Of a stretch of DNA of 64,000 nucleotides, positions 1 through 64,000 are shown in pieces. Origin of the DNA: Psammoneis japonica. Lineage: Eukaryota. The position numbers and the translations under genes were made by a program. Below the pieces are notes generated by a model. The model made no database searches and had not been told where the DNA came from. It saw only the letters and a program-made list of their open reading frames with translations. Position 1 is the first letter of the stretch; every line of letters begins with the position of its first letter. The stretch spans positions 62,001 to 126,000 of the forward strand of contig QPGO01000079.1 in the NCBI GenBank assembly GCA_008632985.1, in the 5' to 3' direction.

Positions 1-6
1 ATTACC

Positions 7-259
7 TTCATCGTGGAACCCCGCAAATACGCGGGGACCTGTAACCCGGAAATGCGTAGAGTTGTACGTGCATGTGTGGGGACTATTTGCGCAGGTTTTG
101 TACCAGAGCTATCTCGCGAACTAGGCGTTTTTTCGAAATTTTTTCGTAGAAACTGTACCAGTTTTGCGTATGTAGGCTACATGTTTCAGTACCACATACA
201 AAAATGAGCGTAGACCTCTACAGGAGGGTCCCCGCGTATTTGCGGGGTTCCACGATGAA
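7..259. mobile_element. Putative MITE / non-autonomous DNA transposon with perfect 33-bp terminal inverted repeats
   Basis: 7-39 TTCATCGTGGAACCCCGCAAATACGCGGGGACC is the exact reverse complement of 227-259. The interior is non-coding. No clean target-site duplication was identified. Confidence 0.6.
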
Positions 260-380
260 CCTTCAAAGTCACGAAAAATCTTCACCCCACACCCCACACC
301 ATCGTATCTTCTTGCGATGATTTTACCCTTTCTCCTCTTCATAACAACACCGTATTTTTTTTTCGCCCCTTCCGTTCTCC

Positions 381-931
381 ATGTCGACTGCTACCGAATC
401 CACCGAACAACCGACCCTCACAATTCCGTCTGCTGAATTTACACAATACTGTATTGCAACGACTTCCGTTCGGAATTTAGTTACGTGTACTCCCGCTATG
501 CACTATCGAACCAACAAAGGACGTGGACCACAAGCGAAGCTGTACCCTTGGCCCGGCGTATCTTTCAAGAAGCAAACGATGCCGAGAAATTGGTGACTAC
601 TCTCCGTTCCATGGCCGACGAGATCGAAGAACACGCTGTCTATATGAAATTGGACTTCATTCGGCTCGCAGAAAAAGCATACGCCGACACAACTTGCAGC
701 GATTGTTCGGCCAGCCTCTCGGTTCGAAACTGCCGCCTCTGCTTCAATTGCGGCACCCCCTTATGCCGCCGTTGCATGCTTGACTGCGAACAGTGCGATA
801 ATGCAGAACGCGGCTCTGTCTTGTGCAGATCGTGCTGCCCGGGAATCGATCCCGGGAATGAAGCCTGCAAATGGTGCATTCACCACACGAAGACATTCCA
901 GCAAGAGCAAGCCGACTACGGCAGTTATTGA
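381..931 (+). CDS. Cys-rich (multiple CxxC) hypothetical protein, probably frameshifted near 435
   Basis: ORF 485-931 has CSDC, CFNC, CRRC, CEQC, CRSC and CKWC pairs. The upstream ATG (381) is in another frame, and the 485 frame is open back to a TGA at 434. Confidence 0.4.
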
Positions 932-1029
932 ATACCCGCCTCCCTTACCAAATGGCCACTTCATTCCCCTAGCGATCGTACGTAAAATAACTAAACATAC
1001 ATTCCTTCGTCTTTTCTGGTGTTTACTAC

Positions 1030-1797
1030 AGCTGACAACGACAATGCTAAAACCACGATTCCCATAAAGACAACGGTCGGTGTACATCCATGTCATGTGG
1101 ACAAAGAGGGACTGTCTGCGGATGAAAAGTTGGAAACTATAGAGATTGCTACAAGAAAACAAGGAGACCGTGGCAGCTGTGGGTGAATGTGGCTTGGACA
1201 CAAGTGAAGGCTTTCCACCGCTCGAGAATCATCAATTACCTTGGTTTCGAGCTCAAGTCGAGTTGGCATCTGAATGGAATCTCCCATTATTTGTGCATGA
1301 AAGGCTGGCATTTGATGAAACAATAGAGTGCTTGGCTTCTGTACAGGTTCCAGTGTTCATCCATTGTTTTACCGGAACGCGAGAGGAATGTCGTGAGCAC
1401 GTCAAGAGGGGATGCTCTATTTTATTTTCTGGATTTATTTGCAGAGTCCAATGACAATTGCGCCAAGGTACAAGCTTGTCTGGCAGAGGGGCTGATACCG
1501 CTGGACATACTCATGGCTGAAACAGACGCACCGTACATGGGCTTTGACGGCTGTCGCGATGCGTACATGGAAAAGAATGCAGAGTACGTTGCCAGTCTCA
1601 ATGGCAAGAAACGAAAACGACTAACCAAGAGCACCTATCCAAATGTACCCAGCTCATTACCACAAGTTGTTGACAAGATTATGGAATGTATAAACAAGAA
1701 TAGACTGGATTGTGGAGAGGAGTTGTAGGACCGAAGCCGTTTGTCGGAACAAATGACTCGAAACGCGATCGCTTTCTTTGGTTTTGAAGGAATGTAA
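1030..1797 (+). pseudogene. tatD: TatD-family DNase pseudogene (5'-truncated, frameshifts, internal stop)
   Basis: Motifs TVGVHP, AVGECGLD, LPLFVHER, IHCFTG, ETDAPY and NAIAFF are spread over different frames, with an in-frame TAG at 1726-1728. Confidence 0.9.
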
Positions 1798-2299
1798 CAC
1801 ACTAGAGTAAGCACTCGCCACTCAAATCTACTAGCAGCCGTAGCCTAGTAATCATCAAAGCTAACCTACACTGGCGACGATAAGAAGTAAAGATGACGTT
1901 TATACCGGCAACTATTTCAAAATCTTGTTGCGGCATTGGACGTACAGTATCTCTCGAAATGACAAGTCACAAAAAAAAGTGCAGCTCCGCCGGTAAATGA
2001 TAAGATGCATCTAACTCCTGCGGTCAGTTTGTCGACAAACGCTCTTGCCAAACACTGAATCTAAACAAATATCGCCCATCCCTCGTTATAGCAAAGCTTC
2101 CCAGCAGGGGCAGGTGAAAATGATAAGTCCCAACATTCAACAAGTTGCCATAGCTGTGAAAGGTAAATATCAAATGTGTAATCTGCCGCGCGTGCCGGCT
2201 TAGAGAGCTCCCTCTTCCGGTGCTCCGACGACTTGAAGTATTGTCCGAGCAAACTTGCGTTCTCGGGTATATCAGCTTCATTCCCACGCATGTCGATGC

Positions 2300-4040
2300 T
2301 GAAGCTCAGTGCTCCGCCTGCAAGGAGCTCTAGAGTACGCGCGGCTCTTGCGAGGCGAGATCTACAATCACACTCGGTGACAGTCTACGAATAAAGCTCT
2401 TGATGATATTTCCAATCGAAGGAGGCGGTGCCGGCTTCAGAGGCTTTTCGAACACGTCACCAAAGTAAACGTCAGAAATAAGACGAAACTTCCTCCATTT
2501 CTCGATCGGCGGTTGCTTTCGAGGACAAGAGTGTCGGTAGCACCGGACTGAAGACAAAGATTTCACCACGATGCTGTCCTTCGGATACCAAAAGAAGGGA
2601 GCCGCCTTGGGAAGCCGAGGCAACGTTACTTGAAGGGGCATCGTTCTCGTCGGAAATTCTTTTCATCCACTTCCATATCGGCATCTTCAGATTCTTCCTC
2701 ATCCGGAGTACCCAGGGCGATCACCTCATCCATGCTATTGTCCTTCTTCTCGACGCGACGAGATTTGGTGTGCTTGGAACTGCGAGCCTTGAGAGAGGAT
2801 CGCTTGGCAGCTCGTCGAGATCACGTCAGCCTAACGGCAGATTCCTCTGGTTCTGAATCGCTATCTGCATTGATGAGAAGGGTAGCGATGCTGGCGCAAC
2901 CAGAAGCACGCTTTGAACTCTTCTTCAGGGAAGCCTTGGCTCCAACGAACACGTCCGATCCTTGGAGATGCAACTTGAGCGAGTCGCAGTCTGGTTTCTT
3001 CTTGAAATCGATAGTCCAGATCTCACTGAGATACGACCATAAGCATCTAGCGATATGCTCATTGATACCCACACTCAAACTTGCGCAGAACACTGACTTT
3101 GGATCCTTCACTTGCTCTAACTTGATACGCTTTTCGTCATGCGGTTTCCCGGTGCTCCACGGAAATACTTCTTCACTTTTCGACGTGGACTTGGAGCCAC
3201 GAATGCTGAAGCAAAACAAGGAGTAGTCCTGCAATGACATAGACTATCCGAGAGCTTCCATATCATCTCTTCGGCTAAGCTTCTTGCTTTGGTGGACATT
3301 GAGGGAGGAGTAGAGAGGCGTTCCAACCAGTTGCCCGCCCTCGTTCTGATTGCGCTGTGCCGAGGTATCCCTGAGGGCCTGACCAGTCCCAAATCAACCA
3401 CTCGGATTCGCTTCTAAAGTTTCCCGGCTGAACGAGCGAGTATAAAATTTTCTGGTTTGACATCCACAAGCAAGATTTTTTGATCGTGAACAGATTCAAT
3501 GCACGTCACTAATGCGCCCGCAACCGGACCAAAGGGAATCTTCTTCTTGGACTTGTGCTGCTTCATCAGCAACGGAACCGCTTCCATAAGCGATCCCGCT
3601 ATTCTCTCCATGGTAGGAAATCAATATCCTAATAAAGCGTTTCAGGGTATGGTTGAGATGACTTGAACAAATCAATAGGGATTTCAAGTACCGAGATCGT
3701 CGTTGCAAGGCTGGGACGAATTGTCAGTCACAGGCAACGTAGGAATGAGCTTGCCCTGTAGCGACTGGCTGGAGATGCGTACAGTGTGATACACGAGGTT
3801 CTCGTAGTATAAGAGGTCAGCGTTCGTTTGCGCTGTCTTCACGACATAGGGCTAGCTGTCGCACTGTCTCTGTCCTATACTGTCCTTCGGCTTCAACTCA
3901 TATACAAAACCACAAGCACCAGAGCCAAGCTGGCGTCCAACACGCCATTTACGCTTGCCCTTGGTAAGCAGCAATAAGCCTTCAGGTCGACAGAATTGGG
4001 TGTGATAGCTGAAGGGAGACTTTGTAGTACAAAAATTCAT
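2300..4040 (-). pseudogene. VRK/casein kinase 1-like Ser/Thr kinase pseudogene
   Basis: WRVGRQLGSGACGFVY, VDVKPENF, VVDLGL and PLYSSLNVH..LSRRDDMEALG are split by stops and frameshifts. Probable intron at about 3629-3691. Low-complexity K/S/E-rich tail; the 3' end is approximate. Confidence 0.85.
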
Positions 4041-4499
4041 GTAGAGTTCTACGCGTTTTTGAAAATTTACCTGCGATGGACAGACTGCAATTTCTCATAC
4101 AGTATTATTTGCTCTCCGTCGCGTTCGACGCTTTTTTCTGTCAGCGCGGTGCCAGTGTAGCAGGCAGTAGAAGCACATGTTGTATGATGTAGTCAACAGG
4201 AAGAGATTGTTTGTGTCTACACGATCATTTATTGGCCGCCATCAAGAATCACGTCTGGCACAGAGTTTTCGAGAAACACGTGCATGATGCTGACTTTGCC
4301 AGACTTGCGCATGTTGCATACGTGTGCCTGTTGAGACATGTTTTGTATCCATCAGCAAGCCGCTCATCAAGTCATTACCAGAATGAGTTAATTGAGACAA
4401 CCCTTGACCACGGCATCCCCGCATACGTCTTGTCTCCGGTGTCCGATGAAGCACAAAACGGAATAAGCAGGTGGTCTCACTCAGAAAATTTCAGCGACA

Positions 4500-5960
4500 T
4501 GCTTCTAACAATCGATAATTATCCACCAAACCGGTCCGAGCTCAATGAAACGGAAAAGTTTGACAGTAGAGTTCCCGGAATGCTTCTGATTGATACACCA
4601 GTCCAAGAGTCCTTTACCAATCTTTGTTCTCGTGGATCGTCCCTTTTTGATATTGCTATTCTAGTTGTCAGTCTTATGAATGGTTTGTAACAGCAGACAA
4701 TTGAACATTTAACAAGGTGTACAGGTGCTATGCTTGGAAGACGTGAAAAATACTACTATTCGAGACGCTGTCAAGGATCACCCCGAGTGCATGATTTCGA
4801 AGTTCTCTAGTGATTCTACGGAAGCAAAGCTTCAACTGCAGGAGCAGGGCGTCAACTCAAACTTGTACTGGGAAATGGGAGATGAGGATTGGACAAATTC
4901 AGACTTTGTCCCGCTCGTACCGACGTCGGCCGTGACGGGGGAGGGAGTTCAAGATGTCCTGATGCTACTTTGTGAAACGACTCATCGTGAGCTATGGAAG
5001 AAAATTATGTGGTGTGCCAACTTCCTGTGTACCGTATTGGAAGTGAAAGCAATCGACTGATTAGACATGAATGTAGATGCTCTAGAGGTGAATGGTTACC
5101 ATCCTACGTGTACGGCAGGGCGACAAGGCCGTGTTTTGTACATTGGACTGTCCCATTGTTGCCGAAATGCCGACGCCACCACCAAGCCGAGAAATGAGGA
5201 TAAAGTCTTATTACATTCATCATAAAGAAATGAAGGGAGCGCTTGGCGTCAAGATTATCGGAAACAGACTCGAAAAGGTCATGGCCGGCACCCCGGTAAT
5301 GGTAAGCTAACGATAGTCCTGCTCGTCAGACTCGTCGGCTGTGGTCTATCTTGGCTATTTTTTTATTCTTAGATTGTTGGAGAAGATGACGAAGAGGAAG
5401 ATATAAAGGCGGGCGTCATATCTGATTTGATTGCGCTCGAAGACAAGTTGAGTGCCGGCAAGAAGGGAGTAATGGTGCAAGCCTCAACCTTGGGTGCACT
5501 CGAAGTGCTCCTGCAGTTCTTTATGGAAGAAACAAACCTGCCAATACCCGTCAGTGCAATTGTAATTGGAACGGTACACAAACGTGACGTGACGAAGATC
5601 TCCATTATGAACGAGAAAGGCTATCCGGAGTACCCCACATTCCTTTGCGGTTGATGTGACGATTGAGCGCGAGGCCCGAGAACATGCCAATGAGATGAGC
5701 ATCCGAATTTTCACCGCCGACATTATCTACCACTTGTTTGATCAATTCACCATGTTCATTGATGAACTAGCGGATCGCAGCGTAAGTGGCAACCTCGTGC
5801 TTTGTTGCGCACGAGTACATGTGGTTATAGGTCTGTGATCGACTCACACTTGGTTTGTCTTTTTTACCTAAAAGTGTCTCTGTGTTTCCCAACATTATCA
5901 AGATTCTGCCTCAACACATTTTCAACCAAAAGGATCCAAAACGTTGTCGGTGTTGAAGTT
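4500..5960 (+). pseudogene. eIF5B: Eukaryotic translation initiation factor 5B partial pseudogene
   Basis: [59 protein letters not shown] and IFTADIIYHLFDQF, with stops at 4688 and 5058 plus frameshifts. A GT-AG intron at 5302-5372 is retained. Confidence 0.92.
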
Positions 5961-6849
5961 AAGGCCACTTGCCTTTGCAGGATAGACAACAGCACCCAGG
6001 TCCACCTGCCCTGTTGCCACTGTCCAATTTAATATAACCTGTTGAGAACAAAATGGAGCCACAATGAGAGCATAGTTCCGCAGTCTGAGAGCTTACAAAA
6101 TTGTCACGTCGCTCCTGGTACTGGATCTCATCAAGTGCAAGAAGCTCTTTGAGCTGGTCTTGCCACCCAAAAAAGATCGTGGTGAGAGCAAAGCAAGCGT
6201 CTGCAGTTGGATGGATTTTGGATGCTTGTTTTTGCAAACTCTCCACGCACGGACGGAGAGAGCCATTGTCTTCTATGGTTCCAATGACCACAGCCTCAAT
6301 CGCGTTGTGATTGGGATCAGACTTTCGTTTCTTTTTGACGTGTTTGCTTGCATCATCTGGGAATCCAAGTCGTTGTTCCCAACACAGGTTGCCAACATCT
6401 CTTGTGCGACAGCACAACTCGACACGTCGATTTGCACCACGTGGCTCAGTTACAGCCGTGAAAAATCCTGTGCCGTCATCCTCGATGCTTCCATCCAAAA
6501 CAATCTCTGCATTTGCCCGCTCTCCTTTGTTGCAACAATCGTCCGTTTTGTCACTTTTTCCACAAGATGATACGAAATGTCGGTGGATTCCCACAAGTAT
6601 CTGGGGATTTCTCCGGTGCTGGCAGAGTCTCAACGACTTTTCAACAAGGGCGTTGCATGCCTCCGAGAAAAATGCAGAATCAAGATCTCGCAATACAGTG
6701 TAGTACGGATACCGTAACCTCTCGATCTTGGAGCATCTCGGAGTCGCTCCACAATCAGCCCTCAGGCGTCGAACAGAGCAACAGCAACAACAAATGAGGT
6801 TGTCCCTGCAATGCGGTGCATGTGACCGTTGTAACTGTACAGTGCGCAA
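5959..6849 (-). other. Unassigned 296-codon ORF overlapping a small TA-depleted island
   Basis: No recognisable domain. Part of its openness may come from loss of TAA/TAG at 6120-6570. Confidence 0.2.
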
Positions 6850-6859
6850 TTTATTTTGC

Positions 6860-7150
6860 CCTCACTCTCTAGCTAGAGCTACCGGTAGAGAGAGTAGGGC
6901 TAGAGGAGTAGAGAGTGGTAGGTAGACTAACTCTACTAGCTAGAGCTCTAGTAGAGAGTAGATAAAAGCTGCTACTACATAGGGGCCCTACTCAAGAGCA
7001 GCACTGTATCGTAGGCCCACGGTAGGCCCTACCGGTACAGTACAGTACATAGGGCCCTACAAGTACATTCTCTCTTCAAGACAGGATACTTTTTTTTTCG
7101 TATGCTCATACCGTACCGTAGATGCGAATTACAGTACGCACTTTACGTAT
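6860..7150. repeat. TA-rich patch of short palindromes (TAGCTA, TACCGGTA, TAGGGCCCTA, TACAGTA, TACCGTA)
   Basis: TACCGGTA at 7030, TACAGTACAGTA at 7036, TAGGGCCCTA at 7050 and TACCGTACCGTA at 7109. Confidence 0.7.
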
Positions 7151-7419
7151 CCGAATTTTCTTACCAATCCTGAAGTCCTCAAACAAGCACACTTACTAAA
7201 CTTTGCATCAAAGTTTATTATCGATGATAATGAACATGTTATTTATCAGTTCATTAAAACATACAAAAGGGGGTGCTCATGATGTAGTTAATGAAGTCGG
7301 TAAGGGGTGGGTTTTTCGTGCGTGTTTTTCATTTTTTGGCGTTCTCTCAACAGGAATCTTGACTTGCGGCTTTTTTATTTTCAATCTGTCCGTCCATGCG
7401 CATTTGAATGTCCAACTTC

Positions 7420-7640
7420 TCGGGTGCACCATGCTCGAAGAGCGAGTGTGAACGAAAGCAGAATGAATCACAAAAAGTGGAAAATTGGGAGGTTGGATTT
7501 TGTTCTGAGGTTTGAGTTTCTCCAAAGGAGCGGCCTTCAATGGCCTGAAGCTTTTGCGCTGCTTCCACAAACCAAAGGCCTTGCGGAGAATTGGACCCAA
7601 CAACAGATTGTTTCAACACGATCAACGCCAACACCTCGCT
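7420..7640 (-). repeat. LTR-like repeat, copy 1
   Basis: Aligns with 12226-12410 (direct) and 59180-59375 (inverted). Exact LTR ends are uncertain. Confidence 0.8.
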
Positions 7641-10600
7641 TGTGTGCAACCCCCTCTGGTTGACAATGCCTGCTGGCTGCACTTGCCTCCCCAGTTGCAC
7701 ATTGGGGTCACTTGCCAAATGGCACAATTTGACAGATGTCGACAATGTCGTCGCGTTTGAGACCTGTGCTGAGCCGCTGGTGTGCGATGTTGTCATTTCG
7801 CAGGGTCCAGCACAGGGCTGCTCCAATTTTTGAGAGTTTTTCCTGAGCAACATTTTCCTCTCACTCTGCAGGTGCAAGAAGTGTGCTGAGCATTTTCTCA
7901 AGCATTGTTTCTGTTTGTGGCATTTTGTTTTTGCCCCTGCACAAAGCTCCAGCCAGCGATGTGTTGGACATCAAATGTCATGTCTCAATTGAAGACCAGC
8001 TGCCCTGGTGCAGCTTGCACAGCAGTGTGACAAGTTGAATGCACTGCAAAGGCTGCTGCTGACAGCATTCCAGAAAATGGATCCTTTGTGTGGAGAGGAG
8101 CATTTTGCAGGTCAAGTGTGCACGGCATGTGTTGCCCAGTGCTTGGCGCACATGCTCTGTGATGGCATTGGCTGGCTTGTGAATTTTGCACAGTTGTGAG
8201 CCCACATTCAATGCTGCAATCATCTTGGGCCAAAGTTTTAAATTGATGTCCCCAGCGGGCTTGCTTCCACAATCATGAGTGGTCGACAAAGGCCAGCGAC
8301 ATCTGCTTGGCCATGTTCGTCATCCCACAAGTCCAGCAACAGTTGTGTGGGCCCCTTGTCATTTGGAATTTCCATGACCTCAAACCAGCCAGTTGCTGGA
8401 TCTGTCATTGTCAAACACCCCAGAACTGGGGTTTCTTCTTCCCTTTGCAATGCATTTTGTGCGGCCCAATGAGATCCACACATGATCTTTGCCGCGGCGC
8501 TCATTTTTGTTTGTGATTTCTTGTTTTTTTCTGGACAAACCTCCAACCAGCCATGTGTGCTGGACATTGAAAATCGTGTCTCTCTCAAAGACTGATTGTC
8601 CTGGTGTGGCTTGCACAGCAGTGTGGCGCGCAGAACGCACAGCAAAAGCCGCTGCTGACAGTGTGTTGAAAATGGATCATCTGCATCCATGGGTGCATTT
8701 TGCAAATTCAGTGCACGCAGCACATTTGCATGTGGATTTTGTGCAGCTGTGAGCTTGACTTCAATGCCGCAATCATCTTGGACCATGTCCTTGAACTCAT
8801 GATGTCCCATGAACTCACTTCCATGGTCACATGCAATTGAAAATGGTCAAGGACATCTGCTTGACCACATCCCATCTGATGGTCCAGCTGCAGTCATGGA
8901 TTCCTTGTTTGGGATTTTTGTGACTTCAGGCCATCTGGTTGCTGGATCAATCATTGTCAAACATTGCAGGGCTGAGGGTTTCTTCTTTCCCTTGTGACAC
9001 ATCTTGCATGGTCCAACAAGACTCGCACACAGCCATTCCCACAGCATTGCTTCTGTGCACTTTTTAAATTTCTGGCATGTCTCACATTTCAACACACACC
9101 TTGCATGTCTTCACACAAGCCAGACCATGTCAAGTCTTGTGAGATTGTCTCTTCTGTTTGATTTGTGCCAGGGTGCAGAAGATGTGTGTGGCACCAATCT
9201 GTCACTGTTTTTGCAGCATCTTTGGCGCGACAATTTTTTCCTTGTTTTGTGACATGTGGGCATTGTTTGATCTCCCTTGCCTTCACAAAAAGTCTTCACA
9301 TGACATGTCACATCCAACAAATGGAAGAGAATGTCTTTTTCCCCTTTTTTGTGTCAAGAACTTGGCATGTTGAGGGAAAGACATTGTCGTGGGATTTGGG
9401 TGTGACTTTCTCAGCAAATTCTTCAGTGCTGGGGTTTTCTGCAAGTTCAGTTTTTTTTTTTCACAGCAAGTCAGCTGATTGCACCTGTGATCTGTTGGCC
9501 AAACAGCACATTTTAGAGCTCCTTGAGAGTTTCTGCAATGGGCAGCAGCTCCTTTTCTGTTGTGGTGTGGTGTGTCTGTGCTCCATTCAGCTTTCAGCTT
9601 TTGCCAGCTTTGGGAGACAACAGGTTGTTTGTCCTGTGACATAACCACACCCAGTTGAGAATTGCTTGCATCTGTTCATGTCTCAAAGGGTTTGTTGAAG
9701 TTCGGGTGTGCCAGCGACATGTCTTCTGACACAACTTGCTTCACATTTTTGAAGGCTTTTGGTCAGTCTGGCTGGAGGAGCAAGTGTGTGAGATTGTCAA
9801 GGCCACATGTCTTGACAACAGTTGGTCATGCAAACAAAACATTGCAGCTCTTTGCAAGTTTCAGGAGCAGCAATCAATTGAATTGCCTCCACTTTCTTGG
9901 AGATTTGTCTGACACCTTTCTGCAAGAAGATGTGAAACCCAAGAGGACAGTCTGCCTTGAGTCTTGTGAAAAAGGATTTTTTGGCACTGACTTTGAACCA
10001 GCTTGTTTGAGCCACATGAATGTTGTTTTGAGCTTTTGAAGATGATCTTTAAAGTCACTTTTTGTCAGGCACAGCATGTTGTTGACTCACATCCTGACAA
10101 ATTCCAAGCCTGCCATGAGCTCACTCATGTGCTCTTGAAAAACATCTGGAGCTCCACAAATTCCCACAGGGAGCCTGCAGGAGTGCTTGCATTTGCCCCA
10201 CAGCATCGCAATGGTGCACAAACAACATGTGTGTTTTGCCAACTTGATGCAACAATGTCCCATGTTCAAATCAAGTGACATTGCACAAATGAAGCCCTTG
10301 AGCTTCTGCAGCATGTCTTGAACATTGGGTGGAGGATGCGGAGCACACATCACCTCGGCCCAATTCAGCTCACAAAAGTTGGTCAAAAATCAAACTCCAC
10401 TCTTTTTCTTGTGGGTTGAACAAAGGTTGGAGCTGCCCACTCTGAGTGGTTCATTTGTCTCTTGAGACTCCTGTCTTGCAGAGTCTTTTGGCTTCCCTTC
10501 AAGTGGTTGCTTCCAAGGCTTGTGGAACAGGAAATGGCTTTGCGTGGTGTGGGGTTGCACCTGATTTGATGCAAGATTGACCAGTTTTCCATCCCACATG

Positions 10601-12225
10601 CCTGAGGAAAAACCAACAAAATGATTTGCTTCTGCTCCTCTGGAGTGAGGTGAGTTGCTGCTGCAGTTGCATTGTTGAGGTCAGAAGTGTGACAGCCAGT
10701 GCCCTGTTGACCCTGTCATTGAGGCTCTTCATGGCGCGAGATTCCTCAATGTGATTGTCAATCAGCTTCAAGACCTTGGCATCAAAGAATGCATCTGCAC
10801 CCTTCATTGGTGCAGTTGCACCCTCCCATTTGATTTCTTCATCATTTGCAAAATCAAGTGTGATTCCAAGACTGCTCATCAAGTTGTGTTCCATGATCAC
10901 ATCATGTCACCATGAAGAAGAAAGAGTGCCACCCACATGTGCCGTCTTCTCAATCATTTCATGCTCATCCAATTTGGGCAATGAGAACTGTGTCTTGCAT
11001 TTGCTGTCAGTTGCAAAGAGCCCTCCCTTCTTTGGTTCTCAATTTCTGTGTGAATTTGCACAAAATTGTGATCAACAATGTTCTGTCATCAAGAAGAACA
11101 CACGGAGGCTTGTTTTTCTCTTTCTCCAAGGAAGTGTTCACACAAGCAATGACTGTTGGACTGGCACAAATTGTTTTGTCCTTTTTTCTGGGCTTCCCAA
11201 TGTCCAGTGACATGTGTGACTCTTCAACAGGCACCAGCCATTCCTTGGATTTGCTGCATGTCATCGGCTCTCTTCACTGAGAGCATTGGCACTGCAATCT
11301 TTGCCCTTGTGCTTTTTGTCACTCTTCAATGAACTTGCCTTGAGAGTTTTGTTGATTGCCTGAGCAGCCATGGCATTCTTCAACTCTTTCTTGTGAGAGG
11401 CACCTCTGTTGTTGTGATGCAACCACATGCAATTACCACTTGAATGTTGCCATTTTGGGTTTTGTTCAGAACTCTCATGGCGTTCCTCAGCTGGTCTTTC
11501 AATGATCCAGGATTCACCCACATTGTGGGTGGTCTTTTCGTCACAACAATTGCACCAGCACTTGTTGGACTCAGAATGTTTGGCACCTGGCAGGTGGCCA
11601 TTTTTGGGGCCACGTTGAAACCCACTTTTGGTTTTAGAATCAGGGTCATGCTTGCTGTTGGCATCAGCCTTGACATGAATTTGGTCAAACATGTCTTCTG
11701 CAACCTCCAGATGTTCCAAAAACTCAACCAGCAACTTGTTGAAGGTGTGGTCCAAAATCTCAAAACCTTGTGCAGTTGACTGATGCTGCCACATGCAAGG
11801 TGCAACGTTGTGGACAACATCCCATCTTCTTCCAGATGTTGGTTGGCTTTAAAGGGAGGGTGGAGCTTAAAGTCTTCAGTGACCTCCAGAGCTCATGTGG
11901 TGATTTCTTGAATCTTCATCAACTCCAGTTTCTCTTGAGATCACAGTGCAGATGTTGTCTCTGGCTCTGAAGTGCATTCTTCAGGAAGACATGGTTTGAG
12001 AGACAATCCAGGCATTTTTCAAAGGCTCCTTTGGCTTCTTCATCATCTGTGTTTGTCGCCTCATTCTCAAAAACTTGGAGAGTGCTCCCCTGCAACAACA
12101 TGTGCATGAGCCAGAACCCATCAGCTTGCTTCTGAATGCTCTGTCCAGCCAAGACTTGACAACACATCTTGAGGAATTTGGCGCACTTGGGGGCTCCTTG
12201 TTTGTTGCAGCACGTGGCACTGCAA

Positions 12226-12410
12226 GAAAAGTGGAAAATTGTGAGATCAGATTTTGTTCTGAGGTTTGGAGTTTCTTCAAAGGCACTCTCAATGGCCTGA
12301 AGCTTTTGCACTGCTTCTGCAAACTGAAAGCCTTGCAGGGAATTAGACCATGACAACAGATTGTCTGGATGTGATCAACATTGACATCTTGTGTGTCATC
12401 ATCATTGTCC
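12226..12410 (-). repeat. LTR-like repeat, copy 2 (truncated, joined to gag)
   Basis: Shares AAAAGTGGAAAATTG..GATTTTGTTCTGAGGTTT..TCAATGGCCTGAAGCTTTTGC..ACAACAGATTGT with 7473-7633. Confidence 0.8.
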
Positions 12411-15400
12411 AATCACATTTGCAATGTTAGACATCCGATCACATCTGTGTGATTGATCTGTCCTTTGCAAGCACCCATGAGTGATTGTGGTGTGATTGGC
12501 ATGTGCAACAATGTGCAACTGTGAACATGTGCAATTCCTTCCACTTGAAAATGTGCACGTTGCACTCTTGAGCCCATGCTCAGAATCTGCTTGAGCCATG
12601 ACTGCCTGTGCAGGGGGCAATCTCATCTCCACTGCTGCTTTGATCCAACAAGGCTGTCCACACTGATGGCAAACCCTGGCATGTGCTCAGACAACCTGCG
12701 CCAGATGGCGGAAGTGTTCTTTTTGCTGAGCAGCTGGACAAACTTCAGACCAAAAGAATGAACATGAGAGGACCCAATCTTGTCATGTTTTTTGCCACAA
12801 TTGATGCAACCAGACCAGCTGGTCAAGGGGGGGGGGGGCTGAGTCAAGGAGGGTGTTGGAGTCAAGCAGGCCAAGGAACATCCATGTGCATGACAAGAAG
12901 AGCACACCTGTCTTTTGCTTGCTTGTTGGAAACATCCCTGATGCTGTGCTGATCACTCAGTCATGGACCAAGCAAACCCAGCAAGGTTAAAATTTGAGTG
13001 AACAGAGGTGAGAAGCAAGAAGGCTGCAGAGTTGCACAAGACATGTGCTGAGAAGTGCACAGATCAAGAAGGCTTTTCAGATGTCAGGCCCCCCTGCCAT
13101 GGCATGTTCTTTCTGATGACTTGGAAACTCTGGATTGTGTGTCAGGTTGCCCAAAAATTGCACACTTGTTGATCCCCAGCAAAATCTTGCAGCTGTTGTT
13201 TTTTTTAATCTTCTTTTTCATCACACTGTGGGTGTCAACCCAAAACAAAATGGCCACAACACCTCAGCAACTGAGCCATGGCCCCTTTGGCAACAGCCAC
13301 ATCCCCCCAGCAGACCACCCACAGCTCGTTTCAGGTCCTCAGGGTTGCTGGCTCTCATTGCAAAATCATGACAAGGGTGTGCTCACATTTGGACCACATT
13401 GACAAAAAGCACTTCCAAGTCAACCAAAAAATGAGAAGATGCAAAAAAGAAAACTGTGAGATTGTTTCCCTGTTGCATGAAAAAATCAAAAATCTTCCTG
13501 TTTTGTCAAGCCAAAGGCTTTTTGTTGCGGCTGTTTGTGAGAACAAAAACTGGTTGGGCACTCTTGAATGTCTGCAGAGTGTGCTGAGCAAATCAGTTGC
13601 AGCATGCTCCAAGCACAGGTGAGCCAACTTGATTGCAAAATTGCCACTTTTTCTGCTGGTGACCATTGATTTGTTCATCACCTGATGTGATGTCCCACCA
13701 AGTCCCACCCTGGGCTGGAGTTCATCAAAAACAAGGATGAAATGCACAACCTGGGTTGTTCCCACTCAGCAGATCAGCTTGCTTCTGCTCTCTTGACATT
13801 CCTTGCCTTGCCCACCACCCTTGGATGAATTGTCAATGTGCCATTGGTGTGTCTCATGATGCCAAAGCACAGTGTGCTGTCATCCATCAGCCACCAAAAC
13901 AGCGCAATTTTGCAGCAAGCAGCCCATCTGCCAGCCAGAGCAGCTGTGGTCATCTTCTTGAGAAAGCTGACAATGTGCTGCTTCAGCAGTGTGCCTGTGC
14001 TGTCAGTGGCTGTGCTGTCACTCACTGGACTCCCTGCAGCTGGAGCCATGATGTCTCTGGTGAGACAGAGTTTTGCCACAAGCTCAAGCACAAGGGGGGA
14101 AGTGCAAAAGACCTTGTTTGCACACCTCTTCCTTCAAAACCCAGTCTTTGCCATGCTGTTGTCATGCACTGGGAGACAGCCACAAAGGAAGAAAAAATGT
14201 GCACAGTCAAAAACAAAGCTGGAGCAAAAGAAGAAAAGCAATCAAGTGTTTTCTTTGCAGGGCAAGAAGAAAGAGCTGCTTCTCAGCATCACAGCACTGA
14301 AGAAGCTCAGCAAAGATCAAGTTTTGAAGATGCAGGAGCTGGCCAACCAGGCACTGAAAGAAAAAGAGAACAAACCATCAGAAAATTGGGGTGCCTTTTC
14401 AGAAAAAAATGGCTGCAAAGGAAAATGAGGAATTCTCAGGCATCTGCAACATGTTTCTGCACTTGACAAGAAGAGAAATGAACAGCAATTGCAATTTTCA
14501 CATTGTTTGTGGTTGCAGTTTCCTCCAGTGCACAATTTTCACAAATGTTGGATGTGCTTTGTTCTGTCGTTTGATTTGTGAACAATTTTGTTGTGGTTGC
14601 CTTGGCATCAAGAGTGCAATTTTCATTTTGCAAACTTTGATCTTGTCAAGAACTTGCTCATTTGGTTTTGGAAGGACTTTTCCATTTGATCACCCAGCAC
14701 AGCCTGCATCACAGCCAGAGCTTTTTTGTGCATCTCGCGCAAAAAAGCTCATTGCCACACAAACCCATTTGCTCCAACAACTTCTGAACATGACAACAGG
14801 TTGGGGGGGTGCACGGTGACAGGTCGGTGCATGGCGGGTGCACTCTGTCATTGGCAACACAGGGAATGATGCAGGTGAGTTTGTCCCTTGTGTGCTTTTG
14901 TGTCTTGCTCAGCAGCACACAAGCAAAGCTCACAGGGCTTGGTCAAGCAACTGACAGACCTGGTGCTTGTGGACAGCCCTGCAGGTGGGTTGAGCACTGT
15001 GTTCACTCTGTTGCCAAGTTGGTCAACAGATGACTCTGAGAGTGTGTGGTGCCATTGCTGGTCAATCTTTTCCCATTGGGCAACCTGGTTGTTCAACTGT
15101 GGTGATTGGAAAACCAGACCCACCAGTCTGCTTGAGATTGGATGTTGCTGAGAGTGTTTTTCATGGTTGACAGCTTCAAAAGAGTCAGCCAGCACTCCCA
15201 CCGGTTGTGTGTTGCAGCTGTTGGAGGTGGCGCTGTGCTGTCATCAGACAGAATGACCCAGCTCAAGCACTTTTCAGGTGGCACTGTCACACTGCTGATC
15301 AACTGAAGCTCATCTCTGGCTGTTGCCACAATGACTTCCTCCAGCCTTTGGAACAATGTGCAGAGCAACTGCCAGCTCAAGTGCCAAACTGTTGACCCTC

Positions 15401-16726
15401 CCAACTGCAGTGCTTTCATGCCACCAATTGTTCCATCTTGTTGCTTTGTCTTGGCTGGAACTCTTGAGTTGGTTGGTGGTGGAGACAGCTGCGCTCTGCA
15501 GTTTGCAAGTTCAAGTGCGCTGCTGCTGTTGGGAACAAGGTGACATGGGCCCACAACCCCACAAGATGAACCTTGCAATGCTCAGAAACAGTTCTCAAAC
15601 TGTTTCCTCTGGAGCCCGCCAGAGACCACCAAGGTTGTCAGCTTGCAGTTGTGAGGTTGGTTGCCACCACTGTGAGATCTTTTTGCACTTGGGAGCTTCA
15701 AAGTCCAAGTCTTCTGCTGTTGGGCACAACATGACACATGGCTGCAGAACTGCAAGATCAGCCTTGCAGTGCACACTGACAGCTCTCAAAATCTTGCCTG
15801 GGGTCTTCCAAAGATTGTCAGGGTGGTTGGTGCTGTGACAGCATTTTTTGAATTTTGGACTTGGGAAAGTCAAGTGTCTTGCCCTGGGCCTGCCAAACAC
15901 CACCAGCACCCTCCTTGGCTCAGATCTGTCAGCTTGGTTGGTGCCAAAATGGCGTGCTTTTGGTGCAACATTTGGGAACTGAAATTTGTTGCTGTTGAGA
16001 ATACAAGGTGACATGAGGCCACAACACCACAAGATCAATCTTGCAACTCCCAACAGCAGCCTCAAAGTGCTGCCTGTGGCCCACCCCTCATGCTGCCAGT
16101 GTCCTCAGCTTGCAACTGTTGGGTTGGTTGGTGCCATTCAGTGCACTGTGCTGTCCAGAAATGCAATTTTCTGAACAACAGAGGAGACATCCATTCCGAC
16201 AAAGCGCCTGCACCAGTGGAGTGAAGAACCCTCAGCTGATGGATGTCGCTCTCCAGCATTGCCACTCCTCAATTCAGAAAATGGCAATGCCGTGCGTTTG
16301 AAAGACGCTAAATGCAATGATCTCGAACGTTTTGAACATGCAAATCACCTTGTCATCTTCTGCCCTGAAAATGCTGTAACCGCGTTTGATGCAGCTCTAG
16401 TCGCACTGTCTCGCTTTCGCACCACTTGATGTCTAATCTCAGCACTGTCGATGCTGTTGGCGACATCGCTGTGGAAGCAAAAAAGGATGACCGCAATCTA
16501 TTGACGAGAAAACTGGTTTTTCAACAAGCCGTTGAGCACTCAAATGGACAAAAAACAATTCGCCTATCATTAATGGTATGAATTACACTAAATAACAGTA
16601 AATAATGTCACATAAAGATCACCAATCACCACTGTTCATCTTTCTGGAGTAGCAACAATCCAGAGATCATGTACAGTGCGATGTTTGCAAACAAAACTCT
16701 GAGGCAGTAGCTGTTCTCCCTTTCAT

Positions 16727-17125
16727 TTACATACTGTCAAGGTAGTTCGATGAAGCCGCGGGATGCTGCTTTCCAGCCTTTGGGAGTGGTTTGGCACTCT
16801 TGGGTCCACCTGGCCTTACACCGCCTCCTCCGCCACCTCCGGATGCCATGCTAAGGTAATTTGACGAAGCTCCTGGATGTTCTCTTCCGACCTTGGGGAG
16901 AGGCTTGGCACTCTTGGGTTTGCCAGTATCAACGGCTACAGCTGCCGCCACGGGTTCCGGAGCGGGAGCGGCGGCCTTTGCTTGTTCGGCAAGTCGAGCA
17001 TCCATGTAGTCCTCGTATGCGCCGCTCAAAACGCCCGCAGACTTGGAAGGAAAGGAAAGCTGAGCATTGAATGCAGAGGCAGTCGTGACGAGCGCAGAAA
17101 GGAGAATAAGCTTGGTAGGTGCCAT
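16727..17125 (-). CDS. Small plastid-targeted low-complexity protein with two C-terminal repeats
   Basis: Signal peptide ending TASA-F (diatom ASAFAP-type bipartite presequence). Repeats PKSAKPLPKVGREHPGASSNYLSM and PKSAKPLPKAGKQHPAASSNYLDSM. Normal composition. Confidence 0.85.
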   Translation of the reverse strand: MAPTKLILLSALVTTASAFNAQLSFPSKSAGVLSGAYEDYMDARLAEQAKAAAPAPEPVAAAVAVDTGKPKSAKPLPKVGREHPGASSNYLSMASGGGGGGGVRPGGPKSAKPLPKAGKQHPAASSNYLDSM

Positions 17126-17487
17126 TTTGATGTATCAAAGAAGAAGGTGACAGGTTGTGTGGCACGAAGGCGATTGAAGTGATGGCTTCTCGCTCTCGTC
17201 GGCGGAACGTTTTTGTGGTTTGGCGAGGACCAACCTGCTTCAGCGAGGATTCAAAGATAAAGTAGCTTCAGGTTTTAATATTTTTATTGATTCCACAAAC
17301 GTCATCGCGGGGGCTTCTCAAATGACGTCGGACAACGCGCAGACGGACGCCTGACAAACCGTTCCCGCCATTTTTAGCGCCGCGCGTTGGCTATCGCACC
17401 AAGAGCCCAACGTCCCAACGTCGAACACAACGGAAGTAAGGGACTTTAGATAGGTTGAAGCTTGGACAAGAGAAGAAGACGACAACG

Positions 17488-18623
17488 ATGAAGCACATCG
17501 CATGTTTGTTATTATGGTTTGTCTTTTTTCCGGTGTCTTTCTCGTGGATGAATTTAGCGGCAACGTCCAGGAGAGAAAATGCTTTCTCCGTGCGATCTCG
17601 TGCCAACACATTGCTGCTTCGCACAACAGAAACGGAAAATGAAAATATACATGAAAAGCAACAAAAGGATGCCAGTCTAGCTAAGGAAAGAGCCCCTTCA
17701 AGTCAGCAGCAACAAGAAATGACAGCCCAACAAATCATGGCGGCATTGGGGACGTCACCACGTCGAATCGCCCTCTCGGCTTTGTCTGCAACAGCGCTTG
17801 CCTTGGGTGCAGACTTTTTGGGAGTTACAGGCAAACTTCTTGGACTTTTTCCAGAATCTGCGATTGAATCGTCGGGTTTGGATACGTATTATCCCATAGG
17901 TAACTGATGATTTGTGAAAGCATCTTGATTTAGTGTGACCACCTGGGTTGACTGACACCGTTTCGTTTTGTTGCTGCACAGGAGGATTCAAGCGAGTAAA
18001 GGGGGGTGGATATTCTTTCTTGATACCTAAAGAGTGGGTCGGAGACACAGCGCTAGAGTTGGCAAAGGCTCAGAGAAAAGCCAAGGCATTAGATTATTAT
18101 TCTACAAGCCGTAGATCGAGTAGTGGAGGTGGCGTCTTGCCGGACACAGGTAAGGCCACGAGATTGGCTTGTTGACTCTGTTCTCTTCGTTATGAAAATA
18201 TGCTCATCTGAACTTGCTCCTGTAGCGTTTGGACCGCCTGGAAGGCTCAATTCTAAAGGCGTGTCTCAAGGAGACACCAATGTATCAGTCGTCCTGTCCA
18301 AGGGCATGGGCAAATCATCCTTGTCGGAAGCTCTTGGTCCTCCCACGGAGGCGGCCGAAACCTACTTGCGAGTGTCGTTGGCTCCTGAGGGTAGCGGACG
18401 AAGTGCCACCTTGTTGGATGCAACTGATAGCGACAACACGTATCGATTTGAATACGAAGTCGATCGAGGTAGCAGGGGAGTGCCACTTCGAGCGATTTCA
18501 GTTATTGCAATCGACCAAGGCACACTGTTGACACTCACAGTCGTGGCACCAAAGGAAGACTGGAAGAATACAGAGTACGAGGCAAAGCTCCAGAAGGTTG
18601 CCGCAAGTTTTCACTTGAAATAG
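17488..18623 (+). CDS. PsbP domain-containing thylakoid lumen protein (PPD7-like), 3 exons
   Basis: Exons 17488-17899, 17982-18149 and 18226-18623 join in frame via GT-AG introns. It has a signal peptide, an RR plus hydrophobic segment, and the motifs LGADFLGVT, LDTYYPI, WVGD, AFGPPG..NVSVV, YRFEY and LLTLTVVAP..VAASF. Confidence 0.9.
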
Positions 18624-18821
18624 TACTAGTGTTCGTGACAATCGCGAGAGAACGAACTTCAATTTTGATAAAAATGGCTCCAGCAGGTTCATCCCTTTTT
18701 TTCGTCACTCGTTTCTTTTTAAGCAACGGCTAACGCTCCTCCGAGTAAGATAACGAGTAGGAAGACGAAGAGTAGGGAAAGAAATAAACTTTAACGCATG
18801 GCACTTTCCTACATTCATTTA

Positions 18822-21800
18822 TCATTCGGATTGATTATTCTCCGCATTGGTTGAATTACTCTCTTGGTTTTCTTTGTCTCCCTCCGATGCATCGCTGTTC
18901 CTGGCATCATTGTGATCGTGGTGTTCCAGCTCCATTCCTGTCGACGACAACACACCATCGTTGTTTGCATTTGCTAGTAATGGTGCCTGCGCGAGCGAAA
19001 ACATTCTGGGAGTCCGGTGCAGCTCGCTCTCGCCCGCAACTTCATCCACGACCGGTATGGTAGGTGCAGGCGCCAATGGTTGTTGCGGCTCGTCGTCGTC
19101 ATCATCATCGTCAAAATAGGATTCTTCCGTCTCTGTTTGACGAAATTTTCGTTGGTCTTCCATTGCCTTTTCGCTCAAGTGATGCTGCGGCCGGGCGCTA
19201 GAAGAAAAGTACCGAGAAGTGCCTCCACCGTCAGATTCACCGGCTTGTTCCTTGCTCTTGGCAGCATTCAGGCTCTCCTCATAGCTTTGACGGAGCACAG
19301 TTAACGTATTCACATATGGAGTGGAAACGTCTTCCAAACTCGGTATCTGCGCGGATGTGTTGGACTTAGGGCTTGTAAGAGTAGTTGACGGGATCAAGTG
19401 CTTCGAAACAATATACTCAATCAAAGACTTGATATTTTGGTCGTGTATGAAGTCACACATCTGCAAGAATAATGGATTGCAATTGTGAGAACGGCTCAGT
19501 TTCAGTCATTACGGCAATGAATCGATGTTAGGAACTGCCGACACTCACCTCGATAATGGCAGAAGAAACAAGATTGTCTCCTACTGGGTTCGAGCGGAAC
19601 GCTTCAAAGACGGGGGCGAACAGGTTGTGTTGAATAATGTGTCGATGATAAAACTCGTCTTTTACAGAGAGAATTGCCCGTAAGAAACTAGAACAGCAAG
19701 GCATGGCGGCGTAAGAACTCTGCAAAGAACTAAAAGCTTTCTGCGCGACACAAACATCTTACCGTATCGCCGCGAGCTTGAGGCACCGGTCGCCAGATGG
19801 TGCAGTGGGTGTTGCGGGTGGTGCCAGTACTTTCAGGACGCTCCCCAGCACACGCGATCGCAAAAGAAATAACTTCATGCGGTACAGATGCGCTCGCACA
19901 CAAAAGTTTAACAATTCCACTGCAAAAGAACTCCGAATCGAGCATGGTGACACTGTGTGCAGAAACACCATTGTGTGCTTTTCGTCGATGGTCGCAGTGC
20001 TGCTATTCATAAAGGCTTTCAGTATCTTGGACATGAGTGGAGAAGACGACGGCGACGCAATGACTGACGCTGGAACAACCCGTAGTGGATGGAGAATCGT
20101 GAATTGAAACGGAGCTACCAGCCACGAAACGTAGTGCTCGTAAAACATGGCCAGGAACTGATTCTGGTCAGCAATATGACTTTCCCCGTGATGGTGGTGC
20201 CCGTCATGTTCCATGGAGTCAAGGTGCGGACTTCCCGGTGCGCTTGATCCCTCAATGCTGTTTTCCTCCCCAAGACCCACTCCCATGGGGCCATGCTCTC
20301 CCAGCAGATCAGTGTCAAGGATAAATCGCATAATTTCCGTCGACTGTAGCAACAAACCAGCATCCGTTTCTGTTGCCAGCACAAAGAGCAATGCTAACAA
20401 CAAGTCGTTGGTTGCACAGTAAAAGATAATATGGCGTTTCTCGTTTGGAGCCGGTTTCGCGGGGCCCTCGATACGATTTTCCTTTTGTTGCGAGTCCAAA
20501 CAATGCCGGCGAACGTGACAAGGATCGTGCATGGCTATGGTCGAGATAATTTCCAAGGCTGCTCCCTTTTCAGTAGTGTCCACCGTGGGGTCGGACAATA
20601 CCGTGCCGAGTAAGCCCAAGAGATACACAGCGTTTCCATTCTCGATAGAACTCTTTGCGTCGCTGATATTAGCTTTTGACACTGCCGAGGGCTGGGATGC
20701 ACTTGCTTCCTCTTTGTTTTCCTGGGGCTCTTGCGATGATTCGCTTCCTTTGGATTCTTGCTTATCGTCACCCTCCACTGACGTTTCTCCTGGAGAATCT
20801 TTTGCTTCGCTGCCGTTCAAGTCCACGGCTGTGCTGACAATGTCGGCAAAGAACACGTCCCTTTCATTCTGCTGCAGAGATATCCGCACCATGTTGAACA
20901 ATTCACGCAGAAATGATAAGCAGCCCCGTCGGCGCATCTTTCGCGATGCCAGTGATTCATCCTGAGGTACCAAGTGTTGCTTCCAGGATGCATTCGTTGA
21001 TTCCTTTTCTGGTTGGTTTGGTATCGGAGACCGAGGCCGTACTACCGGCGGTGGCACCGGCGTCCCGTCCTCGGTGGCTCTTGTTTCCAATTCTTCCCAT
21101 TCTAATTCCATAATGGCTGTTATTTCTTTGCCCAGCAATCGAATCACCTGTACCAAATAGCTATCGCCAATTTCTGTATTCTCCACGTTTTCTTTGGACT
21201 GTTGTTCCTCTTCCGACACATTCATTGTACCGCTTGTCACAGCCTTGACAAGATCGGCATGCGTAAATGTCTGTAATGATGTTAACGTCGAAAGACTCCC
21301 TTCATCCATGGTGGGTCTCAGCAAGGTATCACGCAAATATGTTACTCGAAAAGACCGATGAATCGTCGCCACCAATTGCTCGTCTTGCATTGGGACGACG
21401 GTTCGGAATTTCGCCCGCTCTCGTAAAAACCAGCGATGGTTGGCCTTGTCTCTCAAATCTGGATCGTATTCCAGAGTCGAACAAACGTTTTCAAAAATGA
21501 CCTGATCCGCTACAATTAACTCAATAATGGACGGGTCATTCAGTAAAAGAATCGTCTTGATGCAGGCGGCCAACGTTGCCAAGGCACCATAATCTCCCTT
21601 GGATTCGGCAGAAGGAAACAAGGCCAATAAAGCTTTAAGGTATGAACACTCTTGTTGTGATATATACATGGCCAAGGCATCCCTCAATTGCAACTGTGCA
21701 GCGGCAATGGTATCGGCAATTTCTTCCAAATGACCCAGCGTGGGAGGGTTTGGAAGCTTGGGAGCCGCGTGAGCAGCAGCAGCATCGTCATGGGGTGATT

Positions 21801-22794
21801 GTCCCGAATTGTCGCTATTGTAGGTTGCAGCCGCGGCTGCCGCCATGCTTACTGCGACAGCGTCACTGCCTTGTTCACGATACTGTTCGTCCGACGATGC
21901 ACCGTGAGATGATGATTCCTGTACATTTCCCCACATGTCGTGCGGCTGTTGTTGATCGTGCTGTTGCTGAGATGAAAGATCACTCCCTGTCGTAGTCCCA
22001 GGACCCATGTCAGAAGTTTCACTCTGGTTGTACTCTCCTTGTTGCTGCGCAGAAGCAGCCTTTTTCGAATCATGTACATGATGCAACAGTATGCCTCGGA
22101 CACGAAACCACTCGGTCGCTCTGGATTGAATATGAGTAATTTGACGCCAAATATCCAAACACCCCGCATTGTCTTGAAACGACAAGGCCAAATCGACGCC
22201 ATTTTTGGAAGAATCAAAATGAGGTTCACACCACGTAATAATGTTGTCGCCCTGACGTTGATAGGCTTCGCGCAATAAAATACGTGTTCTCAACAGAACG
22301 GTCTTTTCTTCTTCGGATTGCATAACTAGAGTCGGTTCTCCCAATTCTTGATACAAGACCGCGTCTTGATCAAGTGAAGGAGCCTGACCCGACTTTTTGT
22401 AGGCGCACACGATGCGACCCGTCCCACAGTCATCCCACGAGCCATCCGCATTGAGGCGATACAGCTTGACTCTCCATCCCTCGGGTTGCTGCATGCTTTC
22501 GCTCGTATTTTTCCTCTTGACAGCCGGCGCATCGTCATCCTCGTCCGAAGAAGAACTGGACGACCCAGAAAAGGTGGAAGCCACGGCGGTATTGGTTGTT
22601 GTTGTTGCCTTGAGTTTGCGCTTTCGCTTGTTACCCAACTGCATGTGTATTCTCGGCGTGCCCGTGTGAGTGTTTGCTGATGCTGATGATGTATGGCTGC
22701 TGGGAGGCGTCGAAATGTTTGCTGAGGACTGCTGTTCCGTTGTATCTATAGCCTGAGTAGATCCACCCGGTGAGTCCGTCAAAGGCGAAGTCAT
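18822..22794 (-). CDS. PPP4R3: Protein phosphatase 4 regulatory subunit 3 (SMEK/Psy2 family), 3 exons
   Basis: EVH1-like [46 protein letters not shown], and SMK-1 region [17 protein letters not shown]. Exons 22794-19763, 19687-19549 and 19460-18822 with GT-AG introns. Confidence 0.95.
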
Positions 22795-24593
22795 GGTGAT
22801 GCAATGCGGCGGCTTTAGTGTGTGTTGTTCGTTTTCTCAGAAATGCCAAATCACATGTCCCGGTGTTTTTCCGTTTTCAACAGAGACAAATTGTGACGTT
22901 CTATTTCCCTCTTTGTGTCTCATGCCATAGTTCATACAACGTATAGGTATTCCAGCTTTCTCTATTGCTCCAATGATGCCGTATGCTTTGCTCTGTGTTG
23001 TGTTGGAAGTAATCAATCGCAGGCACTGCACTTCGCACTTTGCGTTGTTCTTTTGCTTTTTTTCGTGTCGCTCGGCCGCAGCGGTCGGCGCTCGCGTTGT
23101 TGACTCTTTTTGGTACCGGTTACCACCTTATGGTTCCACGTAGAAGTTGTACCGGGCTTACTTACCCTGATTATCATAGGTATGTGGCTGGAATGATTTT
23201 TAGAAATTTAGAGTAGATTTCTACGCAATTAGTGCAACACGTCACCAAGTTGAAGTTCATTTTGTTGGAGGGAAAACAAAAAGCACGAGAATTATCACGT
23301 GCCCGGTCTCTCGACGATGATGCTCACAGCTTCTTGAAAATCCATGGCTTTTAGCACTACGACCTACACCCACCTTGCCAACCCACCTGTGAAGCTCCCT
23401 GAGGGCCGAAGTGCAAAAACCCATCATGTCTGATGTCCGAAAATCGTTCGCATCACAACACATGCATCGGCTGTTCTTGGATTCTCGCGTTCAGAATCAA
23501 TGGATGCCAGCAGACCTGTGGACAGAGCACTGCAATGCAAAATTCAACATCAATGATGAGAGAGTCGAAAACAGGGGCAGACAATTGAAGAAGCCGTGTG
23601 GCAGCATCAACGGGGTTTCGAGTTTGACGGAAGAGAACAACGTTGTTGCTGGCGGGTGAATTTGTGCGAAACGGAATGCCAACATGGCAGTCAAGCCCAA
23701 CCCCTTTCCCGACTTTACAAATCACTTGAAGCAACTCAAGGACGAAAACAAAGCCCGTGCATCCCGGTTCTGTGCTGACCTGCAAGACGTTTTAAGGATT
23801 GAAAACTCCCGAACCTCCGTTTGGACACGAGAATCTCAATCACTTTGTCGGATCCAAGTCTTTGGCAAAAAACATTGACATTTGTCATGATCTTGCAAAC
23901 CCAAGTTGTTCTTTGCCACCGAGCATCAGCAAGGGCATCGTGGGAGCACTTCCAATGGGTGCAATTTAGGATGAGACGATTTTGAGGATTGCAGCTTTTT
24001 GACAATCAACTGACATCATGCTTTTGAATTGCCAATGACGATGGCTCGTTGTTGTGCTGCCAGAGGCTCATCTACACTGCCGTCTGCTCGCTTTGAGAAC
24101 GAATCGGCTGCTTGCGCCTTCTCTGCCAACAGACGCATGTTTGGTTTGAGCAGTGGGCAGACAGGAACGGGTGCAAGTTTCATCTCTGAATGCACACCCC
24201 AAACAACACCACTGAACCAATCGAAGGAGTGCAAGCACTGCTGTCACAGCTCTAGAACAGTTTGTGCCCCACCTGCCCACGTGGTGTCGGCAGAAGAGAG
24301 CAAAGCCAAAGGTGGCATCAAGCGACGACGGCATTAGAGGCACCAGCAACTGGCAACAATTGTTCCACAATTCAAAATGCAGCAGTGCTTCATTGCACAC
24401 TTTTCCTGTGGAGATGCTTGCCTCTTGTGCAGACATCTCGAAAGGATCTGCACCACTTCAGCATCGCGCACATCACGTGGGAGTGCGAGTGGTCTTGACT
24501 CCAAAATGTCATTCTGAACTGGCGTGGGAATGCACAGAATGTCTTTGGGCTTGTGCAAAAGGTGAGTGTCGAAACCTTTTCCTGCCACAGAAA

Positions 24594-25097
24594 ATGGGAA
24601 AAGAGAATTTCAAGAAATCGGCTTCAGATGCGGGGGGTGACACACCTCTGCACAATGCTGCCAACACCAGGATGGATGCTGTTGCAAAGATTTTGTTGGA
24701 GGAAGGCACTGATTTGGAAGCAGTTGACATGAGGGGATGGACCCCGCTGCATTTCGCATGCATCGGCAACCGCGCAAATGATGTGTTGTGCGTGCCCATT
24801 GAACGAGGTGCAAATTTGAATGCAAGAGACAATGACGGGAGAATTCCGATTGATCTTGCAATCACAAAAAAGGGCCTCGACCCCATGATGTTGCTCTTGA
24901 TGGAAGCTCATGCAAGACAGCTGCTGCCCATTGACAATGCCCATCCTGATTCATGGGCACAAGCGCTTGCATTGGTTGGACACAAGAAAACCCAGATCAG
25001 GCTGAGTTTGCTGTTTTCTCTGCTTCAAGCGAAACCCGACTTGTTGGAGCACTCACAATGCGAGCACAATGCAAGGAAGTGCAAGAGGTCCGATTGA
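24594..25097 (+). pseudogene. Ankyrin-repeat protein remnant inside domain B
   Basis: GDTPLHNAA..VAKILLEEGTDLEAVD..GWTPLHFAC..ERGANLNARDNDGRIPIDLA; contains no Tyr codons. Confidence 0.8.
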
Positions 25098-25949
25098 TTG
25101 GTTCTTTCCTTCCTGTGGTGCATTGTTCTTTCAAATGCCGAAAGACACTGGGTTCTTCTTCAGTGGCATTGGTGTGTTTCTCTGTAAGAGCGTTAGATTT
25201 CAAAGCAGAACATTGTGTGTCAGAGCACAGTGCTCCATGCCAGACTCAAGTTCTGTTGTAAATTGGTGTTGTGTTCACTGCCACTTTCATTCCTCAAAGG
25301 GAATCGGACTGCCGGTGCGGCATGAAGCCGAGCACCACCTCATCCATGACAAACCGTGCAACTTCATGAAAAAGGAGCAGCACAGCCATCAGAATCTAAA
25401 CAAATCATTGCGGCCACGATCGAAATCTTTTTGTTGCGCTGCTTCCAGGAGAGATCTGAAAATGTTGAGAACTCGAGTCTAGTGCTGTCCCCTGTTTTCA
25501 TGTGATGCTGCTTGAAAAGTGTGCCAAAACTTCCTTGTGCCCGTCTCTTTCGCAGAGGCCAAGCCAACTGCTGCGCGCATTTGTCACAAGAACGAAAACA
25601 ACAATGGCCAGTCGCCAGGGCATGAACAAATGTCCGCTGCAAAGTTGGTGTCTAGCTCAACCTGCAAGTTGCAAAAGAGCAAAGGAAATGCTGTTGCACC
25701 CACTGTGTGAAAAGCGTGAGCTGGAAGATTGTTGAAACAACAATTGCCAGTTGTGCTGCACCAGTGCTGCAGCGAGAAAAGGCTGCAAAATTGTCGTGCA
25801 GTTTCAATCCACTGCACAAAACCTGACGCGTGAAGCCGCGAACTGGAAGATTGTTGAGCAGGGGTCTGGAAGTGTGGGTTGTTGGCCCACTTTGTCAGTT
25901 TTGCCAGCCAGCTGCACAGCAGCACTTTAAGCTGGGTTTGTGTTTTTTC

Positions 25950-28420
25950 AACTGTTTCTCTTTGATTGGCAAAATGAGGAAGTCTGGGATTGAGCTGCAG
26001 AGCATCTTGATTGCCCACTTTTGACACCTGAACCAGCCTTGCAATTTTCACTTTTGGCAGCTTGTTCATTTTTTAGCTCTTCAGGGCACAGCACACCAGC
26101 AGCTGACTTTGCCAAAGCACTGTCTCAGAAGTGCTTTTCCAACTTCTTTGTTCTTTGCCAGCAAGTGTCTTCTTTCTGTTTGATTTTCTTGCAGAGCTGG
26201 CCTTCTTCCAGCACTTCAAAGTCACCCAAAAAATGAAGTCTGGAATGCAAAGCCTCTGTGCTGCCACCCCAGCCCCATTGCTCAGCTCCTCTCAGACAGC
26301 AAAGCTGCCAGCAGCAGTGTTCACACCCCAGAAATTGTGGGTGCTGTGTTCTGAGCACCATGGTGACTGATGAAACATGCAGAGGGAGGGAGAAAGAGAG
26401 AAAATGTCTTGCCAGGGCCCACCTTCTTCACAGCATGTGGTGTCAAAGCCTTCAGGCTTCAGGTGCCATTGCCATCAAAGCCACAAGTGCAAAGTGCCTT
26501 GTGACAGCCAGAGAGCTGCAACTTTGGCAACATCTTTTTTTTCCCAAATCTTGGCACCACATTTTCCTCTTTGATGCCACCACAGAATGCTTTTCAGCAC
26601 AGCAAGTGTTGAGAATGCTTTGTGCCAATGCACTTGCCCACAACCACTGCTAAAACAACCAGAGAATTTCTGGCCAATTGGAAAAATGAGGAACTTTTGG
26701 ATTGTTCTGCAGAGCATCTTGATTGCCTGCTTTTGATGCCTGAAATGGCCTCACAATTTTCACTTTTGGAAGTCAGTTTGTTTGTCCCTCTTGGCTTTTC
26801 AAGGCACAATGCACACCAGCAGCTGACTTGTTTGCCAAAGTGCCACGTCAGAAATGCTCTTTCTCAACATTGTTCTTTGCCCGCAAATGTCTTTCTTTTC
26901 CACTTTCTTGTGAAGTTCTTCCAGCCCTTCAAAGTTGCCCAGCAGTGCCCAAAGACAAACCAGTGGCTGCGAATGATCACAAATTGGTGTGCCCAGGATC
27001 TGGCAGCATCTTTGCTTTGACAGCAAGCACCTGCTTAGAGCAGCACCAATGCAAGCTCAGCAACATCATGGTTTCTTCTTGGCCCTGGAAAGCACATCAT
27101 CAACAACCAGCGGGAATTGTTGTTTTTGTGCGCTGGCGCTGTTGCTGCTGTGCATGACTTTCTGACATCTCCAGTCACAGAGTTGCTGTGTTGCCTGAAG
27201 CAGCCTCATAATTTTCACTCTTGGAAGTCAGTTTGTTCATCCCTCTTGGCTTTTCAAGGCACAACGCACTGGCAGCCAACTTGTTTGCTAAAGTGCCATC
27301 TCAGAAATGCTCTTTCAACATTGTTCTTTGCTTGCAAATGTCTTTCTTTTTGACTTTCTTGTGGAGTTCTTCAAGCCCTTCAAAGTTGCCCAGCAGCGCC
27401 CAAAGACAACAAGCCAGTGGCAGTCAATGACCACAAGTTGGTGTGCCCAGGATCTGGCAGCATCTTTGCTTTGACAGCAACACCTGCTTGGAGCAGCACC
27501 AGCGCAAGCTCAGCAACATCATGGTTTCTTCTTGGCCCTGGAAAGCACATCAACAGCCACCAGGACTTGTTGTTTTCATGCACCAGCATTGTTCCTGCCA
27601 TGCATGAGGGGTGAGAACATCTGTGCTTCTGACATGATCCAGTCACAGAATTGCTGTGTTGCCTGGAACAACTGGAGGCAAACAGATGAAGTCAATGAGA
27701 AAGTGCCTTGTGACAGCCAGAGAGCTGCAACTTTGACAACATGACATTTTTTTTTTGCCCAAATCTTGGCACCACATTTTCCTCTTTGATGCTGCCACAA
27801 AATGATTTTCAGCAAAGTGAGCATCAAGAATGCTTTGTGCTGACACACTTGGCCACAAGTGCTGCTCAAACAACCTGAGAATTTCTGGCTAATTGGCAAA
27901 ATGAGGAACTCTTGGATTGTGCCACAGAGCATCTTGATTGCCCACTTTTGATGCCTGAAACAGCCTCACAATTTTCCCTGGTGGAAATCAGTTTGTTTGT
28001 CACTCTTGGCTTTTCAAGGCACAGTGCACCAGCAGCTGACTTGTTTGCTAAAGTGCCATCTCAGAAATGCTCTTCCAACATTGTTCTTTGCTCAAGAATG
28101 CATTTTTTTTTAATTTCTTGTGAAGTTCTTCCAGCCCTTCAAAGTCATCCAGCAGGGCTGAAAGACAAACCAGTGGCTGCCAAGGACTGCAAAATGGTGT
28201 GCCCAGAACCTGGCTCCTTTTTTGACAGCAAGCACCTGCCTGGAATGCTGACACCACAAGCTCACCAAGACAGGCCCAGGAAAGCACCTCAACAGGACTT
28301 TTGTTGTTTCTTTTGTGCCAGTGTTGTTGCCATGGGGTGGAGAGAGCATCTGTGTTTCTGACCCAGCCACAGAATTGCTGCATTGCTTGGAACAATTGGG
28401 GTTGCAAGCAGATGAATGAA
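25950..28420. repeat. Degenerate tandem array, four related units
   Basis: The core ..CAATTTTCACTTTTGG..TTTTCAAGGCACA..CAGAAATGCT..CTTCCAGCCCTTCAAAGT recurs in units starting near 25970, 26680, 27200 and 27895. The block AAAGTGCCTTGTGACAGCCAGAGAGCTGCAACTTTG occurs at 26491 and 27700. Confidence 0.85.
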
Positions 28421-31198
28421 TGGAGCCCACATTGGTTGCTGATGGTGATCTGCTGTCTTTTCTGGTTTTTTGTTTTGGCAGAAGTGCCTCCTGGCTTCTT
28501 GTTTGCACAAGCCCCACTTGGTGGCAAGACTTCCCTTGAGATCTTTTCTCAGCCATGCTTGAAGGTCCAATCTCAGCTTCCTCTGCGGCTCTGTCAAATG
28601 ACATTTGTTCCTTTGCTTTGCAGACCACCAACAATTGGTGAAAAAAGGTCAACAACAAGTCCACTGGCTGTTTCATCTGTGCACTTTCCACTGAATGCAT
28701 GCTGACTTTCTTGCTCTGCTGTGGCAGGTGGCGCAATCTCCACACTGCTGTTCAGCGCCAAAAACATGTGGAGGAACAACAGCATGGGCATTGAGAGATC
28801 TGCTGGTTGCCAACCTGCCATCTGTGGAAAGTTGGCTCTGCACATGCACAACTCTGCATGTGGTGTCCTGCAAAAATGTGGGAAGGGTGCTTGGCGACAC
28901 TCTCTCTCCTCCTGATCTGCTTTGCATCCCAAACAAGGAGCAGAGATCAAACCCCCAGAAAAGTCCCAGAAGACAGAAACAGGTGCTGGGCACACATGCC
29001 AAACAGAACAATGAACCACACAGCTTCCAACTGTCTGTGCAAGATTTGCAACCACAGAGTGCTCAAAGTGACAACTTGTTCTCAGCCCAGCTGCCAGCCA
29101 GCCTTGGGCTGCAATGAACAACCAAGAGTGTCAGCATGTTTCTAGAGCACATGCTGCTCCTCTTTGTTGGTGTGTGGCAGCTGATCTTTTGGGTCATTGT
29201 GTTCTGGCATGTCATTGACAAAAAGTGCCAGTGCCAAGCTCTCATGTTGAGAAACCCCGCCCCCCCCCAGCTCTGCCATGATGAAGTGCAGGTGCTGCAA
29301 CACACTTGTTTTTCTCTCTCCAATTTTGAACAACCACAAAACTCAGCTGAAGTGAAGGCAGCTGCTTGCAAGAGCTGATTCTTGCACACAGATGTCTGGC
29401 GACAGTTCCCATCTGGTGGCAGCTGGTGGCTGCCTCCAATGTCTGTGTCCAGAAAATGATCAGCGTGGCTCTAACTCTGTGTGTTTTCTGCCCCCTCACA
29501 TCATCAAATTGGTGGCTGACAGAGTTGCCCTGTTTAACCTTTTGCCATTGGCATCAACATGAGCTGGGCTTCAGCGGACAAGCCCCCAGCCAGTTGCTGC
29601 TGGGGCTCCCCACAAATCTCCCAAAAGATTGGGCCCCCATTGGCGGCCATGCACAGCACATCATGTCTCATCCAACTGCTCCATGTGCATCCTGCCCACA
29701 CAGCCAGGGGTGTGGCTGACAGAGTTGTTTTTTGCTTTTTTCTTTGGTTGCAGGCACCAACAAAGTCCACAACCTGTGATGGCAGATGAAGAACCCAGTT
29801 GTCCTTTTGGGGGGCTCACACAAATCTGTGGCCTCTTTTGAAAATTGTCCTTCACTGTGCACACAAATGAGAAAGGAGACTTGCTCAGAGTCCGCTGATG
29901 TTGTCATCTGTGCCCAGTGCACAGCTCCTTTGGCACCCTCTGAGGCAACCTCCTGGTGTGCCATGGCTCTGTGCACGACACCCAGTGTTTTTGAGCTTTT
30001 TTTGCTGCTTCCCTTTCTTTCTCTTTTTGCTTCTCCTCTTGTTCTTTTTAAAGGTGTGCCATGGCAAATTTGACACTCCTTTCCTTTTTCCAATGCTGCA
30101 TCATCAGCAGAGGTCTCTGTGCCGCAGCACAATGCCCTTGGCCCAGAGAGCTTGGCTGAGGGTTGAACCTCCTCTCTTCTTTGTGCATCACTTGCTGCTG
30201 GTGCTTTGCTCAAATGACGCTGCTCTGTTCAGGAAACTTCTTTGACCCCTCTCTTCTCTGGAGAGCACCAGGTGGCTGCTGTTCTGGGCTGGTGCTCCTC
30301 AATGGCAAGCAGCCTCTTTTGCACCATGTTGGTTGCAAAAGCTGTTGGAGGTGAAGCAAGAGGGTGCAGCGCATCGTTGCCGAAATTGCGGAAGGGCCCG
30401 CACATCATTGCCGCCATTTTGCACCTTGAAAGAAGATCTTCCCACCGCAGAACAAAAACAACATTGTCACAACAACGAACGCGGTGGATCCTCGTTCGAA
30501 AGACAGACAATGGAACGTTCCGATGAATGAGAATTCAGGCGCAGTAATTCATTTGTTCACACGTCAGTGATTGCTGATCTCACACGTTTGTCAGTGACCA
30601 ACGACATTTCTATGGGAGAGTCATTCTTACGTGGTGATTGGAAAGGTCGTACGGAAGGACTATCATTGCCCAATGGACAATTAGTCATCCTAGCAATCCG
30701 ACTTTTTTGCTGCTACTTAACCGGGTCATCTCAACTGGATCTTAGGTGTCCAAATGCATTATGTGCCATCTTTATTGTTTGACATTCTTGGTTTCTGTTG
30801 ACAAAACCAAATAATTACGTTCGTGGAAGTCTTGATAAATCAAAGAGAGCCGTTGACCACTGATTCTTCCATAGTGACGGAACACCACATAATACTTATA
30901 GATGTGACAGTGCAGTATTGCGAATTGTGAAAGATTTTGCTCTTTTGGCGCCAAAAAAATTGTCCACCGGGGGGCAGATTTATGAAATTTTGGCCGACCG
31001 ATCACCAACAAACGCACCCAGTGGTTGGTGGAAGCTACTGTAGTGCTCCGTCCAACAACCTGCTCCCAGTCATAGCTTGCAGGGACTATTTCGTCGCACT
31101 CGAGAAAATAGGAAGCACTTTAAGCCATTCATATCTCGGTTGTTCGTGTTCTACCGTTGGAAGGAACTTCGTTTGAAAACATCGACTCTGACAACGAC

Positions 31199-34100
31199 AT
31201 GGATGAGGAAAGCGATTATGTGAAGCGAGGGCCTCACGACTCCTTTACATCCGACTACACGGAAGGAAGTTATGATGAGGGGACATACGAGGAGTCAACT
31301 GCCGATGCCGATGCCGACGAACAGCACCGACAGCTCCATCCGGGAAGGTATCCTCCCGCTCACTCCAAAGCTAGCGATGGCAAGAGCAGTCGTGTGTCTC
31401 AAGAGCATGACACTGGCACCTACGAAGAATCAATCGCGGATGGCGACACCCACAGTTATGATTTGCCTGGGTATACACAAGCCTTCAAGACCTACGAAGA
31501 AGGAGAGGAAAGCTCTGATTATTCGAATGAAGATGGCGGAACATACGAGGATGATGAAACAAGCGCTACCGACACCGACCTTTACAAAACATCGCGGGCA
31601 AACGTGAAAAAATCAGAACTAGCGTACCGCAATCCGGTAAGCCCCGATGCTGATTACAATCGAACTGCAGAAAACGAAGACTCTTCCGAGGAAGAATTAA
31701 TGGACGAATCAGAAGGATCTAGTGATGAATCTAGTTATGAAGAAGAAACCGACGAAGAGAGTGAAGACTATGACGAAGAAAGAAGCACGCGTTCCCCGAC
31801 TTCTACGCTCGAAGGCGAAGATGACCGACGACGAAATGCCAAATTTAGACCCCACTACGAGCGAGTTGAGGCATTGCATGAGCTTGAGATGAATCTGCAA
31901 GAAGTCTTAGAGGAGCTTCGGTATCGGACTGAACCGGACGTAGACATCAGTGACTTGGTATCCAGGGATGAGAATTCCAGCGCATCTCGATCCATGAAAG
32001 GAAATAATTTACTACCAAGCAAAATCATCAAAGGCTTTGAGAACCTACTCAGGGTGTTGCTTCAAGTTTCTAATGAGCTAGAGCTATGCAGCATCTTTCA
32101 GAGCTCAAAGCTGGACAAGGTTGTGTCGCAAGATGCACTGACGTCTGTGCTCAGTTATGCTCCTACACTGGAGCAGGTGTTTAACGAGCTCAAACCAATA
32201 TTGCAGGAGTATCTGCACGATCAGGATCCTTCGCAAGGGGAAGAAGAAGCGCTGCGCCGCGCTTATCTTGTTTTGAAACTGCAGGGTGACGTGATCTATC
32301 ACGTGTGTTGTCAGCGACAGGAGTACTCGGCAAGGTCTGAAGCATGCTTCGTCACACTTGTGGAGCTCTTGGATAGGACTGCAACAGAGCTTGTTTGTTT
32401 CTATGAAGGAAATCCAATGCCAGATTATAAGCTTCCCAATAAGCTGTGCCGTGCTTGGACAGCGGCAGGACATGAAGAGAAGTTGGAGCCAGCGTTTTAT
32501 AGGCCTAAAGATATGGTGGCTTTTCGGCAGGTGTGTTTCGAGGTCTTGGTCTCGACCGATGATATGTGTCCCAACAAGAAGACCCTGGGACGTGTATGCA
32601 ACGTAGCTTCCGCTGCTCCGCAAAAAACTCCAAAAGACACGGATGAAAATTTAGCTCCAATTCCAAACATGGCGTTTGAAGTGCTAGAGAGAATCCAAGG
32701 GGAGCCGTTACCAAGAACGAAAACAATGGCGAACGTGATGCGCAGAATATTGCCTGCCGAAGCAATAACAGATCCCGACATCTCCTCTGAGTTTTACGAT
32801 AGGCAGTCGTGCCAGGGTAGTCCGGCGTCCCGTTCGCTGGTTGCTATCTCGTCTGTGCCCGAAGTTTGGAATGACTCCACGTCGCTTGGCATGGCAGGAG
32901 TTGGTAAGACTACAATGGCAGCAATGGTGGCATCCCATGCTGATACGAGGAGACACTACAGTGATGGTGTGGCATGGGTTTACGTGGGGACGGAGGAAAT
33001 GAACTACAACCACTACTCGCAATGTCTGAGAGACCTGTGCTCTCAGTTGGTGTTCTGTCACTCGATGCCACTTCTTCCCGAGCTTGTTCGTATTCCTGGG
33101 GAAACTAAATCTACGCGTACCCGACGAGAAGAAGGTTTCATGATTTATGCTCGTGAAACAGTGGCAACCCTGTTGGAAGGGCGGAAGGTATTGATAATTT
33201 TGGATCAAGTGGAGTTCAAATCGGACGTGAATTGGTTTCGATTTAGGAAGTCCAGATACGGTGATAATCCCTCACTTGGTACAATAGTCATCACCCCATG
33301 TCGAAATATGCTGCCAGCTGCAGATACCGTTGAGGTGGACTTGTTAGACGAAGCAGAAGCAATCCGGCTGCTGGTGACCGAGTCCGGACAGTCTCCAGAT
33401 CATGCCATGACTACCTCCACAGAAGTGCATTATGTTGTTGGAGTTTGCGCACATCATCCGTTAACTGTAAGCTGCGTGGGTCGATGGCTTAGCCTGAAGC
33501 AAGCAACTTTGGGTGTAGTATCTAGCATTGAAGAAATTCACGAGGAAGTTGCACAAGCCATTGACCAAATCCTGACGAGTGGTGCTCAATGTGGCGACAC
33601 AATGTATGAGATTCTAAGCATGGCATTTTCACCGGCGGTAAATGGCAAGCCAACTCTTGTCATAAAGTTTTGCTTCGCTGCTTTTGTGACTGTATTCTGC
33701 AATGCAGAGCATCATTCTCAGTTTTCTCCGGGTGGTGTTCAGCCAATTATTCCAATGGGTTTGGCTGAACTTCTTTTCGAATCTTTGTTGGAGATTGAGG
33801 AAGAAAAGTTATTTCAAGAAGGAAGTCTGTTCTATTCTCAAAGACGCGAGGCAACCATGCTTATTCCAGAAGCATTGTCGGCCCTTGGGGTTATGAAGGT
33901 AATCTCTTCTTCTCCCGACGAAGAGGATGATATTGATACAAAAGAGGACGATATTGATACAAATATGGACTCTCAATTCACCCCGAACCAAACACTTTTC
34001 TTACAAGTAATGCACAAATCTCTCCTTGAGTATGGAGAGTACCTCGCTTGCGAAGACGCAGAGCTGACTGAGCTTACTCGAGACGCTGAGAGACGGTGGA

Positions 34101-36613
34101 ACCGAGAGTTTGTGAATGCGTATCTATCATCAATGAACGGGTGGGAAACCGAGTCTCTGGACGCATCTAGAGACTACGCCGTTGAAATGATCGTGTCGCA
34201 CATGTTAAGAGCCGAAATGTTCGACGAGGCAGCCAAGATATTGCAAGACAGGGCATTTGTAAAAGCTCGAGTAGATACCATGGGCCGCGACCAAGCTACT
34301 CGACAGCATATCCTCGATTGCGAAGCCCTGTATGACTTGTTGAAGGAACGACCAGAACGTGTCAAACGAAAGAAGCATGCACGTAGTACAATGGAGCGTT
34401 CCTACAAAGCTTTGGGTAACATGCTGTCGGTGGGCGACACTGCATGCGAAGCTGAAGAGGAACAAGCATTGTATGTGGAAACGGGTCGGGCGCAGTACGC
34501 GATTGGACTCTCTCTTGCGGATAGAAGGTGCTGGAATGCGGCCGTTTTCCACTGGGAAACAAGTCAGGATCTCCTTGTGGCTTCTTTGGGTTTTGTTGAA
34601 TTTGTTGCGGCTTTGATGTTGAACATTGGACTGGCTTATGCGGAAGTCAACAAGTATGAAAAAGCGCTTTCTTCTCTGAAACGCTGTCTTCGTATAAGAG
34701 GCGCTATCCATGGGGAGAAGCATATCCTCTACGCGCAAACAATTCAGAAGATCGGAGACGTGTTTCTAGTCATGAGTGACTACAACGAAGCCATGGACAG
34801 CTACAACTGGACGTTGGACGTGATGCACATTGAGCCTGATTATCAACGGGTAGAAATCGGTGACGTGCTTGAGAATATGGGGAACATCAAGTACAGCAAA
34901 GGTGAGGTGTCTGAGGCGCTGCAGTCTTACGAAGATGCTCTTCGCTCCAAGAAAATACAACTTGGTAGCGATAACCATGAACTTGCGCAGACGTACCAAC
35001 ACATTGGAAATTGCCTCTCCGATCTGGGAGAAATCGAGGAAGCAGTTTCCCACTTCGAAGAAGCAATACGGCTACGGAAACTTGACTCATCGGGCGGATT
35101 CGAACGAGATGCTGATATTCTTTCGATTGAGGGTGTCTTGAACAATCTTCACGGCAAACAGGAACAAGGTTTGTTTTACTACGAGAAGTGCCTCGAACTG
35201 TTAGTCACAAAGGTGTCGCATAAAACGGAGAAGATCGCCGCGCTTTTACATTTGATTGGATGTGTCTACCTCATGGATGGCGAGCATAAGAAAGCGATGA
35301 GCTACTTCGAAGAAAGTCTTTTGGCAAGACAGAAGATCCATGGCTTTGTACACTTGGACGTGGCATCTACTTTGTTCAACATGGCATTTCTCCACCAGAT
35401 GCGGAATCGTCTGGGAAAAGCATTGAAATGCTTGGAGGAAGCGCTAAAGATTCGACAGTTGCGCTTACCTGAAAGCGAGAAGGTTGCACTCACTCACGAA
35501 AAGATTGGAACGCTCTCCAAGGCGGTGGGGCACATTGAGAAAGCTGAGAGCTCCTTTACGGAGGCACTTCGGATACGTAAGCTGGTGCACGGAGAAGAGC
35601 ATGAGGCCGTCGCGGCGGTTTTGCACGAAATGGGGGACTTGGCCGATGATATGGGCGATTCTACAACCGCGATGGACTATTACAACCAGGCCTTGAACAT
35701 TCGTAGAAAGAAATTGGGCCCTGACCATGAGGATGTTGCAACAACTCTCTATAGCATGGGCTTCACGCTCCATAATCAAGATGAGTCAGAACGCGCCCTT
35801 CAGTGTTTCGAAGAAGCATTGAGCATCCGAAAATTGTGGCTGGGCGAAGATGCAAAGGAAGTTGGCGACACTCTCAACATGATGGGATTTTTAAAGGCAA
35901 AGCGTGGGGAGATGGACGAGGCGCTGGCGTTGCTTTGGGAAGCTCTGAGAATCCGCAAGTACCACGAAGACCTGATCAAGGTGTGCGAGACGTTGAAAAA
36001 TATTGGAAATGTTCATCGTGAACGACGGGAACACAGCATGGCTGCCGAGTGTTATGAGGAGTGCCTTCGCATTCGACGCGCAGAACTAGGAAATGGCCAC
36101 GAGAAGGTTGCGGATGCGCTGGTGGCGATTGGCAATGTTCGTTGTGACATGGACCAACCCGAACAGGCAATGGAGGCCTATAAGGAAGCGCTCACGATTC
36201 GAACCATGGTTCATGGTCGAAACGACGAAAAGGTGGCTGTTATTCTGCAATACATGGGGACCATGGAATTTCAATCTGGTGAGCTCGATAGTGCTCTTCG
36301 GTATCTTGATGAATTCATACGTATCCGTCGCGAGAATCAAATGGAATATGACGGTGAATTCGTGAACGTACTATTTTTGATGGGAAACATTCACAAGATT
36401 GAAGGTCGCGAGCGAGAAGCCAAGCAGTGTTGGTCCGAGGCATATCAAGTATTCCAAGACTTGGGCCTTGCCGAGAAGAATCCTCCCGGCTTAGAAAAGG
36501 TCGTTGCCAGCCTCCTCCAAGGGGACGCACTGTACGGTGATGTTCTTGCTGTCTCTGAGAGCAAGAAACGGGGTGTGCTGAATCGTATTCTTGAAAACTT
36601 GCGAGAAGAATAG
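31199..36613 (+). CDS. STAND (NB-ARC-like) NTPase with long C-terminal TPR array, single exon, about 1800 aa
   Basis: Acidic N-terminus, Walker A GMAGVGKTT (about 32888), Walker B KVLIILDQV, HPLTV (GxP-like), and many kinesin-light-chain-type 42-aa TPRs (e.g. YYNQALNIRRKKLGPDHEDVATTLYSMG). First in-frame ATG at 31199. Confidence 0.93.
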   Translation: MDEESDYVKRGPHDSFTSDYTEGSYDEGTYEESTADADADEQHRQLHPGRYPPAHSKASDGKSSRVSQEHDTGTYEESIADGDTHSYDLPGYTQAFKTYEEGEESSDYSNEDGGTYEDDETSATDTDLYKTSRANVKKSELAYRNPVSPDADYNRTAENEDSSEEELMDESEGSSDESSYEEETDEESEDYDEERSTRSPTSTLEGEDDRRRNAKFRPHYERVEALHELEMNLQEVLEELRYRTEPDVDISDLVSRDENSSASRSMKGNNLLPSKIIKGFENLLRVLLQVSNELELCSIFQSSKLDKVVSQDALTSVLSYAPTLEQVFNELKPILQEYLHDQDPSQGEEEALRRAYLVLKLQGDVIYHVCCQRQEYSARSEACFVTLVELLDRTATELVCFYEGNPMPDYKLPNKLCRAWTAAGHEEKLEPAFYRPKDMVAFRQVCFEVLVSTDDMCPNKKTLGRVCNVASAAPQKTPKDTDENLAPIPNMAFEVLERIQGEPLPRTKTMANVMRRILPAEAITDPDISSEFYDRQSCQGSPASRSLVAISSVPEVWNDSTSLGMAGVGKTTMAAMVASHADTRRHYSDGVAWVYVGTEEMNYNHYSQCLRDLCSQLVFCHSMPLLPELVRIPGETKSTRTRREEGFMIYARETVATLLEGRKVLIILDQVEFKSDVNWFRFRKSRYGDNPSLGTIVITPCRNMLPAADTVEVDLLDEAEAIRLLVTESGQSPDHAMTTSTEVHYVVGVCAHHPLTVSCVGRWLSLKQATLGVVSSIEEIHEEVAQAIDQILTSGAQCGDTMYEILSMAFSPAVNGKPTLVIKFCFAAFVTVFCNAEHHSQFSPGGVQPIIPMGLAELLFESLLEIEEEKLFQEGSLFYSQRREATMLIPEALSALGVMKVISSSPDEEDDIDTKEDDIDTNMDSQFTPNQTLFLQVMHKSLLEYGEYLACEDAELTELTRDAERRWNREFVNAYLSSMNGWETESLDASRDYAVEMIVSHMLRAEMFDEAAKILQDRAFVKARVDTMGRDQATRQHILDCEALYDLLKERPERVKRKKHARSTMERSYKALGNMLSVGDTACEAEEEQALYVETGRAQYAIGLSLADRRCWNAAVFHWETSQDLLVASLGFVEFVAALMLNIGLAYAEVNKYEKALSSLKRCLRIRGAIHGEKHILYAQTIQKIGDVFLVMSDYNEAMDSYNWTLDVMHIEPDYQRVEIGDVLENMGNIKYSKGEVSEALQSYEDALRSKKIQLGSDNHELAQTYQHIGNCLSDLGEIEEAVSHFEEAIRLRKLDSSGGFERDADILSIEGVLNNLHGKQEQGLFYYEKCLELLVTKVSHKTEKIAALLHLIGCVYLMDGEHKKAMSYFEESLLARQKIHGFVHLDVASTLFNMAFLHQMRNRLGKALKCLEEALKIRQLRLPESEKVALTHEKIGTLSKAVGHIEKAESSFTEALRIRKLVHGEEHEAVAAVLHEMGDLADDMGDSTTAMDYYNQALNIRRKKLGPDHEDVATTLYSMGFTLHNQDESERALQCFEEALSIRKLWLGEDAKEVGDTLNMMGFLKAKRGEMDEALALLWEALRIRKYHEDLIKVCETLKNIGNVHRERREHSMAAECYEECLRIRRAELGNGHEKVADALVAIGNVRCDMDQPEQAMEAYKEALTIRTMVHGRNDEKVAVILQYMGTMEFQSGELDSALRYLDEFIRIRRENQMEYDGEFVNVLFLMGNIHKIEGREREAKQCWSEAYQVFQDLGLAEKNPPGLEKVVASLLQGDALYGDVLAVSESKKRGVLNRILENLREE

Positions 36614-36749
36614 ATCGGAACAACACAGTTAAACATGCTTTCGCGGTTTTAGGATGCTTTCGTAGACTACTGGATGTCGTTGACTGTTAGCGTCGATTGT
36701 AGATCGATCCAGCATTACCTGAATTAGCCTCAGATACGTTCATGCAACA

Positions 36750-36960
36750 GCGGTAAGGGGCCTACTCTACAGCTACCGTAATCTCTCTCTATTAAAGACC
36801 TTACATGTAGTTCGCTACTTAGAGAGTAGAGCTAGCAGCTATTTATAGTGTATGTACGACTAGAGCTCTACTCTCTCTATATATAAAGTAGCTATCTCTC
36901 TCTAGCAAGAGGTAGGTACTCTAGCTAGCTAGAGAGTAGGCCTACTGTAGTAGAGAGATT
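36750..36960. repeat. TA-rich patch of short palindromes
   Basis: TACCGTA at about 36774, TACATGTA at 36802, TAGCTAGCTA at 36922 and TAGGCCTACTGTA at 36937. Confidence 0.7.
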
Positions 36961-37322
36961 CGATGTTGTGCGTCGGCGGCGTGAGCGAGATGTCATTTCA
37001 TGATTCTCGATTTCGGATTGCTTTTTTTTTTACGGCCCAAAATTTCTGGGCAGATAGCACTTCATCAGAATAATCAAATCTCACGGATCAAAAGATATTT
37101 TTGACTCCTTAGAGCTAGTGGATGGCACCTAAAATGACGATATTGTTAGTGCTCTCCAGTTGTATGCCGTGAAAACATACGTCGAACCCGAAAGCATTCC
37201 CTTGACACCCGGCTCAATGACCCCAGGGCGACACAATGCTCTTTTCCCTCTATCAAAGGTCAAAAGAATAGAGCAGTAGACCATCAAAATGACACCAAAG
37301 CAGAAAGGCAATCGCCGCACAC

Positions 37323-38358
37323 TCATGCTTTTAAGTCGTTTATCGCTTGCAAAGAACAGCAGCGGTAGGAAACAAAGGCAATTACCAGACACACAAGCCC
37401 CGAGCAGACTGCAATGGTGCCAAGTGCTCGCAAAAAGAAGGCAGCCACTGTTGGCGGGGATGCGGAAATGGCTTTGGTATAGAATGTCAGGACCTTGCGT
37501 GCTGAGTTCGAACAGAGTGAGTACCACTTGCGTTTACAAACATTATAAGTGGGCGTCGCGTTGTGCACATACCTGAACCCCGGCAATCGCGGCAATGTTG
37601 TCGGCGTAAAAGAGAGGTTGGCCGATTGGTAGACGTCGTCGCCGAAATACCACGCTCCCGCCACACCCGGGAGGGAATAAGATACCGCACCACGCAAAGG
37701 TGTATCCAGAATTTGACGCCGACTTTGGGCTCGTCGGAAGGCCTTCCTCCCATCCTTCTTTCTTGTTCTCCAGCCAGACATGGCTTTGCTTGACGAGAAG
37801 GAGCAGCCACGATTCCACGGGCAGCGCAGGCTTACGATTGACCACTCCAACCGCTTTCACCGATTCATGATCGTCCCACTCGGGAAGCTCTTGGATCTCC
37901 GTGTAGGATCCTCGATGTGCCTGGCGCCACGACACGAATTCAGGGTGGCTTTCACACCACATTTGGATGTCCTGCGCAAGTTCCAAATTGTTGGACTGTT
38001 TGGCCGCCGCGTGTGCTCGACAGAACGCTTGCTGGCATTTGTTGCGGCCATAACGGTACTGAGAACACTCCGAAAACAACTCTGCAAGTTCTTCGTCCGA
38101 GTAATCATTTGTGATGATTTTCTTTACAATCTGAATGGCGTCGGAGACGACTTCTTCCCGTATTTTCGGAGCGATCCGTCCAACGGGTTGACATCTATCC
38201 TGTCATTAGATAGAGCAAGAAAGCAGTGTGGGTGAGTTATTGTCCAGTCCGAGCGAGACGTCCCAGAGCAGAGTCCGAGTGAGACAGACGTCCCAAAGCA
38301 GAGGAGTCCAAGCGAGACGTCCCAGTCTGGTCGGGTGCTCGTACTTACCGTCGTCCAT
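37323..38358 (-). CDS. Hypothetical protein, probably spliced; structure uncertain
   Basis: Protein-like open frames at 37543-38200 and 37323-37850 (with a hydrophobic C-terminal segment). GTAAGT donor near 38348. No recognised domain. Confidence 0.35.
38247..38325. repeat. Three imperfect 26-33 bp tandem units
   Basis: GTCCGAGCGAGACGTCCCAGAGCAGA and two variants. Confidence 0.7.
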
Positions 38359-39079
38359 GGTGGTGTGTTTGCTTGGTTGTCTTACTGCCTCCAGAGGGCT
38401 GGTTGCTTGGTGAACAATGGGATGACAAACAAACAACAACAACTCTTTCGTTATGATTGTTTGTGGCTTGTCCGTTTGCTACTTTCAATGCGCCGTGTAC
38501 CGGTATACGGTAGAGTGAGTGTACCGGTACACCTGTCGTACCGATACGGTAGATTGCTTTCCGACCGTTCCCATCTACCGGAGGTATGTAAATAGTGGCG
38601 AAGTTATTTTTGCTGTTGAAAAATCTCGACACAAAAAATACTTATCGAAAATCGGCTTTCGTCAGTCACTAAAACACACCCAGTTGCAGCGACTGACGAA
38701 AGCCTTTTTTCGATATCTTCAGTTGTAAGAGCTGTAGAGCAAGAGCAAAGTCTAGAAACAAGGTGTCCCATAAGTAATTTATATAGTATACAATTCTGTA
38801 TGAGATTTCGGAACTCCGGGTTAAATGTCAAATTTATGATACGACTAATGTTTGTATATAAATATAAAAATCAATTAGAAAAAGCGAATATAACCGTTAT
38901 TTTTTCTTAAATAAATAATGCCAAATTTTCACCGACAAACATTCGCTTTCCGCACACTCCGACCGATACAACATGCGTTTGACCTTGTTCAGCTCGATCC
39001 TGAAAAAAAGTTCGCTGCTGTTCACATGCCTCCGGCACTAACCACATGATGTACGGTAGAACTTTCAAATTAATTTCGC

Positions 39080-41700
39080 GCATGAGCTCGCACTGCAGTG
39101 TTGACACTGCCTCTCGAACAAAGAAGCTGCCAACCACAGAGCAGAGCTGGGGTGACCTTGGTGCAATTTGTCCAGGTTCCACATTGACCAAAATTAAAGC
39201 TCCAGCACTGCCCTCTCTCAAGGTGGCCTTGGTGGTCTTGACAGCTCCCAGACCAGCTCCAGCACTTTGAGAAGTGGCTTGTGTCGCACAGAGAAAGGAG
39301 GGAAGGGAGGGGCAGCTTTGGTGCAAGTGGAGAGAGGGCTGCACTCTGCCTCCATGGTGGAGAGAGCAATCTTGAGTGCAAGTTTGACAGACTGAATGAC
39401 AGGACAGTTTGAGTTTCAGGCCACAAGCCCTGGCTGACTCTTGGCGCAAGCCTGGTCTTTCTTGTTGCCTTCATGTGGGGGCACAGACCAGCAAACTCTG
39501 AGCGGCGCTGACAAAAACACTGGCGCTGAAGACCCCAGATGGCTCGGGGGTTGAACCTTCCTCAAGTGAGCCCCTGGGGAGTTTGCTGATCCTCGTGAGG
39601 GCCAGCTCATGTGAGCAGCTCAGGACAAAAACAAACCTGGCTGCTGGGCCAGCAGCTGCACAGGTGACATTGGGCCTGGGGCAGCCTTGGAGGCACCGCT
39701 GGAGCATGCCAGTCACACTGGCACAACTGGGGGCTCCATTCCATGGGTCTTCATCAGCGTCCTTGACCAACTCAGACCAACAAAAATGCTGGTGCACAGG
39801 TGGTTGGGCCTTTGGCAGATTGCCTGCACTGAGAGTGTGAATGGTGCACTTGGCCACCAGGCCACACTGGGTCAGCTTGGTTCAGCCATTGTTGGTGTCA
39901 CAATTGACATGGATGCCCAAAAAAAATGCAGCAAAATCTAAATTTTTGAAGGACAGACCACCGCTGATTTTGAGCTGTTTGACCACCTTGTTGATGCACT
40001 CTGACCTTGTCAGACACAAAGAGGCATGAGCCCATGTCATTTAGAGGATGGAGCCCAGCTTCTTCAAGCTTTGATTTCAGCTGCAGGAAAAAAAATGCAG
40101 CCCTTGTTTGAGATTGCAAATGGTCTTCTTGAGTGCTTTGCCAGGCTTGGAGCATCCTTGCACACGCGCGCCAGTGCATTCCCACTCTTTGGGCATCATG
40201 TCGCCCCACTTGGGATTTGTGCTGATGGGAGCATGTGCAAAAGCAGTGACATGATTGACTTGCTTGGCAGAGAGCTTTTTAAAATTTGAGACAGCATGAT
40301 TGCAAGCTGTGCTGCTGTCTGATTTGCAACCAGAGCTGAGGCATCAGATGATCAATGACTTCCAGCTGCTTGTTTCCACAGACAAAAAATTTGGCCTCAC
40401 ATTTTTGGATGGATCAATCAGGGCATCTTTTGCATTTGAAGGCCCAAGTCGTGGGTGGGAGCACATTTGTCCAATCTTGGTGGCAAGGGAGTCAACTTTG
40501 ATGTCACAAGCCTGGCAGAGACAGGCTGTGCAATCAGGCCCACTTGTTCCTTCTTCCCAAGTTGGATTTCTTTGAGTGCATTGCCCACATTCTTGACCAG
40601 CATTTTTGTTGAAGATTTTGATCACAGCAGCATGCAAGTCTTTTGATCTGAGGGCATTTGTCATCCTTTCCCAATGCAGTGCCATCAAAAACTGCTTGTT
40701 CAGTGTTTCTGACCTGACAAAGCATTTGGAATTTTCATGTGCAGCCAGTGACTTGTTGGGTGCAGTGCAGATTTTGGCCTTCATGGACTCAATGACGATG
40801 CAATCTGGTTTCTTTGCAGTGTGGCCACTGCAAGTCCGAGTGGGAGCAGCAGGAGCATTTGGAGCTGGTGGCACAGGCTCTGCTTCATCAAAACCAACAT
40901 CCAGATCTTCATGTGAGTCATGATGATCAACAAGGGACAACTCATCATCACTGTCATTGCTGAGCTCATCAAGCTCTGCTCCCTCTGGGGAGTCTCGGAA
41001 GTTGCACTGAGCCATGGAGTGACAAATCCTGAGTTGGGTGTTGCTCTGCCTGTCCAATGTGACGGGTCAACAAACACTGTGAAGAACAGTGACAAACCAT
41101 GAGTCATCTACACACATTGTCTGCTGCTTCATTGCTCAAGGGATGCTGAAGAAAATGCCGCTGCGCGGTCTTCTCGACAGCTCTGCTGTCGCTTCGGACA
41201 TGCAACACCAGCAAAACGTGTTGAAATGTGTCCAGATCACGTTGAATGGTGGGAAGAAAGTGTCACTGCGGAAGTTGAAATAAATCGTTTGCAAGCTCAA
41301 AGTGGTCGAAATTGGCCTTTCCATTCCGCAAGCGATGACAAAAGGAGCGACCGTGACAGCAGCTCGCGCTGCCCAACTCCCCTGCGTTCAGCACATCCAC
41401 AATCGTTTGAACAGTGAAAAAGCCCGCCAGAAGCAAATGCACGAGAATGTGAGCAGGAACCGATGGCAAGAATTAAGAGCCACCGGTCCAAAACGTCCGT
41501 TCATTTCCCTTGCCGTGTTGGAGGGCGTGTGCCGAAGTGCGAACAACAAAGAAAATCAAACGCCGAAACCAGGGACTCACGCTGCGCGCAAGAGACCTCG
41601 ACTGCTTGAGCCACTGCCTCATCTTCACCAAAGGATGTAGAGTGGGATGAAGCACAAAGCTCCCAAACGGATGCGCTTTGGCACCAACAACTTGAAAAAC
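39080..41700. other. TpA-depleted domain C
   Basis: TA is nearly absent. CG is lost over the copia part but retained at 41150-41620. Confidence 0.9.
39100..41130 (-). mobile_element. Degenerate Ty1/copia pol fragment (integrase end, RT, RNase H), diatom CoDi-like
   Basis: NPTWEEGTSGPD, QVNHVTAFAHAPI, FFLQLKSKLEEAG..SCLFVSDKV, CASVTGMLQ..RPNVT..ARFV and KATLREGSAGALILVNVEPGQIAPRS match copia RT/RNase H motifs in the expected order. Confidence 0.85.
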
Positions 41701-42395
41701 ATGCCAACACAACAGACACCATGATCGACCGCAGGAGACGATCCATCCACCTTTCAAGCTGTAACAAAACGCAACAATGATCTTTAGTGAGTAAGAAAAC
41801 GATAGTATAAAATGAGAAAAACAGAAAGAACTTGCCGCCGCAGCGTTGTCGACCATTCAAGTGTTACGTGTCAAACGTCCCGCGCAGTTGAGTGTTGAGT
41901 CACGAGGAGTCGAGGCACGCAACAGTTTGTTTATCATGCCGTGTGTCGCAACCGAAGCCCCCCGGAAACCAAACCAATGTATCAACCTCTTTATAACACA
42001 ACGGTAGAAAAAGATCCCCCATGAAAGATACGTCGACCCAACGATGTTTGCCATGTTCTGAATGTCGAGACACATCATAAGTGCAACATGCCGTTTTGAA
42101 AGTTTGAGTGCAATCGACTTATTCGACTCACCCATAGCTGCGTTTTTTGCTGTCGGCATGGGCATCACGTCTTGCGTTTGTGACACAACGGAGTTCCAAT
42201 TGCAATCCTTCCAGCTGCTTAGAAAGGCTCATGAAGGGCTCTAGAGTTATCACTGGGTAGGTTTGGTTTGCAGAGACTCAAAGCATCAGTATCGGTTTCA
42301 GTTGCAGAAAACGATGAACGCAGAAAGTGACGATTTTTCAACTGGTGACGCCGCAGCACTTACTCTCAGTCGCTAAAACATATACAGTACATCCC

Positions 42396-42797
42396 ATGAG
42401 CCTTCTTTTGTTCGCGTATTGTGATCGATTGGAGAAGAACGATGAACGCATATCAAAACTGAACTTGGACAATACGTACATTGATGCTTCGAGCGTTGGG
42501 GGGTTGGCACGATCGCTCAAAGGCAACACTGCCCTTTGCGATTTGAACCTTCGTCGAAATACAACTGGTGGCGGAGGAGTACGTGTCTTAGCGAACGCCT
42601 TGCCTCATACACGGCTGGCTAGACTGGTCTTGTCTCGAAATGAAGTTACTGACGAGGATATCAGTCACTTAGCGCAAGTCCTTCAAACGCCGAATGTTAT
42701 GTTGCGGGTCCTGATCCTTTCATACAATCAAATCACATCGGTTGGTGCCATGTCCTTGTCACGATCTCTAAAGCATTTTTTAATGATTCATCAGTAG
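42396..42797 (+). pseudogene. Truncated RNI-like leucine-rich repeat protein
   Basis: LARSLKGNTALCDLNLRRN, LARLVLSRNEVTDEDI and LRVLILSYNQITSVGAMSL; ends abruptly after about 4 repeats. Confidence 0.7.
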
Positions 42798-43949
42798 CTT
42801 CAAAAAAAAACTACGGTGTCAACAAGAAGGGCTACTATCGTCACAATGGGGAACAACAACGTGGCCGTCTACGAAGACGCTGTGCTTCCTATTTTGCTTT
42901 CATCATAATGAGTCCATGCTACGCGTTGCAATAACGTAAGCGCTCGTTCCCGAATGCTACACGACAAAGGAGAGCATCGTCAGACCTTCTTTGTTTTTTC
43001 TTTGTCGTTTGTCGTAGCGGCCGTTTTGAAGCCCCTACCATACTGAATAACATCACCGCCACTTGCTGCGTGCTTCCATAAACGTGTCAAGATTCAAATG
43101 ATTGCCAAGTTCTGTTGGGATGGATGAATCCAGAAAAGCAGTTGGATGACAAGTTGAGAGTGTGCAACTTTGTCATCTTGCCCAGCTCCCGCCTGCGAGT
43201 CATCGTCCCTTGCACATTACACCAGCAGACGACAGCGCCAATTGGACATTTTCAAACGATTGCCAAATTCAGACGGAATCGTTGTAACCAAACCGTTCAT
43301 GTTTTCTCCATCGTCAAAAGCGCTCTGCACAGGGGATTCATGAATGTGAATGGGGAGGAGTGCGGTATGCCGAGTTCAAACAAGTTAATACTTTGGACCT
43401 CGCCGCTATTTTTCCATTGTAGGTTGCGTTCCCCGAGAGATTATAATATGACGAACCTATCGGTACGTAACGGTTCTACCGTATGCTGTACAAGTTATGA
43501 ACGTCCAAGAGTCTTTTCGTTCGCACTCGGGGTCTTGCTATCTCTCGGCTCTACAATATTTTCCTACGAAGAGCAACATTACATTGGTAACGACCGCTTG
43601 GAGGGTACGGTGCCTCTTCACATTTCTGAATTGACACTACTCCGTAAGTTTCACCACGTTTCAAAAGTCCCCTGGGGTCCAGACACACTTACTGTTGTGA
43701 TTTTGTAAGCGGTGGCTTTCTTGTATGCTTTCGTACTCACTCTCTCTATCAAAGATATTACTCGCTCATGAACGAACTGTAGTTAGCGTGTCACTGGTTG
43801 TTTTACTACGATGGTATGACTGTCTTGTTGAACTCGGCGTTCAGTTTTGTATCTACACCATGATGCGTATCCAATAATGTCTCGAGGCACCCAACGGTTG
43901 CTGGTCAAAGCAGTTACTAAACCTACACGGTTGTACCCTCCTAAACTCA

Positions 43950-44470
43950 AGACGATACGGATACTATGGTTGCAAAATCGTTCGAATTGTTCGTCGGAGT
44001 GCGTCACGAGAATGCTAGGAATACACGCACGAGAATGGTAGGAATACCAGAATGAATGAGGGCCCTTTCTACTAATAATGAAGTTTCCTTGTCGAGTGCG
44101 CCCATGGATTCATCCAAGAGCAGCACTATTGGTTTCAACGATAGTGCTGCAATTGCAAGTGAGGCACGTTGTGCTCCCCCTCCCGATAAAGTAGACCAAG
44201 GTGGATCCAAGGCGCTTGGATCTAAGCTCCACTGGAGGCAATGTTGGTCGAGACTAAGAGTGTTATCTCTCTCATTCTTCATTCGTCGGCTTCCGTAACT
44301 TTGTACTTGAGGTGAAATAGCGCCGTTCTGCGAGATTTGGTTGTAATTGTATCACGCGTCCCGCCATACCTCAAACACAGAAAGAGTTCTCAATAGCTGC
44401 GTCTTCTCCTGATCCACTTGGGCCCGATACGGTCGCAATGAAAAAGATTGAATGAATCAGTCCGATGGGC
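43950..44470 (-). pseudogene. Stand-alone ABC ATPase (STAR1/FetA-like) pseudogene
   Basis: VSGPSGSG (broken Walker A), signature LSGGGAQR, Walker B VLLLDE..ALD and H-loop VTHSDEQ, with frameshifts and stops. Confidence 0.8.
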
Positions 44471-45989
44471 GCGATGCCCAACCTAAACTTTGACGTCTCT
44501 TACCGCCAAAACCGGCATATCTTTGCTGTCTCTTTCATCCGGCGTAGTGCTCGTCCACATCGACTTCATGATGGGGGTATTTTCGAAGGAATGTTTGGAC
44601 ACAATCGCACCGTTGAAGCCATGGAGAGTTCGGTCGAGTTTGTTTAGGATCTACTGATAATCGAATACCAACCTTCGATGCTACAAGTCTCTATATGGAA
44701 GCAAACATTGCTGATTGTGATTTATGCGGTTTGTGCCATGATCTCTGGCTTGTTTGCTGCCCGTGTTTATCGAATGAACCGTTTCGCTACCAAACATTTC
44801 ACGCTTTACCAATTAATAAAGGACAGGAACCATTGCACAGACACTGCTCGTATTGCAAAAAAAATCATGTCTTTGGTATGCCGCAGCCAATGCCCGTAAC
44901 AGAGAGTAATGGTGGGTGTCAGCGCAGATATCAGAGTTCCGCACATGTGGTAACCCTGCCTCATGCGACGATGCACCACGAGCCAAGCGTAATTCAATAT
45001 GAAGCTAGACTCTCTAGCTAGCAGCTGATAAGGTGTTTCCAAATACCATTCTCGATATCGGGATAAAATAAGGATCGAGATTTCCCAATACATTCCACAG
45101 CAATGCCAAGTCCCGATACAGATTGTCCACCGGATAAGATTCATAAGTTGCAATGAATTCCACTACATGACCATGACAGGACTGGTTGTTCCAAACATTT
45201 TCGTGAGTGTCAACGACCCCAACAGCGATAGAGTTGTAGCGAACACCGACCGCATGCAATTATAATCTGAATGGACAGCCGCTTTCAGTCCCACAATTCT
45301 CATTCCTACACCACCCACCGATGAAGCCATACATGCAGCGATTCCGAGCTTTTTTAATTCAAGTTACTAATGACGGAGAAGCAGCAGACGATCCAGCAGT
45401 AGCAGAGGCTGGAGACTTCGCCAAAACGAACCACGAAAGAATCATAGCCATAACAAAGTGTATTTTTCTTCTCTTGCTTACTCGGTTCACTACAGGCATT
45501 GCTCTTGAAGACACTGAATCATTGTATTCCAACGCATCTCGTGTAAATGGTTTGATTGATGCAGTTGTTTTCTTCTGGACATTTTCTGTTTGACTTTGCC
45601 AATGTCGAGATGACAATCTTCTGTTCTGTTTGAAAATACAAACAAAGACATTATTATGACGAGGATTCCAAATGACGGGACTGTTGGTGCTGAGGCAGGC
45701 GATGTTGCTGGAGGGGGTTGTTGTTCAGGAAGCGATTGCGGTGGAGGTGCTGCAAACCAAGGCTGTTGTGGTGCTTGTGTATAGACCTGCTGCCGTGGAG
45801 GCGGATACTGCGGCTGTCTGCGTGCGTGCAGCGTGCAGTGCGCATTGGCAAACGTACTGTACGCGTCGATCAAATCCGCGCGACTGACTTCTGACGACAG
45901 CATGCGGACGACGCAAGCACGGACGCTGCCTGCGTTGGAGCGAGGGAGGGAAAAAAAATCTCATTGGCTGTCATGCAGTCCTCAAAGCA

Positions 45990-46450
45990 ATCACATGATA
46001 ATTGTGATGAGCAGGGCACTGCAAACTGACACATCACTTGCTCTCGTCTTTCTCTCAGAGGAGGATTTGCAGACACCAGGGGTGCATGTGCACTTTTTGA
46101 AGGGCTTGGGTGCAACTCCAGTGTGGAAACCTTGGAGGTGTGTTTCGCGAGATGACATCAGCTTTGCATGGGCTTTGGCCTTTGGTGAGCTGTTGGTTCC
46201 ATCATCAGGGCACCACTCAAAAAGTTGTTTCTCATGAGTTGTGGCATCACAGACAAGGGTGCAGTGGCTCTTGCACAGGGGCTCAAGAAAATCAAAAGCT
46301 TGAGCTGGTTGAGCGTGGGCTGCAAGAACTCTGCATTGGCGAGAAAGGCCTTTCTGCAATGCTGGAAACAGGGAGAGATCACAGCCAAACAACCACTTTT
46401 GTCTTGATGTGCCTGGTCAGACTTGCAACTGCAGCTCACCAGAAGCAAAC
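45990..46450 (+). pseudogene. LRR protein remnant inside domain D
   Basis: ALQTDTSLALVFL and FLMSCGITDKGAVALAQGLKKIKSLSWLSV resemble RNI-like LRRs. Confidence 0.6.
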
Positions 46451-49400
46451 ATGAGCAATCAGACCCATTTTCTTTTCCTCACTCAGCCACACTGGCTGTC
46501 AACGTGGTGCGGGAGATGTGTCTGTGCCAGCTGCCTTGTGGCCGTGCATCTTGCATGCAAAAGGAAGAGACATCAACTGTGATCCAAGTGTGATGTTTAC
46601 AATGATTCGAGAGAGGCCTGGCATTTTGGCAGCTTTCAAGTTGCAAAAGGTGGCTTGAGGAAATCTGGACATTTGGGTGATGATTTGAGCTCAAACAACA
46701 CAGTCTGACATCTGCTGCTGTGACTGCAACTTGTGGACAGTCTCTTGTGGTGAATCTGGCAGTTGTGCATGCACGGGTTTGTCACTTGCTGCACAGCAGG
46801 TTCAGTTTGCTGCTGCATTGTGGGCTTCAGCTGTTCATGCCATGCAAGCCTGCCACATGGCTGGCGAATCATGCTGCAAAGTGAGTCTGCAGAATGGAGT
46901 GCTGTCATTGGCACAAAGACTTTGGCAGCTTGACACAAATGTGAAAAGCAGCAACATGCACTCTTTCTGCTTAAATTGTGTGTGCTGCATGTTTTGAAAA
47001 CCAACCACTTCTTTGCTCATGCTGCGCGAAGCTGCACATCAATCACGACATTCAAAAATTCAACTGTTGCTTGAGTTTGGACAAATCCAGCACTTGGCCT
47101 CTGCCACAAATTCTCATGTTTCGGTCTTGTTTGTCATTTGCAAGTTGGTTGAAAGCAACTTGGCCAACACAGGCCCTGGTCTGTCAACCATTTAGCAACA
47201 CCGGCCAGCACACCAAGTCTGGAAAAATGCAAACACAAGAAAAAGCATCACAAGAGTTTGCAAAGCAATGGCAATGACAAACAAAGCCCCCTTTTCCCAA
47301 ACCAAGCTTGGCTTGCTTGTCTGCCCAATGCACTTCATGCAAATTCCCATGACAGCTCAATTGCAGGTTCCAGCCATTCATCGAGCCATTCATCCATTCA
47401 AGTTGGCGGCACAAATGTCCAACAGCTTTGGGGCTTTCTCATTCACAACACTGTCAATGAGTGTGGTTGCCAACACAACACCACAAAAGTGTGGGGGCAG
47501 ACCTGATGTTGCAGGCATGGCAAACAAATGGCAGTGCAAGAGTGCAACAAACTCACAAAGCAGCAATGAGAGCATGCAAGACAGGTCTCAGATGACACAC
47601 AATGTGCAAAAAGAATGTGCCATGTGCACAACAAAACCAGCTGTCTTTTGTGCAGGGCATCACATGCCTTTCTGCAGCAGCTCACTGCCATGGCACCCTG
47701 CCCTCCCTTTGCTTTGTTTGTTGCAGCTGTGACAAATGCACCCAGCACCCCAGTCACATGCAGGCTCTCCACATCAAACTTGGACAACACAACAGAACAT
47801 GAAGAAGTCCACAGAATAAAAAGCAAAGTGTGTTTTTGCCACCAAGCTGAGCATGTGTCCATTCTGGAAACTTGCTTCATGCAAGGACACCGTGTGGCAG
47901 CTTTACACCCAGATGCACAGAATAATTCTGCAGACAAATTGATGTGCACAGCATCACTTTCGGTCTTCTCATCACAACCTGAGTGAGCATTTCTTCCTTT
48001 GAACTTGTCTTGACTTTTGCTGCACTTTGGTTGGTTGCCACACACATCTCTGCAGTGCTGGCATGGACATGTCAAAAGCCACTTTGGAGTTGCTTGTCCA
48101 TTGACAAGGGTGGCAAACAATGCATGAATTTCAAGGCAATTGTGTGGAACAACACAGGCTCCTCTCTCTCCACATTGCAGTGCCGCACCTCTGTCCAAAA
48201 TGTCGCCATGCACATCTTGCACACCAGCACAAGGAATTGCTGTTGTGAAAGTCACCACAACAAGTGCAGTGCAACAATCAAACAATGCTTCAAGAAAGTT
48301 CCCAATTTCACCCACGCAATGCTGCATGACAAAATGAGCAGTGCATGACAAACACAAAAAGGTGTGAGAGGTGTCAGAGCAACAGAGACAGCATGACTTT
48401 GAAACAACATAAAATGTTTCTCAAGACTGTCGACAATGCACTGATTCAGTCTCCCACAGATTTTGGATGAGCCAGAGCACAAAGTGACACAGCCTGTGGC
48501 TGAACAACTGCCATGACATGCTCAACAATGTTTTGCACCAGAGCTTGGCACAAAAAATGATCAAGGGGCCACAAGAATTTGATTGACAGGCTTGTTGGCA
48601 AGCTCGGGCATTGGGCATCACATCACCCACTTGCCCAGCTGCATTTCAATGACTGCACATGCAGACGTGGACTTTGCATTCACACCACTTTGAAGACTGT
48701 TGCAAGAGGTGCACTGGAAAGGTTTGCAACCTTTTCCATTGTGCAGTTTGGCAGTTCAATGTAGATTCAAAATTTGCAATGACTGAAAGTTGCAAAATGA
48801 GATGGATGCACATGCAGAGTGTTGCAAAGCAGCTGACTCCAAGCCAGTGCCTCACGGACCAAGAGTGTCAGCAAAAGGAGCCATGATGCTGTTGCCTGTG
48901 ACACAAGCAGCACTCCCCAAGCCACACTTTGCAAAGCTTTGCAGTTCCAACAATGATGTCTTTGCACAGTGTCACTCAGAATGGCCTTGCGCCCCCATCT
49001 GCCTCCCCCAAATCATCTTCATCAGCATCAGCCTGTGCCCCCATGGACTCTCATCATCACTTTCAGTGTCTGCACATGAGCCCCTGCTGCTTTCACCTTT
49101 AACATCACTTTCCTCATCATCTCCTTCAAAGCCATCTTTGGTGCCAGTGACCAGTGATCACCATCTCCAAGGCAGCATGTTGATCCTGAAATGTTGCCAC
49201 ACACAAGCAGACGCCCACACCAAGAACACTTTGCATGTTCCACCAGTGCACTGTGTGGCACAGCAGTGATCAGATGCTCTGACTGGCCCACAGAGTGTCT
49301 GTGAAAAGGCAAGCTCAGTGGCAGAGCTTTGCCGATTGCAGGACAAGGTCAGGGGCTCTTGATCCCTCCCTTTCCCACACACACGTGCTTCTGCCCTCAC

Positions 49401-50703
49401 TCCAATTGTGCCAGGTTTGGAGCCACACAATCATGGACAAGTCCATCTTTGGCAACAATGTTGCTTGTGGCATGAGATGCCGGACATCACTGGCTGCAAA
49501 TTGCACGGTCATCTGATTGGCAGTTTGGGCAGCCTTGCCCAATTTTTTGGAATGTGCAGTGTGGCTGCACGTGCTCTGCATTGGCTCAGATGATGTCACC
49601 AACAAACTTGTGCAGGCAGCCTGCTGGGAAAGACATCCATCTGATTGCATCAAAAATTGCCAACAGACAGTGTTTTTCTTGCTTGCTCAACTTTCTGTCT
49701 TCTGCATCTTGGACAATCACCTTTCTTTCATCTCTCTCACACCATCATTCACATCTGCATGGTCCAAACTGAAGAAACAGAGGCCGCCATTAACAGCCCC
49801 AATTGTCAGCATGCCCCTGGGACAGAGACCAGTTGGGTTGCAGTGCCTTGGCCAAGCATTGACTGAGATTGGGTTGCATGCTGCAGCTTTGCCAGTTGCC
49901 AGATTTGTCAAATCTGTTTGGACAGTGGCCACAGCTAGAGCCAACACGTCGTGACAGTGCTTGCAACAACATTGGAGCTTTGCCTTGTCACCTGAACATG
50001 TGAGGAGGTGGCTGCTCAACTGACAGGTGAAGCTGCCAATCTTTGCCAAACTCTTGCCCCTCTGGTGTGTCCATCAAATGGGACAGTCTTGCCATTCTCA
50101 CACACACTGCATGATCCATGGCCAAGACCAATTGCTGCTCTCACTGTCCAAACATGAGCAATGCCCAAGTTAAAAAAAGACTGAAATGGAAGAAGTTGGA
50201 GAGTGGGGTGCAACAAATTAAATCAAACTCACTTTTTGAGTTTGTCCAACCTTTGCAAGTTTCATTTCTTTCTCTCCATGCTTCAATGCCAACAAAGCCA
50301 CCCCTTCCTCATGTTCATGGTGACAGATGACTTGACATCGAACATTGTGATCCAAGCATTCTCACCACAGTTTTTGTGTTCAGAGAGATCATTCTTGCTC
50401 CTGGCTCAATTGAACAGGAGTGCTGGAGATCCTTTTCCATGTGCCTGACTGACACCACGTTGCACACCTCAGACAAGGCACACGGCACCCCAACTTTCCC
50501 TTCCAGCAGTGCATCAATTTTGGTTGATGGCTTGCAATCAACAAACACCAATTCCTTCCTGTCCCTCTTGCCTTCTCCTTTTTATCTGGCTGGACAGAAT
50601 CTTTCCATGAGCGCACAAAGCTTGGCAGCTGGTTTGTCATTGACCAAATCAGCTCCTTCACAAGACAATTGAAACAAGTCATTCGTGTCTGGATGACTTT
50701 GAA

Positions 50704-51123
50704 TTGGGCATCAGAATGCAAACCAGCAAACACTGCCATCACCACAGCCACAGGACTGCAGAAAGGAACATGTGGATGCAAGTTTACTCACATCTTGCTC
50801 CAGTTCAAAAGACCATTCAAGTTTTGAAAGCTGTGGATCAGAGTGCCCTGCTCATGCCCTTGTTTCAGTCTCTGGTCAGAAATCAGGCAGAGTTGACTGC
50901 AGCAGAGATGACATTGAGAAATGACTTCATGGTGAAAGGAATTCATTGTGACAATGCAGCATGGAGGAATGTTGGTGTCTGTCATCACGAAGGCCACACC
51001 AAAGCCATTGCATTTGACTTGCAGAAAGTGAGCCCTCCTGTCATGAATGATCAACAAGAAGACTGGGTGACACCCGCAATTGAGTCTCTTTCCCAAAAGT
51101 TGAGCAAGCCAACGTGCAAGTGA
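50704..51123 (+). pseudogene. Kinase-like fold remnant (Crinkler/DUF5898-like C-terminus)
   Basis: ALLMP..KGIHCDNAAWRNVG..AIAFDL resembles a degenerate HxDxxxxN...D catalytic arrangement. Confidence 0.45.
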
Positions 51124-54100
51124 TGTTCAAAATTTAAAAGGGGGTGCTTTTTGCAGCCCATGCATCTCAGCATGGAATCTCCCATGGGAAACTGGCACAC
51201 ATCGGGTCATGCAACTTTTCGTTGCAGTGGAAGAAACTCCTGGCATGGAAACAGACACTGCTTTGCAAGACATGAGAAGCCCGTTTAGATTGTTCATTTG
51301 TTGTTTTGTCACCACCGGGTCCAAGGGCACCACAGGCAAAAGAATCCTGTCAAAAAAGGCAGGGTGACAGAGGTTTTTACATGGTGCATGGTGTGTCATT
51401 GGACACCTCCAGCCATCCTGAAAGAAATTGAAATTGAGCACGGAGAGAAAAAGAGAAAGAGGCAAACTTTGACCAAGGCTGCTGTGGCTGCTGGCAGCTC
51501 AAGAAAGAGCAAGAGCTGACAGCAGATCTGCAAAACTTGGAAAAGACATGGAGGCTCCTTTTGAATTCATTGGCTTGCCATCAATGGAGAGAGTTTTGTG
51601 CACCTGATTGTTTGAAACAAAGGCCTGCTTTTTGTGTGGTGCATCGATTGATCAGGAAACTTCCAAATGCAAACAGGGGAATGTTTCTTTTAAAGCAGAT
51701 CAGCTGCACATCATTTGCAACTGCCCAGCAACTCTGAGAAACACCACCCAAGAGCTGTGTCTCATGGAGATCTGTGCACAGCAAGAATCAATGCAATGCT
51801 TCCCTCTCAAAACTGTGCATTTGCTGTTCTTGACCTCTCCCACTGTTCAATCCAAAAACCACCTTCAAGAAACACTTTCTCCTTCTTAAAATGTCCCCAT
51901 CACTCTGGAGTCATGCCATTTTATCCACTGATCCACAGGACCCAACACTTGGGCTGTTGAGTGACTGGCTTCATTGCCCAAGTCTTCAGCTGCCTCTAAC
52001 TGCACTTCCATGGGTGCGATGGTGCTCAACATGGTTTGAATGTTTCCATTTCAAGTCCAGGCAATGCACCCCTCACCCCACCCCTGGGGTTGTGGTTGAG
52101 CACAGCTGACAAGGCAGACACATTGGGGCCTTGCAGCAGCTGCACCCAAAGCAAATTTTGCCCACTGTGTGGTCTTCCTTGTTTGGCACAAACATGCTGG
52201 CTGGCATTGCTCACCTTGGTGTAAAAAGTGCAGCTGATTTTGACACACTGTTCTTGTTCAATGGAAAGGGAGCTGACCACTCTGGAGCATGATTTGTCAT
52301 CAGTTTGGCAAAATCTCTCATTGCAGCCCTCTCAAGAGCAGCTCATGCAGTGGCAGCAATGCTGTCAAATGACAAATGACTTGATTTTGGTGCTGTGCTC
52401 AGAGTTCTGCCATCCCAGTGTGTGACACACACCAGATTGCTGCCAACCAAGAGACCACTTGCCTCAAAAGTGTTTGGATGCAATGCTTGCCATGGCCTGT
52501 TTGACCATCATGTTGGATGGCTTCTGAAGCTGCGGGCCAGTTGTGTCTGGACAAACTCTTGCTGAGCTTGCCTGAGGTGCTGGCACAACTTTGGGAACTT
52601 TGATCTTCCAGCTTTTGTCCTTCTTGTGATTTAGCTCATGACTTTTTCATTCCAGACTCATGACCAACCACTTTTGAAACTCTCCCTTTGTCATTGACAC
52701 AAACACCCCATGTGCTCCAGGTGCTCAGAGGCCTCACAGCACTGCTTTCTTGTGACAGAACATTTTTGACTGTGTGCCACACAGTGCACAATGCACAAGC
52801 ACATTTCCACACATGCTCTTTTGAAAAGTTGTTTCACATGACCTGTTGTGTGAAGCCAAAGGATTTCCATTTTGTCCCCAAAAGAAATGCTGGACTCTGT
52901 GATTTCTTCATGCCTGAAAAGAAAACACCTGGGCACACCACAAATGATGTGCTTCTCAAGCATGGACAAGCACATTCTTTGATTGCAAAATTGTCTCTTT
53001 TCTGTTGGCAACCATTTCCTTGTTCATTTCCTCAGAACTTTGCTGTGGAGCTTGTGCACAGAATTCTTTGAGCTCAACATCCTGTGGTGTCCCAGCTGGG
53101 GCTTGAGCTCATCACGAGGCACCCAAACCTTTCAAAATTTTGAGGCACACCTCAAATGTGTTTGGCCATTTGCTTGGAGTGCATTTTGAAATGAGAGTCC
53201 TCACAACAGAAGGCCGAAATTTGGTGTGAGAGAATGACAATTTGCCATGCATTGGTCACCTCTGCCCCTGCAAAACAAAAGAAGACACCTGACTTTAGGT
53301 GGCATTGGCTGCAGCACCCAAGAAACCAGAGCAACAATGACTGATGATCACTTCTGTGGTTGTGGCAACCCCAACTGTGGGAGCACTTGTTCCAAGCTTG
53401 GCATGCTTTGCAGACTCAATGGGATGAAAAAGAAGCCTGGGTGAACACACCATGCACACTCACCTTTGACCCAAAAATCAAGAGCTGTCTCAAAAACTGG
53501 TTGAGATGTTTCTTGCAGCAGCACCAGCTCTGCAAAGTGAACTCGCCACACCACAAGCCACACACAATCACAAAAAGCTGTTGGCTGCCCATGAGTGCTT
53601 CTTGAAAGAAGGGTGCATGCACCACGCCAACAGCTTTGCCAAGTCAATGCCAGTGAATTGTGGCACAGAGAAAAGGTGCACAATCAAACATGTGGTTTCA
53701 AGAGCTGAGAAAGCTTTTGACAAACAAGAGCTCATGACAAAAATTGCACCCCTGCCATTTGTGAGTTCCCAGCTGCATGTGTTCATTGTTGCTCACAAAT
53801 GTCTTGGTGGCGGAGTGCTCTGCAGCAAGGATCTTCACAAAGACAAAGTCATGTCATTGCTGCTGGCAACCCCCACAAACACACAATGAACAACAATGCT
53901 GCTTTCTCCTTCAACTCACACACAAAATGCTGTTTTGCTGCAACACATCATGTGCACACAAGAACTGAGAGATCACTTGTTGTGCACCATCAAATCTTGA
54001 GCTCCTTTGTTGCCATTCTCTGGCTGTGTCAGCAGCTTTGCTTTTGGCCCTGTGCTGTTGAGTGTGCTCTCAACAAAAATGTCAAGTCCTGGCCACATTG

Positions 54101-55615
54101 AGTTGCTAAAAACAACTCTGCTTCTGGTGCATGTGGTGCAACAACAGGCATTGTTTTCCTTTGCATGCCAATGGGTGCTCCTTGCAGAAACCCAAGACAT
54201 CCATTTGTGCCATGTCAAATTTCATGTTTGCAAATTCTGCACTGTTGCTCTGGCCCTTGATCTCAAAATCAAAGACTGGTCACTGTCTTGTTCTTCACAA
54301 GCTTCAAGGGCCCAAGAACAGCTCACAGCTTGTCATTTTCTTGCAGCGTTGCACAACTCACTCAAAAGCTGCTGCCACATGTGGAGCTGTTGCTTCCCTC
54401 ATGAATTGTGACATTTCATGTGGTGCAGGAGCATTCAAAAACTCTGGCCAAGTGCACTCCATCATGTGTTGCAATTTTCCAACTCCAGAGAGGCGCTTCT
54501 CAGGCTTTTTGCTTTCCTTGCATTTCTCAAGGACAGAGGAGCCTCTGCCTTGGACAAAGTGTGCAGCTTGTGTGTGCCAGCTTCTTCTTTGAGCTCATCC
54601 TTTCAAAGCAAGCTTTGCTCCTCAGCTGGTTGTTTGACACTTCTGCATCTTTCCTTTTTGTTGCAGTCAACTTTGCACCAAACTTGTTTCTTGAGTTCTC
54701 CCAGATGACCATTGCAGCCAAACAGTTTCTTTGTTTTGTCTCTCAGTTTCATTGCTTCACTTTTCCCTCCAGCTGCAAGGCAGTTGCCCACCCACATGAG
54801 CCACCCTGCAATGTTGTGATTTGCCCATCAAAAGGTGCAACACAGACTTTGTTTTGCTCCTTGTGTGTTCCACAAACTCAAACACTCATGTGCCATCTCT
54901 TTGCAACACTGAGCAGCCATTTTGTTTGCTCTGCACAAGGCCCTTGACAATTGCTGCAATGTGCTCCCAGCAAAAAATTTCTCAGACCATTGCTGGTGTT
55001 TGCTCTCCATTCTGAAACACTCCACCAAGAAAAGCTCTTTTTGCTGTCTGTGAGGAGCATGACCAACAGCTCTTCAATGACAACAAGTGCCAGTGCAATG
55101 TGTGCAGTGATGTCATTCATGCCTGGTGTGCAGCCTTGTCATCTTGTGACAATTTTTTGCTGTTGACTTGCTCATGTCTTTGAGCATTGATCTTTGCACA
55201 AGATTCTCTGCTTGGGCCAGCTTGTTGATCTTTGCTGCATGAGTTGACAATGCAATCTCTTCAACTTCCAAGGCACACAGAGTTGTTCATGCATCCTTGC
55301 TCCCACATCTGCTGCCCACCCACACCTGGGTCCACAAGCAGCTCTGCCATCCTGGAAGCTCCAGCAGCCTGTTTGTTTTCACAAATTTGTCAATGCCAGC
55401 TCCTTTTGTCATGCTTGGCTCTCCTTTTTTGTCTTTCTCAGCTAACTCACATTGCACTGCTGAGCCACCTTGCTCAAATTTCTTGGTTTTGCCAGCCAGC
55501 AACCCTCCTTTCCTTTGCAGCCTGCTGCTGTCATGCTGCTGCAACAACAGATGCACTTGCCCTTCAGCTTGCAGCCTTTGTGCATTCATGTGAATTGAGG
55601 GCTGTTTGGCTGGCT

Positions 55616-55925
55616 GGAGGGTGCTTGCTGTCATCTGTGCCAGGCAGCCTTGCTTCTTCATCCGCAAAGAGGAGGAGGGCAACACCTCTGTTTTGTCACC
55701 TCTTGAAGGTCTGCTGTTCTTCATGGAGACTTTTTGCCCATTTTTGCTCCCTGGCCAATGCCCCAACTTGCTCTTTTGGGGAATTGTCCAGCGCCACTGC
55801 AGCCACATCCACTTTGTTGACTTGAGACACTGTCACACATTGTGCTTGTTCTGTGCACCACCAAGTTTCTTGGATGGGCATGCTGGGCCCTCATCTCCTG
55901 GCCTTTCATGCGCAAACTGTTTGCT
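55616..55925. repeat. Dispersed direct repeat, copy 1
   Basis: Shares GCAACACCTCTGTTTTGTCACCTCTTGAAGGTCTGC and TGTTCTGTGCACCACCAAGTTTCTTGGATGGGC with 62431-62755. Confidence 0.85.
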
Positions 55926-58900
55926 GGCCACAAACCCCTGCTGTTTTGTGCAACAGCTTTCCAGGCAATGCAGGAGTCACAACACTGCACACCACACCCA
56001 TCAAAGCCTTCTTGGTTGCAAATGTCATGGTCAAATTTGCTGCACAAATTTGGCTCACAGCTGCAATCTCTTTCTTCCCTGATCAGCAGTGCAGGACACA
56101 CATGTCATGTCATCTGTTTTTCAAAGGCATGTCAGGATCCATGACTTGCTGTGCTGCTCAAGCAAATTTGAGCAAATTTGCAGGCACAAAAAATCTCACG
56201 TGAAAACTGTCAAGTGCTGCAATCATGCAGAATTGCTTGCTGCTCTCATTGCAGTCTGCCTTGGTTGCCTGGACTCTCCACAGCATTTTCTGGGGTGTGA
56301 TTCAAAGCATGTTGTTAGAAGGCTTTTGGAGCTCCAGAACAGTTGTGCCTTCCCCCACACTTGGGGCTCATCTCATGTCTGACAACTCAAGTGGACAGAC
56401 ACTGCTTCCCAAGAATTTGCAAATGAGAGCGCACAACCCATGCAGAGTGGGCATTGCCACATGTGGCAACAAGTCACGAAGCAATGTTGACAGTCAAAAA
56501 TCTGCCATTGCAGCATGCAAGCATTGTCTGCTTTGGGTGCATTGCTGCACAAGAGCTTTTCAAAAATCATGACAACCAGCTCAGCCGCAACAACAAACAC
56601 TGGCGTGGTTTGTGTTGTGGTGGTTGACTTGGGTTGTTGCTCTTGAACTCAGCTGGTGCTGTCACTGTGGGCACTGCACCAAGCCTTGCTCCATCAGCAA
56701 CAGATGTCACAAGCTCAGCTGCTTTTCTCTGCCTGCCAGCACTTTTGTGCACTTTGAACTCTGGAAATCCAGCAAGCTGCCTTCGTTTGTGAGATTTTGC
56801 AAATGTCAAGCTTGTCTTTTTTCAAAAGCCAGGCCTTCACAAAATTCAGCACAACATTTGGCACTGGTTGTGTGCTGTGCATGGCAACAGGCCATGACAC
56901 ACATTTGTGCTGGAGCTTGTGCACCCCAACAGATTTGTGGGTCCTTGCCACTCTTGCTCCTCACCTCACAGCCTCAACACTTGTTCTTGGCTTGGAAGCA
57001 CTTTCTTTTTTCTGCAAACACAGCTGCCAATGTGACAGCATTTTTGGGAAGAAATGTGCTCAATTGACTGAAATGATGTTGGGCCACTTGTCCATCACAA
57101 AGCACCACAATGAAGCCCAGTTGATCTGAAATGTGCCAAGGTCACCAAGCACTGCAAGGTTTTTTGTGCAGGAAAACAAGCACCCTGGACAGTCTGGAGG
57201 AGATGCAAATGCTGCCAAATGAGTGATTCAGACAACCCACCCTTTTTGCTGTTGTGCAGGAAGTGAGACCAGAAAGTGACACAACACACCCAACTTGAGC
57301 TTTTGCTGGCATGCCCTTTCACAAACAAGCGTTTCATCCATCTGAACTTGTGTTGACACAAAGAAAGCATCTGTGTGTCAAAACACGCTGCTTGGCAGTG
57401 GGAAGGTGTTCAGGGTGGGGCTCAGGCATCTGCAGCTCTGCTGTTGACTGTTGACAATCACACCAGTTGCACAAAGAGCTGCAGATTGATGTGTGGAAGA
57501 TGACCAGCCCAGGGGGAGGTTCACAGCTTGCGGTCAACAACCTGCATGTGCAAACCCTGAACATTGGTGGTTTGCCAAAGCCTTGCAAATTCAAAGAGTT
57601 GAGCCAGTGTGACAGCGAAGAGCAGCTGAGTGCACAACATTGACACGCAAGAGACTTGTGTCAAAGTTTGCCAACTCCCACTCTGGGCCACCTTCAGAGG
57701 ATCAAAACTGCAACTCCCACCCAACAAACACAAGTTCTTGAAATGGCAAAACAAAAAAAAAAACATGCACCAGATGGCTGGGGTGTCACAACACAAGGAG
57801 CAGCCCTCGGCAGCAACAATGCTTCAGCTGCAGCATTCCTTGTCTCCATGGACAGGCATTCTGGAGGATGTCTCCAGCCAGCTGCTGGCTGAGAAAATCA
57901 GCTCGTCAGTGCAATTTTGGGGTTGTGTTGCTGCAAGTTTCACGTGCATGCGCAAAAGACATTGAGTCTGTCCAGTGTTCACCAAAAAACCCCAACTCAC
58001 AGATCAACAGACTCTTTCAGTGCAAACATTGCACACAATTCTCCAGCCAGCAGCTGGCTGGAGACTTTCCCCAATTCACAGAGACTGCTTGACTGGTCCA
58101 GTCAACTCAAACTGTTGAGAGCCAACAGCTGTCTAGCAGCACCCTTCCAGACTGTTTCCTGACAGGTTGGTTGGTCATCGCTGTTCTTCTTGGGGCCACC
58201 TGTCAACAAAAAGCTGAGAAATCTGGCTGAAAGTGGCTCTTGAACTTGCAGACCTCCAGGACACCAAGTGCAGCATGGCCTCTCATGAAGCAGAGGAATG
58301 CACTCATTTCAACTTCTTTTTTTTTCCTCTCAGTGTCAGTTGTCATGCCCACAGAAAGCCTGTGCACATGTGCTCAAATCTCTCCAGCAAGAGCGGACAC
58401 ACCATTTTCTTGACAACCACAGCAGAAGACAGTGCTTGCTGCCACAATTGTCAAAGTGGTTTTTGAGTGGACAAAGGTGCTGCATGTGCTTGCTTTTTGT
58501 GCCTGCCAATCACACCCTCTTGATCAAAAGGTTGCCTGCAACATCTTTTCTCTTGCTCCACCTCCTTCCTTGAAGTGCAGGGTCAGAAAAACCTTGCACA
58601 GCATTTGACACAATGTGAAGCAGCAGCAGCACAAAGGATTGAAAAAGCAACCACATCTCTCATGTCAAAAGAAGCACTCCACAGCAAGTCAGCAGAGCTC
58701 CTGCTGTGCTCCCCACCACAGCAAGCTGTGTGAGCACATTGCAGCTGCATTGGCTCCTTTTTTGCAGCCCATTGTCACACACTCCAAAGTGCAAAGCATG
58801 CCCTTTGCACCCCTGTGCTTGAAAATGCTGCTGGAAAAATCAACAAAGTTGTGCATTGGTTTGCCATGCAGAAAGAAAAAATGAGCCTGCTGAGAATTTT

Positions 58901-59179
58901 GCAGTTGAATCTTGCCACCCAGCCATCATGCAACAGCCCAAAATGTTGGTGGTGCCAGACATCTCACTCACAAGCAAATGAGAACTTTCAATCATGTGGG
59001 GTGGATGCAAATCACAAGTCAGCATGTGTGTTGCCCCGCCAAAAGGAGAACAAGGAAATGTGCCCATGTGCTGTGTGTTGTGCACGTGTGTGTGCTGCCT
59101 CCCTGTTTGTGGATGCATGTGAAAGCAAGGTCAATCACACACAATTGATCGGATGTCTAAAATTGCACACACAATCAAC

Positions 59180-60260
59180 AGACAATGTTGACACAAAAGA
59201 TGTCAATGTTGATTGCACCCGGACAATCTGTTGCCACAATTGGATTCTCTAAGAGGCCTTTGCTCTGCAGGAGCAACACAAATGCTTTGGGCCATTGAAT
59301 GCAAAATCCAATCTCACAATTTCCACTTTTCGCAATTTGTTCTGCTTTCATTTGCACTCATTCTTTGAGCCCAGTGCATTGTGCACACACACCACAGAAT
59401 GCAAAATCATGAAAATGAAGCTTCCACCTCCAGTGTCTGCCATGAAGTCTGCCATCAAGCAGGAGAAGATTGCACCTGCGCCGCTGGAGTTGACTTTGAA
59501 GCTGAAGTTGCTGAAGTCAAGCCAGCGCCACAAGAATGGAGGAGTGTTTTTGTCCAGAACAAGACAAGAAGAGTCACACCCACATGATCAATGTTGAGTG
59601 CTGCAATGAGCAGGAAGCTCCCAAGTGCATCGGATTCTTGAAAACATTCAACAAACTCATGGTGGGCCAGAATGTCAAGAAACAAGCCAACAAGCTCCAG
59701 CTTGTGGGCACGTCATTGCAAGAGGATGCTCTGCAAGCTTTTGAGAACAAGGCAATGAATGTTGAAGACAAAAAAGACAAAAGAGCCTTCAAAATTGCCT
59801 GCATTGCCTCTCTGATCATTCTTCCCCAAGAAAGCACTTCAGAATCAGAAATGGCATCTGCAAAGCAATCTCAAGAAGCTGGACTCCACAAAGATCTGAG
59901 AAATCACCACTTGGACACAGGAGGCAGGTCAAGACTTGGGAAACCAAGGGTGGGTTCTTTGTGACTGACAGTCTGTGCTCAGCTCAATTCTCCCCACCTG
60001 AATTTGACAAACATGAGTTGATTGAGAAGATGGTCTGTGCTGAAAACACTGCTGCTTTTTCAAGATGAGATGTGATTGTGGGACATCACTTGATGAGCAG
60101 TCTTGGAACCACACTTGATTTCACAAATGAAGAAATCAAATGGGAAGATGCAGCTGTGCACCAACGAAGAATGTTGAAGGACATGAGTGATGGAGTTTGA
60201 GAGGGCAGGAGTGGGACATGACAGCACTGTTGGAAAGTCTCAACAAGTTGATCTTGTTCA
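59180..60260 (+). mobile_element. Internally deleted Ty3/gypsy copy of the same family as 7420-12410
   Basis: LTR-like 59180-59375. Gag LMVGQNVKKQANKLQLVGTSLQEDALQAFENKA matches VLAGQSIQKQADGFWLMHMLLQGSTLQVFENEA. LMSSLGTTLDFTNEEIKWEDA at about 60090 matches about 10850. Confidence 0.85.
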
Positions 60261-60299
60261 ATGCAAAAACAAGAGAATCTGCTCACATGTCCAGGTGGT

Positions 60300-60970
60300 T
60301 GTTGAGGCTTGGAAGCAGCTGAAACTCATTTGTCAGGATGAAAAGAGGCACTTCAAGATCATCACAATCAGCTCATGGGCATTGTTTGAGATGGTGGAAG
60401 GGTCCTGTGGCTGACTTGTCCCAGAAGAACAAATCCCCAATGAAGAAGATGGGTTCAGCAAGGACGCTGGTGACACCTGGAAGAAATGCCAATGGAGGGC
60501 ACCACCAAACATTGGCATGTCTTGAACAACTTGCACTGGCAATTTGCACTGGGGGGATTGACAACTGTGCCAATTCTGCCAAGGAGGCACTGCAGGTGTT
60601 GGACACATGTTGGTCCAACAAGAAACCTGAGGGCACAAGCTTTGTGTGAAATGAGAAGAAATGGATCAAATGCTGGAAATGTGACAAGTTTGGGCATGTC
60701 AAAAAGGACTGTCCTTTGCTCAATGACAGCGACGATTGTTTGTTGGCAGAGTCAGATGACACAGACCACAGGAATTGGTGGAGCAGCTGAAATGGTGCCA
60801 GACAGCATGGTTTCCAACAGTGTCATTTTCCTGCACTCAGTGTGCATGAGGCCAATCAATCGATGGCTCATGTGAAGGAGTGTGTTGGAACATCAGGGTG
60901 TGAGGTGGTTTTTGCAGGACAAACAGACAATGTTGCAGTGAAGGGTGCACTGACGATCATTGACAACATG
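60300..60970 (+). mobile_element. Retrotransposon gag fragment with CCHC zinc knuckle (probably copia)
   Basis: CWKCDKFGHVKKDC at 60671-60712. Confidence 0.65.

Positions 60971-64000: not shown

Follow-up and report, generated by a model that had tools for sequence, protein, structure and literature searches.

TpA erasure in LTR retrotransposons and duplicated genes of a diatom genome and its traces in three LTR copies

Described mutational systems and the diatom pattern

Erasure of TpA was known before from one unrelated alga, the rhizarian B. natans, in one preprint (bioRxiv 10.64898/2026.01.13.699255), and its presence in a diatom is so far reported here. In B. natans, integrated NCLDV and virophage DNA undergoes TpA hypermutation for which ADAT2 was proposed, RT and DDE domains are over-represented among TpA-poor sequences, and the signature arises in mitotic lines, in some lines only, at about a 1000-fold rate (bioRxiv 10.64898/2026.01.13.699255). 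The diatom sequences share the conversion of TpA to TpG or CpA almost exclusively and on both strands, and its confinement to DNA regions of foreign or silent type, where silence in the diatom is presumed and a rate was measured in B. natans alone. They differ in their host, a stramenopile; in their targets, LTR retrotransposons and duplicated host-type genes; in an erasure near saturation (TpA observed/expected, o/e, of 0.03 versus 0.45 in the NCLDV region of B. natans); and in tract length, which is on the kilobase scale within elements of 4.7 kb. The text of the preprint, in which the words diatom, LTR, trinucleotide and context each occur 0 times, describes no TAY preference, no spill-over onto CA, AA or GA, no coupling to CpG decay and no effect on LTR dating. 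Further, literature searches found no report of TpA erasure in diatoms.

RIP in ascomycetes is probably similar in purpose and is similar in its dense, repeat-confined, post-insertion transitions on both strands, its inflation of LTR divergence and its effect on duplicated genes, but its chemistry is opposite: RIP makes TpA from CpA, whereas the diatom loses TpA (C>T at CpA is 7/5282 in conversion tracts), and near-identical duplication is no sufficient trigger in the diatom. APOBEC and ADAR editing of retroelements acts on one strand and before integration; it also produces hypermutated retroelement copies, whereas in the diatom both strands are changed, the two LTRs within an insertion are not the same and genes outside retroelements are also affected. 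To our knowledge, deamination of adenine in chromosomal DNA has no established natural route in genome defence. Decay of 5mCpG (DNMT5 in diatoms, PMC9998398) gives CA/TG swaps and forms a slower second layer here, but it cannot make TG or CA from TA, and the diatom loses TA with CpG intact. The engineered, Cas-guided, TadA-derived editor ABE7.10 converts A>G on DNA in the order TA>CA>AA>GA, with TAC preferred and a TA/GA gap of roughly 3-4-fold (PMC8065034); the resemblance is one of motif only, and its context is far looser.

Three LTR copies and TpA-erased tracts in the window

The window, the whole 64,000-nt stretch of diatom DNA analysed here, contains three LTR copies that the earlier note described as differing by reciprocal CA/TG swaps. 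The strings it quoted from copies 1 and 2 are present in 8/8 cases (at 7562/12314, 7493/12247, 7588/12340 and 7554/12306), and its inverted third copy is an LTR on the + strand ending at 59378. On the - strand, copy 2 (12227..12564, with ~48 bp of its 3′ end missing) lies in the 5′ LTR position and is followed by a decayed region that is probably gag, judging by its position (11556..12117, -, 69% to 3352-3909 of locus L031), a decayed reverse transcriptase region (9490..10460, -, 68% DNA identity to L031 5256-6253) and a decayed integrase region (7680..9490, -, 70% DNA identity to L031 6382-7666) with an internal duplication (7908-8482 / 8504-9029, -). Copy 1 (7425..7660, -), of which only the distal part remains, takes the 3′ LTR position according to its alignment with relatives' LTRs and its TGCA end. 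In L031, the reverse transcriptase frame matches RVT_1 (Pfam, E 1.9e-18) and the integrase-region frame matches Pfam rve (E 2.6e-6, below the curated cut-off). Copy 3 (59050..59378, +, start approximate) is the 5′ LTR of a second element, which has an internal deletion; downstream of this copy are the same sequence that follows relatives' 5′ LTRs and then homology to 11870-12213 and 10802-11029. The order RVT_1 then rve in L031, mapped onto the window, and the TG...CA LTR ends are those of Ty3/gypsy, and copies 1-3 are LTRs of decayed Ty3/gypsy-type elements. Target duplications of 4 bp occur in 35/40 LTR pairs of relatives and are absent from the window element; because its flanks read CGGG and CTCT, copies 1 and 2 are not treated as the established pair of one insertion.

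All copies lie inside TpA-erased tracts, which total 35,991 of the 64,000 window bases. Within these tracts, the o/e ratios are 0.03 for TpA, 0.20 for CpG and 1.80 for CpA/TpG, compared with 0.62, 0.99 and 1.16 in the gene-bearing DNA outside. In particular, copies 1 and 2 lie in tract 7377..16308 (14 TA and 84 CG in 8932 bases) and copy 3 in the fourth tract, 45861..63050 (36 TA, 134 CG), while the second and third tracts span 23366..30544 (25 TA, 130 CG) and 39072..41761 (8 TA, 63 CG). A converted ankyrin-repeat gene copy (24626..25300, +, Pfam Ank match) has CA or TG at 15/18 TA steps of its paralogue L165.

The swaps between copies exceed the number obtained when the same number of transitions is placed context-free in 5000 simulations. 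Copies 1 and 2 have 6 CA/TG swaps over 168 columns (0.84 expected) and copies 2 and 3 have 10 over 189 columns (1.91 expected), neither of which is reached in any simulation (0 in each case); copies 1 and 3 have 4 over 119 columns (0.98 expected, P=0.008). Ancestral TA sites were defined as those with TA in three or more of the 6 TA-rich natural relatives, and the window copies keep TA at 0/17, 0/22 and 0/27 of them. The relatives label swap sites as TA, CG or without label in 3/2/3 cases for copies 1 and 2, 7/0/2 for copies 1 and 3, and 7/8/2 for copies 2 and 3, which supports the earlier proposals that a swap goes back to a TA or CG changed on one strand in one copy and on the other strand in the other, and that each copy mutated independently after insertion. 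TA-labelled sites occur in every copy pair, and neither of the outcomes that the note named as refuting is seen. The overestimate of LTR age is only about 2.4-fold for the window copies (34/168 versus 8/94). Two readings of single sites fared differently: the TTG-CG-CTG/TTG-CA-CTG pair is present but is not simple CpG decay, because site 7557 has TA or a TA product in 6/6 relatives, and the TA/TG pair (7592/12344) cannot serve as a direct capture of the TA step, its ancestral state being unassignable where the relatives differ, as also at the swap at 7573. Nor are TA and CG lost in one process, as the loss of TA is far more advanced than that of CG. The window copies are an old instance of TA erasure, and the swaps are its scars.

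Young LTR pairs and conversion tracts in close copies

Young LTR pairs, defined by perfect 4-bp target duplications (35/42 loci examined), have TA-class changes in 545/623 of their differences, with CpG mostly kept. Over 12,811 columns there are 153 TA/CA, 192 TA/TG, 190 nt CA/TG and 10 TA/CG differences, and the remainder are 50 CG-class and 28 other differences. Their overall divergence of 4.9% falls to 0.48% when TA/CA/TG/CG sites are set aside, and LTR dating is therefore inflated about tenfold in young elements, bearing out the predicted overestimate. Within the young family, 367-bp LTR pairs have 1 to 36 differences on a near-flat background that does not rise with TA loss, and half-converted young elements show recent activity. 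The direction is TA to CA/TG, because 200/237 sites converted in at least 2 copies carry both CA and TG and because the TA state restores Tyr codons, as in metagenome relatives.

Tracts were analysed in 16 close copies, covering 265 of 315 TA sites; these copies come from the top 40 among 503 candidates matching a TA-rich 3′ query, which biases the tract positions. Most tracts are 0.6-4.7 kb long in elements of 4.7 kb, with both strands affected. TA sites were kept or changed to CA, TG or CG in 557/821/942/13 cases inside tracts and 1682/73/51/2 cases outside, a contrast that is partly circular because tracts were called on TA loss. Private A>G changes outside TA are 4.8-fold higher in tracts (67/19183 versus 9/12285, P=2e-7), with no rise in C>T outside CpG (22/12521 versus 17/7846, P=0.51); C>T at CpG is 4-fold higher (70/3653 versus 12/2505), which fits methylated chromatin. 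By 5′ base, A>G reaches about 38% per strand after T, 0.54% after C, 0.35% after A and 0.18% after G, a TA preference of about 70-200-fold; CA differs from GA (P=0.001), while CA versus AA (P=0.10) and AA versus GA (P=0.07) are separately non-significant. The fitted 3′ hazards are 1.16 for TAT, 1.02 for TAC, 0.39 for TAG and 0.31 for TAA. Thus, TAY is preferred over TAR, with a weak spill-over onto CA, AA and GA.

CA and TG are interleaved along the tracts with slight clustering only (combined runs z -2.6, 16 copies), which rules out one-pass strand-specific editing. Tract layout varies among copies of one family and often skips the LTRs. Some intact elements occur between fully erased flanks (L115), so that a place in a silent block has no immediate effect; these elements and the varying tract positions also lend no support to spreading from erased flanks. 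Overall, the sequences show that A:T to G:C transitions arise after insertion and nearly always at TpA, in kilobase tracts across transposons and some duplicated host genes. Either strand is affected, and TA turns into TG or CA independently per site and per copy; as one conversion destroys the target, sister copies come to differ by CA/TG swaps, to which slower CpG decay later adds more.

Candidate enzyme, rival explanations and wider occurrence

As an explanation for the whole, we favour, with moderate confidence, TpA-directed conversion by a TadA/ADAT2-type deamination in silenced chromatin, where the enzyme is a candidate. Such an enzyme would be recruited to silenced, CG-methylated chromatin and would deaminate the adenine of 5′-T-A-Y to inosine. 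Conversions would accumulate over many cell cycles or be fixed site by site, producing the interleaving, and transposon coding and regulatory sequence would be destroyed. The TA preference is far stricter than the ABE7.10 gap, which counts against a TadA-type enzyme. In genome G000, an ADAT2-like protein has Asn at the site equivalent to TadA-108; this is not discriminating because Asn is usual there in eukaryotic ADAT2. Pfam scans of G000 gave 10 PF00383, 5 PF14437 and 4 PF02137 matches, labelled by inspection as dCMP deaminase, TadA, ADAT2, guanine-deaminase-like, RibD and two ADAT1/ADAR-domain genes; these are only expected deaminases, without an extra or chromatin-fused TadA-type gene or a clear ADAT3, and a dedicated extra deaminase was accordingly rejected.

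A lesion in thymine fits equally, because A>G and T>C at a TA step cannot be told apart in sequence. Here, the TpA thymine would be oxidised or modified enzymatically in silent chromatin and pair with G, giving T>C with the same outcome as adenine deamination, and a writer enzyme acting at a palindromic site would go well with so strict a dinucleotide rule; however, the minor contexts follow the TadA order, and Pfam finds no Tet_JBP match in G000 (a weak result, the control profile having matched nowhere either), which leaves this explanation unlikely.

A true RIP analogue, where repeat pairing triggers mutagenesis, possibly via a DNMT4/RID-like protein in a sexual stage, would account for the multi-copy nature of every converted sequence examined and for elements with both LTRs converted and the middle spared. 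Two TA-poor flanks probed for spill-over into single-copy DNA were both wholly or partly repeated, diatom DNMT4 is related to RID (PMC9998398), and G000 has 29 C5-methyltransferase matches, with C5-methyltransferase duplicates themselves at a TA o/e of about 0.1 and CG of 0.7. Against it, a single-copy target in B. natans undergoes mutation in clonal lines (bioRxiv 10.64898/2026.01.13.699255), tracts vary within a family and often miss the LTRs, and A:T to G:C changes would be left unexplained by a cytosine methyltransferase. Moreover, five silicon-transporter copies with 96.5-100% identity are spared (TA o/e 0.45-0.49), two of them on one contig and 100% identical, while some others may be haplotype duplicates; because such near-identical genes are spared, homology alone is no trigger, and the RIP analogue appears improbable.

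Somewhat less probable still is error-prone patch repair of the polymerase-eta type, set off by T:G mismatches after 5mC deamination. Polymerase eta puts a G across from T in WA motifs, and its signature has AA far above CA and GA. The raised CpG decay in the same tracts and a roughly 9-fold increase of A>G at AA (27/7694 versus 2/5053) would agree with it, but the level at AA is about 100-fold lower than at TA and no higher than at CA, in tracts 76% of TA sites are changed compared with only 1.9% of CpG cytosines, and transversions are rare (27/35357 inside, 9/22636 outside).

Ordinary CpG decay in elements that were TA-poor by inheritance, or mosaic copying of older and already decayed elements, is very improbable: about half of the copy 2-copy 3 swaps are at CG sites and some LTR pairs (L129, L133) share inherited TA loss, but both readings are contradicted by young pairs that lose TA with CG intact and by a CA/TG concordance between copies of 0.595 (above 0.75 in only 1/120 pairs), and the background stays flat as TA loss grows. 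Run X1 contains 0.82 of 634 sampled words from 7400-13400 and may be the assembly's own source; no RNA run is listed among the holders of these words. That a modified base at TA misled the sequencing or the consensus is scarcely credible, since, despite a library type without record and the possible origin of the assembly in X1, single-copy-depth X1 contigs agree with TA-erased stretches over 156-238 nt, differing at 0-1 positions, a symmetric misread would give many CG and TA calls (CG is 13/1776 converted sites), and replication of the letters is evident from shared inherited changes and from copies that are old and divergent.

These results extend the TpA-erasure signature to another SAR lineage, to LTR retrotransposons and to redundant genes. 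The young family is a natural time series, its motif can be used to test candidate enzymes, and tract edges can be compared with maps of small RNA, methylation and histone marks. In such genomes, TA/CA/TG/CG sites need masking, as LTR ages, gene predictions and TE landscapes are otherwise wrong. Tentatively, a native, silent-chromatin-guided TAY deaminase of the TadA/ADAT2 family might even be an ancient SAR defence common to diatoms and chlorarachniophytes that has rewritten a large genome share; if so, it would be a natural adenine base editor, open to study in a genetically tractable lineage. Among 17 metagenome RT relatives, none is erased like the diatom genome (TpA o/e 0.43-0.93), which is no proof of absence elsewhere because the query favours intact frames; six of them are CpG-poor, and three sediment contigs (0.43-0.59) have a few Tyr-to-His/Cys changes.

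TpA erasure and CA/TG swaps in the window

The window contains three LTR copies (copy 1, 7425..7660, minus strand; copy 2, 12227..12564, minus; copy 3, 59050..59378, plus), which lie within four sharp-edged tracts of erased TpA that occupy 35,991 of its 64,000 bases. Inside these tracts, the observed/expected ratios are 0.03 for TpA, 0.20 for CpG and 1.80 for CpA/TpG, versus 0.62, 0.99 and 1.16 elsewhere in the window. TTAA is the best-surviving context, at 0.57 of its frequency outside, followed by CTAA/TTAG at 0.24, with most remaining contexts at 0.05 or below. An earlier note had described CA/TG swaps between the copies from eight quoted strings, all eight of which are present at the expected positions, and the swaps exceed chance in all three pairs. 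In particular, there are 6 swaps between copies 1 and 2 (0.84 expected), 10 between copies 2 and 3 (1.91 expected) and 4 between copies 1 and 3 (0.98 expected), the expectations coming from equally many transitions placed without regard to context.

The swap sites were classified from an alignment of copies 1 to 3 and six natural relatives rich in TA, which are only ~75% identical to the copies, making the site labels approximate. At sites with TA in three or more of the six relatives, TA persists in the window copies at 0/17, 0/22 and 0/27. The swaps labelled TA/CG/neither number 3/2/3 for copies 1 and 2 (both CG labels falling in a poorly aligned tail), 7/0/2 for copies 1 and 3, and 7/8/2 for copies 2 and 3. 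The earlier note's logic, that opposed CA and TG descend from an ancestral TA or CG, is right in outline, while two of its examples are wrong or unproven. Of its sites, 7494 and 7566 are TA sites; 7557 (CG versus CA) is one too, and its CG therefore probably arose by a second A>G step; at 7573 and 7592, neither label is assignable from the six relatives.

A decayed Ty3/gypsy-type element (7425-12564, minus strand) aligns at 68-70% with locus L031, whose frames match RVT_1 and then rve. Only the distal LTR part remains of copy 1, the final ~48 bases of copy 2 are gone, and copy 3 belongs to a different, deleted element as its 5′ LTR. Copies 1 and 2 are not established as the LTR pair of a single insertion because their outer flanks mismatch (CGGG vs CTCT). 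The 91 Mb eukaryote assembly is probably that of a diatom, given its 24 silicon-transporter matches. An LTR search of it yielded 456 candidates, 40 of which were scored; summed depth, which is no copy number, also points to hundreds of copies. Further, the window has a very TA-rich upstream stretch (6860-7160; CTAG, GTAC and TAGAG runs) that gives way abruptly to erased sequence near 7377, tandem duplications within erased tracts (15490-16130, periods ~190-470 bases; 25955-28400, periods ~450-1200 bases), a 1829-aa frame of NLR-like architecture that combines an NB-ARC domain and numerous TPR repeats (31124-36613), and, in an erased tract, a weak DUF5898 match under the cut-off (50644-51123; E 1.8e-4).

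Conversion tracts and LTR divergence in related elements

A TA-rich 3′ query gave 503 candidate elements, and the best 40 of them were aligned to a natural copy with few changes. The 16 whose background divergence from it stays within 2% were kept; 265 of 315 TA sites were used and, elsewhere, only private differences were counted. Conversion occurs in tracts, 19 of 24 being 0.6-4.7 kb long, and different copies carry them in different places (in the 5′ or the 3′ half, in the middle, in both LTRs or throughout), with tract frequency by position biased by the choice of query and candidates. Of the TA sites within tracts, 76% are converted (821 to CA, 942 to TG, 13 to CG; 557 kept), versus 7% outside, a contrast with some circularity, since TA itself was used to call the tracts. 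The comparisons at other sites are non-circular: A>G at positions other than TA is 4.8 times as frequent in tracts as outside them (P=2e-7), C>T at CpG is 4 times as frequent (P=4e-7), and C>T outside CpG does not change (P=0.51). Within tracts, A>G outside TA decreases from CA (0.54%) to AA (0.35%) to GA (0.18%), with a 3′ T favoured. Fitted hazards by 3′ base are 1.16 for TAT, 1.02 for TAC, 0.39 for TAG and 0.31 for TAA, and the TAY bias recurs in a separate pass with a different reference and looser masking. Several copies have common tract edges at element positions ~2790 and ~3650, a hint of sequence-set boundaries that may reflect the tract caller or sampling.

Both CA and TG are found at 200 of 237 multiply hit TA sites, and CA/TG concordance between copies is 0.595, exceeding 0.75 in 1 of 120 pairs; each copy was therefore converted independently, rather than by copying from donor elements. 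A single pass over the duplex followed by replication predicts one kind only, whereas CA and TG are interleaved along tracts and cluster only slightly (combined runs z -2.6).

LTR pairs were compared at 42 loci, of which 2 lacked a pair, 5 had an imperfect target duplication and 35 were kept, having perfect 4-bp target duplications (ends free to shift by up to 8 bases) and therefore LTRs that were identical at insertion. The 35 pairs have 623 differences in 12,811 columns (TA/CA 153, TA/TG 192, CA/TG 190, TA/CG 10, CG-class 50, other 28). TA drops from ~30 to as few as 1 per LTR, and CG is mostly 19-24 in both LTRs. Divergence is 4.9% overall versus 0.48% (28/5855) outside TA/CA/TG/CG, so that standard dating inflates the age of this young family about tenfold; the comparison, which the earlier note had suggested, bears out in younger relatives its claim that LTR dating overestimates ages. 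The inflation is very uneven, individual pairs ranging from 1 to 36 differences. Divergence in four old elements, a set not screened by target duplication, is 17-24% versus 8-15%, and inflation is ~2.4-fold for window copies 1 and 2; these gaps are smaller because TA sites saturate. Loci L129 and L133 have identical TA losses in both LTRs, and partly erased elements had thus still been copied.

Mechanism, candidate enzymes and known systems

The change is from A:T to G:C and occurs after insertion, on two strands, specifically at TpA, in tracts and ahead of CpG decay. We consider it somewhat probable that adenine would be deaminated by a TadA/ADAT2-type enzyme in silenced chromatin. According to the accessible part of one report (PMC8065034), TadA-derived ABE7.10 has the context order TA>CA>AA>GA and prefers TAC; the diatom order is the same, TAC likewise, but its rule is far stricter. 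A thymine lesion at TpA, which would leave the same sequence as an adenine lesion and is not separable from it on that basis, is an unlikely source. Homology-triggered action of the RIP type is quite unlikely, being a poorer fit than adenine deamination; the diatom case departs from RIP in chemistry and in the homology test. Error-prone repair also fits less well than adenine deamination, and is very unlikely. Two observations independent of sequencing run X1 argue against misreading of the sequence at TA: TA seldom becomes CG, and copies inherit changes from one another. That run contains 0.82 of 634 sampled words from 7400-13400, and its contigs, with the depth of a single copy, match TA-erased stretches of locus L041 across 156-238 nt with 0-1 differences, a support limited because X1, of unrecorded library type, may be the assembly's source.

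The assembly contains one TadA-like gene, two ADAT1/ADAR-domain genes (L106, L108) versus one ADAT1 expected, and one ADAT2-like gene whose residue at the TadA-108 position is Asn; a search of it for an extra deaminase made none evident. One locus (L085, 313-1785, minus) joins a deaminase domain to one that resembles 2OG-Fe(II) oxygenases, labelled by inspection, and L090 resembles a TA-erased copy of its deaminase part. A dCMP deaminase with two deaminase domains (L081/L084 and L082/L087) is identical on contigs C41 and C317, one of which probably carries it as a haplotype duplicate. C5-methyltransferase genes give 29 matches (including L092, L093, L096-L099 and L102), one adjoining a frame with a chromodomain (Pfam Chromo E 2e-5, narrowly missing the cut-off), similar to some diatom DNMT4 described with a chromodomain.

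The TpA erasure is a real feature of a kind recently described, and its diatom version differs. The accessible part of a preprint on B. natans (bioRxiv 10.64898/2026.01.13.699255) describes TpA to TpG/CpA mutation at ~1000x background that is limited to some of the clonal lines and strikes a giant virus integrated as a single copy and a virophage region, and proposes ADAT2 as the enzyme. As far as that part describes them, the diatom case shows its testable features; its lineage, targets, saturation and tract scale set it apart. Diatom transposon methylation is DNMT5-dependent, and DNMT4 is RID-related with unknown function, in the accessible text of PMC9998398, which does not mention TpA. Searches of the open-access literature turned up no report of TpA erasure in a diatom.

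Targets and spared sequences

A second gypsy family has the same patchy TA loss. Three kinds of host-type duplicate are hit as well: a deaminase-domain copy; an ankyrin copy in the window, converted at 15 of the 18 TA steps present in the nearest paralogue; and C5-methyltransferase duplicates, a tandem set on contigs C297 and C301 (observed/expected ~0.1 for TA and 0.7 for CG). Duplication alone is insufficient for erasure, because five silicon-transporter copies with 96.5-100% identity retain normal TA (24 matches in the assembly, 6 examined). Metagenome relatives (L155-L157, L160, L147-L149) have observed/expected CpG ratios of 0.02-0.33 and largely retain TpA, so other organisms show CpG decay unaccompanied by TA erasure. 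One 1511-aa frame in the assembly (C38:226311-230342) carries three tandem silicon-transporter domains.

Follow-up and report, generated by a model that had tools for sequence, protein, structure and literature searches.

Loss of TA to TG and CA in a degraded Ty3/gypsy retrotransposon and surrounding repeat-rich DNA of the diatom Psammoneis japonica

Results

Four discrete blocks are depleted of TA

How can nuclear DNA lose nearly all of its TA dinucleotides with no change in G+C content? The question is raised by the window analyzed here, the whole 64-kb stretch of diatom nuclear DNA from Psammoneis japonica, in which four discrete blocks totaling 29.7 kb contained 59 TA compared to ~1256 expected, a depletion far beyond chance. 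Within the blocks the observed/expected ratios were 0.03 for TA, 0.13 for CG, 1.84 for TG and 1.85 for CA, compared to 0.62, 1.01, 1.18 and 1.13, respectively, in 25.8 kb of genic DNA. G+C content was 0.477 in blocks and genic DNA alike, and the summed frequency of pyrimidine-purine steps was nearly equal (0.239 and 0.244, respectively), as predicted by conversion of TA and CG to TG and CA. The borders of the blocks could be located to within tens of bases, and TA was normal in the host genes adjoining them. The blocks, together with features that lie in them apart from the element described below, are as follows.

7302 to 16300, no strand: block 1, TA-free apart from 16 TA (with 87 CG) in 7301-16300
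23294 to 30545, no strand: TA-poor block 2, of which the left 2.3 kb (to ~25650) has normal CpG
39072 to 41762, no strand: TA-poor block 3, in which normal CpG resumes at ~41159
45861 to 62790, no strand: TA- and CpG-free block 4 (17 kb), from the positions of TA and CG
55602-55921 and 62419-62750: LTR-like pair in block 4, from repeat comparison
59883 to 60182, plus strand: second gypsy protease remnant, by tblastn from P0129, P0160, P0168, P0169 and P0245
24216 to 25094, plus strand: ankyrin-repeat ORF (Pfam Ank_2, E = 8e-19), in a TA-poor zone with normal CpG

CpG was also lost in the block cores, by change of CG to TG or CA, with a different and less complete footprint. The CpG-poor core of block 1 extended only from ~7800 to ~16190, and the zones 7302-7800, 23294-25650 and 41159-41762 were poor in TA with normal CpG; TA loss overshot the CpG-poor cores by 100-2300 bp and took in non-coding DNA. 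CpG loss is separable from TA loss.

A dead Ty3/gypsy element lies in block 1

The minus strand between 7.5 and 12.4 kb contains a degraded Ty3/gypsy LTR retrotransposon with the following features.

7473 to 7611, minus strand: LTR-like direct repeat, left (element 3' end), 82% identity over 141 columns to 12227-12364
12227 to 12364, minus strand: LTR-like direct repeat, right (element 5' end), paired with 7473-7611
10466 to 11026, minus strand: aspartic protease of gypsy Pol, degraded, from tblastn segments with intact Pol P0128, P0129 and P0160
9607 to 10410, minus strand: reverse transcriptase, degraded, with DLNMGHC and WGKCKH, by tblastn
9435 to 9614, minus strand: RNase H, degraded and frame-shifted relative to the reverse transcriptase, with HHTTTEKELLPIAETL, by tblastn
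8497 to 9253, minus strand: integrase copy 1, degraded, with zinc-finger WCH and core DCGI, by tblastn
7814 to 8500, minus strand: integrase core, tandem copy 2, with STCHT, by tblastn; 65-72% identity to 8504-9031

Intact Pol queries placed the domains by tblastn in the colinear order of Ty3/gypsy elements, namely protease (11026-10466), reverse transcriptase (10410-9607), RNase H (9614-9435) and integrase (9253-8497). As for terminal repeats, the 141-column pair listed above was the only direct repeat found. The reference Pol P0128 contained PF00078, PF17917/17919, PF17921 and PF00665, and the reverse transcriptase piece gave 2704 phmmer hits at E<=1e-3. Scanned directly against Pfam, the ORF fragments of the element itself returned no family above cut-off, indicating that TA erasure conceals transposons from domain scans. 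Among 173 ORFs from the other blocks that were 85 aa or longer, the sole Pfam match was the ankyrin-repeat ORF, which encodes 0.0% Tyr, 4.1% Cys and 4.8% His. Judged by its sequence, which lacks intact motifs and an open frame and has several frameshifts and TGA stops, the element is a dead copy. Its YxDD catalytic box reads TGA-GTC-AAC-AAC, which is incompatible with retrotransposition and agrees with the presence of TA in the ancestor.

Conserved codons changed according to dinucleotide

A sequence-only reading of this DNA had singled out seven strings as well-known gypsy motifs altered chiefly at Tyr and Val, and had taken them to give the direction of mutation. All seven are present and in place in the minus-strand translation, and comparison to 247 intact relatives showed what most of them had been. 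In DLNMGHC, relatives had Tyr in 227/240 and 217/241 cases where the window has CAT and TGT, respectively, and in WGKCKH they had Tyr in 207/241 and 213/244 cases where the window has TGC and CAC. The altered residues of HHTTTEKELLPIAETL were Arg in 98/124 relatives (CAC in the window), Tyr in 123/124 (CAC) and Val in 123/124 (GCA). Tyr was found in 118/118 relatives for WCH and in 122/122 for DCGI, both of which have TGC in the window. PHP and STCHT make a weaker case for an ancestral Tyr, as relatives were divided between Tyr (98/195) and Phe (89/195) at the former and had Tyr in 71/122 cases at the latter.

Extension to all conserved columns of the whole Pol (20 or more references, consensus of 70% or higher) revealed that none of 21 conserved Tyr codons was kept, compared to 309/497 other conserved codons (Fisher p = 2.8e-9). 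The Tyr codons had become TGC (6), TGT (6), CAC (5), CAT (2), TGA (1) and AAA (1), giving 12 Cys and 7 His but no Phe, Ser, Asn or Asp; 19 of the 21 are thus one-step Cys or His products, in keeping with the earlier claim of single TA to TG or CA steps. No ATA, GTA, CTA or TTA was left at conserved Ile, Val or Leu positions, with Ile changed to ATG (4) or ACA (5), Leu to TCA (5) or CCA (1) and Val to GCA (1). Conserved Arg was kept at 9/37 positions, seven of which are AGR, and 23/37 carried one-step products of CGN. Where A had become G at the first codon position, T preceded it in 19/22 cases, compared to 1/83 cases for retained A (p = 8e-17). The change tracks the dinucleotide and not the residue.

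These comparisons confirm the original observation and support its reading of the direction of mutation. The diatom host supposed in that reading likewise agrees with the identity of the window as diatom nuclear DNA. Intact relatives had Tyr, Val and Arg at the altered sites, as expected if the ancestor had TA, and neither a random mix of replacements at Tyr positions nor Cys or His in intact relatives at the altered sites was seen. That both strands were hit, as also claimed, agrees with the balance of TG and CA in the blocks (3419 and 3399, respectively) and with the occurrence of both Cys and His at Tyr sites; for the window Tyr sites, asymmetry between Cys and His by transcription or strand was not significant (12 vs 7, p = 0.36).

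Much of the change postdates duplication

TG:CA was the most frequent adjacent double mismatch in five of five paralogous pairs (counts of 12, 7, 7, 4 and 19), including the LTR-like pair of the element (4) and the integrase-core duplicates (19). Because the duplicate copies differ mainly by TG versus CA, much of the change postdates duplication, which bears out the earlier claim that TA was lost after insertion. These double mismatches amounted to ~45-73% of the count expected under full post-duplication resolution, and part of the TA loss may be older than the duplications.

Contigs from an independent sequencing run contained 85% of sampled words and showed 1-5 differences per long piece. 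TG was found in this run at 2/13 residual TA sites of block 1 (among 40 of the 137 differences between window and run), and the border TA at 7301 was CA. Compared to ~0.2% for all sites, the differences at residual TA sites (2/13) were in excess (Poisson p = 0.0016). From this contig comparison with one run, TA mutation is possibly ongoing, but the differences might reflect divergence between strains or faults of assembly and not new mutations.

Flanking bases affect TA survival

The flanking-base effect, like the parallel erasure of CpG and the coverage of whole multi-kilobase blocks, lies beyond what the sequence-only reading had described. With neighboring genes and not true ancestors as the proxy for ancestral composition, which makes both sets of values rough, residual TA survival was 0.59 for TTAA, 0.23 for CTAA, 0.06 for CTAG, 0.037 for GTAA, 0.034 for ATAA and zero for ATAT, GTAC, ATAC and ATAG, and tetranucleotide gains per kb were +19.3 for YTGY vs +8.7 for YCAY and +14.4 for RCAR vs +1.2 for RTGR, the gains of RTGR and RCAR being out of balance with the losses of RTAR and RCGR. 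Tyr sites preceded by a pyrimidine had become Cys in eight cases and His in one, and those preceded by a purine Cys in four and His in six, an effect of the preceding base that is only suggestive (Fisher p = 0.057). The data fit a per-strand preference for 5'-TAY-3' far above TAG, and for TAG above TAA, an order that explains why TTAA is the best survivor. A T-centered lesion at RTA on the opposite strand would fit the sequence as well as deamination of A at TAY.

Tyr-free relatives occur in public protein sets

Among the best 150 of the 2704 reverse transcriptase hits, 13 were Tyr-free relatives in public protein sets. At conserved Tyr columns these had Cys in 47 and His in 21 of 89 cells, with the choice of Cys or His varying between the 13 copies, and they kept Arg in 56% of cells and Tyr in 3%. 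None of 80 related metagenome loci was TA-free (TA observed/expected of 0.35 to 1.03). TA erasure is host-specific, and the metagenome loci serve as a control and not as evidence of distribution.

Discussion

In sum, a Ty3/gypsy LTR retrotransposon and the surrounding repeat-rich DNA of a diatom nuclear genome underwent a dinucleotide-specific, both-strand, transition-only change of TA to TG or CA that followed insertion and duplication and came near completion within sharply bounded blocks. We propose, with a probability of roughly 60% for the account as a whole, that TA was converted after insertion by targeted adenine deamination of DNA. An enzyme would deaminate adenine in DNA to hypoxanthine, which would be read as G, and its targets would be chromatin that is silenced, repeated or foreign, in a genome defense resembling RIP. 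GC-biased gene conversion was ruled out because only TA was converted and other A/T sites were spared.

CpG loss would represent the decay that methylated CpG ordinarily undergoes in the transposons of diatoms, consistent with the CG observed/expected ratio of 0.13, the gain of TG and CA, and the one-step CGN products at 23/37 Arg positions. Decay of methylated CpG in diatoms, where methylation is DNMT5a-dependent (PMC9998398), is similar to what is seen here in its CpG observed/expected ratio of ~0.1 in cores and its TG/CA gain, but it accounts for the CpG half alone, TA removal being beyond its reach. That both dinucleotides were erased in shared cores and ended as TG or CA raises the possibility of one RIP-like machine for CpG and TpA, which might be a deaminase acting on both A and C or one that is coupled with a DNMT4/RID-like enzyme. 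Amphioxus ADAT2 is described as an editor of A as well as C in DNA (cited in bioRxiv 10.64898/2026.01.13.699255), and RID-related DNMT4 genes are reported from some diatoms (PMC9998398). Nevertheless, the footprints are unlike, with several zones poor in TA and normal in CpG; residual CG (0.13) exceeds residual TA (0.03); the Tyr-free public relatives keep Arg far more often than Tyr (56% vs 3%); and related elements of other hosts (L045, L074 and L008) lost CpG without TA loss, making a single machine unlikely.

Targeted adenine deamination at TpA would be a process of the type known as TpA hypermutation from Bigelowiella natans. In mutation-accumulation lines of this alga, two viral inserts together collected 231 mutations, of which 230 were A>G or T>C changes that fell without exception at TpA; the authors proposed an ADAT2-like deaminase as the cause (Mettrop et al., bioRxiv 10.64898/2026.01.13.699255). 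As in the window, where A>G and T>C transitions at TpA occur on both strands within delimited stretches of mobile or foreign DNA, the integrated NCLDV and virophage DNA of B. natans is described in the preprint as changing TpA to TpG or CpA only, on both strands, in separate regions whose source is mobile or foreign, with long-term TpA depletion and gain of CpA and TpG. TpA-poor coding sequences of B. natans are, moreover, enriched in reverse transcriptase and DDE domains. The two systems differ in host (a diatom, and so a stramenopile, versus a rhizarian), in targets (LTR retrotransposon and repeat blocks versus NCLDV and virophage inserts) and in the extent of depletion (TA observed/expected of 0.03 versus the Rho of 0.45 given for the B. 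natans NCLDV region). The 3'-pyrimidine preference is added here relative to the preprint, and CpG is erased here; the terms 'CpG', 'context', 'flanking', 'diatom' and 'retrotransposon' do not occur in the main text of the preprint. For B. natans a de novo rate comes from the mutation-accumulation lines; the signature here comes from sequence comparison. No report of TpA-specific hypermutation in diatoms was found in the literature searched, the sole earlier report found being the 2026 preprint on the chlorarachniophyte B. natans. More tentatively, and with considerable doubt, we suggest that diatoms may possess a DNA adenine deaminase system, dedicated and chromatin-targeted, that is homologous to the one acting in Bigelowiella and erases all 5'-TAY-3' adenines in silenced DNA, transposons included, beside CpG methylation.

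The almost pure transitions bear on a second possibility, in which a T/A-modifying pathway (TET/JBP-type 5-hydroxymethyluracil or N6-methyladenine) marks silenced TpA, and mispairing or repair leads to T>C or A>G with no deaminase. A palindromic TA could bear a symmetric mark, like CpG, the R-T-A motif fits the data as well as T-A-Y, and 5hmU is enriched at TpA in dinoflagellates. However, glycosylase-processed lesions would be expected to yield mixed outcomes, and 19/21 Tyr codons are Cys or His at a single step and none is Phe, Ser, Asn or Asp; we consider such a pathway distinctly improbable.

Ascomycete RIP is similar to the proposed TpA deamination in that dinucleotide-specific transitions hit repeated DNA where it resides, on both strands, with sharp borders and some spill into the flanks, and kill transposons. 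In contrast, the RIP change is from C to T and falls mainly on CpA, creating TpA and lowering G+C, whereas here TpA was destroyed (observed/expected of 0.03) and CpA and TpG were created (~1.85) with G+C unchanged at 0.477.

Animal ADAR and APOBEC enzymes also produce deaminase-type transition clusters that inactivate retroelements, and ADAR prefers a 5' U, but they act on RNA or reverse-transcription cDNA and leave a one-strand signature, unlike the change of resident DNA on both strands with 3' G disfavored that was found here. ADAR-like A-to-I hyperediting of retrotransposon transcripts, fixed by reverse transcription prior to insertion, would produce A-to-G changes after 5' U/T, a resemblance to the ADAR preference raised in the discussion of the B. 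natans preprint (bioRxiv 10.64898/2026.01.13.699255). It is contradicted by strand symmetry (3419 TG vs 3399 CA), by the divergence of the LTR-like pair and the in-place duplicates through TG:CA after duplication, and by the effect covering non-coding DNA and extending 100-2300 bp outside the CpG-poor cores. Furthermore, ADARs favor a 3' G, but TAG survived better than TAY here, and they are not known outside animals, all of which leaves RNA hyperediting very remote.

Least credible of all is that the elements arrived free of TA and CpG, through foreign origin or selection against UpA and CpG of the kind reported for RNA viruses and some mobile elements (PMC3829696), or that the pattern arose as an artifact of assembly or sequencing, both being refuted by the need of a functional reverse transcriptase for the 21 conserved Tyr that are lost here, that of YxDD among them, the broken frames, the TG:CA differences between paralogs, the normal TA of related elements elsewhere and the match of the independent run (85% of sampled words, 1-5 differences per long piece).

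A saturated signature in diatom retrotransposons would indicate that the TpA process is no curiosity of one alga, and it could occur widely in a group that is ecologically dominant. The per-strand TAY preference constrains any candidate enzyme, and such an enzyme, if one is responsible, would count as a naturally occurring DNA adenine deaminase, relevant to base editing. Should diatoms and Bigelowiella indeed share a homologous system, this 'inverse RIP' would be an old genome defense of the SAR supergroup from which DNA adenine deaminases of natural origin could be obtained. At the protein level, Tyr-free, Cys/His-rich Pol fragments provide a marker that is already present in public protein sets. 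In addition, TA loss leaves only one of the three stop codons, and long spurious ORFs are the result.

Four blocks depleted of TA

Dinucleotide counts revealed a near-absence of TA in four separate blocks of the window, and the changes noted at gypsy motifs are one piece of this larger, block-wide pattern.

TA-poor blocks
about 7302-16300, block 1
about 23294-30545, block 2
about 39072-41762, block 3
about 45861-62790, block 4

Dinucleotide counts, with observed/expected ratios in brackets
Clearest block DNA, 29.7 kb: TA 59 (0.03), CG 211 (0.13), TG 3419 (1.84), CA 3399 (1.85)
Genic DNA, 25.8 kb: TA 1091 (0.62), CG 1476 (1.01), TG 1940 (1.18), CA 1778 (1.13)

Blocks with the TA frequency of genic DNA would contain about 1256 TA. 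G+C is 0.477 in blocks and genic DNA alike, and the four pyrimidine-purine steps together have a frequency of 0.239 in the blocks versus 0.244 in genic DNA, a near-equality predicted by conversion of TA and CG into TG and CA. Loss of TAA and TAG leaves TGA as nearly the sole stop codon on both strands, so that long spurious ORFs are abundant (173 of at least 85 aa within about 33 kb, all frames), which could mislead gene callers.

Codon fates in a degraded gypsy element

Block 1 carries a degraded Ty3/gypsy element on the minus strand of 7.5-12.4 kb.

Features of the element
11026-10466, minus strand, protease
10410-9607, minus strand, reverse transcriptase (RT)
9614-9435, minus strand, RNase H
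9253-8497, minus strand, integrase
8500-7814, minus strand, second integrase core, in tandem
7473-7611 and 12227-12364, LTR-like direct repeat, 141 columns

The tandem integrase cores (7908-8482 and 8504-9031) share 65-72% identity. Pfam gave zero matches to the element's own fragments; the RT piece, with one TGA read through, recovered 2704 relatives as a phmmer query (E<=1e-3). The best 150 of these were sorted by Tyr content into an intact set (128 with at least 2.5% Tyr) and a hypermutated set (13 with <1% Tyr), the nine in between being excluded from both. Addition of 119 full-length Pol relatives of P0128, a public protein, gave 247 intact references, which were aligned to the window by tblastn; codons were scored where at least 20 references covered the position with at least 70% agreement.

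Of 518 scored codons 309 were kept, including none of the 21 conserved Tyr codons versus 309 of the 497 others (p = 2.8e-9). Nineteen Tyr codons now encode Cys or His (TGC 6, TGT 6, CAC 5, CAT 2), the remainder being TGA and AAA (one each); an earlier pass with the 128 references only had likewise kept 0 of 12. ATA, GTA, CTA and TTA had zero survivors among the scored conserved codons, and conserved Ile yielded ATG (4) and ACA (5), Leu TCA (5) and CCA (1), and Val GCA (1). Conserved Arg was kept at 9 of 37 positions (AGA 4, AGG 3, CGT 2), and 23 of the 37 can be derived from CGN in one step (Gln 8, His 6, Cys 4, TGA 4, Trp 1). Codons for Ile, Met, Thr, Asn and Lys start with A; where these residues are conserved, first-position A to G changes followed a T of the preceding codon in 19 of 22 cases, whereas a retained A was preceded by T in 1 of 83 (p = 8e-17). 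TA loss is a DNA dinucleotide process rather than selection on residues.

The sequence-only reading had proposed that seven gypsy motifs had changed from Tyr to Cys or His, and from Val to Ala, through single TA to TG or CA steps. All seven strings occur in the window. Tyr ancestry held for five motifs, with Tyr in 85-100% of intact relatives, and was weaker at PHP (98 Tyr and 89 Phe of 195) and STCHT (Tyr in 71 of 122).

Changes in place, after duplication

We aligned five paralogous pairs: the element's LTR-like pair, a second LTR-like pair (55602-55921 and 62419-62750), two repeats internal to block 2, and the tandem integrase cores. TG opposite CA was the top adjacent double mismatch in all five (4, 7, 12, 7 and 19, respectively), the mark left where the copies resolved a single ancestral TA or CG in different ways, showing that the change happened in place, post-duplication. 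Together with the codon fates, these mismatches support the further proposal that TA was ancestral and removed after insertion. By our arithmetic the counts are about 45-73% of full independent resolution, so some of the loss may have preceded duplication.

The 13 Tyr-free public relatives repeat this pattern: of the 89 cells in conserved Tyr columns, 47 are Cys, 21 are His and 3% are Tyr, with individual copies differing in where Cys or His was chosen. Fourteen predicted RT proteins from public, largely metagenomic sets (P0141, P0151, P0176, P0179, P0184, P0188, P0189, P0204, P0208, P0227, P0229, P0239, P0261 and P0391) contain 0-1% Tyr together with elevated Cys/His and resemble hypermutated copies that were annotated as genes.

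Flanking-base preference

Three observations indicate that each strand is preferentially hit at 5'-T-A-Y-3'. Residual TA sites are a non-random sample of contexts.

Survival of TA by context, relative to genic DNA
TTAA: 0.59
CTAA/TTAG: 0.23
CTAG: 0.06
GTAA: 0.037
ATAA: 0.034
CTAC: 0.005
ATAT, GTAC, ATAC, ATAG: 0

By our arithmetic an additive per-strand model fits these values, CTAG and CTAC included, with weights of C ~ T >> G > A for the base 3' of the altered A. Tyr codons discriminate the TAY model from its mirror-image alternative, in which a purine lies two bases upstream: after a pyrimidine they became 8 Cys and 1 His, and after a purine 4 Cys and 6 His, the direction predicted by the TAY model with a Fisher p of only 0.057. 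In the public relatives Cys exceeded His (47 versus 21, p = 0.002). Tetranucleotide gains per kb were +19.3 for YTGY versus +8.7 for YCAY, and +14.4 for RCAR versus +1.2 for RTGR, an imperfect balance that reflects the use of genic DNA as a proxy for ancestral sequence.

Relation to CpG loss

TA loss and CpG loss overlap yet are separable. At the left border of block 1, TA is sparse from 7302 and CpG thins only from about 7800; CpG is normal and TA poor in 23294-25650 and 41159-41762; and the Tyr-free public relatives kept 56% of conserved Arg. Within the zone 23294-25650 lies an ankyrin-repeat ORF (24216-25094, plus strand; Pfam E = 8e-19) with zero Tyr. Summed contig depth there is about 6-16x that of unique genes, a depth that is not a copy number, and the ORF may represent a repeat family that is young and still at an early stage of TA loss.

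The CpG loss in the blocks fits the methylation at CpG that is known from diatom transposons (PMC9998398). Related gypsy loci from other hosts (metagenome loci L045, L074, L008, L024 and L033) have CpG observed/expected ratios of 0.10-0.23 and normal TA (0.62-0.91), a profile resembling methylation decay of the ordinary sort with the TA process absent. Survival of residual CG is also context-dependent (GCGC 0.36; CCGC/GCGG 0.19; TCGA, ACGA and CCGA 0.05-0.07).

Controls and comparison with an independent run

The TA-free state was absent from the best 80 related metagenome loci (TA observed/expected 0.35-1.03), indicating that it is not a property of the retrotransposon clade. Contigs of an independent DNA sequencing run contained 85% of sampled block 1 words, and the run's long pieces showed 1-7 differences each from the window, agreement that rules out an assembly artefact as the source of the pattern.

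Summed contig depth was 61.7 over most unique genes (62-81 over 16.3-23.0 kb) and 69-1032, a figure that is not a copy number, over TA-poor zones, hinting that these are repeat families. Within block 1, 13671-15004 is wholly TA- and CpG-free at near single-copy depth (69-104 versus 61.7); the footprint may thus include DNA not, or no longer, repeated at 90% likeness.

The window and run showed 137 differences, and 20 of the 40 listed lie in 7302-16300. Among these 20, residual TA is TG in the run at 9643 and 11435, CG is TG or CA in five cases, two cases are the reverse (TG/CA in the window, CG in the run), two are further TG/CA doublets, and differences exceed the block's overall rate at TA (p = 0.0016) and CG (p = 5e-5). 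The border TA at 7301 is CA in the run, and high-depth contigs have TA in place of the window's CA at 23723 and TG at 23774. These differences hint that the TA process is still running, though strain differences or errors in assembly could also account for them.

Mechanism and precedent

The base changes show a process that is dinucleotide- and context-specific, strand-symmetric and transition-only, acting on resident DNA in bounded regions. We propose adenine deamination in DNA, which would be directed to silenced or repeated chromatin. The TadA substrate is a U-A-C anticodon loop, of which the T-A-Y preference is reminiscent. A thymine-centred lesion at R-T-A may instead be responsible; a deaminase is favoured because the transitions are pure and because of the Bigelowiella natans precedent. 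Strand symmetry and post-duplication divergence contradict an origin by RNA editing ahead of reverse transcription.

Mutation-accumulation lines of B. natans showed the same signature, TpA>TpG/CpA, at 230 of the 231 mutations measured within two viral inserts; RT and DDE domains were enriched there in TpA-poor coding sequences, and an ADAT2-like candidate was put forward; the main text of that preprint makes no mention of CpG, flanking context, diatoms or retrotransposons (bioRxiv 10.64898/2026.01.13.699255). Full-text searches of literature that included few subscription journals gave no diatom case of the signature. The window is a further case of this very recently described kind of hypermutation, with the same signature but in a different supergroup lineage and carried to saturation, and it adds the sequence context of TA loss and its relation to CpG.

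Host genes around the blocks

The window's genes are eukaryotic and intron-poor.

Host ORFs
19759-22836, minus strand, PP4R3, 1025 aa
31124-36613, plus strand, NB-ARC/TPR, 1829 aa

PP4R3 has only diatoms among its best relatives with names (Cylindrotheca, Nitzschia, Seminavis, Fistulifera, Mayamaea and a 'Thalass...' transcriptome entry; 42-53% identity), which makes the host a diatom that lacks a closely related sequenced species among these hits. The second ORF, one uninterrupted frame that joins NB-ARC to an APAF1-type helical domain and numerous TPR repeats, is predicted to encode an NLR-like STAND protein of a diatom and is flanked by hypermutated blocks on both sides.

Follow-up and report, generated by a model that had tools for sequence, protein, structure and literature searches.

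Flanking bases govern the loss of TA dinucleotides from transposon-derived domains of a diatom-like genome

Results

Domain calling with an HMM on TA density across the window, that is, the whole 64-kb stretch of DNA analysed here, delimits four TA-poor domains, which span 35,991 bp in all and hold 83 TA, whereas the 28,009 bp outside them carry 1,189 scored TA (2.3 versus about 42 TA per kb). Domain 1 (7377-16308; 8,932 bp) retains 14 TA, 11 of them in the context YTAR, and has a CG-depleted core at 7800-16196; domain 2 (23366-30544) retains 25 TA, 20 being YTAR; domain 3 (39072-41761) retains 8, of which 5 are YTAR, with a CG-depleted core at 39116-41158; and domain 4 (45861-63050; 17,190 bp), which lies beyond the range used in an earlier sequence-only reading of this DNA and served as a replication set, retains 36, including 22 YTAR, with a CG-depleted core at 45942-62825. 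In domain 2, CG depletion is limited to 25840-30369, and the margin at 23366-25839 is stripped of TA but keeps most of its CG. This margin carries an ankyrin-repeat ORF (24264-25097, forward strand) that encodes no Tyr in 277 aa and has 1.2 TA and 34.8 CG per kb. Twelve TA persist in the same flank, 10 of them missing from the list given by the sequence-only reading.

GC content is equal inside and outside the domains, while the observed/expected ratios reveal depletion of TpA (0.29) and enrichment of CpA/TpG (about 1.5); the host ORFs between the domains have a normal TA content. Mobile DNA occurs in the domains, one of which contains a Ty3/gypsy pol remnant and two of which contain LTR-like repeat pairs. 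The elements are full of stop codons, and a Pfam search of 20 of their ORFs returned no match.

The degraded Ty3/gypsy pol (RT, RNase H and integrase; 7849-11029, reverse strand), recognised by a Pfam RT_RNaseH_2 match, by its homologues and by tblastn columns, allowed the changes to be polarised, as its tblastn alignment to 240 homologues yielded 599 conserved columns; all polarised sites thus come from one element. At the 23 columns with conserved Tyr, TAY is never found, being replaced by TGY in 11, CAY in 6, TGA in 1 and other codons in 5. Single-step changes comprise 55 TA losses (33 TA>TG and 22 TA>CA), 37 CG losses (12 CG>TG and 25 CG>CA), 33 other transitions and 42 transversions, and A>G/T>C changes are polarised 55 times at TA versus 16 times at non-TA sites. 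These losses bear on the notion that no mutator preference exists, the elements having always been TA-poor or their YTAR having been retained by selection for function. The host NTAN spectrum is also uneven, YTAR accounting for just 15% of outside TA, but this bias runs against YTAR and not towards it; with all conserved Tyr codons lost, 55 TA losses polarised in a single pol remnant, and stop-riddled elements without a Pfam match in 20 ORFs, such an explanation is hardly credible.

Which strand is changed at a destroyed TA follows its flanks. YTAY sites became TG rather than CA in a ratio of 15:2, and RTAR sites became CA rather than TG in a ratio of 7:1, giving 22:3 in total as the flanks predict (p=8e-5). 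The bias holds when only Tyr and ATA codons are counted, in which either outcome alters the residue (12:2, p=0.0065), and the symmetric RTAY sites split evenly (8:7).

Two direct-repeat pairs date the changes relative to integration. The LTR remnants at 7473-7611 and 12227-12364 (both forward), which flank the pol remnant, differ at 4 TG/CA-discordant dinucleotides in 136 aligned bases, including a residual TTAG at 12343 that reads TTGG in the partner copy; the LTRs at 55602-55921 and 62419-62750 (both forward) differ at 8 such dinucleotides in 318 aligned bases. The partners were therefore mutated independently, in DNA, after integration. This result weighs heavily on a scenario in which double-stranded transposon RNA was edited by an ADAR-like enzyme and the edits were then fixed via reverse transcription, for which the 5' U favoured by ADARs and the retrotransposon origin of the affected DNA would speak: the LTRs of one insertion would not be expected to disagree, and the TA loss extends beyond the LTR ends and also covers the margin with the ankyrin-repeat ORF. 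Moreover, TAG was mutated about 2.5 times less than TAY (hazards of 1.23 versus 2.8-3.2, see below), though 5'-UAG is given as the hot spot of wild-type ADAR2 in one article (PMC10661471), and we regard RNA editing as very improbable here.

The TA that remain are mostly YTAR, as the sequence-only reading had claimed: 58 of the 83 inside, against 177 of the 1,189 outside (Fisher odds ratio 13.3, p=1e-26; p=1e-17 against a flat 25% null). The excess is found both in the range which that reading covered (31 of 39, p=3e-18) and in domains 3 and 4, which it lacked (27 of 44, p=9e-12). Every tetramer it had listed is present with the letters it gave, the position being that of the first base of the tetramer and the TA lying one base further on. 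TTAA occurs 24 times inside, TTAG 15, CTAA 13 and CTAG 6; YTAY and RTAR together occur 24 times; and the only RTAY is an ATAC at 16002, close to a domain edge, whereas 353 RTAY lie outside. Its observation that ATA, GTA, TAC and TAT are almost gone likewise holds, with 9, 6, 9 and 2 inside versus 323, 362, 355 and 325 outside. Context-free re-creation does not yield this pattern, because the back-mutation pool inside the domains (8,088 NTGN+NCAN) is only 24% YTAR-type (chi-square p=4e-21 versus the residual pattern).

A model in which each strand is hit separately describes the census well. The cumulative hazard for the A in T-A-N is 3.16 when the next base is T, 2.81 for C, 1.23 for G and 0.25 for A (LRT 171.5 against equal hazards, df 3, p=6e-37), and the multiplicative per-strand model fits the 16 tetramers with a deviance of 12.1 on 12 df. 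The hazard fit, the strand choice of the destroyed TA and the product asymmetry described below all bear out the proposal of the sequence-only reading that the preferred substrate is a TA with a pyrimidine on its 3' side or a purine on its 5' side. An effect of the second flanking base, which that reading did not contain, is also visible. Inside the domains, 60 of 95 TAA half-sites and 28 of 45 TAG half-sites have A at the +2 position; outside, 151 of 500 and 169 of 518 do. Survival reaches 0.88 for T-Y-TA-R-A (17 inside, 15 outside), falls to 0.30 for YTAR with one T/A outer flank and to 0.046 with none, and is 0.019 for non-YTAR. The flank rule thus extends to the second base, and the refractory word is T-A-R-A. 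Ancestral tetramer frequencies were approximated by host DNA outside the domains; given this proxy, and with TTTAAA found 8 times inside versus once outside, the absolute survival of the rarest words is soft.

Only four residual TA could be polarised, and two of them (9514 and 10050) appear to be re-created. The first lies in a TAA codon (9513-9515, reverse strand) where the homologues have R (15), K (5) or H (1), its likely route being CGA to TGA or CAA and then to TAA, within the refractory word TTTAGA; the second lies in TTTAAA (10048-10053, reverse strand; TTT AAA), where the homologues have F followed by E (51), D (19) or K (13). Because the homologues have Arg/Lys or Glu/Asp at these places, re-creation by C>T/G>A is most likely for both, and the census therefore partly reflects a steady state in refractory contexts. 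Pure survival still describes it better than a pure equilibrium of creation and destruction (deviance 12.1 versus 26.1). The residual census is accordingly a mixture of surviving and re-created TA, and the description of these TA as survivors, apt for the pattern at large, does not extend to every site. Two of four sites look like just those new C>T/G>A products that would undermine a substrate preference drawn from residual sites, as the sequence-only reading had itself foreseen; the preference stands in substance, because the strand-choice evidence is independent of residual sites.

The same sites lend some weight to a different history, in which a context-blind eraser removed TA and YTAR was made later by context-specific C-to-T change (Y-C-A to Y-T-A, and the complement), for example by an APOBEC-like activity that prefers a 5' pyrimidine or by methylation of non-CG cytosines. 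A 5'-base creation model is tolerable on the census (deviance 24.4 on 12 df, p=0.018), and the split of YTAR by outer flanks (17, 37 and 4 with two, one and none) resembles the outcome expected if one flank is required and the second occurs at its background rate. We nevertheless consider this history improbable: the survival model is ahead by about 12 AIC units with an equal number of parameters, one-sided creation predicts far more YTAY and RTAR than the 24 seen beside 58 YTAR, the 8 polarised non-CG C>T/G>A events share no single preferred context, and the strand choice (22:3; 12:2 in the strict set) was read from TA that no longer exist.

The products of TA loss are skewed in accordance with the flank rule. 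YTGY and RCAR are in excess by 31.5 per kb (bootstrap 27.4-35.7) and YCAY and RTGR by 9.7 per kb (6.4-13.2), the asymmetry having the predicted direction in all four domains with symmetric-class controls near zero; it is confounded by CpG erosion, which is biased likewise (14:3), and it persists in the margins without CG loss. The TG+CA excess of about 2,892 nearly balances the loss of about 3,054 TA and CG. CG falls to 5-9 per kb in the domain cores versus about 55, CG>TG/CA there being about as frequent as TA loss (37 versus 55 polarised), with T-C-G the most mutable context and G-C-G the least. The margins depleted of TA yet retaining CG suggest that TA loss and CG loss are two separable processes.

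Discussion

The findings in this work establish the flank rule and show in which direction the change goes, that it follows integration and that both strands are acted on; a flank-dependent TA eraser acting in DNA is very probably what they reflect. We propose that in the transposon-derived domains a post-integration, DNA-level process converts TpA to TpG, or to CpA via the other strand, and that its rate on each strand depends on what follows the target A on the 3' side. T-A-Y reacts fastest, T-A-G about 2.5 times slower and T-A-A more than 10 times slower, with an A at +2 slowing it further. A TA would be kept only where both strands are refractory; since persistence needs refractoriness on both strands, the residual sites are YTAR, chiefly T-Y-T-A-R-A, and TA re-created by ordinary C>T/G>A would endure in such refractory words only. 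CpG erosion would proceed alongside, either separately or coupled. Among possible chemistries, enzymatic deamination of adenine to inosine in DNA, aimed at silenced repeat chromatin, seems the best candidate, and the 3' purines might protect the A because they stack on it and make it harder to flip out. An adenine deaminase is put forward tentatively, at somewhat short of an even chance, as A>G on one strand is indistinguishable from T>C on the other; the explanation as a whole, eraser and chemistry taken together, is reasonably likely.

That symmetry of all the sequence results also accommodates an origin on the thymine side, wherein the T of R-T-A would be modified by an enzyme, for instance oxidised by one of TET/JBP type to 5-hydroxymethyl- or 5-formyl-uracil, and would mispair with G, giving T>C without any adenine deaminase. 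In its favour, dinoflagellates show hypermodification of thymine with a bias towards TpA. Against it, the sole experimental precedent is read by its authors, in the preprint discussed below, as adenine deamination, itself unproven, and we hold a thymine-side origin to be unlikely.

The nearest known parallel comes from Bigelowiella natans, whose integrated viral DNA undergoes localised hypermutation of TpA to TpG/CpA (Mettrop et al., 2026; bioRxiv 10.64898/2026.01.13.699255). In mutation-accumulation lines of that alga, 230 of 231 A>G/T>C changes fell within two integrated viral regions, all of them at TpA. As the main text of that preprint describes it, the B. natans system agrees with the present one in that A>G/T>C occurs strictly at TpA, giving TpG or CpA by strand, in the restriction to foreign or mobile DNA (here to four sharply bounded domains), and in the long-term outcome, clusters that are poor in TpA, rich in CpA+TpG and enriched for reverse transcriptase and DDE domains. 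They differ in that B. natans is a chlorarachniophyte, whereas the host here is a diatom-like stramenopile; in the erosion, which is near saturation here (2.3 TA per kb inside the domains, about 42 outside); and in the spectrum, as the almost pure AT>GC spectrum of B. natans is not matched by the 37 CG>TG/CA changes beside 55 TA losses. The flank rule, CpG erosion and a diatom-like host do not appear in the main text of the preprint, whose Table S2 may list flanks. Accordingly, while TpA hypermutation itself is already known from B. natans, the flank rule, the diatom-like host and the co-occurring CpG erosion are, set against that text, new here.

Other systems share parts of the pattern. Within limited domains, the RIP of ascomycete fungi likewise destroys repeats at the DNA level through transitions alone, and it too spreads into adjacent sequence. 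RIP changes C to T, chiefly at CpA, and gives TpA-rich DNA; it does not match the present case, where the outcome is the opposite, TpA being erased and CpA/TpG accumulating with GC content unchanged. The decay of CpG in methylated transposons, and the T-C-G-biased hypermutation that Horns et al. in 2012 are said to have described in basidiomycetes, match the CG half of the present pattern but leave TpA untouched.

With regard to adenine deaminases, TadA, ADAT2-ADAT3 and the TadA-derived base editors convert A to I, read as G, after a 5' U/T, as proposed here, and the TpA restriction (55 versus 16 polarised) displays this trait. The natural site of bacterial TadA is U-A-C-G, whereas here T at +1 is about as effective as C (3.16 versus 2.81), an A at +2 protects and G is not required. 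Most eukaryotic ADAT2/3 substrates have G or A at position 35 and read U-A-G or U-A-A, the very words that are protected here. An engineered TadA-8e A48E is summarised in a review as editing DNA A in a 'YAC' context (PMC13109818). The link to TadA may thus be drawn as an analogy only. ADAR hyper-editing resembles the proposed process in its A-to-I chemistry, its repeat-derived targets and its 5' U, a preference also remarked on by the B. natans authors (bioRxiv 10.64898/2026.01.13.699255), and it is disfavoured because of the relative protection of TAG.

In conclusion, the flank rule offers an assay target, as any candidate enzyme must reproduce both T-A-Y as a good and T-A-R-A as a poor substrate, to which neither ADAR-like nor eukaryotic ADAT2/3-like specificities are an obvious fit, and it provides a signature by which other genomes can be screened, namely TA-free, TG/CA-rich blocks with YTAR as the sole remaining TA. 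A natural DNA adenine deaminase would matter for base editing and for research on genome defence. To our knowledge, a natural A-into-G mutator of genomic DNA has only recently been reported, in one alga, and TA erasure in a diatom-like genome would extend the phenomenon from a curiosity to one spread across a major eukaryotic group. It is possible, though doubtful, that an old, chromatin-targeted form of defence by DNA editing is common to diatoms and chlorarachniophytes, and that in it a base-flipping adenine deaminase acting on T-A-Y, together with a Y-C-G-biased cytosine erosion, would erase both self-complementary dinucleotides of pyrimidine followed by purine, TA and CG, from invading DNA; were this so, the refractoriness of T-A-R-A would be an enzyme signature, by which the enzyme might be found and edited DNA recognised in any genome.

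Four sharply bounded domains account for the missing TA

The window is nuclear and eukaryotic, carrying an intronless ORF of 1,011 aa on the minus strand (19759-22794) that encodes a PP4R3 phosphatase subunit, whose best database matches, where named, were diatoms only (Cylindrotheca, Nitzschia, Seminavis, Fistulifera and others; 47-52% identity), so the host is probably a diatom or a near relative of diatoms. Over the whole length of the window TA stands at 0.29 and CG at 0.54 of expectation, with TG and CA both at about 1.5, and this deficit and surplus are due to four sharply bounded domains, which were delimited by a two-state HMM on TA density: domain 1 (7377-16308, 14 TA), domain 2 (23366-30544, 25 TA), domain 3 (39072-41761, 8 TA) and domain 4 (45861-63050, 36 TA), set in flanking DNA with about 42 TA per kb. 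CG is likewise almost gone, in slightly narrower cores (7800-16196, 25840-30369, 39116-41158 and 45942-62825). GC content is equal inside and outside the domains, and the TG and CA surplus inside them (about 2,892) roughly balances the missing TA and CG (about 3,054). An intronless 1,818-aa ORF on the plus strand (31157-36613), encoding a STAND-type protein with an NB-ARC/APAF1-type NTPase followed by many TPR repeats, lies in DNA of normal composition between two eroded domains.

Residual TA sites are mostly YTAR

A sequence-only reading of domains 1 and 2 (8238..30052) had claimed that the TA still present there (residual TA) is mostly YTAR, with Y being T or C and R being A or G, and that TA followed by a pyrimidine or preceded by a purine is the preferred substrate of the eraser, namely the process turning TA into TG or, via the other strand, CA. 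Every site that it listed is as stated, and over all four domains 58 of the 83 residual TA are YTAR (TTAA 24, TTAG 15, CTAA 13, CTAG 6) versus 177 of 1,189 outside (odds ratio 13.3, p=1e-26), an excess also seen against a flat 25% null (p=1e-17); the others are RTAR (14), YTAY (10) and RTAY (1). YTAR made up 31/39 in the range originally read and 27/44 in domains 3 and 4, which had not been used for the claim (p=9e-12). Relative to outside densities, survival was 0.255 for YTAR, 0.033 for RTAR, 0.024 for YTAY and 0.002 for RTAY. Outside the domains (28,009 bp) YTAR is under-used, at 15% of TA, and TTAA is the rarest tetramer (33), which probably reflects stop-codon avoidance on both strands; this under-use by the host makes the enrichment inside the domains more striking.

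The 3′ neighbours of A set the erasure rate on each strand

The class survivals are multiplicative, with sqrt(0.255 x 0.002) = 0.024 equalling the mixed-class value, as expected if the two strands are hit independently and the 3′ neighbour of each A governs how fast that A is attacked. A per-strand fit gave cumulative hazards for A in T-A-N of 0.25 (N = A), 1.23 (G), 2.81 (C) and 3.16 (T), with unequal hazards strongly favoured over equal ones (LRT 171.5, 3 df, p=6e-37), and this model accounts for the counts of all 16 tetramers (deviance 12.1 on 12 df). The preference extends to the second base, and the refractory word on a strand is T-A-R-A: the next base is A in 60/95 TAA half-sites inside versus 151/500 outside, and in 28/45 TAG half-sites inside versus 169/518 outside. 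YTAR with T and A on its two sides (T-Y-T-A-R-A) is essentially unaffected (17 inside versus 15 outside, survival 0.88), while survival is 0.30 for YTAR with one such flank, 0.046 with none and 0.019 for non-YTAR sites. From a comparison of 6-class with 3-class models just the hazard estimates were used, qualitatively, its likelihood ratio being invalid because the likelihoods rest on different cell groupings. Absolute survival figures for the rarest words, such as TTTAAA (8 inside versus 1 outside), are less secure, since host DNA stands in for the ancestral element here.

Destroyed TA sites follow the same rule

Sites where TA has been lost were polarised on a degraded Ty3/gypsy pol remnant in domain 1 (7849..11029, minus strand; Pfam RT_RNaseH_2), with 240 pol homologues collected and aligned to the domain 1 DNA by tblastn. 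In 599 conserved columns, TAY has disappeared from all 23 conserved Tyr codons, which now read TGY (11), CAY (6), TGA (1) or other codons (5). Single-step changes in these columns comprised 33 TA>TG, 22 TA>CA, 12 CG>TG and 25 CG>CA, along with 33 other transitions and 42 transversions. Under the per-strand model, YTAY should turn into YTGY and RTAR into RCAR, with RTAY free to go in either direction; in the alignment YTAY went to TG by 15:2 and RTAR to CA by 7:1, pooled 22:3 (p=8e-5). Because codon position can conceal one outcome, a strict test was restricted to Tyr (TAY) and Ile (ATA) codons, where both outcomes alter the residue, and gave 12 changes as predicted and 2 against (p=0.0065), with the symmetric RTAY class at 8:7; its 16 TG versus 13 CA indicate that coding and template strands were hit about equally. 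The preferred substrate proposed from the residual sites is thus supported by evidence independent of them.

Bulk products point in the same direction in all four domains, the excess inside being 31.5 per kb for YTGY+RCAR (bootstrap 27.4-35.7) and 9.7 per kb for YCAY+RTGR (6.4-13.2), and the symmetric classes inside the domains showed no difference between RTGY and RCAY or between YTGR and YCAR. This test is confounded by CpG erosion biased the same way, but the asymmetry is still seen in margins with TA loss and without CG loss. In the CG-depleted cores CpG erosion has a flank bias of its own, with GCGC surviving best (35 inside versus 94 outside, 0.376) and hazards by 5′ base of 1.46 (T), 1.18 (A), 1.14 (C) and 0.57 (G); the polarised strand choice favoured C in Y-C-G by 14:3, and by 9:2 on Arg CGN codons only.

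Residual TA probably comprises survivors and re-created sites

The earlier reading took residual TA as surviving, and named as refutation that YTAR sites were newly made, which was tested by comparing the pol remnant with its homologues. Four residual TA fall within alignable columns, two of which (9065 and 9642) fit an ancestral TA. The other two were most likely re-created through C>T/G>A steps, judging from the homologues: 9514 lies in a TAA codon where they carry Arg (15) or Lys (5), and 10050 lies in TTT-AAA where they carry Phe and then Glu (51) or Asp (19). The LTR alignment shows that background transitions occur at an appreciable rate (18 'other transitions' over 318 positions), and the precursor pool for new TA is large, with 8,088 TG/CA steps; therefore, re-creation of TA must be common. 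However, just 24% of these steps are YTAR-type, and context-free re-creation was rejected as the source of YTAR (chi-square p=4e-21; deviance 115 on 15 df). A model in which creation itself is context-bound, with Y-C-A becoming Y-T-A according to the 5′ context, gives a poorer but still tolerable fit to the census alone (deviance 24.4 on 12 df). The most fitting account of the residual census is that survivors stand alongside re-created sites, the latter lasting only where the eraser is slow.

TA erasure acts on DNA after integration and spreads beyond CG loss

In an LTR-like pair in domain 4 (55602-55921 with 62419-62750) the two copies disagree at eight dinucleotides, one having TG where its partner has CA, and the pair flanking the pol remnant (7473-7611 with 12227-12364) has four such discordant dinucleotides. 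Since the two LTRs of an insertion start out identical, these copies were mutated separately, in DNA, after integration. The TA-depleted zone exceeds the CG-depleted core at 8/8 boundaries, by 44 to 2,474 bp, leaving TA-only margins at 7377-7799, 16197-16308, 23366-25839, 30370-30544, 39072-39115, 41159-41761, 45861-45941 and 62826-63050; therefore, the two erosions are separable and the TA process spreads wider. An open ankyrin-repeat ORF of 277 aa (24264-25097, plus strand), located in a margin with TA lost and CG kept, has no Tyr and elevated Cys and His (4.3% and 5.1%); TA is down to 1.2 per kb in it, with CG at 34.8 per kb. It looks like a gene collaterally eroded of TA. Its homologues showed generic ankyrin-repeat similarity only (25-50% identity) with no orthologue, so this margin is not polarisable.

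Repeats inside the domains were also compared. Four tandem units of roughly 500-760 bp in domain 2 (25965-28420) are 76-89% alike with 7-15 TG/CA-discordant dinucleotides per pair; therefore, duplication preceded most of the erosion. Parsimony on the four units was ambiguous, the process being strongly biased. A piece of roughly 1 kb in domain 4 (59110-60169), in opposite orientation and between the LTR-like repeats, is about 72% identical to 10802-12477, the 5′ part of the domain 1 element; therefore, domain 4 is a nest of elements. Contigs of run X1 matched to the window at 80% likeness (1,177 pieces, 1,427 differing places) reached summed depths of 1,200-2,800 over 57500-61099, except in bin 58100-58699 (187), versus about 140-330 in bins elsewhere, and several loose contig ends there contain CG and TA; therefore, this element has many relatives in the genome, some of them seemingly unmutated. 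Metagenome scans returned 0 matches for either of two degenerate patterns taken from 60088-60121, Pfam found no family in three read-through frames of 56001-62300 or in 20 ORFs inside the domains, and the pol homologues, run by tblastn against 55901-62420, yielded 13 HSPs, not enough for use.

Nature of the eraser and its precedent

Based on these findings, a domain-targeted process acts on DNA after integration and on both strands, turning TA into TG/CA with the rate order T-A-Y >> T-A-G > T-A-A and with A at +2 giving further protection. An adenine deaminase is the probable agent; its inosine product would be read as G, and the protective 3′ purines may stack on the target A and impede its extrusion into the active site. 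A mirror chemistry, in which a modified T in R-T-A mispairs with G, is indistinguishable in sequence. The parallel drawn earlier with TadA stands as an analogy only: the bacterial TadA site is U-A-C-G, which the 5′ T and 3′ pyrimidine here fit, but at +1 this eraser takes T as readily as C. Substrates of eukaryotic ADAT2/3 mostly have G or A at the equivalent of +1, where the eraser prefers a pyrimidine. One engineered TadA variant is described with a 'YAC' context, likewise fitting the 5′ T and 3′ pyrimidine (PMC13109818). ADAR-type RNA editing is disfavoured, since the LTR result places the change in DNA after integration and since 5′-UAG, described as the ADAR2 hot spot (PMC10661471), corresponds to the relatively protected TAG.

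Full-text literature searches turned up no report of TpA erasure in diatoms, and the only description of the phenomenon that they returned was a 2026 preprint on Bigelowiella natans (bioRxiv 10.64898/2026.01.13.699255). According to it, two integrated viral regions gained 231 mutations in mutation-accumulation lines, of which a single one was not A>G/T>C, and the A>G/T>C changes all fell on TpA; the genome holds TpA-poor, CpA+TpG-rich clusters enriched in transposon domains, and an ADAT2-like deaminase is proposed; the words 'context', 'flanking', 'trinucleotide', 'neighbo' and CpG are all absent from its main text.

In conclusion, the predominance of YTAR is real, strong and replicated, and the main inference drawn from it holds, with the amendments that some residual TA was re-created, that the +2 base belongs in the rule and that the parallel with TadA is no more than an analogy. 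The process seems to be of the same type as in B. natans, brought near saturation here in the retrotransposons of another lineage, with CpG erosion alongside and an explicit flank rule.

Follow-up and report, generated by a model that had tools for sequence, protein, structure and literature searches.

The closest described counterpart of the locus analysed here comes from the chlorarachniophyte Bigelowiella natans, a rhizarian in which integrated viral DNA undergoes hypermutation from TpA to TpG or CpA (Mettrop et al., bioRxiv 10.64898/2026.01.13.699255, 2026). In mutation-accumulation lines, A>G or T>C made up 230 of the 231 mutations recorded in two regions of integrated viral DNA; TpA was the site of every one of these A>G or T>C changes, with a rate of ~6e-7 per site per generation, and the preprint proposes an ADAT2-like adenine deaminase (bioRxiv 10.64898/2026.01.13.699255). 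In diatoms, CG methylation is reported on transposable elements and acts through DNMT5a (PMC9998398). Within open-access PMC and bioRxiv we found no description of TpA hypermutation in diatoms, the Bigelowiella preprint being the sole match.

Repeat-induced point mutation (RIP) of fungi changes C to T, mostly at CpA, creating TpA and lowering G+C. The conversion of CpG to TpG or CpA is the usual outcome of methylated-cytosine deamination. ADAR and APOBEC leave strand-biased clusters that are inherited via an RNA or single-stranded DNA intermediate, and ADAR prefers U before the edited A.

The window, by which we mean the whole 64,000-nt stretch of diatom (stramenopile) DNA that was analysed, resembles B. 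natans in that the change is exclusively from TpA to TpG or CpA on both strands, and in that only some candidate regions are affected in either system. TA in the window falls from 42.2 to 2.0-4.5 per kb, this loss is matched by a gain of CA+TG, and TG and CA are balanced. The two systems differ in that the window is saturated (TA O/E 0.03), whereas the preprint gives a Rho of 0.45 for the NCLDV region of B. natans, and in that the target in the window is repeat or gag-like DNA, with no giant virus or virophage identified. CpG loss is nested in the TA domains of the window, whereas the available text of the preprint mentions neither CpG nor diatoms, and TTAA is spared in the window, whereas that text states no flanking preference. 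A de novo mutation rate was measured in B. natans, whereas the changes in the window are read from sequence comparison.

With RIP the window shares transition hypermutation of repeated or possibly foreign DNA, sharp regional limits, some leakage into flanks and the destruction of coding capacity. In contrast to the RIP pattern, however, TpA is destroyed, CpA and TpG are created, G+C is unchanged, and most other copies of the repeat at 23160-24674 appear to be unaffected at the sites compared. The CpG decay of methylated transposable elements has its like in the change of CG to TG or CA within the putatively repeat-derived cores of the window (6.6 CG per kb vs 56.7 in normal DNA), but it accounts for core CG loss only and cannot remove TA; the cores would be methylated by analogy with diatom transposable elements. 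Like ADAR and APOBEC footprints, the changes are deamination-type transitions clustered in probable mobile-element DNA, but TG and CA occur in balance and in random order, and the changes extend into flanking DNA outside the elements. A retro-copied edited RNA was also considered and rejected because of this balance and interleaving.

Domains depleted of TA and CG

We segmented the window twice with 2-state HMMs, once for TA and once for CG. Four TA-depleted domains were found at 7308-16375, 23375-30609, 39074-41760 and 45866-62789 (2.7-16.9 kb, n = 4), each enclosing a CG-depleted core from the independent segmentation, and every CG-depleted core in the 64-kb window was nested within a TA-depleted domain. 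There is also one 0.45-kb island depleted of TA only, with CA+TG at 186 per kb. The features are collected in Table 1. The preliminary description had held that the cores lack both dinucleotides, and this is borne out by O/E ratios of 0.03 for TA and 0.12 for CG, with CpA and TpG enriched to 1.8-1.9. G+C is 0.478 in erased DNA vs 0.477 in normal DNA.

Table 1. Domains, margins and coding or repeat features of the window, in window positions
Feature	Position	Strand	Counts or basis
Isolated TA-only island	6122..6568		2 TA vs 18.9 expected; 21 CG vs 25.3 expected
Domain 1 left margin	7308..7800		1 TA, 23 CG; HMM and likelihood test (0/1000)
Domain 1 core	7801..16196		TA and CG both erased
Second degenerate copy of gag-like repeat, inside core 1	10400..12700	-	blastn
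Possible domain 1 right margin	16197..16375		1 TA, 8 CG; common boundary fits too (lnLR 1.4, 313/1000)
Multi-copy repeat beneath outer part of main margin	23160..24674		Summed contig depth
Domain 2 left margin (main TA-erased, CG-retaining margin)	23375..25842		12 TA, 93 CG, 495 CA+TG
Ankyrin-repeat ORF, wholly inside TA-free margin	24216..25094	+	Pfam Ank_2, E 8e-19
Domain 2 core	25843..30367		TA and CG both erased; HMM
Degenerate tandem array opening domain 2 core	25955..28400		
Domain 2 right margin	30368..30609		1 TA; 18 CG vs 13.7 expected at normal rate
Domain 3 core	39074..41158		Left-edge TA and CG boundaries at 39074 and 39119, coincident within resolution
Domain 3 right margin	41159..41760		3 TA; 40 CG vs 34.1 expected at normal rate
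Domain 4	45866..62789		TA and CG both erased; both edges coincident within resolution
Degenerate gag-like coding remnant, core 4	59702..60901	+	zf-CCHC profile match

The lost dinucleotides reappear as CA+TG. Normal DNA contains 42.2 TA, 56.7 CG and 143.8 CA+TG per kb (sum 242.8), the margins 4.5, 45.7 and 192.8 (sum 243.0), and the cores 2.0, 6.6 and 229.2 (sum 237.8), so that the sum stays steady at 238-243 per kb. Nine within-domain paralogue alignments contain 387 transitions vs 169 transversions, and CA opposite TG is the commonest dinucleotide difference among them (78 cases, vs 11 for other double transitions such as CC/TT). These double differences imply an ancestral TA or CG that was resolved independently in each copy. 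TG and CA are equal in number and randomly interleaved (runs-test z of -0.12, -1.76, +2.06, -0.58 and -0.66), which implies that the events took place site by site and on both strands. At the tetranucleotide level, the erasure strikes RTAY and spares TTAA. We show that TA and CG were erased by transitions, in a defined direction and at specific loci, and that CG loss is nested within TA loss.

The gag-like remnant in core 4 carries a CCHC zinc knuckle at 60671-60712 (zf-CCHC, 23.7 bits against a cutoff of 20.8). A library search with this remnant gave 10 matches, and all seven of those scanned contain zf-CCHC. Two conserved tyrosines of one relative, P0242 (library E 4e-12; pairwise E 1e-18 over an alignment of 215 residues), pair with cysteine in the remnant, as expected from TAY to TGY. 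The copy in core 1 has 72-73% blastn identity to 59110-60169, and the translations share a peptide stretch. The left margin of domain 1 carries a piece of the core repeat and has kept CG at sites that read CA or TG in the core copies; a three-way alignment includes one site with CG in the margin copy, CA in core copy 1 and TG in the copy of core 4. Judged by such matches, the best explanation of the domains is that they probably derive from repeats and retroelements.

Few other features were recognised. Among 133 stop-to-stop ORFs of at least 100 aa in the domains, the ankyrin ORF alone passed in Pfam; the other 132 had no match below E 1e-4, five of them giving weak matches (E 1.8e-4 to 7.2e-3) that all fell short of the cutoff. 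A six-frame Pfam scan of domain 4, run in two halves, found no family at E 1e-3, and a six-frame scan of 10400-12700 was likewise empty below E 0.05. In the ESM Atlas the longest core ORF (47446-48420) had no usable match (best score 0.80), and Rfam and tRNA scans of the window returned none. The segments 7473-7611 and 12227-12364 were considered as an LTR pair with an internal clock; this was dropped, as the similarity covers only ~140 bp and LTR status is unproven.

Boundaries of TA loss and CG loss

The preliminary description drew attention to 24541-25140 as an interval without TA that retains about 19 CG, a count that proved exact (0 TA, 19 CG). At the normal rate of 42.2 TA per kb this interval should contain 25.3 TA (Poisson P 1e-11), and at the core CG rate it should contain 4.0 CG (P of at least 19 CG, 4e-8). 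The similar intervals that it listed were confirmed at 7380-7800 (0 TA, 19 CG), 16190-16300 (0 TA, 5 CG), 30360-30540 (0 TA, 14 CG) and 41150-41620 (2 TA, 35 CG), the second being weak alone (4.7 TA expected, P 0.009). For most intervals the TA-poor, CG-retaining pattern lies far beyond chance. The limits given for the main feature, 23290-25150 (10 TA, O/E 0.08; 73 CG, O/E 0.64 as a whole), had to be revised: the margin instead runs from 23375 to 25842, and its CG is partly lost (93 vs 139.9 expected, 66% of normal, P 1.6e-5).

In the HMM segmentation, TA loss overhangs CG loss by 493 bp on the left and 179 bp on the right of domain 1, by 2468 and 242 bp in domain 2, by 45 and 602 bp in domain 3, and by 94 and -36 bp in domain 4. 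Each boundary was evaluated by the likelihood of separate vs common TA and CG boundaries, with 1000 common-boundary simulations per boundary. Separate boundaries were significant at four of the eight, namely domain 1 left (lnLR 17.0, 0/1000), domain 2 left (lnLR 52.9, 0/1000), domain 2 right (lnLR 6.2, 2/1000) and domain 3 right (lnLR 9.1, 1/1000); TA loss there lies 241-2468 bp further out, and only 0-2 of 1000 simulations matched. The other four boundaries were not significant (domain 1 right, 313/1000; domain 3 left, 388; domain 4 left, 150; domain 4 right, 151) and coincide within resolution. The proposed uncoupling of TA and CG at domain edges holds for half of the boundaries within the window. 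Since four of the eight boundaries have no margin, TA loss reaching past CG loss is no general rule of the domains.

The direction of the uncoupling is consistent. Among 255 overlapping 500-bp windows, TA is erased in 137, and 12 of the 137 have a CG O/E of at least 0.45; the reverse pattern, CG depleted with TA retained, occurs in none of the 255. By the same erasure criterion, metagenome loci L001-L038 around PP4R3 relatives contained no erased domain or window. The complete metagenome set of 41 loci (386,905 bp of gene-rich contigs), which serves as a false-positive control and says little about other diatoms, yielded 10 flagged windows in total, all from three loci in which, at 66-68% G+C, TA is scarce in any case.

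Three margins and the island at 6122-6568 have lost ~90% of their TA with undetectable loss of CG. These margins (7308-7800, 30368-30609 and 41159-41760) have normal CG density and are short, only 240-600 bp long. The right margin of domain 2, which is single-copy by depth, sits upstream of an NB-ARC/TPR gene.

The main margin is longer and partly repetitive. Summed contig depth over its outer repeat is 620-1300, vs ~61 in unique DNA, and the copies are 85-99% alike. TA density is normal up to 23366, and the TA boundary at 23375 lies ~180-210 bp inside the repeat and away from its end, which implies that targeting follows more than simply the repeat copy. We compared the window with the other copies at 40 listed variants of 257, and 33 of these 40 lie in the main margin. 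TG or CA in the window stands against TA in the other copies at eight of the 33, and against CG at six of the variants listed; at position 23774, TA in other copies makes up 719 of 757 depth units. Among the variants listed, the window has CG and the others TG at two, and at none does it have a TA that is absent from the others. At the sites listed, most depth from the other copies, pooled over copies, keeps TA, arguing against a homology-triggered rule that strikes all copies. Over 24592-26520, three of the four differences from a single-copy contig of run X1 are CG in X1 and TG or CA in the window (variants assigned by depth), which suggests that CG loss is still under way there; the partial CG loss in 23375-25842 is apparently still polymorphic. 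The ankyrin ORF within this margin encodes 0% Y, 4.8% H and 4.1% C, with His and Cys raised. No close paralogues of it were found, the relatives being generic ankyrin proteins of 33-44% identity.

Two processes or one

We consider it fairly probable that a TA-specific mutator and a slower CpG decay confined to the cores are two processes that converge on the same product. The window would then be diatom nuclear DNA in which stretches of repeats and retroelements were struck by two context-specific transition processes. The first would change TpA to TpG or CpA, that is A:T to G:C, most simply by deamination of adenine on either strand. It would be rapid and saturating (~95% of TA gone) with sharp outer limits, and the enzyme may be an ADAT/TadA-like adenine deaminase; no ADAT2-like adenine deaminase gene is present within the 64-kb window. 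The second would change CpG to TpG or CpA more slowly and only in the cores, presumably after DNMT5-type CpG methylation, and core CG loss would represent decay of 5mC. Because both processes would yield CA/TG and their base changes offset, G+C would remain near 48%. The margins would be DNA exposed to the first process with little or none of the second, either because the copy is young, as may be the case at 23375-25842, or because the reach of the TA mutator exceeds a presumably methylated core by a few hundred bases, as at 30368-30609, 41159-41760 and 7308-7800. Together these processes may serve as a defence against repeats.

It had been argued earlier that TA loss is a distinct process and not a by-product of CpG deamination. 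The latter part stands, because TA loss needs A:T to G:C, whereas CpG deamination is G:C to A:T, and the two losses are separable in space. That the TA-erasing process is distinct from CpG loss is likely but unproven, since the same nesting would result from one deaminase if its action on A in TpA were at least 10-20 times faster than its action on C in CpG. Such a domain-targeted enzyme would make the margins regions of lower cumulative dose, with methylation uninvolved. The two changes share a chemistry (deamination), a product and the domains in which they occur, and survival fits a dose model (11% of TA and 81% of CG in margins, 5% and 12% in cores). The margins are also slightly less TA-erased than the cores (18 TA where the core rate predicts 8.1, P 0.002), which fits a lower or shorter exposure. 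ADAT2 of amphioxus and Trypanosoma acts on both A and C in DNA, as cited in the Bigelowiella preprint (bioRxiv 10.64898/2026.01.13.699255). However, CG falls in a step and not gradually, for example at 25843, so that the dose would need to change ~10-fold across a sharp line, and three margins show no detectable CG loss. In the hypermutable regions of B. natans, according to the preprint, A or T was the mutated base in 230 of 231 cases and C was hit practically never, and the reported CG methylation of diatom transposable elements (PMC9998398) would already account for CG loss. We regard one enzyme with two rates as unlikely.

Age might account for the margins by itself if each were a separate younger insertion or duplication in which fast TA erasure is complete, slow CG loss is not, and nothing has spread. 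The main margin lends itself to this, as its part at 23160-24674 is a multi-copy repeat, its CG plateau is flat (O/E 0.5-0.7) with an abrupt end at 25843, and three of four differences from X1 over 24592-26520 suggest ongoing CG loss. Against this, the TA boundary at 23375 falls within the repeat and away from its end, the margin at 30368-30609 is single-copy and upstream of a normal gene, and this and the other short margins with normal CG are more like edge leakage than separate elements. Age alone is quite improbable as the whole explanation. The preliminary description had left open whether TA erasure is faster than CG loss or spreads further. Each seems to apply at different margins, 'faster' fitting 23375-25842 with its multi-copy repeat and partial CG loss and 'further' fitting 30368-30609 with its single-copy depth and full CG density, although the window does not tell them apart.

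It is very improbable that the domains are foreign DNA, such as viral DNA, that always avoided TA and CG, or DNA kept free of them by selection. Unusual dinucleotide use is possible in foreign DNA, and the cores have no recognisable genes except one gag-like remnant, but the erased sites carry TA and CG in other repeat copies, CA/TG double differences dominate between paralogues and the YR total is conserved. With a TA O/E of 0.03 over 17 kb and tyrosine-free coding remnants, the domains bear the mark of decay rather than function, and the paralogue, other-copy and three-way alignments already contradict native composition.

An artefact in which sequencing misreads some modified base at TpA and CpG, making erasure only apparent, is scarcely credible: one flip at 29546-29547 (CA in the window vs TG in the X1 contig) is of the kind that strand-specific misreading could give, but such misreading predicts long all-CA or all-TG tracts where TG and CA are in fact randomly interleaved, X1 Logan contigs match the window at all but a few letters, and TA is still present in paralogous copies from the same data. 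Logan contigs of X1 differ from the window by 4 letters over 24592-26520 and by 4 letters and one 21-base gap over 28116-31000; against unique X1 contigs there is one difference in 2158 bp of normal DNA, whereas stretches of 1929 and 2885 bp in or bordering the domain have 4 each, a hint of a raised mutation rate there. Runs X1-X3 share a single sample, from which the assembly was probably made, and hence give no independent confirmation of the letters.

TpA erasure in a diatom

Within open-access PMC and bioRxiv, TpA-directed hypermutation of foreign DNA has been reported once before, in one rhizarian alga. Our results indicate that repeat and gag-like DNA of a diatom has been through a comparable process, to its end point. 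Since TA erasure can be complete in DNA whose CpG is untouched, TA and CG loss differ in reach or kinetics, and silenced DNA can be recognised independently, and by sequence alone, from its TA erasure. The erasure of RTAY and sparing of TTAA constrains the enzyme.

More tentatively, and with real doubt, we suggest that diatoms carry a TpA-specific DNA adenine-deamination defence of the Bigelowiella type, which prefers TAY and is independent of and ahead of cytosine methylation. Newly silenced DNA would be marked first, with spill of a few hundred bases past the methylated core; A before a pyrimidine would be preferred and TTAA largely spared. At saturation and with CpG decay, every self-complementary pyrimidine-purine step would become CA/TG with G+C untouched. 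If this is true, TpA defence would be ancient and broadly distributed across the SAR supergroup, and the CA/TG end state would be a state of repeat DNA that has not been described before.

This end state, with no TA, no CG and unchanged G+C, would escape methods built for AT-rich, RIP-like DNA. For diatom genomics it means that gene finders will meet long TGA-only open frames in erased DNA, that tyrosine-free pseudo-proteins will be predicted from it, and that homology searches for transposable elements will fail in the erased regions.

Composition and content of the domains

The window is eukaryotic and poor in introns, and its 500-bp profile and pooled tables separate two kinds of DNA. Normal DNA, outside the TA-depleted domains, had observed/expected ratios (O/E) of 0.62 for TA, 0.98 for CG, 1.14 for CA and 1.17 for TG, whereas the domain cores, depleted of both TA and CG, gave 0.03, 0.12, 1.86 and 1.82 at like G+C (0.477 vs 0.478). 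The PP4R3 protein has its best relatives in diatoms (Cylindrotheca, Nitzschia, Seminavis and Fistulifera, ~50% identity), which places the window in a diatom nuclear genome. The large, intact, NLR-like NB-ARC/TPR gene lies in normal DNA flanked by two erased domains, and the 240 bp upstream of it (30368-30609) lack TA. TA-rich segments were seen at 36501-37000 (48 TA per 500 bp, G+C 0.46) and at 38501-39000 (45 TA per 500 bp, G+C 0.38), the latter directly adjoining domain 3 on its left and containing a 73-bp self-complementary stretch (38643-38715).

Among 133 domain ORFs of at least 100 aa, one matched Pfam at E <1e-4, an ankyrin ORF at 24216-25094; five further ORFs gave weak matches under the cutoff. 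The ankyrin ORF has elevated His and Cys and no tyrosine, as is necessary in any TA-free frame. Six-frame scans of domain 4 returned no Pfam family at E 1e-3, and at its left edge a frame that by eye resembles ribonuclease-inhibitor-type leucine-rich repeats (45900-46400, plus strand) had no Pfam match at that threshold. The zinc-knuckle frame 59702-60901 has 10 relatives by all-against-all HMMER, and zf-CCHC was present in all seven scanned. With the relative P0242 the alignment covers 215 residues and terminates within the knuckle (pairwise E 1e-18). Two tyrosines of P0242 that lie in conserved stretches correspond to cysteine in the window, the expected outcome of a TAY to TGY change. A second degenerate copy of the core 4 gag-like repeat lies within core 1, and core 2 begins with a decayed tandem array (25955-28400; unit spacing ~450, 720-760 and 1215 bp, units 76-86% alike). 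We conclude with moderate confidence that the cores are old repeat DNA derived at least in part from a retroelement.

Coordinates of features in the window, with TA/CG boundary offsets and dinucleotide counts
Feature	Position	Strand	Detail
TA-depleted island (HMM)	6122-6568		
TA-depleted domain 1 (HMM)	7308-16375		left offset 493 bp, matched in 0/1000 simulations
TA-depleted domain 2 (HMM)	23375-30609		left offset 2468 bp, 0/1000; right offset 241 bp, 2/1000
TA-depleted domain 3 (HMM)	39074-41760		right offset 603 bp, 1/1000
TA-depleted domain 4 (HMM)	45866-62789		
CG-depleted core 1 (HMM)	7801-16196		
CG-depleted core 2 (HMM)	25843-30367		
CG-depleted core 3 (HMM)	39119-41158		
CG-depleted core 4 (HMM)	45960-62825		
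Recounted interval	7380-7800		0 TA, 19 CG
Recounted interval	16190-16300		0 TA, 5 CG
Recounted interval	24541-25140		0 TA, 19 CG
Recounted interval	30360-30540		0 TA, 14 CG
Recounted interval	41150-41620		2 TA, 35 CG
PP4R3 ORF, 1011 aa	19759-22794	minus	
NB-ARC/TPR ORF, 1818 aa	31157-36613	plus	
CCHC zinc knuckle in frame 59702-60901	60671-60712		zf-CCHC 23.7 bits, cutoff 20.8
Contig CG, window CA or TG	24666, 24738, 25536		

Boundaries of TA and CG loss

A recount of the five intervals in the preliminary description reproduced its TA and CG counts exactly. At 24541-25140 the normal rate predicts 25.3 TA where none is present (P 1e-11), and the core rate predicts 4.0 CG where there are 19 (P 4e-8). 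Two-state HMMs run independently for TA and for CG placed all four CG cores inside TA domains. A likelihood test of separate against common boundaries, calibrated with 1000 simulations each, found significant separation at four of the eight domain edges; at the remaining four, separation was not significant (matched in 313, 388, 150 and 151 of 1000 simulations). Among 255 overlapping windows, 137 were TA-erased, 12 of these with CG O/E of at least 0.45, and none was CG-depleted while retaining TA. The proposed uncoupling of TA loss from CG loss is thus real and one-sided, yet it is seen at only half of the edges, TA and CG boundaries coinciding within resolution at the other half. It had also been suggested that TA erasure is faster or spreads further; TA runs ahead of CG at the four separated edges and the other half have no margin. 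Probably both descriptions apply.

CG loss is a step without a gradient. Across the main margin, the left margin of domain 2 (23375-25842), CG O/E stays at ~0.5-0.7 and falls sharply at 25843; one third of its CG is gone (93 vs 139.9 expected, P 1.6e-5). CG was normal in the margins 7308-7800 (P 0.2), 30368-30609 (P 0.9) and 41159-41760 (P 0.86). Surviving CG in cores is most frequent in GCGC (35 vs 58 in normal DNA) and least in ACGA, TCGA, CCGA and CCGT (~7%).

The 0.45-kb island is surrounded by normal DNA and has 2 TA vs 18.9 expected, CG not lost (21 vs 25.3 expected) and CA+TG up to 186 per kb. It overlaps an ORF at 5959-6849 (minus strand) that has no Pfam match.

Erasure by mutation

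Four lines of evidence show that the erasure reflects mutation and not native composition. First, pyrimidine-purine step totals balance: per kb, normal DNA has TA 42.2, CG 56.7 and CA+TG 143.8 (sum 242.8), five pooled margins (~3980 bp) 4.5, 45.7 and 192.8 (243.0), and cores 2.0, 6.6 and 229.2 (237.8). Second, in nine alignments of repeated segments within domains, transitions outnumbered transversions (387 vs 169) and CA vs TG was the top dinucleotide difference (78 cases), other double transitions being scarce (CC/TT 11, AT/GC 11); this is the expected product of an ancestral TA or CG resolved independently in each copy. Third, a three-way alignment has one site at which the margin copy (7.4-7.6 kb) reads CG, the core 1 copy CA and the core 4 copy TG.

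Fourth, contigs of a public sequencing run of the same organism were mapped onto 21001-31000. Contig depth was ~61 in unique DNA and summed to 620-1300 over 23005-24674, which makes the outer part of this margin a repeat with ~10-20 copies. Among the 40 of 257 variants listed, 33 fall in the margin; of these, at least eight have TA in other copies and TG/CA in the window (at 23774, 719 of 757 depth units are TA), at least six have CG in other copies and TG/CA in the window, at least two have CG in the window and TG elsewhere, and none has a window TA absent from other copies. The loss of TA, and of part of the CG, in the window copy therefore postdates the spread of the family. Over 24592-26520 four letters differ between run and window, and over 28116-31000 four letters and one 21-base gap; the run is probably from the assembled sample, so this agreement checks the letters without independent confirmation. 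When variants are assigned by depth, three of the four differences from the single-copy contig over 24592-26520 appear to be CG in the contig and TG/CA in the window, which suggests that CG loss in the main margin is still ongoing or polymorphic. At 29546-29547 the window has CA and a full-depth contig TG, an adjacent double transition in otherwise near-identical sequence; two haplotypes may have changed a single ancestral TA or CG in different ways.

Native composition is contradicted by the paralogue CA/TG differences, the TA and CG of other copies and the three-way alignment, and a sequencing artefact by these together with the interleaving of TG and CA. TG and CA counts are equal and their order random (runs-test z -0.12, -1.76, +2.06 and -0.58 in cores, -0.66 in the margin). 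This balance excludes the copying of RNA edited on one strand and argues against long single-strand tracts.

Two processes or a single deaminase

Surviving TA in cores is non-random and concentrated in YTAR. Compared with normal DNA, of which slightly less was counted, cores hold 22 vs 27 TTAA and 23 vs 65 TTAG plus CTAA, and the RTAY classes GTAT, ATAT and GTAC are absent (0 vs 81, 55 and 48). YTAR accounts for 8 of the 12 survivors in the main margin. The target thus looks like the A of TAY, whichever strand carries it. Erasure of TA is a little less complete in margins than in cores (18 TA, where the core rate predicts 8.1; P 0.002).

The data show the transitions, their direction and their restriction to certain loci, as well as the nesting of CG loss within TA loss. 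Most likely, two processes act on one set of silenced repeat DNA. The first would be a fast, TpA-specific A:T>G:C mutator, probably acting by adenine deamination; the second, a slower CpG decay limited to probably methylated cores. The main margin would then be a young repeat copy with TA already erased and CG decay partial, and the short flanks (30368-30609, 41159-41760, 7308-7800) would lie within the mutator's reach and beyond CG loss. The enzymes, the methylation and a role in defence we infer.

The main rival is a single deaminase that would act on A at least 10-20 times faster than on C. Consistent with the survival figures, it nevertheless requires a dose step and conflicts with the A/T-only spectrum of Bigelowiella natans. 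In mutation-accumulation lines of that species, two integrated viral regions acquire ~6e-7 mutations per site per generation; A>G and T>C account for 230 of 231 changes, all of these on TpA, and an ADAT2-like deaminase is the proposed enzyme (bioRxiv 10.64898/2026.01.13.699255, 2026). The text of that preprint is silent on diatoms and CpG and gives no preference for flanking bases. The earlier interpretation is supported in part: TA erasure can be separated from CpG deamination and does not arise as its by-product.

Fungal RIP creates TpA and lowers G+C; the window domains run in the opposite direction, losing TpA at unchanged G+C. In diatom transposable elements CG methylation is reported to depend on DNMT5a, and a RID-related DNMT4 of unknown function is reported as well (PMC9998398). 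Full-text searches of open-access PMC and bioRxiv turned up no account of TA erasure for diatoms. TpA hypermutation has only just been described; the window extends it to a new lineage, where it has reached saturation, and adds new data on its sequence context and on how it relates to the loss of CpG.
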